This document shows positions 1 to 64,000 of a DNA stretch of 64,000 nt, piece by piece (the stretch's first letter is position 1; each line of letters begins with the position of its first letter). Both the position numbers and the translations under genes were made by a program. The DNA is taken from NCBI RefSeq assembly GCF_030028105.1, contig NC_092371.1, positions 240,344,501-240,408,500 of the forward strand. Direction: 5' to 3'. A model generated the notes under the pieces. That model did no database searches, was not told the DNA's origin, and saw nothing but the letters and a program-made list of their open reading frames with translations. The DNA comes from Mobula birostris (lineage: Eukaryota).

Positions 1-719
1 CTTTGATAACACAATCAGAATCATACACAGTATTGCAGGTGCAGACTCTAAAGTGCACTGTACAATTGCAGAAGCTTACATTACTCCTGTAATCAAACCC
101 TCAATAAAGGCTAACGTGTCATGTTTCTTCACAATTACTTTTTGGCCTTTAGTTACTTGTGTCCCTTTAAACAATCAAATGTGCTTAATTTCATCATTAA
201 ACAAGTGCTGCTTTTCTGTTATGCATGTCAAAATAGACTCTCATTTTCCCACGTTATTTTCCATCTGCAATGTTCTCATCTACTGACGTAGTTTATTCCT
301 GTTCCATCTAAGCCTTTTATCCTTTGTTATTGCAATAGTATTGTTGGAGAACTTGTAGCTATTTTCGATGTAATTTTTGCTATAGATTTTGAATAGCTGG
401 AGACTAAACAGCTAATCTGGGTTATCCTACCATCATAGCCAGCTAATCTGAAATCTGTGTATTCATTTCCAATCTTTGGTTTGTCTATTAATTGATTTCA
501 ATGCATTACCACCAATTCCCTGTGCTCTTGCCTTGCTACTGTGCAGGACCTTATCAAAAGCCTTCTAGAAATACAAATACACCCCATCCACATGTTTCTT
601 CTTGTCCTCCAATAGTTACATCCTCAAGCAACTCTAAAAGATTTGGCAAGCGTGATTTTCTCTTTATAAATCCACGCCACCCTGCTCAGCCCTCTTATTG
701 TGTACAAGATCTGCATTTT

Positions 720-1926
720 TAGATACGAAAGACAACGGGGTGACCTGCTGGGGCACCCTTTGAGAGAAGGGTAATGCAGTCTGATGTGACCAGAATGAAC
801 ATTAAATTTTCCTGAATGCTATTGGTATCACTTTGCTTTGGAAACTGAAGTAGAAAACCTCAGTTTAATAAAGAAGAACGACACGTAGCAAAGCAAATAT
901 AGCTCCTCCTCATTTAACGAAGTACACTTTTGATGGCATCATTTCTGGTTTATCTGCCACCCTCATGCCTCTTGTTGTCTTTCCGGAGACGTGCAGTCCT
1001 TTCATCGCCTGTCTCTTCATCTCTTCTGCTGTTTGTTCTTTGTCTCTGATCCTGGAGATGTGAATTTCTCAGCTCCTTTGTCTCTTCCTCTCTCCTCCTC
1101 CTGTGCCTGCTTTTGTCATTCTGAGACGTGCAGCCCTTTCATCCACCGTCTGTTCAGCTCTTCTGCTGTTTGTTGTTTGTCTCTCCTCTATAGTGTCTTC
1201 TTCTCTCATCTGTTTTTGTCCTGACTCTTTGATCTTGGAGTCATGCAGCCCTAGCCTCATCTGATTCTTGTTGTCTCCCTCTCCTTGCCGTTTTCCAACA
1301 ACGTTTGGCTTCATCTCTTGACCATAATGTCCCCCTTCCCTTTCCATGCAGCATAATTAGGCTGACCATTTTTTTTTTTACCCTAATGCTGGATAGAAGA
1401 TACGAAGCACTAATACCAAAGGGTGCTGATTATTCTTGATGTGGTTGGCGCTCTCCTAAATGGACATGATATAGTTACTGCTGCCCTTTGACTGCAGCAA
1501 AGGATTTTATGGGTGTTTCGAAGTACGTCATTATAATAAGATTTAATTATCTCTTATTGATGGGTGGCAGTTTGATCTGTCCCAATCCTGCACATGCTGA
1601 TGGTGATTAGCAGAATGTGACCCATCAAAATAGAGCTGCCCTGCCCTTTTGCTCCGGTAGGTGTCGCTGCTGAGGCTGGCTGTGCACGTGCGTTGGGTTG
1701 TCGCGTCCCGATTTCCATGATGGCCAATCAGGTCCCAGGTGAAAGCGAACCTGTTGATTTTTGGCGAATGAGCAGTTTTATAGGAATCTATAACCCTGAA
1801 CTTTCCCTTTATTCTGTAAGTTAGCGCATTTTAATTCGATTTAGCCAAAAAAAGTGCCACTGTAATGCACCGTTTGCGCTAATTGGAGGTCACAAACAGA
1901 GCATGAGAGTTTCAGTAGTATATAGA
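720..1926 (-). mobile_element. Decayed Helitron-like element with STPR-like coding remnant, in a PBK intron
   Basis: Minus strand begins A|TCTATATACTACTGAAA...TGTTTGT at 1926, resembling a Helitron 5' end. ~69-bp periodic purine-rich repeats at 985-1260 translate as DERAARLR/DERTARLR. A GC hairpin lies at ~738-758; no clean CTRR terminus was seen. Confidence 0.4.
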
Positions 1927-2375
1927 TTGCAGATACATAATCTTACTATGTCATCTGTTAAGAAAAATACTTCAGTAAAGTATTTTAACTGTTGGGAATT
2001 AATTCATTACTGAAAATAGTTTGCTCGTTAAAAGTTAATTTCAGATTTTTGTAAACTTAAAAGGCCATTTGCCATTTTGAATCATGTATAATGGTGTGTT
2101 TCTCATTTTAATGATGAATAATGGAGATTTTATTGGTGTTCATTTGGTTTATTTGAATTTGCTGTCTTGAAGTTCTTTTTATTAAAAAAAACTTCCTGTG
2201 CTCTGTGTAGCAACGGTTTTAACTAATTCTCAAGTCTGCAGCAATGGCAATCAAAATTAAATATTAGAATAACTATTGCATTTAAACAATGCAAATATCA
2301 AAATGGAAATTGTACTGTGCAATTAAATAGCTTTGGAAAGTAATGTATCTAATGTACAAAGCAAAACACTAATTA

Positions 2376-5362
2376 TAACTGCCATTACGGGGGAGAGGGT
2401 TCTTGGGAAACTGAAAGGTCTGAAGGTACATAAGTCACCTGGACCAGATGGTGTATACCCCAGAGTTCTGAAAGAGGTGCCTGAAGAGATTCTTGAAAAA
2501 TCATTACTAATGCCTCCAGAATCAATTGATTCTGGCATGGTTGGGAAGATGTTGAATGAGGTCTCGGGGTACTTGGAGGCACATGATAAAATAGGCCCTA
2601 ATAAGCATGATTTCTTCAAGGGAAAATGTGGCCTGACAAATCTGTTGAAATAACAAGCAGGATAGACAAAGGAGAATCAGTTGATGTTATGTACTTGGAT
2701 TTTCAGAAGGCCTTCAACAAGGTGCCACACCACATGAGGATGCTTAACAAGTTGAGTCCATGGTATTACAGGAAAAATAATAGCATGGATGGAGCAGTGA
2801 CTGATTGGTAGGAGGCAAAGAGTGTGAATAAAACAAGCCTTTTCTGGTTGGCTGCCCGTGACTAGTGTTCCACAAGTTTCTGTGTTGGGACTGCTTTTTG
2901 CATTGTATGTCAATGATTTGGATGACAGAATTGATGGCTTTGTGGCCAAATTTGCGGACAATACAAAGGCAGGTAGTTTAGAGGAAGCAGGAAGGCTACA
3001 GCAGAACTTAGACAAATAGTAGAATGGGCAAAGAAGTGGCAGATTGAATACAGTGTTGGGAAGTGAATGGTCATGCAGTTTGGTAGAAGTAGTAAAAGCA
3101 TAGACTATAGTCTAAGTGGAGAGAATATTCAAAAATCTGAGGTGCAAAGGGGCTTTGGAGTCCTTGTGCAGGATTCTCTAAAGGTTAATTTGCAGGTCGA
3201 GTCAGTGGTGAGGAAGGCAAATGCAATGTTAGCATTCATTTCAAGGGGAATAGAATATAAAAGCAAGGATGTAATATTGAAGCTTTATATAAAGCACTTG
3301 TGAGGCCAACTTGGAGAATTGAATAGTTTAGGGCCCCTTATCCAAGAAAGGATGTGCTGACATTGCAGAGGGTTCAAAGGAGGTTCACAAAAATGATTCA
3401 GGGATTGAAAGGTTTATCATATAGAAACATAGAAAACCTGCAGCACAATACAGGCCCTTCGGCCCACAATGTTGTGCTGAACATGTACTTGCTCTAGAAA
3501 TTACCTAGATGTTTTTGATTCAATTTTAGTTTGCCTTCATTTTTACATGGAACTGACATAGAGATGACATAGTTTATATGAAAGAGGATGTGCTGGACCT
3601 TTTGGAAAGCATCCAGTTGGATAAGTCACTGGGACCCTCCAATCCTCTGGAACCTCTCCTGTCCTTATTGATGGTGTGATGGTGCAAAGATCATCGCCAG
3701 AGGCTCAGCAATCTCCTTCCTTGTCTCCCACAGTAGCCTGGGGTACATCTCATCCAGTCCTGGTGACTTATTCAACTGGATGCTTTCCAAAAGGTCCAGC
3801 ACATCCTCTTTCATAATACCTACATGCTCAAGCTTCTCAGTCTGCTGTAAACCATCCCTACAATCGCCAAGATCCATTTCTGTAGTGAATACTGAAGCAA
3901 AGTATTAATTAAGTATCTCTGCTATCCCCTCCAGTTCCATACACACTTTTCTACTGTCACACTTGTTTGGTCCTATTCTCTCACGTCTTATCCTCTTGCT
4001 CTTCGCATACTTGTAGAATGCCTTAATCCTGCCTGCCAAAGCCTTCTCGTGGCCCCTTCTGGCTCTCCTAATTTCATTCTTCAGCTCCTTCCTGCTAGCC
4101 TTATAATCTTCTAGATCTCTATCATTACCTAGATTTTTTGAACCTTTTCTTCTTGACTGGATTTTTAACAGCCTTTGTACACTAGTTCCTGTACCCTACC
4201 ATCCTTTCCCTGTCTCATTGGAACATACCTATGCAGAAGTCCACACAAATAGCCCCTGAACATTTGCCACATTTCTGCTGTACATTTCTGAGAATATCTG
4301 ATTTCAATTTATGCTTCCACGTTCCTGCCTGATTGCCTCATATTTCCCCTTACCCCAATTAAACACTTTCCTAACTTGTATGTTCCTATCCCTCTCCAAT
4401 GCTATAGTAAAGGAGATAGAATTGTGATCACTATCTCCAAAATGCTCTCCCACTGAGAGATCTGACACCTGACCAGGTTCATTTCCCAATACCAAATCAA
4501 GTACAGCCTCTCCTCTTAAAGGCTTATCTACATATTGTGTCAGGAAACCTTCCAGAACACACCTGACAAACTCCACCCCATCTAATCCCCTCACTCACGG
4601 GAGATGCCAATCAATATTTGGGAAATTAATATCTCCCATCATGACAGCCCTGTTATTATTACACCTTTCCAGAACCTGTCTCCCTATCTGCTCCTTGATG
4701 TCCCTGTTACTATTGGGTAGTCTATAAAAAAAACACCTTTCTGTTCCTAACTTCCATCCACAAATCCCTCCATGACTTCCTCCTTCTGCAGCCGTGACAC
4801 TATCTCTGATCAGCAGTGCCACGCCCCACCTTTTTTGCCTTCCTTTTGGAAACATCTGTAGCCTGGCACTCTTAAGTAACCATTCCTGCCCCCTGAGGCA
4901 TCCAAGTCTCTGTAATGGCCACAACATCATAACTCCAAGTACTGATATTGATATGAGGAGCGTTTGATTGCTCTGGGTCTCTACACACTAGCATTCAGAA
5001 TGAGGGGTGATCTCATTGAAACCTATCGATTGAAATGCCTTGATACAGTGTATGTGAAGAGGATGTTTCCTATGGTGGGAGAGTCATAAGACTAGAGAAC
5101 ACAACCTCAGAGTAGAAGGATGTCCTTTCAGAATGGAGATGAGGGGGACTTTCTTTAGCCAGAGGGTGGTGAATCTGGGATTTGGTGGATTCATTGGGTA
5201 TATTTAAAGCAGAGGCTGATAGATTCTTGATTAGTCAGAACATGAAGGAATACGGAGGGGAAGGCAGGAGATTGGGGCTGAGAGGGAAAATGGATGTCAT
5301 GATGAAATACTGGAGCAGACACGAATAGGCCAAATAGTGTAATTCTGCTTCTGTATCTTATA
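2376..5362 (+). mobile_element. Degenerate CR1 LINE (ORF2 RT to 3' tail), interrupted at ~3422-4950
   Basis: KSPGPDG, YLDFQKAFNKVPH and KANAMLAFISRG fragments in several frames. The element breaks after ...TTTATCATAT at 3422 and resumes at ATATGAGGAG (4951). Confidence 0.85.
3422..4950 (-). mobile_element. Nested CR1 fragments (3' tail plus endonuclease-to-RT part)
   Basis: ORFs 4304-4594 (LDLVLGNE...GDSDHNSI), 4595-4930 (MGDINFPNIDW) and 3665-3877 (KSPGLDEMYPRLL); CR1 tail at 3422-3510. Confidence 0.85.
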
Positions 5363-6717
5363 GTTGTATTTAATATCGTGTACTGATCTAAACTCTACAT
5401 TCTTATTATGAGTTCTGCTGTTGATTGAAATCTTTCACATCATCTTTGGGAACGCTGCTTGAAATGTCTGCTTTGTTGCAACCATACCTTCACACTTGCA
5501 CTCCTGAAATTTAGTCTCAAATTTTAGATACTTCCACCTGCACTTCAAACACCATTCAATTGCTGAGAATTTGTACTTAGTTTTTCTATTCATTCCTTTT
5601 CCCCAAAATTATCTGCTTCATCTCATGTTTTTACTTTATGAAAAATTAAGGAAGAAACCATAGATGCTGTCTATCTGGGAAAAGTTCATCTGTTTATGCT
5701 TAAGGTTCTATACTTTCCACTTCTTGGTGTTGATCTTGTTGCCCTGATCGTGTAATATTGACAGTTCAGGAGCACTTTGTTGAATCTGCACCTCTGTAAG
5801 TGTTTTATTTCCTCTTCTGTGAAGTGATCTGTATTGTGACTTGATCTGCAAATTTTCTACATTTTCCTGAATAGTAAATAAACATCGCAGCCTGTTTATT
5901 TTTCCTCCTTCATGGGTGGTTCATGTAATGTAGTGAAGGAAAAAAAATCAAGTTTCTTCCTAGTGACCCCTGAAGTAATAAATACCAATTTCTCTAAGTA
6001 TTTAATACCTTTACCTTAGTAGATAATGTTAATAACCTTGGTGCTCATGCAAGAGTATAATAGCTGTATTTGAGAGATAATTATGCCTATGGCTACCTGG
6101 TTTATTTCACTTTCATCGTGGGGTTGTCCTGGACAGTTGTTCAATAATAAAGATGCAAAGTATTCTCGGGTAGTATCTGTGTGACAGAGAGCGCTCAGTA
6201 AATGCACTCCACACATGCATGCACACACTTCCATTTTAGTAATGGGGACATGTATGTTTGTATACTGTATTTAAGGTAGATACTTGTTTATTTTGTAATA
6301 TGATTGTAATTACATTGTGGTGAATCTGATTCACGTGTAGTCTTAAGTTAACTTTGTGGATAATTAAAGAAGGTAGCTGTCAGAAATTCACACTAGACAA
6401 AAATAGTATGAAGCTATTGTGATTTCTGATAAATATCTAGTAAATATCGGCAGTTTTCTTCATTAATTTTTGTAAGGTTGCTTTTTGACGCACCTAATAA
6501 ACACCCTTGTACAAAAGTGCTAAACGACTCTAGCCATTTTTCCTTTGATCAAAACTCCCATATCTAACAATTTGAAGAAATATTTATTATTTTATCATTT
6601 TTTTTCATCAGGTGCTATTAAGGTGGAGTTCCCTACTGATTATAAAGTATTTATTGGCTCATGTTCATAGTGTGCTCATAGTTTTTGAGATGACAATTTG
6701 GTTTTCCTCCACTGTAG

Positions 6718-6917
6718 ATTCTTTCAGCGAGGATAGCTTCGATGAAGATGCTTATTATGCAGCTTTGGGAACACGACCTGCACTCAACATGGAGGAACTA
6801 GATAATTCATACAAGGAAGTTATTGAACTGTTCCTGGTCTGCACGAATGAAGATCCTCAAAAACGTCCCTCTGCTGCACAGATAGTAGCAGAATTAGAGG
6901 CAATAAAAAAGGAATGA
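6718..6917 (+). CDS. PBK: PDZ-binding kinase / TOPK, last coding exon
   Basis: Acceptor ctgtag|ATT. Encodes (D)[65 protein letters not shown], recognisable as the PBK kinase C-lobe end. Tail-to-tail with ESCO2 as in other vertebrates. Confidence 0.95.
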
Positions 6918-7054
6918 TTTATTTTTGAGGTTTTCTCATTCTCCAGCCTTGAAATCTAACCTTATTCTCATTTGCACTCTTTAATACTGTTTTGTTTGGT
7001 ATAATAGACTTGTGTACATTGTTTTTAAACACTAACTTGTTTAATAACCGTAAT

Positions 7055-7060
7055 AATAAA
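7055..7060 (+). terminator. Candidate PBK polyadenylation signal AATAAA
   Basis: AATAAA 138 nt after the PBK stop; an alternative lies at 7643-7648. Confidence 0.5.
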
Positions 7061-7835
7061 TCTTAATTATACATTTATACGTGCAGAATTTACTATAATT
7101 TTCTTTAGATTTAAATCTGGCCCACTGAAGAAGAAAATGCTACAGAGCAGCTACTCTCCCAGTCTACAGCAGAACGTCAGTGATGCAAAACTCATTACAT
7201 TGTTTAAATGTTTGCAGATGTATTTTCTCAAGGTAGAAAATGGAGTTCTGATGTTGCAAAAACCTTGCTAAAGCGTGTATTATGATTGCTTATTAAACTC
7301 TCCATCTGCTATTGCTTGGTTGTACTTGCTCAGTTGATCAAGATTTGTTGTAATCTTAGATAACTTCCTAAATTGCTCACTATACCTTGATATTTGTGTC
7401 ATCCATAAATTACTAACATTCTCTTCCAACTTGTTAACTGCTTCCAATCACTCACCTGTTCCCAATAATGCATATACAAACATCAATTTCAGTTCAGTAA
7501 ACTTCAAAAGGCATTGTGTTGCAAGTTTATAAAATATTTGACTTGCAAAAAAAATGCATGGTGCACGTTCTGGAATGGAACAAAACTTATCTTAATTTAC
7601 TGCCGTTTTCCATAAGGCTAATTTTTCTTTAGAAAGTCTTGAAATAAAAAGAGGACTTAAGGTATAATAGGACATAAGTTAATTTAGAGCTTGCGTGTTT
7701 CTTAGCAAAACTGGATTAAATAGCTGAAGATCAAGATGTAGTCAATCACAAATGTTTAAATACTTTTAATGAAATGTATTTGAACTATAATTCTATGTAG
7801 ATCAAATTCAGACATTTGACAAACTTGTTCATACT

Positions 7836-7841
7836 TTTATT
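7836..7841 (-). terminator. Candidate ESCO2 polyadenylation signal
   Basis: TTTATT (AATAAA on minus) ~190 nt beyond the ESCO2 stop. Confidence 0.45.
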
Positions 7842-8026
7842 TATCAATTAAAATTTTTAAAATCAATATGGATATCATCTCATGACTGTTAACTGCAATG
7901 GACAAAATTACAAGACAGACATTTCTAGTATTGAACACAAATTGATTTACACGTTGTGATTTTAATAGTTATTCTGTTGCAAAATCTTTGCTAATACTTC
8001 AAATGATTACCAAAATAAACAATTAT

Positions 8027-8159
8027 TCATGCTAATAAGTTATAAACAAGAAAGTTTGGAGTTTGACTATACTTGGTTGCAAAGAGCTTGCCAGATGGTG
8101 TTGGGTCTGAGAAGGCAATTTCATTCTTACTCAGGTATGTGCCATATATGAAAGTGTTT
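8027..8159 (-). CDS. ESCO2: ESCO2 last coding exon (acetyltransferase C-terminus)
   Basis: Acceptor ttttcag. (R)[43 protein letters not shown], with the Eco1-family AFSDPT..G motif. Confidence 0.97.
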
Positions 8160-9140
8160 CTGAAAAAGATTCAAGTAGGTTAAGTGCTAGTTAAAATTAT
8201 AAATATTGCAAATGATTAGAAAAAATGTATTCTCTGGGGACGTTTCAGAGAGGGGGAACAGGAAGGACCAATTTTCTTCACCAGAGATTAATAATAAAAG
8301 GGACACTTGAGATAGTAAAACTACTTACCTGCTCTCTAATATTTGAGGGCAGTGTGGAACCAACTGCCTCTGTCATGCAGGAAGCATCCCTTACTGCACA
8401 AGACAGTACTGGGGTGATCAGCTGAACTGAGGTAATGGTTGAGAGGTGGGATGTGTGATTAATGTAAAGAAAAAATGATGTAACTATCATGCATTGCCTC
8501 AAGATGGTGCTATTACAGTCTGTAAATGTCTTCCTAGATTTCTTTACAGGGTGATTGCAAGTTAGCAATCTGAGGATTGACTAGATACAGGTAAGTTACC
8601 AAAGGGCAACATGCATCCAGTATTTTGTTACAAGTGAATAATGGATAACCAGCACACAAAGTTTGTGGAAAAAGTTGGAAAGTGCTTTCAAAGTTTTATT
8701 AATAAACCATCTTCCAGAATTATGTAGCAACTCATACAAGGGAGGAAAAGCAAAAAGATTAATTAAAAAATGCACACACATTACACTTTACTGTATCTAC
8801 TCTTATGTTTCCCTGGTGAGAGGATTAAAAGGTAGTTGATTGAGATTTACGGTTAAGTCTGTCAAATCCTTGGTATGAAGGAGGCTGTTCTCACAGTTTC
8901 ATTCCACTAAATGTTGGAAATATCTTAATGACTCAACAATAACTTGCAACTATATAGCTCTCATAGCATTCCAAAGTTCTGCACCATGACCATTTTTTGG
9001 TAAGGCTTGATGCTAAGACATGAAGAAGTTTTTATATTACTGACAGCTTTTCTAAAGGAGTTTGGGGGACATTGAAGGAAAAAAAAAAATTTACTGATAG
9101 ACATGCCTTATTGACACGTCAAAGTAACATTACTACTTAC

Positions 9141-9325
9141 CGGACAGCATCTAACATTCTGCTGGCAATTTTCTTTCTTCTCATCATGCAAAACACCCAG
9201 ATTCTGCTCACACCACAAACAGCTTCTTCAGGCTTTGTAGCACATTGCCAGGCACGACGATATTCAAATACCACTTGGTTCTCAGTTATCTTCTGATTTG
9301 CAGGCTCAGAAAGCACCCTGAAAGC
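9141..9325 (-). CDS. ESCO2: ESCO2 coding exon 9 (GNAT acetyl-CoA binding motif)
   Basis: AG/GT bounded; AFRVL...AWQC...[25 protein letters not shown](R). Confidence 0.97.
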
Positions 9326-10279
9326 CTGTGAATGTACCACATACAAATTGGAGAGTGAAGACTCACAGGTAACTCAATGAACTTAATCAAATAGTATAAG
9401 TCTACAGAAGGATGGGAGATAAACAAGTTATTTGTGTAATCTTTATCTAGTACGATGGAAATTTTAAGTCAGGTTGCAACCAGCTAATTAACGTACTCTG
9501 ATCAATGAGTATGGGTGGATGGAAGGATAAGTTATCTCTAATCTTGATTAAATTTAAACAGTGACACCACGTGTATTATCTCAGTACAGGGTAGGAAGTA
9601 GATTATTTGGTACTTGTGTCCAGTTTCCACCTCAGCATTGCTTCACTCCTCCTTTAAACACCATGATCACATTCAGATAGTGGATTCTGGTTAATTGGGG
9701 CACATCGGGACCCAGTTAGTCAAAGTTTCATGGAAATAGTTAAAAAGTTATTTTAAAAATGAACTAGTGTTTAACTGAGTAACCAATTATGTATTTAAAT
9801 GAATTACAGAATAAATTAGGACACTGTCAATACTACTACAGTACTATAAAAGTAGTATTTGCTAATAGTCATCAATGGCAGAAATCATTGATTGATTGGA
9901 AATAAATAAAATCAGCGCTGACACGTTGATTTCAGTAGCGAGTGTCACATTAATTGAATCTGACTACTTAATTGGTTAACTGTTCTCTGTTGGAATTTTC
10001 TGTTACAAGAAGTCCTGTATACAATAAAACCGCACCACCTTTAACGGCTTTTCTCTTTCTCTGGTCTTGTTCTTTTGTCTCTTGCTATGCTTCTTCCTTT
10101 CTATCCTTTGCTCTTGTGACACTTAATAAAATTATTGTAAACAACATGTTTTATGCCTCATTCTTAACTTTCAAAATACCTCTGGATCATGAAAGAGTCA
10201 CAATCCAACTTGGGTTAGAGATTCACATGGATGTAATGGGTGGTGCGGGCTTGTTTGGCTGGAAGAACCTGTTACTCTG

Positions 10280-10612
10280 CTGTCATCGTCATTGTGCCGT
10301 GTTGTATGACATAGGTGATCATGGTCTCATAACCATGATTGTTTTTGGCAAATTTTTCTATCAAAGTGGTTTGCCATAGCCTTCTGGGTAGCGTCTTTAA
10401 AAGACGGGTGACCCCAGCCATTCAGAGATGGTCTGCCTGGCGTTAGTGTTCGCATAACCAGGATTTGTGATATGTACCAGCTGCTCCCATGGCTTCACGT
10501 GACCCTGACCAGGGGACTAAGCAGGTGCTACACCTTGCCCAAGGGTGACCTGCAGGTTAGCAGAGGGAAGGAGTGCCTTACACCTCCTTTGGTATTTCCA
10601 CCCTGCCACCCA
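10280..10612 (-). mobile_element. SINE-like repeat with RTE-type tail (second copy at 57853-58225)
   Basis: Reverse complement of the 57853-58225 element, including the GAAGGCNATGGCAAACCAC motif seen in RTE/BovB-related SINE tails. Confidence 0.6.
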
Positions 10613-10711
10613 ACTTAATATACACTACAGAATAATTGAGTTAAAAATGTTAACATGCTAAGGATGAAATCTTTTTGGAGAGCAGCTAAAGTACAGTAGT
10701 AGAAACCTCAC

Positions 10712-10855
10712 CTGCTTTATATGTTCTGCAATAAGGCAGCCAACAATCTTCTTTTCATTAGAGACAAACATGTAGGTTTTGCTTTGACCTGGGGAGCTTA
10801 ACGTGGTCTGTTGAAACCCCAATTCATAATCTACCAACTCTCTCACTTCTTCCAC
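10712..10855 (-). CDS. ESCO2: ESCO2 coding exon 8
   Basis: 144 nt, AG/GT bounded; [14 protein letters not shown]...[13 protein letters not shown]. Confidence 0.97.
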
Positions 10856-11374
10856 CTGTACAAAAACACATACGTGCTGTTATGTGACAATACATGTACA
10901 TAATAGATTTATTTTCTATTATTAATGTCCATTCCTTCCGACCATTAATCCTAACTGACTCGAAAGCATTTGTTCCTTCAGTGGAATTAAGAAATAGAAG
11001 TAAGTGGCTTTGAGAAATCACTGAAAATTAGCACACAGGTAGAGCATGGCAAGATAATTTGAGCAGAAGAGAAAGAAATTACCCTAGGTAATTTCTAAAG
11101 TACGTACATTTTCGGCACAGCATTATGGGCCGAAGGGCCTGTATTGTGCTGTAGGGTTTCTATGTTCTAGTTAATAATTTTAACTCAGTTTCAATATATT
11201 AAAGTACTTAAAATAAATCCTCAGCTGATTTGAAATAAATTACAGATTAAAGGGAATAAATTACACAACCTAAATTTGTTCAGGTATAACCAGGACACAC
11301 CAGCCAGTAATGGCCAATTTACTTAAAGTTCTGAAAAATAATTAATTGTTACTGTGCCTTTTTTTTTTTTTTAC

Positions 11375-11464
11375 CTTTTTGAGAGAATATTTAGGATCAT
11401 CTGGGAGAATCATTATAATCTTTCCATCTAGATACTCTGCCACAACACGCTCATTTTTCCATCC
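11375..11464 (-). CDS. ESCO2: ESCO2 coding exon 7
   Basis: 90 nt, AG/GT bounded; [30 protein letters not shown]. Confidence 0.97.
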
Positions 11465-12228
11465 CTGCAATGTTAAAGAGAAATATTTTTTAACATTGCA
11501 TTTTCTTCAGGTTTCAAAAATTCGAGATAAACAAAAAAATCAGCTGTGGTTAAGTGATGAAGTGGGTTCCTCATTTAAATTTTTCATCTTATTCTGATAT
11601 GTTTCAACAAAACTTGATGCAAATTTGAGATACAGTATGTGATCTTCAGATGAGGCACGTAAGAACCGTTTAGACCATAACACATAGGAGCAGAATTAGA
11701 CCATTCTGCCTAATGAGTCTACTCCGCCATTTCATCATGGCGGGCTTATAGTGCCTCTCAACACCATTCTCCTGCCTTCACCCCGTAACCTCTGTGCAAC
11801 TAGTTTAGGCATTCCAGTCCTATACTTCACACATATAAGATTTATTCCCCTTTCCTTTCATAAAGACTATGCATTGTCTTGACCCAATATGCAACATCCT
11901 AGTAAATCAATAGTTTAAAGGTCAAGGGTGAAAGGTGAAATATTTAAGTACCACCCAAGCAAGAACTTCTTCACTCAGGCAAGTGTGGATCGAGCTGCCA
12001 GCAGAAGTGATGCTTATAGGCTTGATTACAACATTTAAGAGAAATCTGGATAAGTACGTGGCTGAGAGGATATGGAGTGCAGGTATGGGTTGATGGTAGA
12101 AGGCAGAATAACAGTTTGACATGGACTAGATGGCTGAAGGGCCTGTTTCTGTGCTGTATACTCTATGACTATAGTATAGACACACTCTCAAGTAATCTGT
12201 AGCTGAGATTAAATATAACCATTCATAC

Positions 12229-12360
12229 CACAAAGCGAAGCCTTTCCAGGAACCTTTGATGATATTGTAAATGCTGCAATTCATCCTCAGGGTTAGCGGC
12301 TGTATAAACCATCCCACAGTACTTGCACATGATAGGTCCAAAGTGTTTCTGACCCGCATC
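12229..12360 (-). CDS. ESCO2: ESCO2 coding exon 6 (C2H2 zinc finger)
   Basis: 132 nt; [44 protein letters not shown]. Confidence 0.97.
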
Positions 12361-13022
12361 CTGCAAAATGACCGTATTCAAGAAAATATTTAGTCAGGCT
12401 CTTAAATTTTGAAGGTACCGTCCCAAGGCAGAGATATCCATGAACGCTTACCTGTTATTGCGAGAGCAAGTAGACACCTATGATGCTATTATACTCCAGT
12501 TTATTGGCCAGTTTCTAACTTACAAAGACTATCTGATTACATTTTCTACAATTTAAATCCGTGTTTAAATTTTCTGAGTTTCCAATAGTGGAAAGGAAAT
12601 TGTCCATACTAATTGAGTTACAATATGCCTTGACCCATCTCTAGGACCATTTATACCCACCTTTGCAAATCTCTTCTCCTACCTTAATTCATCCAACGCT
12701 GAAACACTCTTTCCTCTGGAATTGACTGTCCTACTGTACAGCTGTCTGAAATTTCATTTTTGATCCTCCACATATTAGAAGGCCATTCAAATCCACTTCC
12801 CGTTTTGTGCCCTACTTACCCATTTGTGCTATTGATCTGCATCAGCTTCTAATTAAGCAAACACATGACTTTTGAATTGTCCAGCTTAGTTTTAATTTTG
12901 CACCCAATTTCTAGTTCCAGGCATACTATCCTGAGATCTCAGCATTCTGGCAGTTCTAACATCCTGAACAAAAAATAATATTTCAACCACAGGCTTGCCT
13001 TGAGCCACAAACCCTTAACCTC

Positions 13023-13765
13023 ATAAGAACATAAGAAATAGGAGCAAGAGTAGGCCATCTGGCCCGTCGAGCATACTCCGCCATTCAATAAGATCATGGC
13101 TGATCTGGCCATGGACTCATCTCCACCTTCCTGCCTTTTCCCCATAGCTCTTAATTCCCCTACTATGCAAAAATCTATCCAACATTGTCTTAAATATATT
13201 TACTGGGGTAACCTCCACTGCTTCATTGTGCAGAGGATTCCACAGATTCACCACCCTCTGGGAAAAGCAGTTCCTCATCTCCATCCTAAATCTACGCCCC
13301 CGAATCTTGAGGCTCTGTCCCCTAGTTCTAGTCTCACCTATTAGTGGAAACAACTTTTGTCTCTATCTTATCTGTCCCCTTCATAATTTTATATGTTTTT
13401 AGACCATAAGACAAAGGAGCAGAAGTCGGCCATTGGGCCCATCGAGTCTGCTCCACCACTTTATCATGAGCTGAAATTTTTATAAGATCTCCTCTCTTTT
13501 TTCTGAATTCCAACACATATAGTCCCAGGCAATTCAATCTCTCATCATAGTTTAACCCCCTCATCTCTGGAATCAGCCTGGTGAACCTCCTCTGCACTGC
13601 CTCCAAAGCCAGTATATCCTTCCTCAGGTAAGGAGACCAGAACTGCACACAGTACTCCAGGTGCAGCCTCACCAGTACCCTGTATAGTTACTGCATAACA
13701 CCTGTTCTTAAATTCAATCCCTCTAGCAATGAAGGCCAACATTCCATTTCCCTTCTTGATAGCCT
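13023..13765 (-). mobile_element. CR1 LINE 3' fragment with a short CR1 tail nested at ~13400-13478
   Basis: [16 protein letters not shown] and FSQRVVNLWN motifs; tail repeats at 13023-13040. Confidence 0.85.
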
Positions 13766-14491
13766 GAATCTCTGGCAATTCATCAGTAAAATTACACCTC
13801 CCTTTCTCCCTCTCAGTAAGGTTGCTCCTCAACGTCATCTTTTCCATTAATCATTTGTTCAGTTCCCCCTATATTTTCTTACTGGACTCAGAGTCAACAT
13901 CTGTTTGATGATATTCTCCTCTACCTCACTCCAAATGGGCCCTCTAATCATTCTGTCTGAACAATGGTTCAGATCAGCTCAGTAAATAAAATGTTTTACT
14001 GTACCCTCATGTTACCCACCGATAACTATCTGAAACTTCACTTTACCCTAGGTTTTGCCAAGTGGTCTTGAATGAAATAATTTAAAGGAAAGTCCTACAT
14101 TTCTTTATTGGACCTCAAATGCTTATAGTAAAATAGTACCGGATATCCAGAAATTATGTCATCACTTCACAATTCGAAGACAAAAAAGTACCTAACTTCC
14201 TAACACAAGTCAAAGAAGTTTCTTTGGTTCTACTTTTTTTGATAGGTACTTCTCCAAATCTTCATTACTAACACAGTCCTGTTTTCGGTTAGACAAAAAC
14301 ACTATTCTGAAAATCTAAATGAGGTTGTCTTGAGAGGAAGAAATTGGTAAATCAGCCACAAACTCTCCTCCATGTGCTCACAGCTCCCTGTGTATTGTCT
14401 TGAATACATGCTTAATGTATTTTATAGATTTTATCTTTAATATCTTAACACATTTAAAAAGAGGATCCAGTGCTTTCTCGGCATATATGAC

Positions 14492-14660
14492 GAATGAACT
14501 CTTCTCGGGCTTCCAGCAAGGTACAGGTATAGATTATAACTGCATTTTTGATGACAAGCTCTGTTATCTGCATCACTAAAGAAGATGGCAGAGTTTGTTA
14601 TTGAAGTGTCAGTTATAATTGATACCTGTACTCAGCTGGAAGAACGAGAAGAGTTTATTC
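14492..14660. repeat. Imperfect ~170-bp palindrome
   Basis: GAATGAACTCTTCTCG...GTACAGGTAT pairs with ATACCTGTAC...CGAGAAGAGTTTATTC. Confidence 0.75.
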
Positions 14661-14721
14661 ATCTTAACATGCTATTCGACAGTTGTCAAAAAGTTATTTT
14701 AGTGAACAGGGTTCAAAAACT

Positions 14722-15042
14722 TACAAGGGGCAACTGATAAGTTTGTGCCCTAAGGTAGGAGGAGTCAATTTTAGAAAACCTAGCACATTTATTTTTCCTA
14801 CATTCACACACTTAGTCCAGCGGTCGAGGAGCATACGGATCCCTTCTTTGTAGAAGTGGTCCACAGCAGGGGTGATTGATAAGTCCGTGGCCTAAGGTAG
14901 AAGGAGATGAGTCATTAACCTCAAACTTTCTGCATTTTCACTCAAAGAGTTGAGCTGCACGTGCACGTAAAGAGGGCTGTATAACTCATGTCCTTCTACC
15001 TTAGGCCACAAACTTATCAATCACCCCTACTGTGGACCACCT
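14722..15042. mobile_element. Mariner-like non-autonomous element with internal inverted repeats
   Basis: AGGGG...TGATAAGT.TGTG.CCTAAGGTAG.AGGAG occurs at 14725 and 14868, and inverted at 14990-15040. Confidence 0.55.
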
Positions 15043-15361
15043 GGATGTTGAGAGAAAGACAAAGGTTCTGAAAAGCATGGGTAGCTGAAGCTGATCCAAT
15101 GAGTTTGACCCAAGATTACAAAGATCAACATAATCTTCAGGACAAATGATAATTGGGATAGATATTAAACCCAAACTCAAACTACTAATTGTCTATTCAT
15201 TAACATCACCCACATCTCAGATCATGAGCACTGAAAAATAAAAGACAAAGATAAACTGTATGTGGCCTATCTGGTCCTATCCAATTATACTTTCATTCCT
15301 ATATTCTTTTGGATTTGGAGACAAGGAATTCTGCAAATGCTGTATATCTTGAGCAACACAC

Positions 15362-18300
15362 AACACAACATTTTAGCAAGACATTTGACAAGGTCCCACA
15401 TGGGAGTCTGGTCAAGAAGGTTCAGTCGCTCGGCATTCAAGATAGGTAGTAAATTGGATTAGACATTGGCTTTGTGGGAGAAGCCAGAGAGTGGTAGGAG
15501 AGGGCTACCTCGCTGACTGGAGGCCTGTAACTAGTGGTGTGCCTCAGGGGATCAGTACTGGGTCGTTTGCTTGTCATCTATAACAATGATCGAGATGATA
15601 ATGTGGTTCACTGGATCAGCAAATTTGTGGATGACACCAAGGCTGGGGGTTTAGTAGACAGTGAGGAAGGCTGTTATGGCTTGCAGAGGTATCTGCATCA
15701 GCTGGAAAAATGGGCCAAAGGAAAAAAAAAAGGCAGACGGAATTTAATGCAGACAAGTGCGAGGTTTTGCACTTTGGGAGGACCAACCAGGGTAGGTCTT
15801 ACACAGTAAACAATAGCTCACTGAGGTATGTGGTAGAACAAAGGGATGTGGGAACAAGTTGGAAGAGGTGCCACATTTAGATAGAGTTGTAAAGAAAAAT
15901 TTTGGCACATTGGCCTTCATAAATAAATGTATTGAATACAGAAAATGGGATGGTATGTTGAAGTAGTTGGGGCCTAATTTGAAGTATTGTGTGCCGTTTT
16001 GGGTACCTACCTACAGGAAAGATGTAAACAAGCTTGGAAGAGTACAGAGAAAATTCACAAGGATGTTACCGGGTCTGGAGGACCTGAGTTATAAGCAAAG
16101 ATTGAATAGGTTAGGACTATATTCTTTAGAACATAGAAGATTGAGAGGAGATATAATAAATGTATACAAATTTATAGGAGTATGGATAGGGTAAATGCAA
16201 GCAGACTTTTTCCATTGAGGTTGGGTGGGAATATAACCAAAAGTCATGGGTTAGGGGTGGAAGGTGAGGTTTAGAACATACATAGAACATAGAATAGTAC
16301 AGCACAGTACAGGCCCTTCAGCCCACAATGTTGTGCCGACCCTCAAACCGTGCCTCACATATAAGCTCCCACCTTAGATTCCTCCATATACCTGTCTAGT
16401 AGTCTCTTAAACTTCACTAGTGTATCTGCCTTCACCACTGACTCAGGCAGTGCATTCCACGCACCAACCACCCTCTGAGTAAAAAACCTTCCTCTAATAT
16501 CCCCCTTGAACTTCCCACCCCTTACCTTAAAGCCATGTCCTCTTGTATTGAGCAGTGGTGCCCTGGGGAAGAGGCACTGGCTATCCACTCTATCTATTCC
16601 TCTTATTATCTTGTACACCTCTATCATGTCTCCTCTCATCCTCCTCCTCTCCAAAGAGTAAAGCCCTAGCTCCCTTAATTTCTGATCATAATGCATACTT
16701 TCTAAACCAGGCAGCAACCTGGTAAATCTCCTCTGTACCCTTTCCAATGCTTCCACATCCTTCCTATAGTGAGGTGACCAGAACTGGACACAGTACTCCA
16801 AGTGTGGCCTAACCAGAGTTTTATAGAGCTGCATCATTACATCGCGACTCTTAAACTCTATCCCTCGACTTATGAAAGCTAACACCCCATAAGCTTTCTT
16901 AACTACCCTATCCACCTGTGAGGCAACTTTCAGGGATCTGTGGACATGTACCCCCAGATCCCTCTGCTCCTCCACACTACCAAGTATCCTGCCATTTACT
17001 TTGTACTCTGCCTTGGAGTTTGTCCTTTCAAAGTGTACCACCTCACACTTCTCCGGGTTGAACTCCATCTGCCACTTCTCAGCCCACTTCTGCATCCTAT
17101 CAATGTCTCTCTGCAATCTTTGACAATCCTCTACACTATCTACAACACCACCAACCTTTGTGTCGTCTGCAAACTTGCCAACCCACCCTTCTACCCCCAC
17201 ATCCAGGTCATTAATAAAAATCACGAAAAGTAGAGGTCCCAGAACAGATGCTTGTGGGACACCACTAGTCACAATCCTCCAATCTGAATGTACTCCCTCC
17301 ACCACCACCCTCTGCCTTCTGCAGGCAAGCCAATTCTGAATCCACCTGGCCAAACTTCCCTGGATCCCATGCCTTCTAACTTTCTGAATAAGCCTACCAT
17401 GTGGAACCTTGTCAAATGCCTTACTAAAATCCATATAGGTCACATCCACTGCACTACCCTCATCTATATGCCTGGTCACCTCCTCAAAGAACTCTATCAG
17501 GCTTGTTAGACACGATCTGCCCTTCACAAAACCATGCTGACTGTCCCTGATCAGACCATGATTCTCTAAATGCCTATAGATCCCATCTCTAAGAATCTTT
17601 CCCAACAGCTTTCCCACACAGACGTAAGGCTCACTGGTCTATAATTACCTGGACTATTCCTACTACCTTTTTTGAACAAGGGAACAACATTCGCCTCCCT
17701 CCAATCCTCTGGTACCATTCCTGTGGACAATGAGGACATAAAGATCCTAGCCAGAGACTCAGCAATCTCTTTTCTCGCCTCGTGGAGCAGCCTGGGGAAT
17801 ATTCCGTCAGGCCCCGGGGACTTATCTGTCCTAATGTATTTTAACAACTCCAACACCTCCTCTCCCTTAATATCAACATGCTCCAGAACATCAACCTCAC
17901 TCATATTGTCCTCACCATCATCAAGTTCCCTCTCATTGGTGAATACTGAAGAGAAGTATTCATTGAGGACCTCACTCACTTCCACAGCCTCCAGGCACAT
18001 CTTCCCACCTTTATCTCTAATTGGTCCTACCTTCACTCCTGTCATCCTTTTTTTCTTCACATAATTGAAGAATGCCTTGGGGTTTTCCTTTACCCTACTC
18101 GCCAAGGCCTTCTCATGCCCCCTTCTTGCTCTTCTCAGCCCCTTCTTAAGCTCCTTTCTTGCTTCCCTATATTCCTCAATAGACCCATCTGATCCTTGCT
18201 TCCTAAACCTCATGTATGCTGCCTTCTTCCACCTGACTAGATTTTCCACCTCACTTGTCACCCATGGTTCCTTCACCCTACCATTCTTTATCTACCTCAC

Positions 18301-18670
18301 CGGGACAAATTTATCTCTTACATCCCGCAAGAGATCTCTAAACATCGATCACATGTCCATAGTACATTTCCCTGCAAAAACATCATCCCAGTTCACACCC
18401 GCAACTTCTAGCCTTATAGCCTCATAATTTAAAGGGAACATGAGGAAAAATTTCTTCACTCAGAGGGTCATGACAATGCGGAATGAGGTACAAGCACAAG
18501 TGGCTCACGGGAGCTCGATTTGAAGAGAAGTTTGGGTAGGTACATGGATAGTAGGGATATGAAGGGCAATGGTCCCAGTGCAGATCAATGGAAGTAGACA
18601 TCTTAAATAGTTTCAGCATGAACTACATGGGCCAAAGGGCCTGTTTCTGTATTGTACTCTAACTATGAAA
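15362..18670 (+). mobile_element. Older CR1 LINE (RT to 3' end), split by a younger antisense CR1
   Basis: FDKVPH, KFVDDTK and YCVPFWVP motifs at 15362-16272; the 3' end resumes at ~18428 (AAAGGGAACATGAGGAAAAATTTCTTCACTCAGAGG). Confidence 0.8.
16272..18427 (-). mobile_element. Young 5'-truncated CR1 LINE; ORF2 nearly intact with one frameshift near 17600
   Basis: ORFs 17566-18276 (236 aa) and 16355-17617 (420 aa) overlap. Motifs NYRPVSLTS, QHGF, DFSKAFDKV, GVPQASVLGP and FADD; microsatellite tail at 16272-16295. Confidence 0.95.
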
Positions 18671-19459
18671 TGCTGGAGGAATTTAGCAGATCAGGCAGTC
18701 TCTCTACAAAGGAAAATAATGAATTGACATTTCACAATGGGACAGTCTGCTTCATTATGATTTTATAATTGATTTCCCACTCCAATTTGTACTTTGTCTT
18801 GGAACCTGAGTTTGCACTCTTAATATTAACCAGCAGGAAAAAAATGGTATTAGAAGGATATCGTTTGACAAACTTCTCCCAGTTTCTCAGGAAAAAAAAA
18901 CAATCTCAAATAAATTGGAGACACAAGAGACTGCAGAGGCTGGAAAGTAGAGCAAAAAACTAATTGCTGCAAGAACTCAGTAGGGTAAGCAGTATAATAG
19001 TTCTCAAACTCAGCAAAGCTTTGAATGTTTCTAGGAAACTTAACTTGTGTCATAGTTCTGTTCATTGGCAGAATAATTTTACTTGATCTCTGTAATAGCT
19101 GTATTGCAAAAACGTACACCCAGCAGGCTAAAAGGAAATAAACATGAAGAATAAAAAGCAGCTTCTAGTTTTTGTTTTAAGCAAGATGTGACAAAACTGG
19201 GTATTAAATCTCAGGCCGCTCACCTAGGTCAGATGTGTAGGGCAAATATTGCAAAGTCTTAAGGATGAACCGTGAAATGTCCTGGCAGCCTTTGGCAGAA
19301 GACAAAGCTGGGGAAAGACCTTTATTCTCTCTCAGATATTCTGAGATATTTATGAGCTACTGAAAGTTATGTAATTAAGGATGATTAAAGCATTAAGATG
19401 TTGCAAAAATAGTATTAATCTCAACTGACATAAGTAGCTTTAACAACTTATTCTATGAT

Positions 19460-19725
19460 AGCATAGCAGTTAACACAACGTTTTATAGAGCCAGTGATTC
19501 AGGTTCAATTCCCACTGCTGTCTGTAGGATTATACATTCTTCCCATTACTGTGTTGGCTTCCTCCCACATAGTTAGGGTTAGTGAGTAGTGCATGTTACG
19601 TCGGTGCCAGAAACATAGCAACACCTATATTTGCCACCCACACATCCTCAAACTGTGTTGATAATTGACACAATCAAACATATTTCACTGTATATTTCAA
19701 CATACATGTGACAAATAAAGGTAAT
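19460..19725 (+). mobile_element. Degenerate tRNA-derived SINE
   Basis: A-box-like TAGCATAGCAG, B-box GGTTCAATTCC, V-like core and a terminal AATAAA. Confidence 0.5.
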
Positions 19726-20205
19726 CTGTTTCACCCATCCATTTAGGCCAAGAATCAAACGAACAACATGCCTGAACCTTTCTAGGTTTAACCTCGTAGA
19801 AAATCAGGACAGTTCCTTGGTATAATACTGGGCAATCCCAACAAGATTGGGATCTGCCTTTGGCCTCAATGTGAAGTTCAGGAATAGAGTAGAGCTACTG
19901 ATATAGCAGTCTGTCACTCAGCAAGCCCTGAAGCTGCAATATATCTAGGCATGTACAGGAGTAACTTACATGGAAAGAAGCAAGCACAAACAGTTCACTA
20001 AATTGTTGGCTGACCTATTTTCCCCAAAAGGATTTTTTTTTTTAAAGTTCAAAGTAAATTTCAATTTCAATCCTATCTGGAGAGAGATTAATTTTCAGAG
20101 AACCTCCTTTTGCAGGAAGCTTTTTTTCCAATTTATGCTTTTTTTTTTAGGTAAAAATCATTCATTAGCCCTTTGTTCTAGAAAATCAAGCAAATTCGAA
20201 CTTAC

Positions 20206-20344
20206 TATTATTAGCTGATCACTATGTACTTTATCATAATCTTTCCTCTTGTTTTTCAGTATAGGTGCATGGTAAGGCATCTTGGGAAGAGGAACAAAAT
20301 TACCGGACCCAGCAATTACATTTTCTTCTTTTTGCAGTTCACAC
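20206..20344 (-). CDS. ESCO2: ESCO2 coding exon 5 (ends in first half of the PIP box)
   Basis: 139 nt; (R)CELQKEEN...KRKDYDKVHSDQLII joins DAGQK to form the QLIIDAGQK PCNA-binding motif. Confidence 0.93.
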
Positions 20345-21189
20345 CTACATAGAAAGAAATTACATTGAGGGTCTTAGAAATTAAATACTGAATTAAATTC
20401 AAAAATCACTGACATCATCTTCATTCACATTCCAGACTGGAAGACTCCTATGTAGGCCAGCTGAACTAGAATAAATGGAATGACTCGTGTGCTTCTGAAA
20501 CACTACAGAAAATTCAATCTGAATACAAATATACAAGACACATGCACACATGGGATCTTGAGACAGGAACAACAATAAATTAGTTCTATGGCTATAGAAA
20601 AATTCTGCAAATGCTTTCGTTAGTGATGCTAATCATATGAATAATTTAGGGTCTGAATTTCAGCTACTCAGCAGATTCTTCACCTCCCTTTACAAAGGTG
20701 ACACCCAAATGTGAAGATGGTTATTATTTATATAATACATGTGAAACCAAAATTCAGTAATCTGAACTAACAATTCACAGCTTTACATACAAAAAGCTCA
20801 CACAATTCAATGGTACAAACTTGCTTCTACTGCAGCAGTGTGCCTACATGCAGCGAGTGAGAGGAATTAATAATGGAAAAGGAAAGGGAGAATTAAGCAG
20901 ATAATTTTGCTTGTTTACGATATGGACGATACAAAACAAATCCTCGATGTAGATACACATTAGAAAGATGAAGAAACAGGAAAAGCACAATCATCGGGGC
21001 AGTGGCACTGAGCACATTGTTAGCAATGGGTTAACAAAGTCTCTGGGTCCTGACAGCTTTTGGTGCACCATAAAACAGTCCAGCACAGGAACAATTACAC
21101 ATTGTAAAAGAAGTGGCTTATGTAACCATAGATGCATTGGTTTTATTTTCTTAAATTCTATATTTTTTGGGGACAAGGAAAAGGGAAGA

Positions 21190-21580
21190 GGTGAGGAAAA
21201 GAGAATAATGCGAGAAACTAGAAGGTGATAGGTGGGGAAGGCAGACCTGAAGGAGGAGGGATCTGATTCGAGGACAGTAGATAATGGAATAAAGGGAAGG
21301 AGGCGAAGAACCAGAGGACAGAAGGTGAAGGTGATGGGAAGCCGTGAAACATAGGGGGGGGGGGGGGGGGAGAGGAACAGGACAGTGGTTGCTGGAAGTT
21401 AGAGAAATCGATGCTCATGCCATCAGTTGGAGACTACCAGGACAAAATGAGGTGTTGCTCCTCCATTCTGCATCTGGCTCCAACGTGGCAGAAGAGGAGG
21501 CAGATTCTGCCTGACTACGAGTTCCTCCAGAATTTTCTGTGTGTTAATCCAAATTTCCAGCATCTGCAGTCTCCAGTGTG
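21190..21580 (-). mobile_element. Penelope-like element 3' remnant
   Basis: Purine-rich tract and GGAGACTACCAGGAC...AGGTGTTGCTCCTCCA, similar to 55645-56205. Confidence 0.5.
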
Positions 21581-21642
21581 CCCACCTAACCTACTCCATT
21601 TCCCCACATTTGTTCCATATCCCTCATTTTGCTATTGGGTGT

Positions 21643-22205
21643 TTTTGACTAGTGGTGTATCACAAAGATCAGTGCTGGAACCCTTGTTCTTTGCAATATA
21701 CATAAATGATTTGGAAGAGGATGGCATGATCAGCAAGTTCACAGGTGGCATCAGGACTGATAAGAGTTGTTGATAGTGTGAAAGGTAGTCTTAGGCTGGA
21801 ATAGGCAGATTGAGTTTAATCTGTATTACTCTCCAGTTATCAATGCATTTTGAGAGCACTAACGAGACTAGGACTTACACCATGAACAGTAAAGGCTTAG
21901 GGAGAATTGAGAAACAGACAAACTTTGGAATACAAATCCATAGATTCTAGATGGTCAATAACATGGCTTATTGGATATTGGCTTTCACTAGTTGGGGCAC
22001 ATAATACAGAAATTGGAGGTTATGTTGCAATGGTGAGGCCAGATGAACACTGAGTTTTCCATTTTCAGGAAAATATTCTCCATTTCTATATCCCTCAATT
22101 TTGTATACCACATCTTGCCCTATCTTTTTCTCATCTGCTCTAGGGAGAATATACCTAGCTTTTCTAAACTCTCCTTATAAATTAATTGCTTCATCCCAGG
22201 CAATA
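21643..22205. mobile_element. Degenerate CR1 fragments (both orientations)
   Basis: SGVSQRSVLEPLFFAIYINDL on +; LPGMKQLIYKESLEKLGIFSLE on -. Confidence 0.7.
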
Positions 22206-22214
22206 TTGCATGCG

Positions 22215-22797
22215 CAGATCTCCGGTGAAAAATGATGTCGTATCTGTTAAATAGGGGCCGTGGACAATTCTGATTTGATGGAGACAGATGTGAAATCACA
22301 GAGGAACATCTGGAGAAATTTCTGAAACGCCCGTCCGCTGCTGTCGGTACTGTGTGGTCGGGAATCTTTCGGAGGATAGGCCTCAAAATCTCCGGCCTTG
22401 CCTGCTTTTGGCGACTGAGAAAGAGGTTGAATCGCTCGGACAGAGATGGCGCTCAGTACACGGTGTCGGAGAGCTGATCAGAGCTCGAAGTTTTCGGGTG
22501 ACTCAGATTTGGATTGTGGTCGGCATGGCAGGGAGAGTTCTTCCTTCTTCCGTCCGCGTGAGATGTGGGACATTTGAGGAACTTTGAACTTTACTGTGCT
22601 CACGGACTTTCTTCATCAAGTTATGGTATTGTGCACTCTTGTAACTATATGTATAATTATATGGTTCTGTCAGTTTTTTCAGTCTTGGTTTGTCCTGTGT
22701 TTTGTGATATCACACCGGAGGAAATAATGTATCATTTCTTAATGCATGCATTACTAAATGACAATAAAAAGGGATTATGTGTCTTCATAATCTAATA
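22215..22797 (+). mobile_element. Unclassified non-coding retroposon-like insert
   Basis: CpG-rich 5' half, AT-rich 3' half ending AATAAA...TAATCTAAT, resembling the Rex1/Babar tail at 45550-45572. Confidence 0.4.
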
Positions 22798-22849
22798 TTG
22801 TTACTATAGCATGGTGACCATCGTTTACTTGAGCGATGGACAGAGTCTA

Positions 22850-24670
22850 TAGAAGTGAGGCAAAACAGCAGCGAGGTCATGGAGTCTACATTAAATACAG
22901 AGGAGGAGGTTCTTGCTGTCTTGCGGCAAATTAGGGTGGACAAATTCCCAAGGCCTGACAAGGTGTTCCCTCGGACCCTGTGGGAGGCAAGTACAGAATT
23001 TGCAGGAGCCCTAGCAGAGATATTTAAATCATCCTTAGTGACAGGAGAGATACCAAAGGATTAGCGGACAGCCTATGTTGTTACACTGTTTAAGAAAGGC
23101 TTTAAGAATAAACCTGGAAAATACAGGCTGATGAACCTGACATCAGTAGTGGGAAAGTTATTGGATGTATTCTAGGGGACTTGACACGAGTATTTAGATA
23201 GACAGAGACTGCTTAGGGATAGCCAGCGTAGCTTTGTGTGTGGCAAGTCATGTCTAACCAATATGGAAGAAACACTAACCGTAACCCTAATGCAAGCTTC
23301 TGGATCCAAGTCATTTTATCTCTCCATCGTACCACCATTTACTTCATCTTCTCATCCCTTCCACCTGGCTGGTGCAATCTGGCCTTCATTCCCTCCCTAT
23401 CTGGCTCCCACATCACCCACCAGTCTCTGTCCTATCCCCACCCCCTCGTTCTGCATTATATCGGCAATCTTTCCTGGTCCCTCTCAGTACCAATGCAGGG
23501 ACTTAATCCAAAATGTCAATTTGCAATGTTTGTCTCCATAGGTGCTGTCTGACTTGCTGAATTCTTCCAAGCGTTGTTTTTTTCATTGTTTTCAAAGGTT
23601 CAAAGGTTAATTTTATTATCAAGGTATGTATGCAGAATACAACTAGAATTGTCTTCTCCAGATAGCCACAATACAGAAAACCATAGTAGTTGAAAGAAAG
23701 ACATCAACATCCCCCACTGCACAAAAAGAAAAAGAAGCAAAACTTGCAAACCCCAACCATAACTCATCATGTCCTGAGTAATCAAGAATCTATCAACCTC
23801 TGCCTTAAATATACCCAAAAACATGGCCTCTACAGCCACCTGTGGCAATGAATTCTAGATTCTAGCTAAAGAAATTCCTCCATTCTAAATGAACGTTCCT
23901 CTATTCTGAGGCTGTGCCATCTGGTCTTAGACTCCCCTATCATGGGAAACATCCTCTCCACATTCACTCTATTGAGGCCTTTCAACAGTTGATAGTCAAT
24001 GCATTTTGGAAAAGCATACAAGGGTAGGGCAGACACATAAAGAGAGGACCCCAGAGAGTGCCGATGAACATAGGGACCTTGGGTTACATGTCCACAAATT
24101 CCTCAAAAGTGCCAGTCTAGGAGGATAAACTGATGAAGAAGGCATATGTAATGGTTGTCCTCATTAGACATTGCATACAGAAGTTGGGACATCATATTAC
24201 AGCTTTATTAAACATTAAGACAGGAGTGTTGTGTGTAGATCTGGTCACCATCCGTGAGGGAAAGAAAATGTGCTGAAAAGCATGTAGAGGAGATTTGTCA
24301 GTATGCTGCCTGGATTTGAGCATTAAGATTATAAGGAGATATTACATTAGGGTGATAGAATTATGAGGGGGATAGATAGTATTTTTAAAACCCTTGAGTG
24401 GGTGGACTAAAAGAGTACATAGGTTTACAAGGCAGAGAATTTAGAGGAGTTTAGGGAGGAAATCCCCCTATAGGTGGAATGTACTGCCTGAGGAGATGTG
24501 GAAGGCAACATTTTAAGAGGCTTCCAGATAAGTACTTGAATTTTCTAGATGGTATCAAACACTACAAAACTTAACGCAAGAAAATGAGATTAGCATAGAT
24601 TGGTGCAAGAGGCGACATAGACACGAGGACCAAATGGCCAGTTTTGGTGCTTTATAACTTCAAGACTTTA
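22850..24670. mobile_element. Cluster of degenerate CR1 and Penelope-like fragments
   Basis: KFPRPDKVFPRTL and CGKSCLTN on + (22850-23265); minus-strand CR1 3' end at 23740-23995; plus-strand CR1 at 24000-24670. Confidence 0.7.
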
Positions 24671-25011
24671 TGACTATAAAGCAAAAAAAATGTACTATTA
24701 TCGATTTTGCCAGGAAAATTGAAATAAAAAATCTCACCAGTGAGAGACTGCAGAGCTTCTAAATTGAAAAGCTTCGAGTACTCCAGTGCACGATTTGCAT
24801 AAGACCAGAATGCAGATTGATAATATGTCAGGTAATTAGGAAAGCTAACAGAATATTATGGTTTATTGCTCAGGATAGTACAAAACACATAGGGATTATA
24901 TAGACAACATCTGAAGTATGATGCACAGTAAAGGTGCTAATATCTCAAAGGCGTTGTAGCAGAAGAAGCTTGCTGCCAAGAGTACATACTTAGGCCTGTT
25001 GTTAACCATAC

Positions 25012-25069
25012 CTTTTACTGCCAGGACGAGTACTGAAAATGGGGTAGACAGCTGCACTTGACAATAAAC
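25012..25069 (-). CDS. ESCO2: ESCO2 coding exon 4 (YPIF motif)
   Basis: 58 nt, AG/GT bounded; (G)LLSSAAVYPIFSTRPGSK(R); phases match both neighbours. Confidence 0.92.
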
Positions 25070-25616
25070 CTAAAAGTCAAAAATATGCATTTACAAAGGT
25101 GCTTAACTAAGGAATAGCGTAATAACAAAACCTAACACTGCGACTTCAGTAATGACAATTGCAAGAAATGTATCCTCATATAAGAGGATTTTCAATTAAA
25201 TATAAAAACTCAGCTTGAGTTTCAATAGAACTAGAATTTTTCCAACCCACAAAATAGATTTTATTTAAATTATAATTGATCTAGTATGAATCCATTCTGA
25301 TTGAATATTGGGACCCTAGATACCTTGTTCATTTAATATTGCTTCATTGCTATCATCTGACATCATTCAACAGTTCTGCACTTAACAGTCCCCAGCCTTC
25401 AGCTACTTGGTTATCTTAGTTTCAATTCTGAAATAACAATGTCATTTCTCTTTGTGTCCGACTTCCTCAGGCTTCATGCAACTGTTTACTTGCAGCCATC
25501 CCTACAGCTTGACAAAAAATTAGAAATTATATCTTACAATTGTGAAATCTACACTTAGTTGGGATTACTCTATACATTGAGTCCATACTACCTCTAATAG
25601 GTTCTCATCCATGATA

Positions 25617-26480
25617 TTCATAAGAACATAAGAAATAGGAGCAGGAGTAGGCCACCTGGCCTGTTGAGCCTGTTCCGCCATTCAGTAAGATCATGGCTGA
25701 TCTGGCCATGGGCTCATCTCCATCTACCTGCCTTTTCCCCATAATCCTTAATTCCCCTACTATGCAAAAATCCATCCAACCTTGTCTTAAATATCTTTAC
25801 TGAGCAAGCCTCCACTGCTTCATTGGACAGAGAATTCCAAACGCATAAGCAGTTCCTCCTCAGCACCATACTAAATCTACTCCCCAAATTTGTGCCCTAG
25901 TTCTAGTCTCGCCCACCAGTGGAATCAACTTTCCTGCCTCTATCTATCCCTTTCATAATTTTATATGTTTCTATAAGATCTCCTCTCATTCTTCTGAATT
26001 CCAGCGAGTACAGTCCCAGGCGACTCAATCTCTCCTCATAGTCTAACCCCCTCATCTCTGGAATCAATCTGGTGAACCTTCTCTGCACCACCTCCAAAGC
26101 CAGTATATCCTTCTTCAAGTAAGGAGACCAGAACTGCACACAGTACTCCAGGTGCAGCCTCACCAATACCCTGTACAGTTATAGCATAACCTCCTTGCCC
26201 TTAAATACAATCCCTCTAGCAATGAAGGCCAACATCCCATTTGCCTTCTTGATAGACTGCTGCACCTGCAAACCAACCTTTTGTGATTCATGCACAAGTA
26301 CTCCCAAGTCCCTCAGAATAGCAGCATGCTGCAATTTTTTTTTTTACCGTTTAAGTAATAATCTGCTTTTTCATTTTTCCTCCCAAAGTGGATAACCCCG
26401 TATTTACTAACATTGTATTCCATCTGCTAGACCCTTGCCCACTCACTTAACCCATCTATATCTCTGCAGGCTCTCTGCAT
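25617..26480 (-). mobile_element. CR1 LINE 3' fragment
   Basis: ORF 25903-26166 [20 protein letters not shown]; closely similar to 13023-13765. Confidence 0.88.
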
Positions 26481-26605
26481 CACTTAATGCATCCCTTTCT
26501 CGAGTGAAAAATGAAAAATCATATTTCACCCGAGACCAAGGCAAGAATTATTGCAGAGCAACTTTTTGTCCCATTTTATAATTATTGCTGAAAGCTAACA
26601 CAACA

Positions 26606-26852
26606 AGGCGCATAGCAGCTAGTGCAACACTATTACAGCTCAGGATATTGGAGTTCAAATCTGGCACCATCTCTAAGAAGTTTGTTCATTCTCCCCATGA
26701 CAGTTTCCTCTGACAGTCCATAGACATACCGGTTAGTAGGTTAATTGGTCATTGTAAATTGTCCTGTGATTATGCTACAGTTAAGTAAGTGGGTTGCTGG
26801 GCAGTGCGCCTCGCTGAGCCAGAAGGAACTGTTCCTCACTGTATCACTAAAT
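26606..26852 (+). mobile_element. tRNA-derived V-domain SINE (HE1-like)
   Basis: B-box GAGTTCAAAT and the core GTTAATTGGTCATTGTAAATTGTCC shared with 27130-27330 and 27490-27780. Confidence 0.65.
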
Positions 26853-26900
26853 AGACAAAACATTTAACTCCACACTGAGCTCATGAACAAAAAAAATTAC

Positions 26901-26973
26901 CTTCATGTTTTTCAATATTTCTATTCAGGGCTGTTGGCTCTTCTTTCTGCTCCAAAACACCAGTATTTTCACT
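26901..26973 (-). CDS. ESCO2: ESCO2 coding exon 3
   Basis: 73 nt, aag|...|gtaa; SENTGVLEQKEEPTALNRNIEKHE(G). Its phases (0 then 1) are those needed to join the flanking exons. Confidence 0.8.
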
Positions 26974-27129
26974 CTTTTAACATACGAGATAAAATAGATG
27001 TAAACAAAGCAATTTTCATTTATAAAAAATATGTACTTGAGCACTCTCGGGTGTAGAATTTATGATTCGATCAGGATATAAGGTGGCCAAAGATGCATTG
27101 CAAGAATAAATTCAAATTCTAATACATTC

Positions 27130-27330
27130 CCATCGCTATCTGTAAGGAGTTTGTACGTTCTCCCTGTGATGGCGTGGGTTTCCTCCCACATTTCAAAGAC
27201 ATACCAGCTGGTAAGTTAATTGGTCATTGTAAATTGTCCTGTGATTAGGCTAGGATTAAATCGGGGCATTGCTGGGCAGTGTGGCTCGAAGGTGTGGACA
27301 GGTCTATTCCGCACTGTATGTCAATAAATA
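27130..27330 (+). mobile_element. V-domain SINE (HE1-like), 5' truncated
   Basis: GGAGTTTGTACGTTCTCCCTGTG...GCGTGGGTTTCCTCCCACA. Confidence 0.7.
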
Positions 27331-27489
27331 ATCGCTTTGACAGAACAGAACCAAATGGAAAGCTATGGTAATTAGCATCTGTCCAAATGCAAGCATAAAT
27401 TCTGGCCCACGAACATGGAGCTGTCAGCTTTCATTTCACTTTTCTGTACTTATGACTCAATACAAGTAGAAAAGCATCACCTTTTCCAG

Positions 27490-27780
27490 CGCCACAGTAG
27501 AGCAGTGGTTAGCACGATGCTATTGCAGCCTGGGGCGCTCCAGAGTTCAATTCCGGCTCCGCTCTGTAATGAGTCTCTGTATGTCCTCCCAGTGGAATGA
27601 ATGCGAGAGATTTCTCTGGGTGCCCCAGTTTTACTTCCACAGTCCGAAGGTGTACTGTGTAGATTAACTGGTCTTTGTAAATTGCCCCGTGATCACGGTT
27701 ACTTGGGTTTGTCAGGGGTTGCTGGTGCAGTGGGGCTAAAAGAGCCAGAAGGGCCTACTCCGTGCTTTATTGCTAAACAA
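27490..27780 (+). mobile_element. V-domain SINE (HE1-like)
   Basis: A-box TAGAGCAGTGG, B-box GAGTTCAATTCC, V-like core and CR1-like tail. Confidence 0.7.
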
Positions 27781-27941
27781 ATACAAAACACTGCCCATTC
27801 AGCAAGTTGCTGTAATTACACAAGAAAATCCCCAACGTGTCATACATCCCTCGTGAGCCACATAAGAACTGTAGGTAAAGACTTACTAAATACAGTACAA
27901 GTTTATAAAAGCCAAAATGTTACAGAAAATGTTAGCCTTAC

Positions 27942-28962
27942 TTCTGTTGTCGAACCTTTCTGTTGCAGTGCTTTTTCCATGGTTACCAAAACTGGACAAC
28001 TGGATTGTTTCAATTCTACTTTCTGAACTACCACCCTCAACTCTGTGGTAGGCAAAGCTCCGAGTAAACCGGCAGGTAGTTGTGCAGATGTTTCGACTCT
28101 TTTTTGCTCATTTGGTTCAGTTTTCATTTTAAAAGTGTTGCCATTAACCTCATCATTCAATTTATTGCTGTACTCGCCCAGAGGAAGTCCTTTCTGGTCA
28201 GACACTTCAGCATTGCTCTTACTTTGTTGGATTCTGCAATCAGATGAAATTGCTTTGTTGTCTGGAAGACTCTTTTTGAACAAAGGCTGACTTTTCCTGC
28301 CGGTAGAAAAGAAAGCTGCTCCTTTCTGTATTTTAGGTCTTTGCTGTACCTTCAAACCATTTATTTTTGAATTAAAAGTCAGTATTTTGGTCTTAGATCC
28401 ATAAAACACACTTTCCTTCAGATGGGTCTGTTTTGAAGTGGCATCAGATTCAACTTCGTTTTTATTCATCTGTGATTTCTTTGAATCAAATGGAATTTTA
28501 GAAATTGGAACCTTAGACAGGTTTTCTTTTATTTTCAAGTGTTTCTTTGCTTGAGATTTTTTACTTTCTATTTCAGATTGTTGAGTTGCAGTGACAGACT
28601 TGGAAAGGCTATTCCGACTGATCAGTTTTCTTTCAAGGGGGATGAGATACAGCTGCTTTTCCTTCTTGTAAAAAGTCTTTGGAGATACACCAGAATTATG
28701 TGCAGTGTCCTTTCCATTGGAGATCAGTCGAGAGATTTCCTGGGAATTATCTTGTTGTTCATCACTAGACATATGTAGCAAGGCACAGTTTTCAAAATGA
28801 TTTTCTTTACCATGACAATCATTTTTAGAATATAGTAACTTTGATGAGGTTCTTAACTTAGGTGATGATATTTTTAATGAACAATCAACATCATCAAAAT
28901 TAAGTATTCTTTTTCTTGCTGGCATTCCCGTTACTGCAGAGTTGATGGGAGTATAATCGTGA
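27942..28962 (-). CDS. ESCO2: ESCO2 coding exon 2 (large disordered N-terminal exon)
   Basis: 1021 nt open frame (ORF 27903-28982), tacag|T...GAA|gtaag; conserved islands SPKTFY..LIPLERKL and GAAFF. Confidence 0.95.
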
Positions 28963-29054
28963 CTGTAAATACAGATAAACATAAATTAGCATTTTACTGC
29001 AAATCTTTACAACATTAAATTCAATCAGTGATTTCATTTTACAATAAAGCAATT

Positions 29055-29400
29055 TAGACCACAAGATATAGGTGTAGAATTAAGCCATTTGGCCCATCAA
29101 GTCTGCTCCACCATCATGGCTGATCCATTTTCCCTCTCAGCCCCAATCTCCTGCCTTCTCCCCGTATCCTTTGATGCCCTGACTAATCAAGAATCTACCT
29201 CTGCCTTAAATATACCCAATGACTTGAACTCTACAGCCGCCAGTGGCAACAAATTCCACAGATTCACCATTCTCTGGCTAAAGAAATTCCTACTCGTCTT
29301 TGTTCTAGATGGACATCCTCTATTTTGAGGCTGTGGCCTCTTGTCAGAGACTCCCCCACCATAGGGTACATCCCTTCCTGCATTTCCATCATTTACTTCC
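29055..29400 (-). mobile_element. CR1 3' end fragment
   Basis: RNFFSQRMVNLWNLLP in ORF 29187-29408. Confidence 0.8.
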
Positions 29401-31190
29401 AGCAGCAACTTACCTTAGTAACAGCTGAACTGTAAGCAGTAATAGCAGAGCAGTGCTGTACTGTTTTATGACCCGTGAATAGTAGGGTCATAGAAAAGCA
29501 CAGCATAGAAACAGGCCCTTCTAGTCTATGCCAAACTATTTAAATGGTGCAAGATGAACTGTATATGGATATCTCATCAGGAGAAACAACCAAATCTACT
29601 TAAAATGTAAAATGAATTTACACTTCTACATGTACGTCTCTACATCACTGTGATGTAGCACTAATATATAATCTCCATTCTTTTGGCAAAAGTCTTTCAG
29701 CCATCCAACTCATCTAACCTAGACACTAACTTAAATAAATCTTTCCAAGCCAAACTTTAAAAAAATAGCTGAATACAAGGACCTAAAAAGCATCGCATAA
29801 ACAATCCAAGTTATTTCTCTTCAACCAGTCAGTGCAACCTTGATACTACAGTTTTGCAACACCAGATTGATCACTTTGCACCAAAACTATCTTTTTTTGT
29901 TCTAATTATGTTCTTGTAAAAAGAAAAGTTTAATTATTTTAGTGAATCCTGCCATTATGGTGCTGTGCCTGTGCAGTTTTTCATTGTACCTGTGCATACA
30001 TGTACTTGTGCATTGAATTGACTTCATTACTTACATCCTTCATATACACGAGGAGTAAAAATCTTTACGTTACATCTCCATCTAAATGTGCAATTATAGT
30101 AATTTATAATAAATAGCACATACAACAGTACAGTCAATATAACATAGAAATACTGTTGTATCAGCATGAATTAATCAGTCCGATGGCCTGGTGGAAGAAG
30201 TTGTCCCGGAGCCTGTCGGTCCGGAGCCTGTCGGTCCTGGCATGTGACAATAAACTCAACCGTGACTATGATGTGCCTCTTTGAGGCAGAGCCTCCTGTA
30301 GGTACGTGGGCTGTGCCTCTAACGTACTTGGTGGAATCTACTACTACCTGCAGCTTCTTGCATTCAAATCGCTCACCATACCACGATCCAACCAGTCAGG
30401 ATAATTTCAACAGTACGACTGTAGAAGTTTATTAGTGTTCTGTTAACCTCCTCAGAAAGCAAAGGTGCTGGCACAGCTTCTTTGAATAGAATAGATAAAA
30501 CCACCCTTTTCTAATACATTTGAGCACATCGTTCAATCTTTTCTCATCAATTGGGTAGCAGAGTTCATTGGAAATAATTCACACAAAGTTAATAATAACA
30601 GATCAAATACTTAATTTTATATTAGATTAAAGACTAAAAGATTTTACATTTTTGGCAATGAGCGAGATCAATAAAGATGCAGCAAATTCCATTTAGCCTA
30701 GAACAGATATACGGTATAGTGCAAATGTCTTCAGAGACTTTAACACCTTTGCACAGTACTGTTGTAATTTTATGCATTGCACTGTACTGCTGCAAAAAAA
30801 AAGTGATGACATATGTGAGTGATAATAAAGCCTGTTAGAAACAATATAGCTTCCCTACATCCAATTTCAGGTACTTCAAATGTTAACTCCACCGAAGAAT
30901 TTCTCTTGTTGTGATGTGTTACTTTTGAAGGGGGCTCATAATCACAAATTCTGATTATTCAGCTTTCTCTTCATCAAGCAATCAGGTAAAGGCGTGACCA
31001 TATTAGCATGAACTGCTCCACTGCAGTGATTAAAAAAAAGAGCCAAGGAAGCACTGGGAAAATGACAGAGATATACTCAGTGGCCACTTTATTAGGTACA
31101 CCTGTACACATGCTCGTTAATGCAAATATCTAATCAGCCAATCAAGTGGCAGCAAATTAATGCATAAAAGCATACAGACATTGTCAAGAT

Positions 31191-31656
31191 CAGTAGTCCC
31201 CAAACTCGGGGCCGCGGACCAATACATTGCCGCGAAGAATGCAGTGGTGCAGCGGTAGTCGGAACGCACCCAGCACATCTTTAAGATAAAAGCAGAAATA
31301 AACAAGCTAATTAATTAGGTTTTTAAACGCAAACAACAGGAATTCTGTAGATGCTGGAAATTCAAGCAACACACATCAAAGTTGCTGGTGAACGCAGCAG
31401 GCCAGGCAGCATCTGTAGGAAGAGGTGCAGTCGACGTTTCAGGATGAAGGGTCTCGGCCTGAAACATCGACTGCGCCTCTTCCTACAGATGCTGCCTGGC
31501 CTGCTGCATTCACCAGCAACTTTGATGTGTGTTGCTGTTAATTAATTAGGTGCCGGGCGGCATTAAAGATGTGCTGGGTGCGTTCCTGCTACCGCTGCAC
31601 CACTGCATTCTTCTCGACAATGTATCAGTCGGCGGCCCGGAGGTTGGGGACTGCTG
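31191..31656. mobile_element. hAT (Charlie-like) MITE nested in the Tc1-like element
   Basis: TIRs CAGTAGTCCCCAA / TTGGGGACTGCTG, ~95-bp inverted arms and 8-bp TSD GTCAAGAT/GTCAAGAG. Confidence 0.85.
31321..31538. mobile_element. Palindromic Penelope-derived mini-element
   Basis: 79-bp inverted arms at 31365-31443 and 31458-31536; 13-bp TSD TAATTAATTAGGT at 31308-31320 and 31539-31551. Confidence 0.8.
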
Positions 31657-32493
31657 GTCAAGAGGTTCAGTTGTCTTTGAAATTATTTTGACTGTTGGTG
31701 CCAGATGGGATGGTTTGAGTATCTCAAAAACTGCTGATCTCCTGGGATTTTCATGCACAGTCTCTAGAGTTTAGAGAATGATGGGAAAAAAAAAAACAGC
31801 AGAATATCCAATGACCGACAGTTCTGTAGACAAAAATGCCTTATTAATGAGAGTGGTCAGACTGGTTCAAGCTGACAGACAGGCATCAGTAACTCATAAC
31901 TATGCCTTACAACCATGGCGTGCAGAAGAGCTTCTGTGCACGCAGGACATACTGAAACTTGAAGTCAACGGGCTATAGTAACAGAAGACCACAAACATAC
32001 AGAAACACATTCAGAGAGCACTTTACTCGGGACCTCCTGAACCCAGGAGTGGCCTCTGAATGTATATAAGAACAACTTCAGAAATGTAAATTATTTCTAC
32101 AAGGACTAAAAAAAAGGCAGCTTTTGTTTCTTTATTGAAATGTATAACAGCAGACTTTGAAAAATAGAATACGTTGAATTTTTCCAGATGTGGAAAGGAA
32201 CAAAATTAAAGGCAATAATGTTTGATGGTTACTAATAAATTAAGCAAAGCAACCAATCAGAGGGCAATGATGACATTGATTCCAGAAAACAACATGAGGA
32301 GAGTCCAATGTCAGATTAAATAACTGAGAAAAAAGATACAAGTATATTTACAGATATCATTGGATAATATTGATAAAATAAAAGGAAAAGAGGTGAGGCT
32401 TGAATAGCTCTCACCTCTTGAAATGCTAAGTAGCTTCTCTATTTGCAGAATATTCAATGTATAAATAAACTTCAGAAAAAAAAACCAGCTTAC

Positions 32494-32546
32494 CCATCAT
32501 CTGTAAAAGAACTACATTTCCTCTTTCTTGGTGTGAGTTCAGACAT
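32494..32546 (-). CDS. ESCO2: ESCO2 first coding exon (exon spans 32494-32560)
   Basis: ttttcag acceptor; ATG at 32546; MSELTPRKRKCSSFTDD(G)|gtaag; LTPRKRK is the typical ESCO2 N-terminus. Confidence 0.93.
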
Positions 32547-32938
32547 TTTTTTCTTGAAAACTGAAAAAAATTAAAACTAAAGATTATATTACTGCTTACT
32601 TACATAATCAGAAGCAGTTGGGAAGAAGCAGTGAAGATAACTTTATTATGTATACTAACCCATTCAGTTCCACTGTGTACCGTCTATATTTTAAATATTA
32701 ACAAATCTTTGTTGGCTTCTTTTATTTCCAGTTAAATATATCTGTTAGAGAAAAAAATATACAAAAAGTCAATAATTTGCATAATTACTTAACAAGGTAC
32801 AATAGTTGCCAAACCAGAGAGTAATTACGAAAGGCATGAAAAAAATTGCAGAATATTAAAAAAAAATCAATAAATAAGCAACGCACATCAAAGTTGCTGG
32901 TGAACGCAGCAGGCCAGGTGCATCTCTAGGAAGAGGTA

Positions 32939-32976
32939 CAGTCGACGTTTCAGGCCGAGACCCTTCGTCAGGACTG
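32939..32976 (-). ncRNA. Minimal type I hammerhead ribozyme motif inside a 102-bp insertion (32878-32979)
   Basis: Minus strand reads CAGUC-CUGACGA-AGGGUCUCGGCCU-GAAA-CG-UC-GACUG. 13-bp TSD AATCAATAAATAA at 32865-32877 and 32980-32992. Confidence 0.75.
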
Positions 32977-33718
32977 GCGAATCAATAAATAAAATAGGTG
33001 AGTTACATGGGGTAAAGGTGGCCAATGCAACTCCCTTGAAAGCAACTAAAGATGATAAAGAGAAAGATTGGGGGGAGGGGAAGGGAGAGAACTGGTTGAA
33101 TCATGAAGAGGAGGGGGGTGGGTGTGTTTTTCTTGGCCCCACGATGTCAGTGCTTACTTTTTCCTCATGGATGCTGCCTGACCTGCTGAGTACCTCCAGC
33201 ATCTGCAGATATTCTCGTGTTTGTGGTTGAATCATTGATTTTCATTAGTATTTGCAATAGGGAACATGCTGGAAAAATTAATACGAAATACTATTAATAG
33301 TAGTAATACTATTACTACCGTATTAATATTAATACTATGGGTCTCATATTGCAAAATTATGGTAATAAAGGAACTAATGTTGACAGAATGACAAATCTCA
33401 AGGACTGGATGGATTCAGTCACAGGATTTTATGAGAGGTATCTGGGAAAATGCATCATGATCTAACTACAACTTTGAAAGATCTCAATTCACTTAAGACA
33501 TAAAACAGTACAGCACAATACAGGTGCGTGTGTCAATCATCTTGTGCCAACCTTTTAATAAACTCCAAGATTAAACTAACCCTTTTCTTTAATATAGTCT
33601 GCCATTTTTCTTTCACCCATGTTTATTTGTCTCTCAAATGTCCCTGATGTATCTGCCTCTACCACCACGTCTGGCAACCCATTTCACACACACACCACTC
33701 CATAAAAAACCTACCTCA

Positions 33719-36700
33719 GTCCAGGAACGGCCCTACACAATATGTGTGAGAGTTTTCCATACAAGGAAAAAGATTTGCGAAATGTTGAATGCAGCGCTGA
33801 ATAAGAAATTGGGGAACAAAATGTGGCCACTAGGGGGAACGTGGGATATTACCTCGTGAACAAGCAGTAAATGGGATATGGAAAGAGAACTGTGAAAAGA
33901 AGTGCAAATTGCTGATAGAGGAATGGACGGATAAGACAGATGTAAAGTGGAACAGTACATTATTAGCGAGTTGGAGGAATAATGCTTGTGACAAAGGGAT
34001 GTACGGCAGAAGGAACACCAAAAAGTCGGGAGACGCTAAAAGTGGAGTGTGAATGGGTGCCGAAAACGAGAGCAGGGAAAACGATATAAGCAAACCAAGA
34101 CCGGCCTAGATAGGAAAGAAGGGCAGGATCATCAGTCTAAAGTTCAAACTAATAGGGAAACAAGGGATCCCGAACCCATATCTGGCATACCAACCCCGTT
34201 TGAGGACCGTGACTGCGATAAGGAATGGGCACCCACCATACACCCCACCTCCCACCTTATCAGGGTCCAAGTGCACCCAGTGCTCCCGAACCCCAATCCT
34301 CCCGGTATTCAGGTATGGTGGCCGCCCAGGTAAAACAGCGGCAGCAGGGAAGGGGATGCTCTCTTTACCCTGAGATCCGGAAAAGGAATAACGAGGATTA
34401 TTCTGAGACAGGGAGGGAAGAATCCAATAAATCCCCAGAGTTAATGGCTCCACAAAGACAATTGCCCACCCGAATGCTGCCCAATCCACGAGCAGCGGAG
34501 GGGGGACAGCCCTCAGTAATTCCTGTGTATGCACCCTGGAAACCTCAAGAAATGATAATGATCATGAATCAGGCCCCAGATAGAAAAGAAGAACCAGCAC
34601 AGTTTGCTCAGTATGTTCGCAGTACTATGCAAATGTATAATGTGACCCAGCAAGATTTATTCAGTCTCTCTGCATGATTCCCTCAGTTGATGAGGGGCAG
34701 AAATGGAAGGCAGAATTAAGACATCAAACCTATCAGGAGTTACAGGCGGGAATTCATAATGAGAATGAACAGATCATTCAAGTCTTGGAGAGGGCTCTCC
34801 AACAACCTGTAAACATCACTAAAGTACATGAATGCAAACCTAATTACTTTGGTTCTGTCTTCACTAAGGAGGACATGAATAATCTTCCAGAAATAGTAGG
34901 GGACAGAGGGTCCAGTGAGATGGAGGAACTGAGCGAAATACATGTTAGTAGGGAAATGGTGTTAGGTAAATTGAAGGGATTGAAGGCAGATAAATCCCCA
35001 GGGCCAGATGGTCTGCGTCCCAGAGTGCTTAAGGAAGTAGCCCAAGAAATAGTGGATGCATTCGTGATAATTTTTCAAAACTCGTTAGATTCTGGACTAG
35101 TTCCTGAGGATTGGAGGGTGGCTAATGTAACTCCACTTTTTAAAAAAGGAGGGAGAGAGAAACCGGGGAATTATAGACCGGTTAGCCTAACGTCGGTGGT
35201 GGGGAAACTGCTGGAGTCAGTTATCAAGGATGTGATAACAGCACATTTGGAAAGCGGTGAAATGATCGGACAAAGTCAGCATGGATTTGTGAAAGGAAAA
35301 TCATGTCTGACGAATCTCATAGAATTTTTTGAGGATGTAACTAGTAGAGTGGATAGGGGAGAACCTGTGGATGTGGTATATTTGGATTTTCAGAAGGCTT
35401 TTGACAAGGTCCCACACAGGAGATTAGTGTGCAAACTTAAAGCACACGGTATTGGGGGTAAGGTATTGGTGTGGGTGGAGAGTTGTTTAGCAGACAGGAA
35501 GCAAAGAGTGGGAATAAACGGGACCTTTTCAGAATGGCAGGCGGTGACTAGTGGGGTACCGCAAGGCTCAGTGCTGGGACCCCAGTTGTTTACAATATAT
35601 ATTAATGACTTGGATGAGGGAATTAAATGCAGCATCTCCAAGTTTGCGGATGACACGAAGCTGGGGGGCAGTGTTAGCTGTGAGGAGGATGCTAAGAGGA
35701 TGCAGGGTGACTTGGATAGGTTGGGTGAGTGGGCAAATTCATGGCAGATGCAATTTAATGTGGATAAATGTGAAGTTATCCACTTTGGTGGCAAAAATAG
35801 GAAAACAGATTATTATCTGAATGGTGGCCGATTAGGAAAAGGGGAGGTGCAACAAGACCTGGGTGTCATTATACACCAGTCATTGAAAGTGGGCATGCAG
35901 GTACAGCAGGCGGTGAAAAAGGCAAATGGTATGCTGGCATTTATAGCGAGAGGATTCGAGTACAGGAGCAGGGAGGTACTACTGCAGTTGTACAAGGTCT
36001 TGGTGAGACCACACCTGGAGTATTGTGTGCAGTTTTGGTCCCCTAATCTGAGGAAAGACATCCTTGTCATAGAGGGAGTACAAAGAAGGTTCACCAGATT
36101 GATTCCTGGGTTGGCAGGACTTTCATATGAAGAAAGACTGGATGAACTGGGCTTGTACTCGTTGGAATTTAGAAGATTGAGGGGGGATCTGATTGAAACG
36201 TATAAGATCCTAAAGGGATTGGACAGGCTAGATGCAGGAAGATTGTTCCCGATGTTGGGGAAGTCCAGAACGAAGGGTCACAGTTTGAGGATAGAGGGGA
36301 AGCCTTTTAGGACCGAGATTAGGAAAAACTTCTTCACACAGAGAGTGGTGAATCTGTGGAATTCTCTGCCACAGAAAGCAGTTGAGGCCAGTTCATTGGC
36401 TATATTTAAGAGGGAGTTAGATATGGCCCTTGTGGCTATGGGGGTCAGGGGGTATGGAGGGAAGGCTGGGGCGGGATTCTGAGTTGGATGATCAGCCATG
36501 ATCATAATAAATGGCGGTGCAGGTTCAAAGGACCGAATGGCCTACTCCTGCACCTATTTTCTATGTTTCTAAGCCTGGAGAATCGGGACCTGACTATTGG
36601 GAGTGATTTGTGGCCTGCTACGACACTTTTGCAGGAGACCAAGCCTTTAATAATGGGAATCCATCCCCCCAGTTTAATGCCTTACTGCTCCAATGTTAAC

Positions 36701-36985
36701 CAAGTTAGCCAACATGATTAAAACAAATAATATGGATTAGCCTGACAATGACCAAAATCGAATGCGACGAGCTTTGACATATTAGGACCCAGTTTTCGAA
36801 TCCCGATCAACCCCTAAGGGAACTAATATTAAAGGTGAATATGTTTAGCGGGAAGTGAAGGATGCAAGCGGGCTATCTCTGGGGATCAGAAATGGGAACA
36901 AAAACCTACCAAGGGACAGGTGGGGACAACCTGTCTAGAAAGTAACAGGCAAGGACGCTTCCTGCCATGAGTACCACCCCTCAGG
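33719..36985 (+). pseudogene. gag: ERV gag (frameshifted, CR1-interrupted)
   Basis: WPLGGTWDI; LPPYQGPSAPSAP; VYAPWKPQEM...PDRKEEPAQF. An MHR-like VHECKP|KPGESGPDYWE*F is restored when the CR1 is removed. Confidence 0.8.
34844..36568 (+). mobile_element. Young 5'-truncated CR1 LINE with intact RT frame, inserted in ERV gag
   Basis: Open to the stop at 36482 with NYRPVSLTS, GVPQGSVLGP and FADD; CR1 3' tail CTATGTTTCT; CTAA at both junctions (34840-34843, 36569-36572). Confidence 0.95.
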
Positions 36986-39230
36986 AAGAGCCCAATATAA
37001 TATCATAAGTTGCTGGAATTCCAATTCCGTTTATGATTGGGATGGGGGCAACCACATCCACACTCGATCGGGAAATAGCATTGGAAAAGGGATTCCAGCT
37101 ATCAGACGCTACAATCACTCTGTCTGGGTTCGATGGTACGGAACGTACCCAGCCATTGCAGGTAGAATTCCAGGGGGACCCAGTGTGAGGTTTCATTTAC
37201 AGCCACCACCCGTCTGGGATGTAATCTAGCAGGGAGTGGCTTGCTCTGTCTGTTGGAAGTCGAGATTCTATGCACAGACAAGGGTATCACCCTGGGACTT
37301 GTGAACAACCGACGGCTTCTCCAGTTACCGACCCTTCCAGTGGTGGGCACTTAACCCGGACTCCACTTCATTTGGACCCCCTCTGCCAGTGGTCAACCCC
37401 ATGTGACCCTGTGCTATGACCCTACGGGGTGCACCACTGAGGAAAGTCAATATTATGCACTGCTCGAAGGACAGAAGTTCCCAGTCACAGTGATTGGAGA
37501 GATTAAAGGAAGAGAGGGCAGTGCATTACTGGCTGAAGTTCCGGATTTCCTTTGGCGACAGACAGGACTGCTGGTTCCCCATTCCACCATTAGGGTTTGC
37601 CCTGGGTTCAAGCCAAAGAGCCTAGGGTTTCTTGCCTACACCCTGACGAAATAAGCCTCCAGCACCAAGGGAGACTGGCAAGATTTGCCCGCAGGCCAAC
37701 TCCGATACTGGAAGGAGTCTGAGGTGAAGATGAGACATCTGGTAAGACACTCTTTTAATATTGACTGAACCCAAGACATTGTACCCCATCTCTGGGCAAT
37801 TTCAGGCCACGAAGTCGGCCGCACCAACTGCGCCCCCCCCCCCCATCCGGATCACTGTGAAAGGAGGACAGACTCTCCCATCCATTCCGCAATACCCCCT
37901 CAAGCCCGAGGCAACGTTTTATGAGGATGGAAGCTCTTTTGTGGATCCAGCAGGAAAACAATAGTGATGGACAATGAAGTAAGCCTCTTTTGAAGCAGCT
38001 GTCTCCGCCCAGAAAGCCGAGTTGTTTGCTCTGACTTGTGCCTGTACCCTAGCCACAGACAAAAGTGCCAACGTTTACACAGACTCCCGTTATGCATTTG
38101 GAATTGTACATGACTATGCGGCTCTCTGGGAACATGGGGATTCCAGACTTCCTCTGGCCACCCCATTAGTAATGCCACCTTTGTACTCACCGCTGTACAG
38201 CTACCTGTGCTCATTATTAAATGTGCGGCCCACATCCGCTTGCCCGACCAGGTCACTAAAAGCAATGTTAGCAGATTAGACAGTGAAAAGTGCGGCACAA
38301 TCCTCGGTAGTTGTAGTCCCCTCGGGTTCCAAGACTTAAGCAGAATGGGTTTGCCAGACATGCAGGAGGTACATATTTTTCAGGGGGACGCCTCTGAGGA
38401 GGAGTGCAAACTGTGGTCCCAGTTGGGGTGCCAGAAAGACCCTGACCTAGGTTTTTGGATCACCCCAGCGGGACAGGTTTGTGCTCCTACACAGTTTTTA
38501 ACCAGTATTGGTTGAGTATGTACATAATTGTACACATTTGGAAAAGGAGGGAATGGTTGGTAACCTGTATCCTGCACACCGGGTACGACTCCCTTGCCAG
38601 GTGGACCTTTTTCGTGTCTACAAGTTGAATTTATTGAATTACCTAGAGTACATTGCTATAGATACTGCTTAGTTATTATAGATGTGTTTAATAGATGGAC
38701 TGAAGCTATTCCAACTCCAATAATATTGCTATGAGTTGTGAAGGTATTATTATGGGAAACAATTCCCAGGTACGGCCTGCCAGAGACGCTGAGCTCTGTC
38801 AATGGCTCACACTTTGTGGTGAAAGTAAACTAAGGGGTATGTAACGAACTAGCTATCAAGCAACAACTCCACTGTGTACACCACCCACGGGCCGCTGGCA
38901 TAGTGGAGAAAGCCAATGGCACTCTGAAGCGTAAAGGGGAAGAGATGGGAAAATATATATATGCCAACTAACCAAAATTTTCCAAGCATTACATTCACAG
39001 GTACGACAGACTACAAGGAAGAGAGCTACCCCGCAGAGAGGAGTGACTATCCCACCATAGAACCTGGGAATTTTATCCTGGTCAAGAACTGGGATCGAGG
39101 GAAACTTAGACCTCAGTGGAGAGGACCATATCAGGTGTAACTGACCACTCCCACGGCTGTGAAACTGAAGGGGCAATCTCGGTGGATACATCGAACAGAC
39201 TGCAACCGTGTTACTGCAGGAACTGAGAAG
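36980..39230 (+). pseudogene. pol: ERV pro-pol (protease, putative 2H module, RT deleted, RNase H, integrase)
   Basis: IPFMIGMGATTSTL (mutated DTGA) and CNLAGSGLL. QYPLKPEA is joined directly to FYEDGSS. NVYTDSRYAFG; LVIIDVFNRWTEA; GIVEKANGTLK; WRGPYQV*LTTPTAVK. Confidence 0.88.
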
Positions 39231-39253
39231 AAGGACTCTTGGACTAAAGGAAA

Positions 39254-40137
39254 ATGTATTGGTTGATAGTGGTGCTTGTGCTTATGCCTTGAGAGGACTC
39301 ACCCCAGCATCCGGGGACCCCCATGACAACACCGTTCTCTCTGTCACACCTATGCCAAACAGGTAGAACCAGGGGCCTGCTGGGTTTGTTCCGAAATTCC
39401 GCAGCATGGTAAAACTATGATCCCAATGTTGGTATCCCACTCAACCAGTGAGGAATTTTCAACCTGGGCTTTCTCAAATAACACCCGGGAAAGTGAGGTG
39501 AGGAACCGTGGTCCAGTCAGAGATGACTGTGGCTGTCAGTGTTTTGAGGGATGGTATCTCAGGCCCCCACCAAACGGAACTTCCTATACTGGGAAACATG
39601 CATCCTGGCCATACTTGCAGGTGCCCAGCAGCGGAGCAGTAAATGCCACCTGTTACTTTAATTTCCAGGGAGGGGAAGATGCAAGTTTTTCTGGGAAATA
39701 GCAGCTGTACCACCGATACCACTGCAGACCCTTCCCAACCAGTAAATAGCACCCACTGGGCATGTGGAAATCGGCCCTATGTATGGCTCCCAAGGGAAAC
39801 TGCCAGCAGATGGGATCCACAAAGTCCCAGCAAAGGTTGTTGTTATTTAGTACCCTACCTGATAGTTATAACTGAGACTGAACGATTTCCAATGATCATT
39901 TTTCCCTCCTATGGAGTAGCCAGGAATTCACGAGAGATAATCAGTTTGGCAGTAGCACTTGAGGAGCTGGCCAATAAAACTGCAGTGGCCCTGACAGAAA
40001 CACAGGCCCAAGTAACAGAAATATCCTCTGAAATGATTGCAATCCAGCAAACAGTCCTACAGAACCGGATGGCCTTTGATCTCATTCTGGCAGAAAAAGG
40101 AGGAACATGCGCCTTTGGGCCCGGAGATTTATCATGA
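39254..40137 (+). pseudogene. env: ERV env, gamma-type, frameshifted and C-terminally truncated
   Basis: Hydrophobic leader MYWLIVVLV, CWVC at 39378-39389, WACGNRPY, heptad repeat and immunosuppressive domain LQNRMAFDLILAEKGGTCA. Confidence 0.88.
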
Positions 40138-40156
40138 AATGATAAAAAGGAGGGAA

Positions 40157-40720
40157 TGAGGAATTGAGGATATATTAAAAAAAATCATTTTGAATATAAG
40201 TAACCTCTAGCTAAAAGAATAATTGGGACTGAACAGGAAATTTTGAACTGAAGTAAACTCTGTCTTCAGCAGTTAGAAAAAAACCAGGTTATACGACTTT
40301 TCTCTTAATTAGCAGAGAGACATTCAGAATTGATAAGTGATATTGTACCCTCGTTTGTCTAGGGGAAGGGAGAACTCACTGATAAGGACAGGAATGAACA
40401 TCTGTCTGTAATTAAGTCAGAACCTTGAAAAGGGAATAATTGATAAGGACTGGACAGTACATCCATCTGTAATCAAACCTTGATTTAGCAGACTCTCTTA
40501 TCTAAGTAATTCAGTTTTGCACCAGCAGACTTGGTGGGCATACCAGTTCAAATAACATCTTGCAATAGTAATGTATGGGGCTTACTATGTATAAATATAT
40601 GGCTGTAACCTAACTTGACAGTCCACTTGTCAGATGATTGGCAGCACTGACATGCCTTCCCTTTGACAATTGGGTCTCAAACTCCTGCTGGAGAATGTGC
40701 AATACACTATGGTGACGATA
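40157..40720 (+). repeat. ERV 3' LTR (3' end uncertain)
   Basis: PPT AAAAAGGAGGGAA (40144-40156) followed by TG; repeated GATAAG motifs; TATAAA at 40590-40595. Confidence 0.7.
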
Positions 40721-40877
40721 AGAACGCAAACACGAGAAAATCTGCAGATGCTGGAAATTCAAGCAATACACACAAAATGCTGGTGGAAAGCAGCAGGCCT
40801 GGCCACCAGCATTTTGTGTGTGCTGCGTGTTGATGAGAAGCTGGTCTCCCGAGTTTTATTCAGATTCGACTTTAACA

Positions 40878-42900
40878 CCCGCTGCCCTCGGCTCTCCCCC
40901 CGGGCTCCCGCTGCCCTCGGCTCTCCCCCCGGGCTCCCGCTGCCCTCGGCTCTCCCCCCGGGCTCCCGCTGCCCTCGGCTCTCCCCCCGGGCTCCCGCTG
41001 CCCTCGGCTCTCTCCCCGGGCTCCCGCTGCACTCGGCTCTCTCCCCGGGCTCCCGCTGCCCTGCCCTGTCCCCGGGCTCCCGCTGCCCTCGGCTCTCCCC
41101 CCGGGCTCCCGCTGCCCTCGGCTCTCCCCCCGGGCTCCCGCTGCCCTCGGCTCTCCCCCCGGGCTCCCGCTGCCCTGCCCTGTCCCCGGGCTCCCGCTGC
41201 CCTCGGCTCTCTCCCCGGGCTCCCGCTGCACTCGGCTCTCTCCCCGGGCTCCCGCTGCCCTCGGCTCTCTCCCCGGGCTCCCGCTGCCCTCGGCTCTCTC
41301 CCCGGGCTCCCGCTGCCCTCGGCTCTCTCCCCGGGCTCCCGTTGCCTTCGGCTCTCTCCCCGGGCTCTCGCTGCCCTCCCCTGTCCCCGGGCTCCCGCTG
41401 CACTCGGCTCTCCCCCCGGGCTCCCGCTGCCCTCGGCTCTCCCCCCGGGCTCCCGCTGCACTCGGCTCTCCCCCCGGGCTCCCGCTGCCCTCGGCTCTCT
41501 CCCCGGGCTCCCGCTGCCCTCGGCTCTCTCCCCGGGCTCCCGCTGCCCTCGGCTCTCTCCCCGGGCTCCCGCTGCCCTCGGCTCTCTCCCCGGGCTCTCG
41601 CTGCCCTCCCCTGTCCCCGGGCTCCCGCTGCCCTCGGCTCTCTCCCCGGGCTCCCGCTGCACTCGGCTCTCCCCCCGGGCTCCCGCTGCCCTCGGCTCTT
41701 CCCCCGGGCTCCCGCTGCCCTCCCCTGTCCCCGGGCTCCCGCTGCCTTCGGCTCTCCCTCCGGGCTCCCGCTGCACTCGGCTCTCTCCGCGGGCTCCCGT
41801 TGCCCTCGGCTCTCCCTCCGTGCTCCCGCTGCCCTCCCCTGTCCCCGGGCTCCCGCTGCCCTCGGCTCTCTCCCCGGGCTCTCGCTACCCTCCCCTGTCC
41901 CCGGGCTCCCGCTGCCCTCGGCTCTCTCCCCGGGCTCCCGCTGCCCTCGGCTCTCCCTCCGGGCTCCCGCTGCACTCGGCTCTCCCTCCGGGCTCCCGTT
42001 GCCTTCGGCTCTCTCCCCGGGCTCCCGCTGCCCTCGGCTCTCTCCCCGGGCTCCCGTTGCCCTCGGCTCTCTCCCCGGGCTCCCGCTGCCCTCGGCTCTC
42101 CCCCCGGGCTCCCGCTGCCCTCGGCTCTCTCCCCGGGCTCCCGCTGCCCTCGGCTCTCTCCCCGGGCTCCCGCTGCCCTCCCCTGTCCCCGGGCTCCCGC
42201 TGCACTCGGCTCTCCCCCCGGGCTCCCGCTGCCCTCGGCTCTCTCTCCGGGCTCCCGCTGCCCTCGGCTCTCTCCCCGGGCTCCCGCTGCCCTCGGCTGT
42301 CCCCGAGCTCCCGCTGCCCTCGGCTCTCCCCCCGGGCTCTCGCTGCACTCGGCTCTCTCCCCGGGCTCCCGCTGCACTCGGCTCTCTCCCCGGGCTCCCG
42401 CTGCACTCGGCTCTCTCCCCGGGCTCCCGTTGCCCTCGGCTCTCTCCCCGGGCTCCCGCTGCCCTCGGCTCTCTCCCCGGGCTCCCGCTGCCCTCGGCTC
42501 TCTCCCCGGGCTCCCGCTGCCCTCGGCTCTCTCCCCGGGCTCCCGCTGCCCTCGGCTCTCTCCCCGGGCTCCCGCTGCCCTCGGCTCTCTCCCCGGGCTC
42601 CCGCTGCCCTCGGCTCTCTCCCCGGGCTCCCGCTGCCCTCGGCTCTCTCCCCGGGCTCCCGCTGCCCTCGGCTCTCTCCCCGGGCTCCCGCTGCCCTCGG
42701 CTCTCTCCCCGGGCTCCCGCTGCCCTCGGCTCTCTCCCCGGGCTCCCGCTGCCCTCGGCTCTCTCCCCGGGCTCCCGCTGCACTCGGCTCTCTCCCCGGG
42801 CTCCCGCTGCCCTCGGCTCTCTCCCCGGGCTCCCGCTGCCCTCCCCTGTCCCCGAGCTCCCGCTGCCCTCCCCTGTCCCCGAGCTCCCGCTGCCCTCGGC
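40878..42900. repeat. GC-rich minisatellite, 29-bp unit, ~70 copies
   Basis: Consensus CGGGCTCCCGCTGCCCTCGGCTCTCTCCC; the 29-aa periodicity of the spurious ORFs equals 3 x 29 nt. Confidence 0.98.
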
Positions 42901-42960
42901 GCCCCTCAGCCACCCACCCTCCCGCTGCCCCTGAGGTATTTTCGCCCCCGGCCCACTCAC

Positions 42961-43010
42961 CGCTTCAAACTGCGCCCCGGCTGCGAATTCGCGCGTTCAA
43001 GCTGCGCGCC
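42961..43010 (-). other. ESCO2: Probable ESCO2 non-coding exon 1 (5' end undefined)
   Basis: Strong donor GCG|GTGAGT at 42961/42960 inside a CpG-rich region. The ATG exon has its own acceptor, so an upstream exon is required. Confidence 0.7.
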
Positions 43011-43772
43011 TTCTGCATCGATCTGCCTCCGGGCCTCGCTCATTGGACGCGCCTGACGGCTCTCCCTCACCAATTGGTCTGCCGAAGTGTCAGTCAGAAG
43101 TCCAGGTCCCGCCCCTGGTGTGCCGCCAGTGCCGCCGCCGCCGCGCCGAGTTGATCTGACAAAGTCTGAGGTTGGAGTGAAAATTGCGGAATCCACGTTG
43201 ACTTTAAAGCAGAAATCAAATGAGAAAATAAGTGTCATTTTTAGGAGCAAAATTACCTCTTAATTGTTTTAATTTCCCTCTCCCTTTCTAGTCCTTATGA
43301 AACAGCTCATCCCTCTCTGCCATCCGATTTCAGAACGGACATTACCCATAAACGCCACCTTTTTATTTCTATTTTTGTACTACTTATTTAATTTAATTAT
43401 TTAAAACATATAAACTTACTGTAATTCGTGTTTTTTTTCCTATTATTGCATATTCTACTCCTGCCGCAAAGACAACAAATTTCACGACATATGCTGGTGA
43501 TCTCGAACCAGATTCTGATTTAGATTGGTATTAAAGCAAGGAAGCGAAAAGTAACTGCAGAGATTAAACCAGCAGGATTGCGCAGGGGAAAACGAGAGGT
43601 TACGTGACGAGCATTGTAAACACTATTCACATAAGGCGCATCAGTGTAAATTCATTAACATATCTTGGTATTCCTACAAGTCCCAGGGCGCCCCGCGGTG
43701 ATCACGTGGGTCTCCCTCACCGTCCCGGACTCTCGGCGTCTGGAATCACCGCTGCTGTTGTCTGCTGTGGAA
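42964..43772. promoter_or_regulatory. ESCO2/CCDC25 divergent promoter region
   Basis: CHR-like TTTGAA (minus, 42964-42969) and CTTGAA (42996-43001); E2F-like TTCGCGCG (42988-42995); two CCAAT boxes on minus (43042-43046, 43073-43077); E-box CACGTG (43703-43708). Confidence 0.7.
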
Positions 43773-43797
43773 ATGGTTTATTATTTCACCAGTAATG
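43773..43797 (+). CDS. CCDC25: CCDC25 coding exon 1
   Basis: ATG GTT TAT TAT TTC ACC AGT AAT G|gtgag = MVYYFTSN. Confidence 0.93.
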
Positions 43798-44449
43798 GTG
43801 AGTACTCGATGGTGTCGGCACGGCCAGCACCCGCCCGCAACCTCACTCATTACTTGACAGAAACGTTTCAGACGTTGATTAGCCCCAATGGCAAGTAGGA
43901 GCTCGGGGGGCTAATCACGGCCTAGTGCTGGTTGTCGTTGCAGTAAATGGAATAGAGTCTTCATTTCCTTGCACAATATCGTTTTATTGCCTTTAATTTC
44001 TCATTTCTGTGTGTGTGCGGAGTCAAATGATTAGACTCGGAGTAAAGACGTAGGACTGGGTACGTTTTAACTTTTGAATATATTTACTACTTCAAACATC
44101 GCAAATATTCAAATAAGAAACAGCTGGTTAATCAATAAATACTGTAACCCTGGCCATGGTAACTAAGAGGCCTGGTGTTGTAGTTACTGAAATTGAATGT
44201 TAATCTTGCGCAAAGTCGTTTCAGTTGTGTACGTGGGAAGTCAAATGATTAGACTCGGAGTAAAGTGGTAGGACGTGGTACATTTAAATCTTTGCAAACA
44301 GTTGAATACTTGTTACTGGTTAATCAATAAATTTTGTCATTTAAACTGTGGGCCTAGTATTGGCTGTAGTTATAGTAACTGGAAACGATTCTTCCTTCAT
44401 CTTGCGTTTGAGGAGTGGTTCTACTGATTCTCTTATTCTTGTAATGGAG

Positions 44450-45735
44450 TTATAGAAAAGTAGAGGATAGAAATAAGCACTTTGGCCCATTAAGTCTATG
44501 CCGAAACATTTAAACTGCCTACTCCCATCAACCTGCACTTGGATCATTACTATCCATACCCCTTCCATCCATGTACCTATCCAAATTTCTCTTATATGTT
44601 GAAATTGAGTTTGCATGCACCACTAGCACTGGCAGCTCATTCCACACTCTCACAGCCCCGAGTGAAGAAGTTTCTCCTCATATTCCCCTTAAACTTTTCA
44701 TCATTTCTCTTTGATCCATGACCTCTAGTTGTAGTCCCATCCAACTTCTGGAAAAAGCCTGCTTGCTTTTACTATCTATACCCCTCATAATTTTATTTAC
44801 CTGTTTCAAATTTCCTCTCCATCTTCTGCGCTCCAAGCTTCAGGCATGCTGAGAGCCACACTCACGTCTCCATCTACATCAACGGAGCTGTAGTGGAGCG
44901 TGTATCAAGCTTCAAGTTCCTTGGTGTCCACATTTTCAAGGATCTCACCTGGTCCCTGAACTCCTCCATCCTGATCCAAATGGCGCAACAGCGCCTTTAT
45001 TTCCTGCGGATCATCAAGAAAGCTCACCTCTGTCCCAGGATACTGACGGACTTTTACCGCTGTACCATTGAGAGCATACTCACCAACTGCATCTCAGTGT
45101 GGTATGGCAATTGTCTCGTATTGGACCACAAAGCTCTCCAGCGTGTGGTGAAAACTGCCCAGCGGATTATCGGCATCCAGTTGCCCACCATTGAGAACAT
45201 CTACCATAAATGCTGCCTGGGCAGGGCGAAAAGCATTATCAAGGATGCATTTCACCCTAACCATGGACTTTTTACTCTCCTCCCATCGGTAGACGCTACA
45301 GGAGCCTCCACTCCTGCACCAGCAGCCACGGGAAGAGCTTCTTCCCTGAGGCTGTGACACTGCTGAACCTCTCATCACAGCGCTAAGCAATATTGCACCC
45401 ATATTGTACTGTCTCAGTACTTTTATATTTGTGTGCTGTAGCACGCACTTTATATTTGCAGTTATTTTGTAAATTACACTATTCTTTGCATTTCTGGTTA
45501 GATGCTAACTGCATTTCATTGGTTTTGTATCTGTACTCGGCACAATGACAATAAAGTTGAATCTAATCTAATAAAGTCCTGACCTATTTAACCTTTCCTC
45601 ATAACTCAGGTCCTCTAGACCTGGTAACATCCTTGTAAATTTTCTTTGCACTCTTTCAGCCTTGTTTACATCTTTCCTGAAGGTAGGTGACCAAAACTGC
45701 ACACAATACTCCCAAGTTAGCCCTCACCAAACTTT
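44450..45735 (-). mobile_element. CR1 3' fragment interrupted by a Rex1/Babar-type LINE
   Basis: CR1 tail at 44450-44837, continuing at 45573-45735. Confidence 0.75.
44838..45572 (+). mobile_element. Rex1/Babar-type LINE 3' end
   Basis: ORF 44893-45357 FKFLGVHI...QQRLYFLR...FYRCTIESILTNCISVWYG; AATAAA followed by an (AATCT)n tail. Confidence 0.85.
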
Positions 45736-48274
45736 TGAATACTTGTAAATGGTTAATCAATAAAACTTTACCTAAACCATTGTAAGTAATGGGCCTAATT
45801 CTGGTTGTAGTTACAGTAACTGGAATTGAATCTTTCTTCATCTCCTTGCATTTGGGCAAAGTGGTTTTATTGTTTTTAATTTGTGTATATAGGAAGTCAA
45901 ATATTAATCATAGTCATACTTTATTGATCCCGAGGGAAATTTGGGAAGTTAGATTTGAAGTGAACTGGTAATATTTGGTACTTTATAATTTTTATAAGTT
46001 TTTGAATACTTCAAATAGTTATTACTGGTTAGTCAATAAATGTTGTAACCTAGACCCTGGTGGCTAATTGTTACCAAGTGCTACTTCACTTCAAAGCTGC
46101 CAGGCATTTATTTATTTATTGAGATACAACGCAGAACTGGCCCAGCAATCCCTTGATATTAATCCTAGTCTAATCACCGGGCGATATACAAGGATCAATG
46201 AACATACCAACTAGTGCGTCTTTGGACTGTTGGTGGGGGTGGTGGCTGGAGCACCTGGAGGAATCTCATGCGGTGGAGAATGCACTGTAAAGCATTGTGC
46301 TAACCAGTACGCTGCTATACTTTATAAGTGCCCCGAAAAATCCTGGTCCCTCCTTTTGAAGCCAGTTTTTCCTTGCCTGTTATCAAAATTGGACAATGAT
46401 ACTAAGCCAGGAGAAACTCACTGGGTCCTGCAGCATCTGTGGAGGGAACAGATATATGGAGCTTAGAAAAATACAGGGCTATGTGCTAGGGATATTCTAG
46501 GCAGTTTCTAGAGTAGGTTACATGGTTGGCATAACATTGTGGGCCAAAGGGCCTGTAATGTGCTGTAAATTTCTATGTTCTAAGTTCTGTGCTACATCAA
46601 ATGCATTAGACGAGGTTCATGTGAATCCTTGCCTCATTTCAACTTCTAACGGAAGTTTGGATAGGTACATGTATGGTAGGGCTATGGTCCCAGTGCAGTT
46701 TGATGGCGTAGACAGTTTAAATAGTTCCACATGTACCTGATGGGCTAAAGGACTTGTTACAGTGCTGTATTTTTCTGTGATTATTCTGTGTGTATTTTTA
46801 AGGCCCTGGATGGCAGTTAGGTATAGGAACTTCCTATGTGCCATGGCTGGGTGTGGGTAAGAAGTAGTTGGGAAGGGATAAGCAAACCAGGGATTAAAGT
46901 TTCACCTGTCACCTACTGAGCCCTGTCTCAACCCTCCTCATGTCATTATACCACTTGCCTTCAGTCCTGCTACAGGGTCTTGACCAAAACCAGCTGACAA
47001 TTCTTTCTGTCCACAACTGTAGCTCGATCTACTGAGCTTCTCCAGCGATTTATTTCTTGCTTCAGAACGCAGCGTTTGCAGTCTCTTGAGTTTGAAAAAT
47101 AGGAAAGCTGAGTACGTTAAATGTTGAAAGCTATTGGTATCCCTGTACACAATGCACTGAAAGTAAGCAAACAATCAGGAATACAAGTTGTTTTATAGGA
47201 GCCATGTATCTGTTTTCTATCTGTATTGTCTTTGGTGTTGTGCTTTTATTATGGTTGGGGGTGTGGTAGAAGCAAAGAGTTTAGTTACATATTCATGCTT
47301 TGACTTTAGTTCATTCTAGTTTAGGTAGAGATGGGGAGTGGGCCAGGAGTGGTATCTTCTGTGCTGAGCACTTAAATACCCTCAAACACGTTTATGAACT
47401 CTTGGTTTAAGCATGTTCAAATAGGTTGACTGGTTATATTGTTTTAGTTTCATTAGTTTTTGTCATTACAAGATTGTTTTCCTGGTTTCTTGATAAAGGA
47501 TGGAATGTATTCTTTGACTTTACAACTTTATTGGATAGATAGCAGATCCTACAATATCAACCCCCCCCCCCCCCGCCTACGTTTAGTTTCTGAGTGGTTC
47601 TGGTTTGATTTTGAGTGATTGCTACATGTTTGTTGGCTTTTATTTCAGTAGGCATAGAGAACAAGAGTGGAGTTGTCACATACCATTTGTAGAGACTCAT
47701 GGTGCTACTCTGTACCTGTCATTAACAGGAGTCACAAAGGTTCACCAGTTGATTGCTGAAATGGTGGGCTCATTATATGAGGCTGTTAATAGACTAGGCC
47801 TCCTACTGTTGGGTTGAGGAAAGGGTGTATGTGTGTGGGTTGATTGAATTGAAATGTACAAGTTTCTTACGGGGCACGATAGGGTAGATGCAAAGCTGAT
47901 ATCTCTCCTGGCTTAATTGTCTAATACCTTAGATTACAGTCTCCAATCATGACCAGACAGTCCCTGAGTTAAAGTGTTTTTTTAAGAAGTCTTCACTCAG
48001 TGAGTAATGAATCTTTGGTATTCTCTACTAGGAAAGTTATGGAAGCTGTAAGTCATGATAACAAGGAATAGTGGGTTACAGCCAGAAGGTGATACTGAGT
48101 TGAAGATGATCCATATCTTATTGATGTCAGATCAAGGATGAGGGATTGAATCTGTCATAAATGTCCAATTAAACAGTACTGAGGAGTAGTTAAAATATTT
48201 TAAGGCAATGAACTGCTGTTTTTGTGCTCAATTGAGTTGTATCTCTCAGAACCTCTCATGGTCCCAGAACAGAT

Positions 48275-49145
48275 TATATGCAATCAGGAAAGCTCACCAA
48301 TGACTTTACTTTCTGAGGCTGAAGACAGCTGGACTTTGCACATATATACATATTTATACCATTCTGCAGATACACAGTAGAGGGCATCCTGACGAGCTGC
48401 ATTACTGCTTGGTACAGAGACCAAACTCTGGCAGACAGGAGGGCTCTGCAATGGGTAGTCAGAACTGCCCAGCGCTCCACCGGCACCAGCCTGCCCACCA
48501 TCGAGGACATGTATATTGAAAGGTGTCGGAAAAGAGCCAGTAGCATCATTGAAGGATCCTCCCCACCCGACTTGGGTGTCAATACCTCAGGATCTGTCCT
48601 GGGCCCACATATTGATGCAGCTTCAAACTTCATTAGGAGTTTGAGGAGACTAGGTATGTCACTAAAGACACTCAGAAGTTTCCATGGAGAGCATTCTAAT
48701 TGACCGCCTCACTATCTGGTATGGAGTTGCTTCTTCACAGGTTCGGAAAAAGCTGCAGAAAGAAGAAACATAGAAAACCTAAGGCATAATACAGGCCCTT
48801 CGACGCACAAAGCTGTTTTGCATCCTGTCAATGTCCCATGTTACCTCTGACAGCCCTCCACACTATCCACAACACCTCCATCCTTTGTGTCATCAGCAAA
48901 CTTACTAACTCATCCCTCCATTTCCTTATCCAGGTCGTTTATAAAAAAAAAATCACAAAGAGTAAGGGTCCCAGAACAGATCCCTGAGACACACCGCTGG
49001 TGACTGACCTCCATGCAGAATATGACCCGGTTAGAACCACTTTTTGCCTTCTGTGGGCAAGCCAGTTCTGGATCCACAAAGCAATGTCCCCTTGGATCCC
49101 ATGCCTCCTTACTTTCTCAATAAGCCTTGCATGGGGTACCTTATC
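48275..49145. mobile_element. Rex1/Babar fragments (+) followed by CR1 fragments (-)
   Basis: ILTSCITAWY-like and VVRTAQR-like remnants at 48275-48765; CR1 RT remnant at 48830-49145. Confidence 0.65.
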
Positions 49146-49525
49146 TGTGAGGATACAATAATCAGAGGCTACATGTATTTCTTCAGATTGAATTAAAAGA
49201 ACTTAACTCTACCCAAAATATGTCTGGGCCTCAATTTGCTATTTCTAATCTATAAGTCACATTGGTTAGTGGGCAACTGTGCATGAGATACTGGAAAACA
49301 CAGACTACGTGCCTGTGATGCTGCTGCAAGAAAGTTTTCATTGCACCTGTACAATGGTGTACTTGTGCATTTGGCAATAAACTGGACTTTGGCTTCTACT
49401 TATTAAATACACAATATCAGTATCTTCTGTAATTGGTATGGCCTTTTTCCTTTTATTGCAAAATATCTACTTTTCAACTATTACTCTGTAAATTGACAAA
49501 TTTAAATATTTCTAATTTGTTGCAG

Positions 49526-49573
49526 TTGCTTCTTCACCTTACACGATATATATGGGAAAAGATAAATATGAAA
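49526..49573 (+). CDS. CCDC25: CCDC25 coding exon 2
   Basis: (V)ASSPYTIYMGKDKYE(N), AG/GT bounded. Confidence 0.96.
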
Positions 49574-50737
49574 GTAAGTGGCTACTTTCTTCCCCCTTAA
49601 CGGTTAAAGAGTACTAACTTTATCACACTATCTTAGAGAGTATATTTTTAAGTTGGAGTACAATCAAAGATTGCAGAGTAAAGGAACATTGATTAGAGTG
49701 TAAGAAAATATTACATTACACAGAAGCTGGTAGGTTTTAATGTTTGATGTAGGATTAAGATAAGCCAGTAGCTCAGATTTGTCATAGAGCCATAGAAAAG
49801 TAGATTGTGGTCAAGTTGAATAAGTACTTTAGAGAGGTATCTCATTGGTTAGAACTGTTACGTGTAGAAAGTCTGTCTTGAATTTGAAATTTTCTGTGTT
49901 TATATCTGCTGCCCTTTTTGGGCAGCCCATCTGTGCTTGCCTTCCTTCTTGTTTAGTTTGACATCATTACGCTCCTCGTAGAGTCATAGAACACGACAGC
50001 ACAGAAATAGGCCCTTTGGCCCATCTAGGCTGCCAAACCATTAATCTGCCTAATCCTCCTGTTATGGTACTGTGCTGCTTATGTCAAAACAATGTCTAAG
50101 TGATATATCGAGCATTGACATTCAGTTTCATTTAAGTATTGTGCTGGTGGTTATTTTCTACTGACATTTAGACATAATTTGATACTTGATACAATAATGC
50201 CGATTTTATACATGAAAACTGAAGACCCTTCATACAGACATTTTTTTATTTGCTTATATAAATCATCAGCTGCATTTTGAGAAGCTTTGTGGACTTTTGT
50301 CTCAGATTAAGTGAGGACTAAACATCGTTGTCTATTGACAAGGTGTGTGATGAATTATTTTAGAATTTAGAGATTCACCTGGAGAGGTTGGAGAAACTTG
50401 CGTTGTTTTCTCTGCAGTGTTGGAGGCTGAGAGAAACCTAATAGAAGTTTATAAGATTGTGAGGCAAAAACTACTGGACATCTGTATATGGAAGGAATGT
50501 AGCAATACGAATCATATACATGCAGAAGATCAGTTTAATTTGGGATTGTGTTTGGCACAAGGAGCTTGTTTCTGTGTGCACTTCTGTGTCCAGCAGTGAC
50601 TGGCAACTCTCAAAATATTTATCCATAACATTTAAAGAATATTTAAGAAATTAGATTGAATCAACTAGATGCTCAACAAGTGACTGTTTTAAATATTTCA
50701 TTTCTACAACTTGTGTGATTCTGTTTTTTTAATTTAG

Positions 50738-50777
50738 ATGAGGATCTAATCAAGTATGGATGGCCAGAAGATGTTTG
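50738..50777 (+). CDS. CCDC25: CCDC25 coding exon 3
   Basis: (N)EDLIKYGWPEDV(W), AG/GT bounded. Confidence 0.96.
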
Positions 50778-51156
50778 GTATAGTACAGTGACTTTGGTTT
50801 TGTTGTAGCTTTGCTTATTTCCATTTAGATTTCACATGTTTTAAACATCCCTCCCATTACAATACTTTGCTACTGCTGATTCAATCCTTCGATTTTCATT
50901 TTTTGTCTTTTTTCCTTGCTCTCTTGTTGCACTATTTATTTAATAAGAACTATAAATTAAATATATTATGTATTGCAATATACTGCTACTGCAAAACAAA
51001 CTTCATAACATGCCATTATATAACATGTTATATAAATTATCTAAACCTATTGCAATCATATAAACCTGATGCTGATTTTCATATTTGTGACTCAAATCTG
51101 CAAATGTACTTGTTTTAATTATTACTGTATATCCTGAATTTCTTGTCTCTTTTTAG

Positions 51157-51208
51157 GTTCCATGTAGATAAATTATCTTCAGCTCATGTATATCTTCGAT
51201 TATACAAG
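51157..51208 (+). CDS. CCDC25: CCDC25 coding exon 4
   Basis: (W)FHVDKLSSAHVYLRLYK, the NFACT-R signature. Confidence 0.97.
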
Positions 51209-52484
51209 GTATAGTCAGAACAGAATACTACTTTATAGTAACTTTTAATAGGTTTTAAAATTATTTGGCAGAATATTTTAGGGGTGTTCTGATATTCAGA
51301 TTTGATTGTTCACTTATCACATGATCAGTATCATTGTGGTGTATGAATTTCAGCTTTAGGGTCTGAATTTTATTTTGTTTTATATTTTTAGAAACTAACT
51401 CAGTGTGAAAGATGGACTGCATAGATAGAAAATCAGAAAGTTCAAGTTCAAGTTTCTTTGACATTCAGCCAAACGAAACAGCATTACTCCAGGGTGCACA
51501 AAGCACATTTAAGATAGCAAGCACATATAAAATCAGTAAAATGCAGTCACATAAAAAAACATAGTCCAAGACCCTGAATTAATGAAAGTTGCAGAAATCT
51601 GCAGTTGAACACTATGGCTTGTATTCTGCTGAGTGAGCACTAGGGGGCAGCACCGACGCCATTCTCCTGGACAGCTGTAAACAGGCAACACTGCAGCTTG
51701 AGATTTGGTTTCAGGTCTATAATTACGTGGTTGATTTTGCAACGTGGGGAGGTGGAATTGATTTTAATTCTAGAGTCATAAAGAGATCCAATACAAAAAT
51801 AACCTTCACTCACTGAATCGATGCTAAACATTAAACACTCCTTTTATCAGAATACATATATATGTCACCATATACTACCCGAGCTTCATTTAGTAGCGGA
51901 CATTCAGTAAATACAAAGAAACAATACAATCAGTGTAAAACTGCACAAGCTGGGCAAACAACTAATGTGCAAGACAATAATTTGTGTCAATATAAAAAGA
52001 AAAACAATATAATAGATAAGTAATACATAATATGGATTACATGACTTGTAAAAGTCCGTGAAAGTGAGTCCATAGTTTGTGGAATCAGTTCAGTGATAAG
52101 GTTAGTGAAGTTATCCTCACTGGTTCAGGAGCCTAATGGTTGTGGGGTAGTAACTGTTCCTGAACCTGGTGGGGTGAGTCCTGAGACTCCTGTACCTTCC
52201 TGATGGCAGCTGTGTGTAGAGAACATGACCTCATACACGTTATCTAGTATGATCATAATTGTGGCTGACTTGTCTACTTAAACTCCTTGTGTGCTGATTC
52301 CCTCAAATTCCTGATCTTTCAAAAATATATCTGCCCCCTATTTAAATAATTCCACAGCCTGAGCCTTCACAACCTGGGATAGATAATTTACCAGCCTCTT
52401 CTAATATATCTTAATTGCCCACTCCCACCCCTTATCAGTATGATCGTTAACAATTTTAATATCTGTTGACATTTGCTTTCAAAG

Positions 52485-52565
52485 CAGGGGTTCCCAACCT
52501 TTATTATGCCATCGACTCCCTCCTATTAACTGAGGGGTCTGTGTACCCCAGGTTGGGAGCTCCTG
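52485..52565. mobile_element. 81-bp hAT-type MITE
   Basis: TIRs CAGGGGTTCCCAACCT / AGGTTGGGAGCTCCTG; perfect 8-bp TSD TTTCAAAG. Confidence 0.88.
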
Positions 52566-52940
52566 TTTCAAAGCTTGTAGTCAAACAAACGGCTTCTTAC
52601 TATCCAAGAATGGTTAAAATATATGGAGCAATCTCCAGCTGGAGTTGTTCTGTAGCAAGAAGGGTAGATTTAGAAAGTAAGAACGTAGAATGCCTATTAC
52701 ATAAATTCAGTGTTTCTATAATATATAGATTATGCATTATTAAAAACTTTTTAAAGTAATCATTTTAACTGCTTTGTTCATTCTGGTAAATACTGTATAT
52801 AATGTGTTTGTCTTTGATATTCATCTAAAGGCTCAACCCATCAGAAGATAATTTTATTCAATGCTGACTTAGTAATGTTACAGTAAATATTTTGAGCAAT
52901 GAAAAACAAAATGCTAAAATATTTTATTTTTGTGTCTTAG

Positions 52941-53016
52941 GGTCAAGTAATTGATTCCATTCCAAAGGAAGTACTAATTGATTGTGCTCAGCTAGTTAAA
53001 GCCAATAGCATTCAAG
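52941..53016 (+). CDS. CCDC25: CCDC25 coding exon 5
   Basis: GQVIDSIPKEVLIDCAQLVKANSIQ(G). Confidence 0.97.
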
Positions 53017-53114
53017 GTAATGATTAAATGGGTTGCTTTCTTGACAAAGCAAAAAAATCTTTCACATTTTGGAATGGGTGTCGTAGCATGGACAGGTTTG
53101 TTGGCAGTGTGTGT

Positions 53115-53325
53115 GTGTGCTCGGTGAAGCAGTCTCCCTGTCTCCATCGGGTCTCACCGATATACAGGAGACCACATTGGGAGCACCAGACACAGTAGAC
53201 GACCCTAAGAGACTCACAGGTGAAGTGTTGCCTCACCTGGAAGGATTGTTTGGGACCCTGAATGATAGTGAGGGAGGAGGTGTAAGGACAGGTGTAGCAC
53301 TTGATCCACTTGTAAGAATAAGGCA
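53115..53325 (-). mobile_element. Penelope-like element GIY-YIG endonuclease fragment
   Basis: FTCESLRVVYCVWCSQCGLLYIGETRWRQGDCFTEH. Confidence 0.85.
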
Positions 53326-53548
53326 CACAAGCCTGCAAACCACAATAAGGTTGTGGTTTGCTTGGAGAAATTAATCTGTACGTACAGTAATAGCAGCTGC
53401 AAGGAAGTGAACCTCTTGATCAAAGACTAACTTGTTCTGAATCACTGACCTGATTAAGCTGATCACAGAGATTTCAACATAATACATAAAAAATGAAGCA
53501 TTATTTCTCCATATTTTGCATGTATCAATCATAATTTTGTTTTACTAG

Positions 53549-53652
53549 GATGCAAAATGAATAATATAAATGTTGTGTACACTCCATGGTCCAATCTAAA
53601 GAAGACTGGTGACATGGACGTGGGACAAATAGGATTTCACAAGCAAAAGGAT
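53549..53652 (+). CDS. CCDC25: CCDC25 coding exon 6
   Basis: (G)[34 protein letters not shown]. Confidence 0.97.
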
Positions 53653-53759
53653 GTAAGTATGACACTGAATCGATAGGAACTAATGCAGAAGCCCTGCTTG
53701 ACTGCTTAATTATTTAAATTATTGTTGATTATTTTTAAAAAAGAAGTAAACTGAGTGTC

Positions 53760-54530
53760 AAAGTTTGAAGTAAATTTATTATCACAGTACATATATCACC
53801 ATATACAGCCCAGAGATTCATTTGGGTATACTCAAAATCTATAGAATAGTAACTAACAGAATCAATGAAAGACCACACAACTAGTGCAATCAACCAAAAT
53901 GCAGAAGACAACAAAATGTACAATACAAAAAGAAATGATAATATAAATAAGCACTAAATATCAAACATTAGATGAAACTGTCCTTGAAATTGAGTCCATT
54001 ACATGTGGGACATTTTGGTGATGGGGCAAGTGGAGTGAAGGTATCCCCTCTGTTCAAGAACCTGATGGCTGAGGGGTAGTAACTGTTCCTAAACCTAGTG
54101 CTGTGAGTTCTGAGGCTCTTGTACCTTCTTCCTGATGGCAGCATGGGTGGCGAGAGTCCCTGCTGATGGATGCCACTTTCTTGCGACAGCATTTCGTGTG
54201 GATGTGCTCATGGAGGGGGAGGACTTTACCCGTGTTACACTGGACCGTATCCACTACTTTCTGTAGAAATTTCCATTCGAGAGCATCGGTGTTTCCATAC
54301 CAGGCTATGATGCAGCTAGTCAGTGCTTCACTGCATATCTATCAAAGTTTTAGATGTCATGGGGAATCGCTACAAGCTCCTAAAGAAGTAGAGGTGCTGC
54401 CATGTTTTCTTCATAATTGCACTTACATGCTGGGCCCAGGAAAGGTTCTCCAAAATAATAACATCAAGGAATTTATATTTTCTGATCCTCTCCACCAATT
54501 ATCCTCAAATGGGGACTGGCTTATTGACTA
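53760..54530 (-). mobile_element. Rex1/Babar-type LINE 3' fragment (related piece at ~51850-52230)
   Basis: LPSGRRYKSLRTHSTRFRNSYYPSAIRFLN. Confidence 0.75.
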
Positions 54531-54727
54531 AGTATGATTGCTGTTTTAAAGTGATTTGAGTATATTTAAGATATTAAGTTTTTATGGGTGCTAAGGAATC
54601 ATGGGATATGTTCAGGAAAATGATGTTTAAAAAAATCAATTGAATGGTGGAGTTGAATGTCTTGTTCCTATGTTCAAGTGAGTACTTATTTTTAATCATT
54701 TGTGCAACTCATTTTTATTATATCTAG

Positions 54728-54930
54728 GTGAAGGTAATTGCAGTGGAGAAAAAGATAAATGAAATTTTAAACCGGTTGGAGAAAACCAGAAGTGAACGAT
54801 TTCCAGATTTGGCAGCTGAGAAGGAATCCAGAGATCGTGAAGAGCAGAATGAGAGAAAAGCGCAAATTCAAGAAATGAAACGAAAGGAAAAAGAAGAAAT
54901 AAAGAGAAGAAAAGAAATGGAAGAACTTAG
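54728..54930 (+). CDS. CCDC25: CCDC25 coding exon 7 (coiled coil)
   Basis: [20 protein letters not shown]...PDLAAEKE...EMEEL(R). Confidence 0.97.
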
Positions 54931-55286
54931 GTTTGTATAGGCATAGTGGGCAAGAGCTTGTATTGTCTTTATGTAACTGTATTTGAGAGATTCAGCCATT
55001 ACATTCATCAAATTAGCATTGGTTTGGGATAACTTATTGGCTGAGGCAGTGAAATTACCTGGGAAATAGTGGGTCTAGTATTGTAGCTAGGAAATGATTG
55101 GTGGAAGATTTAAACCAATATAAAGAAAAGAAAACAAGGTGGGGAAAAGAGAAGTTATACAGAAAGAATGATGCAGAATTTTTTAATATTGTAAACTTTA
55201 AAGTGCCATTATTATGAGGTGTGTATGGGAATGCAGCCATCATTCAGTAAAATTGAAAATGTATTGGAAACTGTAATATGGCAGAT

Positions 55287-55599
55287 TATTAAGGCATCCG
55301 TTAGTCTTGCGAGACCATGGATCTGTACTTGGAAAGTCTTCACTCTCCAGGGCGCAGGCCTGGGCAAGGGTGTATGGAAGACCGGCAGTTGCCCATGCTG
55401 CAAGTCTCCCCTCTCCACGACACCGATGTTGTCCAAGGGAAGGGCAAGGGCTGATACAGCTTGGCACTGGTGTCATTGCAGAGCACTGTGTAGTTAAGTG
55501 CCTTGCTCCAGGACAAAACGCGGTGCCTCGGCTGGGGCTTGAACTCACGACCTTCGGGTCGCTAGTCGAATGCCTTAACCACTTGGCCACGTGCCCACA
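55287..55599 (-). mobile_element. Well-preserved tRNA-derived SINE
   Basis: Minus strand: A-box TGGCCAAGTGG, B-box GAGTTCAAGCC, central GAGCAAGGCACTTAAC, 3' ...AACGGATGCCTTAATAAT tail. Confidence 0.8.
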
Positions 55600-55644
55600 C
55601 AATATGGCAGATACAACAATAGAAAAGTGGCTACATTTTGAATA

Positions 55645-56205
55645 AACAACACAAAATGCTAGAGGACTTCAGAAGGCCAGGTAGCATCTATGGAAATCAA
55701 TAAACAATCAATGTTTCAGGTCAAGACCCTTCATCAGGACTGGAAAGGAAGGAGAGAAGTCAGGGTAAGAAAGTGGGGAGGGGAGGAAAAAAGTACAATG
55801 AAACTGAGAAGGGGGGAGGGTGAAGTAAAGAGCTAGGAAGTAGATTTATGAAAGAGATAAAGGGCTGAAGGAGGGAGAATCTGATAGGAGAGGGTAAAGA
55901 CCAAGGAAGAAAGGGAGGAGCACCAGAGGGAGATAAAGGGTAGGTAAGGAGATGAGGTGAGAAAGGGAAATGGAGAATGGAATGGTGAAGTGGGGAGTGA
56001 GTAATTACTGGAAGTTCGAGAAATCAAGTGGTCATAACATCAGGTTGGAGGCTACCCAGATGAAATGTAAGGTGTTGCCCCTCCAACCTGAATGTGGCCT
56101 CATCGTGGCAGTAGAGGAAGCCATCTACTGAGAGGTCGGAATGGGAAATAGAATTGAAATGGGTGGCTGCTTGGGAGATCCTGCTTTCTCTTGCGAACAG
56201 AGTGT
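55645..56205 (-). mobile_element. Penelope-like 3' end with hammerhead-like motif at 55705-55742
   Basis: RLEGQHLTFHLGSLQPDVM (PLE C-terminus) followed by CAGTC-CTGATGA-AGGGTCTTGACCT-GAAA. Confidence 0.75.
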
Positions 56206-56634
56206 AGGTTCTCGTGTTTGACATTTTGAACAAGTTTGTATCTTTTTCAAGAAAGAATCAAAATGGACATGATTGTTTAGAGCTAGAATAGTGCTGAAAC
56301 TAGAATCTGCATGAATAATGTTAAGAAGCGCAAGAAAATAATTCAGAATTATGGATATATTGCAGACCATCCAAATAGCTGTGATAGGATTTTTAAAGAG
56401 TAGATCAATAATTAGTTTGAACTAACTGGAAATGAAAGTATTAGTGTATCATCACAATTAAGATCACATGGGGAAAATAACACTTTATTTCTATTGGATT
56501 CAATAAATACAGAACAATATATTAAAGTTATAAAACAAGGATATTTGACAGGAGAATTATAAGTAAATTTTGTGATGCTTGATTTCTTCCTAACTTAAAA
56601 CAGAAAAAATAATATGTTTGTATTAACTCCTTAG

Positions 56635-56680
56635 GTGCTATTCTAGTCTTATGAAATCTGAAAACATGAGTAGCAATCAG
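56635..56680 (+). CDS. CCDC25: CCDC25 coding exon 8
   Basis: (R)CYSSLMKSENMSSNQ. Confidence 0.96.
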
Positions 56681-57225
56681 GTAAGTAAAAGTAATTAGAT
56701 GTTAAAGGTTACGGTGTCAAATGACAGCCCAAAAATAATTTTATTTAGTCAAATTGAATGAATTTCCTATAAAAATTCATTTATAAAGTTGTTCGCTAAG
56801 CTGGATCCTGAGAAGCCCCTGCAGTAAAAGATGTTTTCTGTTGTCCCTAGTCAGAGATACCCAAAAGTATTGAAAATGTTGAAGTAATTTTAAAATATTA
56901 AATTTGTAAAACATCTTTATTCTAAAACTTATTCAAAACTTTAAAGATAAGTAAAATGGCAGAAATACCTACACAAGTTAATGAGATTTCAGTATATTTA
57001 AAATTGAAGGGCCAGATTCGAAATGCATCGGTCCTAGTTCACTACATCTCTGTTGAACCACTGGACCTGATGCTGAGTCCAGTGGTGGAAATGGAAGCTC
57101 AGATGCAGATCAAACTCCTCCCTGATTTCTGCATTGCTGTGCACTGGAATGAAAGTTGGGAATGAGGTGACTCACACATTACCACCAGTCAGCTATTCCA
57201 CAGAGAACTAATTGTTGGAATGATT

Positions 57226-57640
57226 TGAAACATAGAAATCTACAGCATAATATAGGCCCTTTGGCCCACAATGTTGTGCCGACCATGTAACCTACTCTAG
57301 AAACTACCTAGAATTTCTCTTACCGCATAGCCCTCTATTTCTCTACTTGTCTAAGAGTCTCTTAAAAGACCCTATTGTATCCGTCTCTACCACCATTGCT
57401 GACAGTGCATTCTGCACACCCACTGTTCTCTGTATAAAAAACTTACTTCTGACATCTCCCTTGTACCCACTTCCATGCACCTTAAAACTATACCCCCTTG
57501 AGTTAGCCATTTCAGCCCTGGGGAAAAGCCTCTGGCTATCCACATGATCAATGTCTCTCATCATCGTAAACAGCTCTATCAGCCCCCTTTCATTCTCTGC
57601 CGCTCCAAGGAGAAAAGGCAAAGTTCACTCAATCTATTTG
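57226..57640 (-). mobile_element. CR1 3' end fragment
   Basis: ORF 57343-57621 DSQRLFPRAE...FKRLLDK plus tail. Confidence 0.8.
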
Positions 57641-57852
57641 GTCCAGTATTTTTTTCATGACCTCAGAAAATCAGATTTGCAGCAGATAAAATAGCCTTTT
57701 TTTAAATAGTATGTGGCAGCCTGTGTGTATTTTTTTTAAAGCAAGTGAACGCTCTGTAGCGTCCCTAATAACGTGTATTTGGAGTACGGCCCTACAAACA
57801 GCAATGCAAATAATCAGAAAATCATATGAGTCAGAGATAAGTGTTATTGAGG

Positions 57853-58225
57853 CTGGCAGGGTGGAGATACATCTCTACCAAAGGAGATGTAAGGCACTTC
57901 TTCCCTCTGCTAGACTGCAGGTCACCCTTGGGCAAGGAATAGCACCTGCTTAGTCCCCCCCCCCCCCCCCACTCCCGATCAGGGTCACATGAAGCCATGG
58001 GTGTAGGTGGATGGTCGTATCAGCAGCTGGTGTATATCACAAGTCCTGGTTATGTGACCACTGACACCAGGGAGACAATCTCTGAAGAGTATTGACAATG
58101 TCTGGTGTCACCCATCGGGTAAAGACACTGCCCAGAAGGCAATGGCAAACCACTTCTGTAGAAAAGTTTGCCAAGAGCAATCATGGTCATAGATCACGCA
58201 TGTCGTAGGACATGGCACTTCATGA
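57853..58225 (+). mobile_element. SINE-like repeat with RTE-type tail
   Basis: Second copy of 10280-10612; GAAGGCAATGGCAAACCAC. Confidence 0.6.
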
Positions 58226-58644
58226 ACGAGTGGCGTGTTGTTAGGGTTGCAATGGGGAGTTCAATTTTTTTTAAATTACCTAATGGGATCTTTTGGGTCC
58301 ATTTAAAGGTCAGACTGACTTTGCAGTCTCACCTGAAAATACCTCCACTCAAATGCAGTCAGTCTTGAAAAAAACAGCCTAGAGTTTGCACAAGAATCTC
58401 TTGAGTAGAATGATTTGGAAAGAATCATGAAGATGCTTAAAATTTTATAGGTAGTGAGATGTGATTGCAGTCTTTGACGATTAAAAATTGTTTAGGATTT
58501 CTCCTTTTGTTATTAAGTCGTTTTGCCTTTCCCATTGCCATTCCTGAATTATTTAATGAGCATTTGTCCTTTTAACTATTAATGCTGAAATGGTGCTGCA
58601 ATTACAAATTCCAGATACATATGTAGGTTTCAGCATTTCTCTGT

Positions 58645-59070
58645 ATATAAGGTATAGGAGCAAAATTAAGCCATTTGCCCATCGAGTCTGCGCTGCCATT
58701 TATTTCATCATGGTGTCATGGCTGATCCATTTACCCTCTTGGCCCCAATCTCCTGCCTTCTTCCCATATCCCTTCATGGCCTGACTAATCACAAATCTAT
58801 CAACCTCTCCCTTAAACATACTCAATGACTTGGCAAAGAAATCCCCAGGTTCACCACTTTCTGACTGGAGAAATTCCTCCTCATCTCTGTTCTAAAAGCC
58901 TCTATTCTGAGGCTTTGTCCTCTGGTCTTGGATCCCCCACTATCATTCCAGTGAATAGATGCCCAGGGCCATCAAACGCTCCTAATATGACAAGCCTTTC
59001 AATCCCAGAATCATTTTCATGAATCTCTTTTCAGCCCTCTCCAATGTCAGCATACCCTTTCCTAGATAAG
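58645..59070 (-). mobile_element. CR1 3' end fragment
   Basis: Similar to 29055-29400. Confidence 0.7.
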
Positions 59071-59286
59071 AGTAAGTGTCATTACATCCTATTATTCAAA
59101 TAATGGGCTTAAAATCCACTTGCCACCAACATGATCCAGATTTTGATGCCAGGAACCGGTTGTATTTCCTTGTCATCTTCTTCTCCAAGTATTTCTTCCT
59201 CCCATTTCTCCCACATGAGCTTGTGAAACTGGCATTGAAAATAACCTCAGTAAACAAAATAATTTCTGATTTTCCTTTTTCTGTAG

Positions 59287-59319
59287 GATTGTGGTTATGA
59301 CTCTGACGATTTCATGTAA
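59287..59319 (+). CDS. CCDC25: CCDC25 last coding exon
   Basis: ctgtag|DCGYDSDDFM*. The spliced CDS totals 627 nt = 208 aa. Confidence 0.95.
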   Translation, partial: DCGYDSDDFM

Positions 59320-60171
59320 AGTCTGCTCAAAGCTATCACATAGACATTTTAAATTGGAAGATTTTTGGCCTGCCGCAAAACCCCTTTTGCTTTTGACAGT
59401 TTCCTGAGGGGACCAGTACCTTTTTGAGTTTGAAGATGTTTATTTTTTCCTTTGATCTACTAAGTGGAAAATTAAACTTGTAAGTGCTTTTTCCGTTTGA
59501 AAAAAAATTCATTTGTGAATTCATAGTTTTGACATGCTTGGTGTGGATGCTCATTTAAAAGAACGGCTTATTGCCAGAAATACTTCAGCTGGAGTTTTTC
59601 TTTAAACTGCCTAGTAAATGAACTATTAAAATAATTAAATCTCATGCAAGAGAAGTTTGATTCTTATTTTGAGCAATGTTCACAACAGTGGTCACAAATT
59701 ATGTTGCACCTAATGAGAAGTTAAAGCAGTGTGGAAATATTTTACTTGAAATCACTTGCTCTTCAACTTAATTATGCTTAATCAAATCAATATTACAATA
59801 ATTTATTGAAATGACATTGCATTTATGTAAAAATGGATTAAAATTATACAATTTGGAAACTGAAAAAAGAATGAGTCTTGCAGCTAAAATGTTAGTCTGT
59901 TTTGACTAATCAATGCTGGTTGACCTGATATCTTTTAAGTATTTTCTTTAAATATATGGTAGGTTATTGAGAATTGAAAATTCTCTAGACTGCCACATGT
60001 TATGGAACCAGTACAGGTGATGCATGGTCTCTTCCTCTTTGAAGTAGAAGATTTTTGTTGCAAGGCTACACCAGATCTTCTTTGTATGGTATAACCTTTG
60101 TTACATCTTATTGTAATGTTTGTTCTGTTCAGCCCAACCCAGGGCGAAAGGTGACAAGAATGAACTCTGAA

Positions 60172-60177
60172 AATAAA
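60172..60177 (+). terminator. Candidate CCDC25 polyadenylation signal
   Basis: AATAAA ~850 nt after the stop, followed by T-rich sequence. Confidence 0.5.
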
Positions 60178-60299
60178 AGTATTTTGTAATTAATTGTTAT
60201 CTAATTATTGTCTTTCTTCCATAACATATTCTCAAATGTTGACAAAATTCCAACTGTGTCTAACGGTCATGTTAATTCATAGTTAGTAGTTACTACCCT

Positions 60300-60760
60300 T
60301 TACACTGGTGTCCTCCATCTCTGTCCTTGGCCATTTTCTCTGTTGTGCCTCAGGTGTAGTTCAGAGTCCTCAGTTTTGCCTCTAAGGTACGTTGCCAAGT
60401 TGTCTTTGGTCTTTCGCGTGTCCTCCACCCTTTGGGGGTCCGATGAAATTCTGTCTTGATGATGGAGTTGGTCTCTCTTCTTATCTTGTGCCCAGTCCAT
60501 CTCTATCCTGATGATGATTGTGGCTATGTTCCCTTGAAGGAGTAGGGTGCATTGGAGATCTTTCCTGGCCGGAAAATACAGTGGATCTTCCGGATGCACA
60601 CGGTGTGGAATGACAACAGCTTGGCGAGGGGATTCTCTGTCATCCACCAGCATTCTGACCCATACAAGAGTGTGGACAGAGCGCAGCTGTAGTGTGGACA
60701 CCACTTGGTTGACCCTCACATGTTGCTCATTGATCTGAAGACATTTCTAGCTTCGCTGAG
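60300..60760 (-). mobile_element. Degenerate RTE-clade LINE C-terminal fragment
   Basis: By-eye minus translation resembles FH..CIRKI...W..KISN...W.G and G.R..GRP..TW of RTE ORF2. Confidence 0.55.
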
Positions 60761-62246
60761 TCTACACTGGATGTCGTCCTTAGTCCTACAATCCTGCCGA
60801 ATGATGCTTCCAAAATTCAGTTAGAGTGCATGATAAATACTTTCAGCAGTCAGCTGCAATGTCAAATAAGCCATAAATTTGAAAACATTTGATATTTTGG
60901 GAAATCTAATAATTATTTGTTTTCCACGGACGAGCAAGTGACAAGATGTTTATGTGCCTACTCGAAAGAAAAACAAAGTTGTATATAAATCCATCTTTTA
61001 TATAAATGTAAAAAAATGTTTCAAATTATATAACATTTAAAACCAGAATTGTCACAAGTCAGTGCAAATATTTTGTATATAAAGGTGATTGCTTTCCAAG
61101 GTTGTTCTTCCACCTGTAAATATGGAATTTACATTTGCCTTTAAGCCTCCATACCTTGCCCCTGCTCTGATCTTCACCACATTAAGTATTTCCCTCCCTA
61201 TAGCTTTCTATTGCCATTTCTTCATAATATCATTTCACACTCTGAAAAACATTCAGATGCATTCCTTCATCCACCTTGCAGTCCATATCCATATTTCATA
61301 CACCTTGCAATCCAACTCCAGATATTTAACAAGACTTTCTTAACTGTTTAGTCTTGAGCCCCCTTTTGGACTGTATATTACTATTGCTTTTGATCTCAGT
61401 TATCCTCCTTCACTTTTGATGATTTTGACTCTTAGTTGCCCGTTCTCTCAGCGATTTCATTTGTCAATTCATAACATGTCTAGTGCACTGGTTTTGTTGG
61501 ATCCCATCAAATATGCAGTAGGAGTCCAAGTTTACCAAATCACCCACTCATGGGATCACTCTAGAGTTCAAAGGTATTCAGCTAAAATTTCTTCGGAGCA
61601 AATTCTTTCTAAATCTCTATTTTTCTTCATCGCCTGTTTCACCTCAATGTTGCAGCCAGAAGGATGCCTGACTTTTGCATTCATTGCGGTAGCCTCTTGA
61701 AAGGGGATATTGAAGGCATTCTTTTATTCTTCCAAGTTTCCTGGCCATGATCCATAAGGGTCTATACCTTGAGGCCTCCATTATTCAAGATCAAGCACGG
61801 GTGAAGCCAGGTCAGTATGATATGGAGAGTAAGCTATTGCCCACATAGCAGGCTCCATCTCTCTGTGCATCTGATGAAACCAAAGGAACAGATTGGCACC
61901 AGCAACAGCACAGGAGTTGCCAGTCAGCATTGAACTCAACTTCCTTAGGGACTCCAACTCTTTTTTTTTCTCCCCCCTCTGGTTTTCCTGCTGAAGCCTT
62001 CCCTATGAATGGGGATGACCACAAAGCAGCAGAGGGGGTTTGAGATCAGAGTTTTCCTTCTAGATGAGCTGACAAACACTGTCTGCCCAAAGCAACTGGT
62101 TTTAAGGAGCCGGTGACCCTTCTGTCAGTAGAAACTGTTCTGCTAGTCTTGGTAGCTAAGCCACATGTGAAGGGCCAGGAGCTGGAATTGGTTGTCAGAG
62201 TCTATTTGAGGTGCACACCATTGGGAGCATTTAACAGGGAGCTTAT

Positions 62247-62508
62247 CCCACTTGCCACCCCTGGCCATAACAACCTTAAGGAACCAATAGTCTATATACT
62301 GTAGTTAAAATCTGAGGGTTTTTTTTTAAAGATTCTATATGAAAAAAAGATTTTTTTAAGGTGTAATTAGAATGCCACCCCACTTGCCACCCCTGGCTAT
62401 AACAACCTTAAGGAACCAATAGTCTATATACTGTAGTTAAAATCTGATGGTTTGTTTTTTAAAGATTCTATATGAAATAAAGATTTTTTTAAGGTGTAAT
62501 TAGAATGC
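62247..62508. repeat. ~130-bp direct tandem duplication
   Basis: 62247-62375 is repeated at 62379-62508 with few differences. Confidence 0.95.
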
Positions 62509-62957
62509 TTGTTTACTAGATAGTTAATTTGTTACTGTACTTGGTACAAGCCTATTACTCTTCAATTTGCCTGTTTGACCAGTGAATGCTCATTTTTGGA
62601 ATCATTCCTGTAAATAACCATAGGATTATTGCAATAGAGTTTATGGGCAGTTTCCCAACAAATGCTGGGACTAAGCTTTTGAGATTTTTACCTAACTAAA
62701 ATACTTTTTCTTTTCATGTGCTTTGTTTGAGATCTTAGAGTAATGAAATCAATAATTTTCAATTGGAAAAATAACTTCAGCAAACATCAAAGTAACTTTA
62801 AATCTGATTAGACAATGCAATGGAAAATGGTGATCAAACTGTTCAGTTTGCTCTCAGGTGAGATTGTAAGCCATATGATCAGTCTAGGATTGCCTGCCCC
62901 GAGTACGCCAGGTAACTTTAATAAGTGTTCTTCTGTAAATGAGTTATGACTATGGGT

Positions 62958-63065
62958 TTAAACGCAAACAACCTGACGAAGGGTCCCGGCCTGAAACGTC
63001 GACTGCACCTCTTCCTACAGATGCTGCTTGGCCTGCTGCGTTTACCAGCAACTTTGATGTGTGTT
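62958..63065 (+). mobile_element. 108-bp Penelope-derived mini-element with hammerhead core
   Basis: CTGACGA-AGGGTCCCGGCCT-GAAACGTC at 62973-63000; 15-bp TSD GTTATGACTATGGGT at 62943-62957 and 63066-63080. Confidence 0.8.
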
Positions 63066-63404
63066 GTTATGACTATGGGTGCTAGTTAGGTATACATCAC
63101 TCTGGTTTATGCAGCCTTATCTACCACAATTTGTTCTGCTGTCTCTGCAGGATGTATATTATACTTTATTTAAAAAGCACAGATTTTGAGTGTTGCTTTT
63201 GTGGACGTTGTTTCCTTCGTGAGTTATGTTCAGATTAGAGACAGTGTCAAGATGGTGCCAGCAAACAACGCAACCAATGGCAACGTCCTGGTGACTTCAC
63301 AAGCTACTTCTTTTACTACTTTCAACTAAGTTGCGTGTGATTAGAACCTGTGATTTATACTTTGGCGGTGTGCTTTCAGGCCAATTGAGCAATCTGGCAC
63401 TTCC

Positions 63405-63571
63405 TGTGCCTACTCGAAAGAAAAACAAAGTTGTATATAAATCCACCTTTTATATAAATGTAAAAAGATGTTTCAAATTATATAACATTTAAAACCAGAA
63501 TTGTCACAAGACAGTGCAAATATTTTGTACATATAGGTGATTGCTTTCCAAGGTTGTTCTTCCACCTGTAA
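63405..63571 (+). repeat. 167-bp dispersed copy of 60953-61119
   Basis: Direct repeat TGTGCCTACTCGAAAG...CCACCTGTAA with few mismatches. Confidence 0.95.
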
Positions 63572-64000
63572 TTTTTGGAAGAAAACTCCCTCTCCAAGGG
63601 GGTTTGGTGTAGAGTGTGCAACCTGGAAACGGGGCATGAGCCTATGATTGACTCCATTTCTTCTCTCCAATTGAGGCATCGAGCAAGGTTGAAGCCGACA
63701 AGAACAAGAGCAGAGGATGGGTGGATGTTCAGCGCAGTCTACCTGCATTTGACTGGTCTTCCTCTCCTTGCTGGCTGCTGTTGGAGGAAAATGCAAGGGC
63801 TGTGGTAACCATGTTGCTAGGATTGATTGGCGAGGCTGTGGACTCATCTTGGGGGACCTTTGAGGTTCATGTTGCACATGTTCCTGGATTCTGGTTGCAC
63901 TTTTTTTTTTGCTGTTTTTGAGTGGTTTGATATGGGTGATCGATGTAAACTGGGGCGCTTCGGCAAAGAATGACCCCACGGTCTGCATCGGCTAGCGGCG

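Follow-up and report, generated by a model that had tools for sequence, protein, structure and literature searches.

In EN+ Penelope/Poseidon elements, the unit described as typical combines a truncated pLTR in inverted orientation, a tail at one of its ends and target-site duplications (TSDs) of 8-10 bp, the tail being optional and 30-40 bp long (PMC3846280, PMC8557442). The published signature of a tail plus an inverted pLTR has been attributed to two reverse-transcription start sites: the tail of the anole element lies between about +85 and +119 relative to the hammerhead AUG, both strands are cut and extended, and in vitro the anole Penelope protein inserts hammerhead mutants normally, using unprocessed RNA as template (PMC11167929). 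The minimal hammerheads of metazoan Penelope-like elements (PLEs) are inactive as monomers, and in D. virilis the end of the intron was located at the helix I 5′ end (PMC4209133). Non-LTR retrozymes are reported to derive from PLE pLTRs (bioRxiv 10.64898/2026.07.22.740005). Two features define them, circular RNAs and tandem units containing no fewer than two complete hammerheads, and monomers are described as derivatives (PMC7229834, bioRxiv 10.64898/2026.07.22.740005).

The 64,000-nucleotide stretch of Mobula birostris DNA analysed here (the window) contains three short related inserts, i1 to i3 (Table 1). A first-pass annotation had described them as bounded by perfect direct repeats, and both the coordinates and the TSDs proved exact: the TSDs are perfect over 13, 13 and 15 bp, while a perfect flanking repeat of at least 13 was obtained for one in 2,893 random segments of 100-220 nt (with ±6 nt of slop). 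The four core-bearing arms of i1-i3 show 2-8 differences over 76 core positions. For i2, the empty orthologous site was seen directly in a contig of organism C (record 9, run X12) in which 32877 is linked to 33001 through 10 other letters and a single TSD copy is kept, and the insertion junctions are present in runs X1 and X5. The family is very abundant, with 33,995 contigs in X1. Summed contig depth is not equal to copy number and was not used as such. The RNA nature of run X9 is a guess, and its 2,953 contigs are for this reason uninformative on expression. These data confirm that i1-i3 are real retro-insertions, each with its own TSD, as the annotation had held in calling them independent Penelope-derived insertions.

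Table 1. Coordinates of the inserts, their arms and related features in the window.
Feature	Position	Strand	Description
i1	31321-31538		218 nt, between 13-bp TSD copies TAATTAATTAGGT at 31308-31320 (+) and 31539-31551 (+)
i1, tail-bearing arm (i1-left)	31321-31443	-	from the 3′ strand of stem II and GAAA across the GUC site as far as the tail end
i1, inverted tail-less arm (i1-right)	31444-31538	+	begins within CUGAUGA and runs to the internal 3′ end, with 2 further nt
i2, solo tail-less unit	32878-32979	-	102 nt, hammerhead stem I 5′ edge to internal 3′ end; between 13-bp TSD copies AATCAATAAATAA at 32865-32877 (+) and 32980-32992 (+)
Complete minimal type I hammerhead motif (in i2)	32939-32976	-	stem I CAGUC/GACUG, CUGACGA, stem II, GAAAC-GUC
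i3	62958-63065		108 nt, between 15-bp TSD copies GTTATGACTATGGGT at 62943-62957 (+) and 63066-63080 (+)
i3, 15-nt arm (i3-left)	62958-62972	-	from the tail end
i3, inverted tail-less arm (i3-right)	62973-63065	+	starts at CUGACGA; lacks the stem I 5′ strand
i4, fourth inverted copy	40723-40826	-	78-nt tail-bearing arm and inverted arm of about 24 nt; no hammerhead; degenerate flanking repeat (10/13 match)
575-nt 5′-truncated copy, older subfamily	55646-56220	-	endonuclease C-terminal remnant, 3′ UTR, hammerhead motif, internal 3′ end; TSD 55633-55645 / 56221-56233 (12/13 match)
Splice-acceptor-like motif (candidate)	55738-55764	-	branch-like CTGAC, 16-nt pyrimidine tract, CAG; ends within the stem I 5′ strand
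Old inverted insertion	21389-21575	-	inverted pLTR arm carrying a portion of the tail and fused to an endonuclease C-terminal remnant
Palindromic MITE-like host element	31188-31659	.	97-nt arms, 89% alike; i1 interrupts its centre

Two fixed sites about 40 nt apart account for the 3′ ends, which, like arm polarity, were read directly from the copies. The internal 3′ end, at +92, is used by i1-right, i2, i3-right and the 575-nt copy; the tail end is the 3′ end of i1-left, i3-left and i4-left. A tail extension of 40-45 nt is present on one arm of i1 and of i4, i3 shows the tail end on one arm only, and neither i2 nor the opposite arm of any of these three has a tail. Each of these inverted copies, including i4, which the first-pass annotation did not contain, is composed of one tail-bearing and one tail-less arm placed head to head, and a head-to-head inverted truncated copy was also found at 21.4 kb. 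As had been noticed, i1 and i3 begin with the same tail end and then invert, after 123 nt and 15 nt respectively; the i1 arms overlap by about 77 nt and the i3 arms do not overlap. Fold-back self-priming was rejected for i1, the would-be template arm having no tail.

The one-arm tail, the head-to-head inverted arm, the TSD and the existence of solo units are all shared with EN+ Penelope/Poseidon units, as is, for the older relative at 55.6-56.2 kb, the link to the end of a GIY-YIG-type ORF, although the inserts described here are just 102-218 nt as a whole and their TSDs measure 13-15 bp instead of the 8-10 bp of the rotifer examples (PMC3846280, PMC8557442). The likeness to the Anolis Poseidon element PAc lies in two reverse-transcription start sites that delimit a tail, some 85-135 nt downstream from the hammerhead core, in the extension of both strands, in AT-rich targets and in an uncleaved template; the accessible text of that paper makes no mention, however, of tiny genomic products flanked by TSDs or of stem I as a preferred 5′ end (PMC11167929). 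Similarly, the survey of metazoan PLE minimal hammerheads reported thousands of single motifs per genome and opposite-strand pairs, interpreted as truncated PLEs, but its accessible text contains no TSD or breakpoint analysis and does not name cartilaginous fish (PMC4209133). In the literature searched, mostly open-access text without figures or bioRxiv supplements, no paper was found on PLE copies that are tiny, flanked by TSDs and begin at stem I. The anatomy of the inserts (tail, inverted arm, TSD) is that published for ordinary EN+ Penelope insertions (PMC3846280, PMC8557442).

A coding element is reached through the older relative at 55.6-56.2 kb, which is 73% alike to the young subfamily and through which alone the ORF link of the latter passes; the window contains no stretch of this family that codes for a reverse transcriptase. 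Its TSD size and 3′ end are as in the inserts, and it extends 510 nt beyond the cut site. The peptide of this copy matched P0002 by tblastn (E 3e-17) and ray proteins with an RT-like YIDD/YVDN motif; GIY-YIG matches were obtained in two of the five proteins scanned, both below the Pfam cut-off, and the full HMMER search returned 41 matches. The two PLE remnants gave no Pfam match, a word-indexed search with a 50-aa piece gave no match, and neither did Atlas. Exact-pattern scans yielded 0 loci in metagenome contigs and 0 in prokaryote genomes, and the four viral-contig loci from a 17-nt scan were taken as chance. The first-pass annotation had placed a related motif after a Penelope ORF end at 55705-55742: a hammerhead motif does lie there, and what had been missed is that it belongs, together with an endonuclease remnant, to a TSD-flanked 575-nt copy. 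Long ORFs at 40.7-43.1 kb proved to be a 29-bp minisatellite.

The inserts had been called hammerhead-bearing, which holds in full for one of the three. In i2 the motif is complete, with a cut predicted from its sequence between 32944 and 32943; i3 lacks the stem I 5′ strand, and CUGANGA is intact in neither arm of i1. A pattern scan placed the minimal type I motif in i2, i3 and the 575-nt copy (three of five matches). An Infernal-type search, which the annotation had proposed, detected no hammerhead in the whole window at the Rfam gathering score, and at E≤10 none of the 27 matches within 31250-33300 was a hammerhead; apart from weak noise, they were of microRNA type and reflected the hairpin formed by the i1 palindrome. 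In a 50-nt fold of i2, stems I and II formed, but no better than in shuffles (z -0.46), and none of the z-scores for five stretches was significant (best -1.68). All four arms are colinear with the pLTR and retain the GUC cut site internally, with breakpoints 11, 25, 36 and 28 nt upstream of it and none at the site itself. A hammerhead 3′ product would start at the G after GUC (32943 in i2); since every arm crosses this site, an origin from cleaved RNA is not supported.

The claim that breakpoints cluster in or beside the CUGANGA...GAAA core was borne out, and the 5′ ends of the inserts are indeed not random. Three of the four window arms end within a 12-nt stretch on the 5′ side of the core, whereas i1-left and i4 stop long before they reach the edge of stem I. 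In the junction survey (11 DNA rows among those listed, of 61 rows in all, joint type not specified), one end fell within the 5 nt 32971-32975 in 8 of the 11 rows listed, and 7 of these 8 lacked the family's upstream letters; X1 and X5 share junction rows, which are probably the same insertions. The other end lay at 32937-32945 in 7 of the 11, one of them exactly at 32943, so that some arms may derive from cleaved RNA or stop at the stem I base. One 40-nt joint that goes back was also recorded. Among the 24 loose-end rows listed of 457, none was at 32943/44. Loose ends at 32975 begin with a common upstream sequence in X1, X5 and X12, and the family therefore continues into longer elements; part of the pile at 32975-77 is artefactual, since the resemblance between reference and family ends at that point. 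The final four letters of i2 agree neither with the upstream letters of the family nor with a base templated by a cap. The idea of an extra C, templated by the cap, at initiator-like motifs was set aside: it came from three junction rows, which are too few, and i2 does not fit it. Taken from the positions of the ends, the many 5′ ends at the 5′ edge of stem I hint at a discrete RNA start or stop there.

We consider it likely that the inserts are TSD-flanked copies of the pLTR, the terminal module of a Penelope-like retrotransposon, with the cut site kept, made most probably by its own reverse transcriptase and endonuclease from uncleaved RNA. The enzyme, the order of priming and the cause of the 5′ clustering are what we infer in the following scheme. 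The enzyme would nick the two strands of AT-rich DNA at positions separated by 13-15 nt, and cDNA would be primed at one of two fixed sites, about 92 or about 132-137 nt downstream of the AUG/ACG in the hammerhead core. Single priming would yield a solo unit (i2, the 575-nt copy), and priming at both nicks would yield two arms placed head to head, just one of which bears the tail (i1, i3, i4). Because its arms do not overlap, i3 would fit twin priming on one RNA; i1, given its overlap, would require two RNAs or template reuse. The tiny size would follow if cDNA often stops at the stem I 5′ edge, for which we would favour run-off where the RNA has a discrete 5′ end, in the leader of the transcript made by the element itself, over a processing site or a structural stop for the reverse transcriptase. 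That a discrete RNA of 100-140 nt from this edge is the main template is put forward tentatively; its 5′ end could be a start site. Alternatively, it could be a processing site linked to a splice acceptor and conserved with the end of the D. virilis intron, for which the motif at 55738-55764, defined post hoc, is a candidate only.

A separate non-autonomous SINE-like master of about 100-140 nt, starting from stem I, with independent transcription and with Penelope proteins acting on it in trans, appears unlikely. It would agree with the very high abundance in X1, the narrow size range, the 5′ clustering and the minor variant G (equivalent of 32926, about 6% of depth in X1) common to i1 and i3, and non-autonomous PLE derivatives and pLTR-only trans mobilisation have been published, as far as the accessible text goes (PMC3846280, PMC8557442); against it, the family sequence extends upstream into a longer UTR, the ORF-bearing copy has the same ends, and sizes vary, with arms of 15-123 nt. 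Plain random 5′ truncation of full-length copies differs from the explanation we favour solely in denying a preferred 5′ end. PLE insertions are heavily truncated according to the available portion of one source (PMC8557442), and i4, i1-left and the 575-nt copy end elsewhere, but the narrow grouping of junction rows and window arms makes this reading quite improbable. The retroposition of hammerhead-cleaved linear or circular 100-220-nt RNAs as retrozyme-like units, proposed in the first-pass annotation, is very improbable: non-LTR retrozymes do resemble the inserts in being non-coding and PLE-related, with a type I hammerhead and TSDs >4 bp (PMC7229834, bioRxiv 10.64898/2026.07.22.740005, accessible text), and i2, the ends at 32937-32945, the joint that goes back and the reported pLTR origin speak for it, yet i1-i3 are monomers or head-to-head pairs with mostly incomplete hammerheads and none in tandem, none of the five tandem arrays in the window involves the unit, no circular permutation of it occurs there, the retained cut site contradicts it for i1-i3, the listed loose ends speak against it, and in the cited portions of the literature cleavage is dispensable in vitro (PMC11167929) and monomers are inactive (PMC4209133).

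As a whole, the earlier interpretation is partly supported, and the inserts are most likely the shortest Penelope-type copies, mostly ordinary except that they tend to start at the front edge of the ribozyme. They bear on the role of the Penelope hammerhead and on the origin of the inverted-plus-tail structure. Complete insertions of 100-220 nt with clean TSDs are easily censused, and they match in vivo the two-start-site, two-strand model from in vitro work. Without the stem I 5′ peak, they would be ordinary truncated copies; if that peak is true genome-wide, it would provide a direct handle on the start of the template RNA and argue that cleavage does not define it. Should the discrete stem I RNA be real, ray genomes would hold many thousands of SINE-like run-off copies of a Penelope leader, a genomic record mapping the RNA 5′ end and both priming sites, and the hammerhead region would mark the edge of the template without cutting.

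The three short inserts reported in the first-pass annotation (i1, i2 and i3) were confirmed at their coordinates, and their flanking direct repeats are perfect, at 13, 13 and 15 bp. A perfect flanking repeat of at least 13 bp was obtained for 1 of 2,893 random window segments (100-220 nt, with 6 nt of slop on each side). When public contigs were compared with positions 32760-33100, the i2 insertion junctions were recovered from X1 and X5 (organisms A and B), and the empty site from run X12 (organism C), in which a contig links 32877 to 33001 via 10 other letters and a single copy of the target-site duplication (TSD) is retained. The i1 insert sits mid-way in a palindromic MITE-like element, of which no second copy was found within the window. 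Contigs of the family from four runs numbered 33,995, 56,516, 2,953 and 14,146, figures that reflect great abundance and not copy number. These inserts are real insertions of a known kind, namely short EN+ Penelope insertion units: PMC3846280 and PMC8557442 describe the typical EN+ Penelope structure as a TSD-flanked insertion with an inverted truncated pLTR (the Penelope end module) and, at one end, a 30-40-bp tail.

Features of the window (pLTR-derived inserts, their relatives and surrounding elements)
Feature	Position	Strand	Remarks
i1	31321-31538		intact CUGANGA absent from both arms
i2	32878-32979		solo copy
i3	62958-63065		without stem I 5' strand
i4	40723-40826		fourth copy, without hammerhead
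Older pLTR-like copy	33095-33238		internal deletion; imperfect 11-13-bp flanking repeat; ~100 nt from i2
575-nt copy	55646-56220		older subfamily; TSD 12/13; endonuclease C-terminal remnant
Further inverted ORF-bearing copy	21.4-21.6 kb		
Isolated Penelope GIY-YIG fragment	53105-53320	-	79% identity to ray protein P0002
Palindromic MITE-like element	31188-31659		arms 97 nt, 89% alike
GC-rich 29-bp minisatellite	40878-42900		70 copies, several frames open; i4 just upstream
CpG-island-like stretch	~42900-43150		adjoins the minisatellite
Host exons, presumably ESCO2-like	27903-28985	-	
Host exons, presumably CCDC25-like	~54730-54931	+	
Long LINE reverse-transcriptase ORF	16355-18291	-	presumably CR1/L2-type
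Long LINE reverse-transcriptase ORF	34641-36482	+	presumably CR1/L2-type
Decayed endogenous retrovirus (probable)	34200-40140		split by the LINE at 34641-36482
ORF, presumably Gag-like	34222-34677		
env-like ORF	39643-40137		weak TLV_coat hit, E 0.0012
ORF, likely C-terminal part of a LINE	44791-45357	+	PF09004 hit, E 3e-16
Direct tandem duplication	62247-62508		132 bp, 96% alike

ESCO2 and CCDC25 form a divergent gene pair in vertebrates. Pfam gave no hit for the exons that we take to resemble them; if these exons do belong to ESCO2 and CCDC25, the inserts would be intronic or lie in the regions flanking the two genes.

Arms, each a single pLTR copy within an insert, were oriented on the strand carrying CUGANGA...GAAAC-GUC. 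Two arm 3' ends were observed, an internal one 92 nt from the core AUG and a second one 40-45 nt further on. The i2 copy ends at the internal site, and i1, i3 and i4 are head-to-head pairs with the tail end on one arm and the internal end on the other. Among i1, i2 and i3, a complete minimal hammerhead is found in i2 only. The motif noted at 55.7 kb proved to be part of the 575-nt copy, which has the same internal 3' end as the short inserts. Its endonuclease remnant is matched by the database proteins P0002 and P0003, both carrying an RT-like YIDD/YVDN motif and sub-threshold GIY-YIG hits, the latter seen in two of five scanned proteins. A profile search gave 14 rows with E<=1, and in 10 of these E was below 1e-5. 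For a Penelope-like element (PLE) remnant in the window, ray proteins are the nearest named relatives (77-81% identity), so that the host is probably a batoid. Separately, in the gene models P0001, P0003, P0008 and P0017, a Penelope endonuclease fragment is apparently joined to an unrelated host protein (mucin-2, a kinase-like protein, a 7TM receptor or RecQ5), which suggests that exon capture or misannotation is common.

The proposal that ribozyme-processed RNAs are retroposed as a retrozyme-like system was not borne out. The predicted cleavage site after GUC is kept in all four arms, together with upstream stretches of 11, 25, 36 and 28 nt, and the unit is not tandem in the window, where none of five tandem arrays involves it. 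Non-LTR retrozymes are defined in PMC7229834 as tandem units with circular RNAs; judged by the two defining features tested here, tandem units and unit ends set by self-cleavage, the inserts are not retrozymes. The preprint bioRxiv 10.64898/2026.07.22.740005 proposes pLTRs as the source of non-LTR retrozymes. In PMC4209133, minimal hammerheads that occur dispersed, singly or paired on opposite strands, are interpreted as truncated PLEs and are inactive as monomers. Against this reading, a minority of templates may be cleaved by the ribozyme, or RT may stop at the stem I base: among the 11 DNA junctions in the 12 of 61 rows listed from the runs (table 5c), seven have one end at 32937-32945, and one ends precisely at 32943, the expected 5' start of the hammerhead 3' product in i2, the kind of joint not being given for these rows. 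No loose end at 32943/44 occurs in the 24 of 457 loose-end rows listed.

As PMC11167929 describes for the anole Poseidon protein, AT-rich DNA is cut on both strands, both are extended, RT begins at two internal sites bounding the tail (~+85 and ~+119 from the hammerhead AUG), and hammerhead-dead RNA is inserted equally well. For the present family, we propose that endonuclease nicks would be staggered by 13-15 nt; priming of one 3' end at the internal site would yield i2 or the 575-nt copy, and priming of both, one per site, would yield inverted pairs. The i3 arms do not overlap, which fits twin priming on one RNA. Those of i1 overlap by ~77 nt, so that two RNAs or template reuse would be needed, in agreement with the predicted dimer. 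A single cDNA folding back on itself could not provide the i1 tail.

The 5' ends of the family favour the stem I 5' edge. Three of the four window arms have their end 25-36 nt 5' of the cut, and 8 of the 11 DNA junctions in the 12 of 61 rows listed (table 5c) end at 32971-32975, the family's upstream letters being absent in seven of these eight; rows are partly common to X1 and X5 and hence not all independent. Less weight falls on the large loose-end piles at 32975-77, because the reference ceases to match the family there. The peak could be due to any one of a transcript start, a splice-linked end and a structural stop. In the 575-nt copy this position shows a branch-like motif, a 16-nt pyrimidine tract and CAG, a pattern occurring once on both window strands, though defined post hoc in a UTR that is itself pyrimidine-rich. 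The D. virilis pLTR contains the promoter, and an intron follows 46 nt downstream of the start (PMC2377424); the end of the intron has been placed at the 5' end of helix I (PMC4209133). A bolder reading, with a dedicated short template RNA beginning at stem I, seems rather unlikely. We favour cDNA run-off at a putative discrete RNA 5' end at the stem I edge, since exactly this size class would result if priming took place internally, 90-135 nt away from that end.

Follow-up and report, generated by a model that had tools for sequence, protein, structure and literature searches.

Structure of the provirus in the window

The analysed window, a stretch of 64,000 nucleotides from Mobula birostris, contains a decayed provirus on the + strand, the parts of which were mapped by tblastn using intact relatives as queries (Table 1). 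The order of the remnants is gag (split by a LINE), protease, an additional segment, RT N-terminus, RNase H, integrase and env. From this gag-pro-pol-env order and the presence of a retroviral RNase H, an integrase and a TM-type env, we infer that the element is a class I (epsilon-like) ERV, a label given because of matches to the Pol of walleye epidermal hyperplasia virus 1 (WEHV1) and to Pol proteins labelled as gammaretroviral. At the catalytic triad site, the protease remnant has no DTG reading. Past position 37913, the RT core and the tether (about residues 312-750 of the relative P0008) are absent. The integrases nearest to the window copy are those of a shark element (P0027, 56%) and a skate element (P0008, 49%).

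Table 1. Remnants of the provirus, the retrotransposon inside its gag region and the motifs of the Pol domain (window positions)
Feature	Position	Strand	Remarks
gag remnant, 5' of LINE	34456..34668	+	41-44% to skate and catshark gene models containing gag
Non-LTR retrotransposon (LINE) inside gag	34850..36570	+	RVT_1, E 1e-33; boundaries approximate; presumably CR1-like
gag remnant, 3' of LINE	36571..36845	+	gag similarity picks up again at 36571 (tblastn)
Protease remnant, retroviral	37024..~37310	+	frame break near 37170-37181; 47% to P0012 residues 7-59 (tblastn)
Defective Pol domain, predicted to be a CNPase-like 2H phosphoesterase	37338..37760	+	ends approximate; homology to intact Pol relatives
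First HxT motif, PHVTL	37400..37417	+	His 37400, Thr 37406; aromatic at +5 is Tyr 37415 (CNPase Phe235 column)
Second HxT motif, PHSTI	37580..37627	+	His 37580, Thr 37586; conserved Gly at +15 is 37625
RT N-terminal remnant	~37770..37913	+	tblastn with intact relatives
RNase H remnant, frame breaks	37914..38300	+	PF00075, E 1.6e-7
Integrase remnant, stops	38400..39233	+	PF00665, E 2.9e-7
env remnant	39327..40137	+	PF00429, E 0.0012, below curated cut-off

For the detection of an LTR pair, blastn was run inside the 64-kb window, and no 5' partner of 40131-40720 was found. Where the 3' LTR is expected, an imperfect 36-bp direct repeat (81%) is present at 40380-40415 and 40441-40476. Just 3' of the provirus, a GC-rich tandem array with 29/27-bp units (40820-42950) has open frames of 700-800 codons on both strands and is probably a minisatellite. 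The LINE in gag lies in provirus orientation, and it is likely younger than the provirus because about 550 codons of its RT region are still open.

The original prediction had drawn attention to two in-frame HxT/S motifs in the additional segment. Both were confirmed: His 37400 and His 37580 lie in one frame, 60 codons apart, within a stretch free of stops (37355-37654). In the six frames of the window, this is the only pair of such motifs; in block-shuffled windows (n = 200), the mean was 0.375 pairs and 29.5% had at least one. By itself, the motif pair is not beyond chance. The segment is counted as a real domain because of its homology to intact Pol relatives and not because of the motif pair. 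In the motif frame, stops occur at 37352, 37652 and 37766, the last being just past the domain, and a stretch resembling the first strand of the domain (37338) lies in a frame other than that of the motifs, with a match that is weak alone (E 0.035). Due to these frame breaks and stops, the window copy is unable to encode a working enzyme. With its domain broken, most of RT deleted and a LINE in gag, this copy is dead.

Contigs matching the window region 36560-39300 were present in public sequencing runs of related organisms (1189 and 1312 contigs in two runs), mostly 90-95% alike, covering all 30 bins and having many differing internal deletions. The provirus family is multi-copy and decayed in these organisms. 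Among 40 listed of 371 differences in the related copies, none affects a His or Thr codon of the two motifs.

Relatives and conservation of the domain

With the window segment as query, no Pfam family was matched, phmmer against PDB sequences gave three weak and unrelated matches only, a word-index homologue search among longer proteins yielded 199 candidates with none of them significant, and a viral_contigs search did not find relatives. A phmmer search against 1.84 billion proteins resulted in eight matches, of which six are retroviral Pol pieces or whole Pol proteins with a similarly placed segment (E 5e-19 to 2e-7). The two others, P0002 and P0006, were rejected as relatives, being repeat-driven matches to unrelated repeat proteins. 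Mobula hypostoma, Leucoraja erinacea and Amblyraja radiata are among the carriers known by name. To the intact relative P0012, the window segment shows 46% identity over 111 aa (E 7e-29), and the skate protein P0008 has an open frame comprising protease, domain, RT, RNase H and integrase. The skate Pol XP_055501356.1 is an example of an element with an intact domain, located at about residues 126-260. Using residues 122-262 of P0008, a region search returned two skate proteins only.

To survey Pol proteins, the best 120 of 777 relatives of P0008 were taken. Among these, the spacer between protease and RT has a bimodal length distribution, with about 29-85 aa in one mode and 144-257 aa in the other; relatives having the segment range from 164 to 257 aa, and those lacking it from about 29 to 85 aa. 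A domain profile identified 25 carriers in this set (both motifs in 14, a degenerate domain of full length in 9 and a truncated one in 2), while the domain was scored absent in 82 proteins and 13 were not scorable. A source name is available for 12 carriers, and in every case it is that of a fish, although one of them, P0057, is labelled Oreochromis niloticus in one source and ferret in another; none of the tetrapod-named Pol proteins among the best 120 of 777 has the domain. An extra segment between the protease end and the RT start, as originally described, thus occurs similarly placed in skate, ray and teleost Pol proteins. The profile also matches the window (E 1.2e-28), which is partly circular since the profile includes the window segment among its rows. 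In an RT tree (FastTree, 120 matches plus 3), carriers are found in several clades, but the backbone is poorly supported (0.04-0.9).

Three further Pol proteins were noted in the survey. P0132 was scored absent, yet shows a weak partial match, and its gene model may be truncated. P0064 (about residues 80-270) and P0097 (Bombina, about residues 85-225) have spacers of 195 and 144 aa without a match to the domain profile; these spacers are either other inserts or very decayed domain copies.

The domain alignment consists of 22 rows drawn from the carriers (fewer than all 25), with the window segment included. Both HxT/S motifs are kept in 16 of the 20 rows spanning both positions, with a spacing of 59-63 residues. 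The short spacing, originally regarded as a weakness of the 2H assignment, is therefore typical of the family. Of 20 rows, 18 have an aromatic residue at His1+5, i.e. in the column of Phe235 of CNPase. By residue count, 19 of 22 rows have Gly at His2+15, which corresponds to the offset from His309 to Gly324 in CNPase; in the structure model of a relative, the helix following the strand of the second motif begins at the position of Gly 37625. Between distant elements, conservation amounts to 27-49% for the domain, 33-42% for the protease and 47-62% for RT, so that the domain is similar to the protease in this respect and below RT. The retention of both motifs and of the +5 aromatic residue at a domain identity of about 27-49% suggests that the active site is under selection in most lineages.

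In P0022, P0023, P0026, P0030, P0037, P0036, P0043, P0044 and P0050, the whole domain is located in a long open Pol frame and one or both motifs are lost. In the surveyed set (the best 120 of 777 relatives), 9 of 23 full-length domains are without one or both motifs, and these cluster in two RT clades. Catalysis therefore appears to be dispensable in some lineages, and the sequences suggest that motif-less domains in open Pol frames are retained pseudo-enzymes.

Predicted fold and precedents in fish retroviruses

For fold prediction, the domain of P0012 (the relative 46% identical to the window segment) was modelled using AlphaFold and the 22-row alignment, in which the window segment is row 2. 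The model (pLDDT 93, pTM 0.85) has a strand beginning at each His and a helix at 100-112 following the strand 88-93, i.e. past the second motif. With an E limit of 0.001, Foldseek against the PDB gave 50 matches (lowest E 1.6e-5), and among the matches listed all are CNPase, goldfish RICH or the fungal RNA kinase entry 6u05. In VIA-align against 48,161 chains, mouse CNPase ranked first (Z 14.5, rmsd 3.2, 144 of 144 residues aligned, ~15% identity), and the next best match had a Z of 7.7. Other matches were plant CPDase (7.2), rotavirus VP3 (7.0 and 6.8), Acb1 (6.9), MHV NS2 (6.2), penguinpox cGAMP PDE (5.5) and AKAP18 (5.3); all top 15 rows are 2H proteins. The window's own 98-aa stretch, modelled by single-sequence AlphaFold, reached a pLDDT of 52 and had no 2H match in Foldseek or VIA-align. 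The proposed 2H phosphoesterase is supported by AlphaFold and Foldseek through the intact relative and the family alignment, together with the conserved motifs and reports on fish retroviruses.

None of the Pfam 2H families passed its cut-off in any alignment row (best E 0.021-0.044): three of the 22 rows matched PF02834 (lowest E 0.044), and one row each matched PF13563 and PF08302 (E about 0.02). The sequence-profile match to human CNPase is weak (E 1.6), as is a match to an RNA-ligase family of PHROGs in 3 of 22 rows (E 0.19), and ESM Atlas clusters provide leads toward the fungal tRNA-ligase CPD family PF08302. In CNPase, the base is sandwiched between Phe235 and Val321, and the helix alpha7 after the second motif strand, for which the model helix at 100-112 is a candidate counterpart, is said to be unique to CNPases; these features and the chemistry of CNPase are taken from PMC4643303, which also reports that CNPase rescues yeast deficient in the CPD activity of tRNA ligase. 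At the position equivalent to Val321, by residue count and without superposition, Val is present in none of the 22 rows, and base binding would therefore differ from that of CNPase. From the P0012 model, the domain is predicted to be a compact CNPase-type 2H fold, nearer to CNPase than to other 2H clades.

According to passages citing them, Mazumder et al. 2002 described 2H domains in retroviruses of fish, walleye dermal sarcoma virus among them (cited in PMC9503650), and CNPase is sometimes encoded by the epsilon-like elements found in ray-finned fish (Basta et al. 2009, cited in PMC4977317). These two studies may already describe the position of the domain between protease and RT. A literature search covering few subscription papers found no functional test of the domain and no report for cartilaginous fish, and a term search of Han 2015 on shark ERVs (PMC4422223) gave no occurrence of CNPase, phosphodiesterase or phosphoesterase. 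The CNPase/2H domain in fish retroviruses is already published; new are the cartilaginous-fish branch and the catalytically degenerate copies in open Pol frames.

The best viral structure matches (BFVD) were the Env polyproteins of WEHV1 (Q9WHI8, E 2.3e-8) and walleye dermal sarcoma virus (A4GTG3, E 5.4e-7), both with a TM of about 0.7. The Pol of WEHV1 (P0069) has a short spacer between protease and RT and the domain is absent from it. As judged from predicted structures, one fold occupies two genomic positions (Pol and Env) in fish retroviruses. At BFVD ranks 4-10 and in Atlas clusters, small viral proteins and giant-virus RNA ligases with a compact CNPase-type fold were observed. Phage and fungal tRNA-ligase CPD domains likewise resemble the viral domain. 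Because of the likeness to giant-virus, phage and fungal CPD proteins, the donor need not be vertebrate CNP.

Possible functions and comparison with known systems

We consider it reasonably probable that the window holds a broken copy of a compact two-His Pol domain of class I (epsilon-like) fish retroviruses, the intact versions of which are CNPase-like, likely hydrolyse 2',3'-cyclic phosphates to 2'-phosphates and are probably packaged into virions. Catalysis would take place by apposed His/Thr pairs as in CNPase. Because of its place between protease and RT, the domain would be synthesized within Gag-Pol and packaged alongside RT, in line with retroviral biology; from the same position, release by the protease can be envisaged. 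Candidate substrates are 2',3'-cyclic-phosphate ends on tRNA or viral RNA generated by metal-independent host RNases, or free 2',3'-cNMPs, and removal of the cyclic phosphates might lead to tidier RNA ends or to a blunted RNA-damage signal. By analogy to CNPase, resolving cyclic-phosphate RNA ends or removing 2',3'-cNMPs is probably the job of the domain.

Reverse-transcribed DNA is a ligand of cGAS, and cGAS-STING is present in fish. A cyclic-dinucleotide phosphodiesterase degrading 2'3'-cGAMP could counter this sensing of reverse transcripts; Acb1 and penguinpox cGAMP PDE have the same fold, and a virion-delivered enzyme would sit at the site of reverse transcription. However, the Z scores of these two proteins (6.9 and 5.5) are no better than those of generic 2H matches and far below that of CNPase, and cGAMP cleavage is not general to 2H enzymes, as NS2, NS4b, VP3 and AKAP7 do not degrade cGAMP according to PMC8406329, so that we regard a cGAMP-degrading enzyme as unlikely.

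The selected function could also lie outside catalysis, which would then be incidental: the domain might bind RNA or nucleotides, act as a spacer or in assembly within Gag-Pol, or serve as a decoy of host CNP. This would fit the 9 motif-deficient domains, clustered in two RT clades, among the 23 of full length in long open Pol frames, and host CNP is listed as a binder of HIV-1 matrix and an inhibitor of particle formation in PMC7471995. A non-catalytic function is nevertheless improbable in view of the 16 of 20 rows that keep both motifs and the +5 aromatic at the low domain identity given above.

Of the accessory nucleotide-processing or immune-antagonist enzyme originally envisaged, the 2H enzyme-type domain held up, but the analogy to NS2, VP3 and AKAP7 is disfavoured (Z 14.5 for CNPase versus 5.3-7.0), and the window copy is defective. 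A 2',5'-phosphoesterase degrading 2-5A and thereby blocking RNase L, as coronavirus NS2, rotavirus VP3 and AKAP7 do, would belong to the same 2H superfamily, as reflected by the matches to VP3 (Z 7.0/6.8), MHV NS2 (6.2) and AKAP18 (5.3); the Z score of CNPase is about double. The elephant shark is listed with an OAS protein in PMC6307210, so that cartilaginous fish could make 2-5A. In teleosts, OAS is reported lost (PMC6961538 and PMC2852836), yet both motifs are kept in six teleost-labelled Pol proteins (P0053, P0056, P0057, P0058, P0070 and P0076). For this reason, and because the fold is nearer to CNPase, a role against 2-5A and RNase L is quite unlikely; a term search of the preprint by Goldstein and Elde, which deals with the capture of such enzymes by viruses, gave no occurrence of 'retrovir'. 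A chance motif pair in decayed spacer sequence, which would agree with the frequency of such pairs in shuffled windows and the missing Pfam match of the window segment, is refuted by the phmmer relatives, the identity to P0012, the conserved motifs and the confident 2H fold of this relative (AlphaFold, VIA-align), leaving it a negligible probability.

Retroviral Pol normally contains protease, RT/RNase H and integrase, and sometimes a dUTPase. Extending the preferred reading of a CNPase-like domain, it is conceivable, if doubtful, that retroviruses across skates, rays and teleosts package a CNPase-type fourth Pol enzyme against an innate defence that relies on 2',3'-cyclic phosphates or cGAMP, with the domain having been put in Pol and Env and repeatedly been made a catalytically dead decoy. 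If true, this would be a retroviral enzyme that destroys nucleotide signals and mirrors the restriction factor CNP on the viral side. A CNPase-type domain keeping its motifs in elements of cartilaginous and bony fish implies an enzymatic need that is absent from the mammalian gammaretrovirus-like Pol proteins of the same search. The natural substrate of CNPase itself is debated. A natural viral version of about 140 aa and natural motif-less variants would offer a cheap biochemical test for questions on the CNPase substrate and on HIV-1 restriction.

Compared with CNPase (mouse 2xmi, human 1woj) and goldfish RICH (2i3e), the viral domain is alike in the 2H fold throughout the domain, the two HxT motifs, the aromatic residue in the Phe235 column, the helix past the second motif and the Gly at His+15. 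It differs in length (about 135-145 aa versus about 210 aa in CNPase/RICH), in His-His spacing (59-63 versus 79 residues in CNPase) and in being embedded in Pol, whereas the catalytic domain of CNPase sits elsewhere, namely behind the CNPase N-terminal domain. MHV NS2, the C-terminal domain of rotavirus VP3 (VP3-CTD), AKAP7, Acb1 and the poxvirus PDE, the substrates of which are 2-5A or cGAMP, have the 2H fold and motifs in common with it but match far less well than CNPase (Z 5.3-7.0). In WEHV1 and walleye dermal sarcoma virus, the domain is part of Env and not of Pol as in the window element. Also among the closest known systems are the teleost epsilon-like retroviruses with CNPase domains: teleost Pol proteins were found to contain a homologous domain, likewise between protease and RT. 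Unlike the window element, which groups with skate, ray and shark elements, the teleost versions have an extra segment of 25-30 aa before the first motif.
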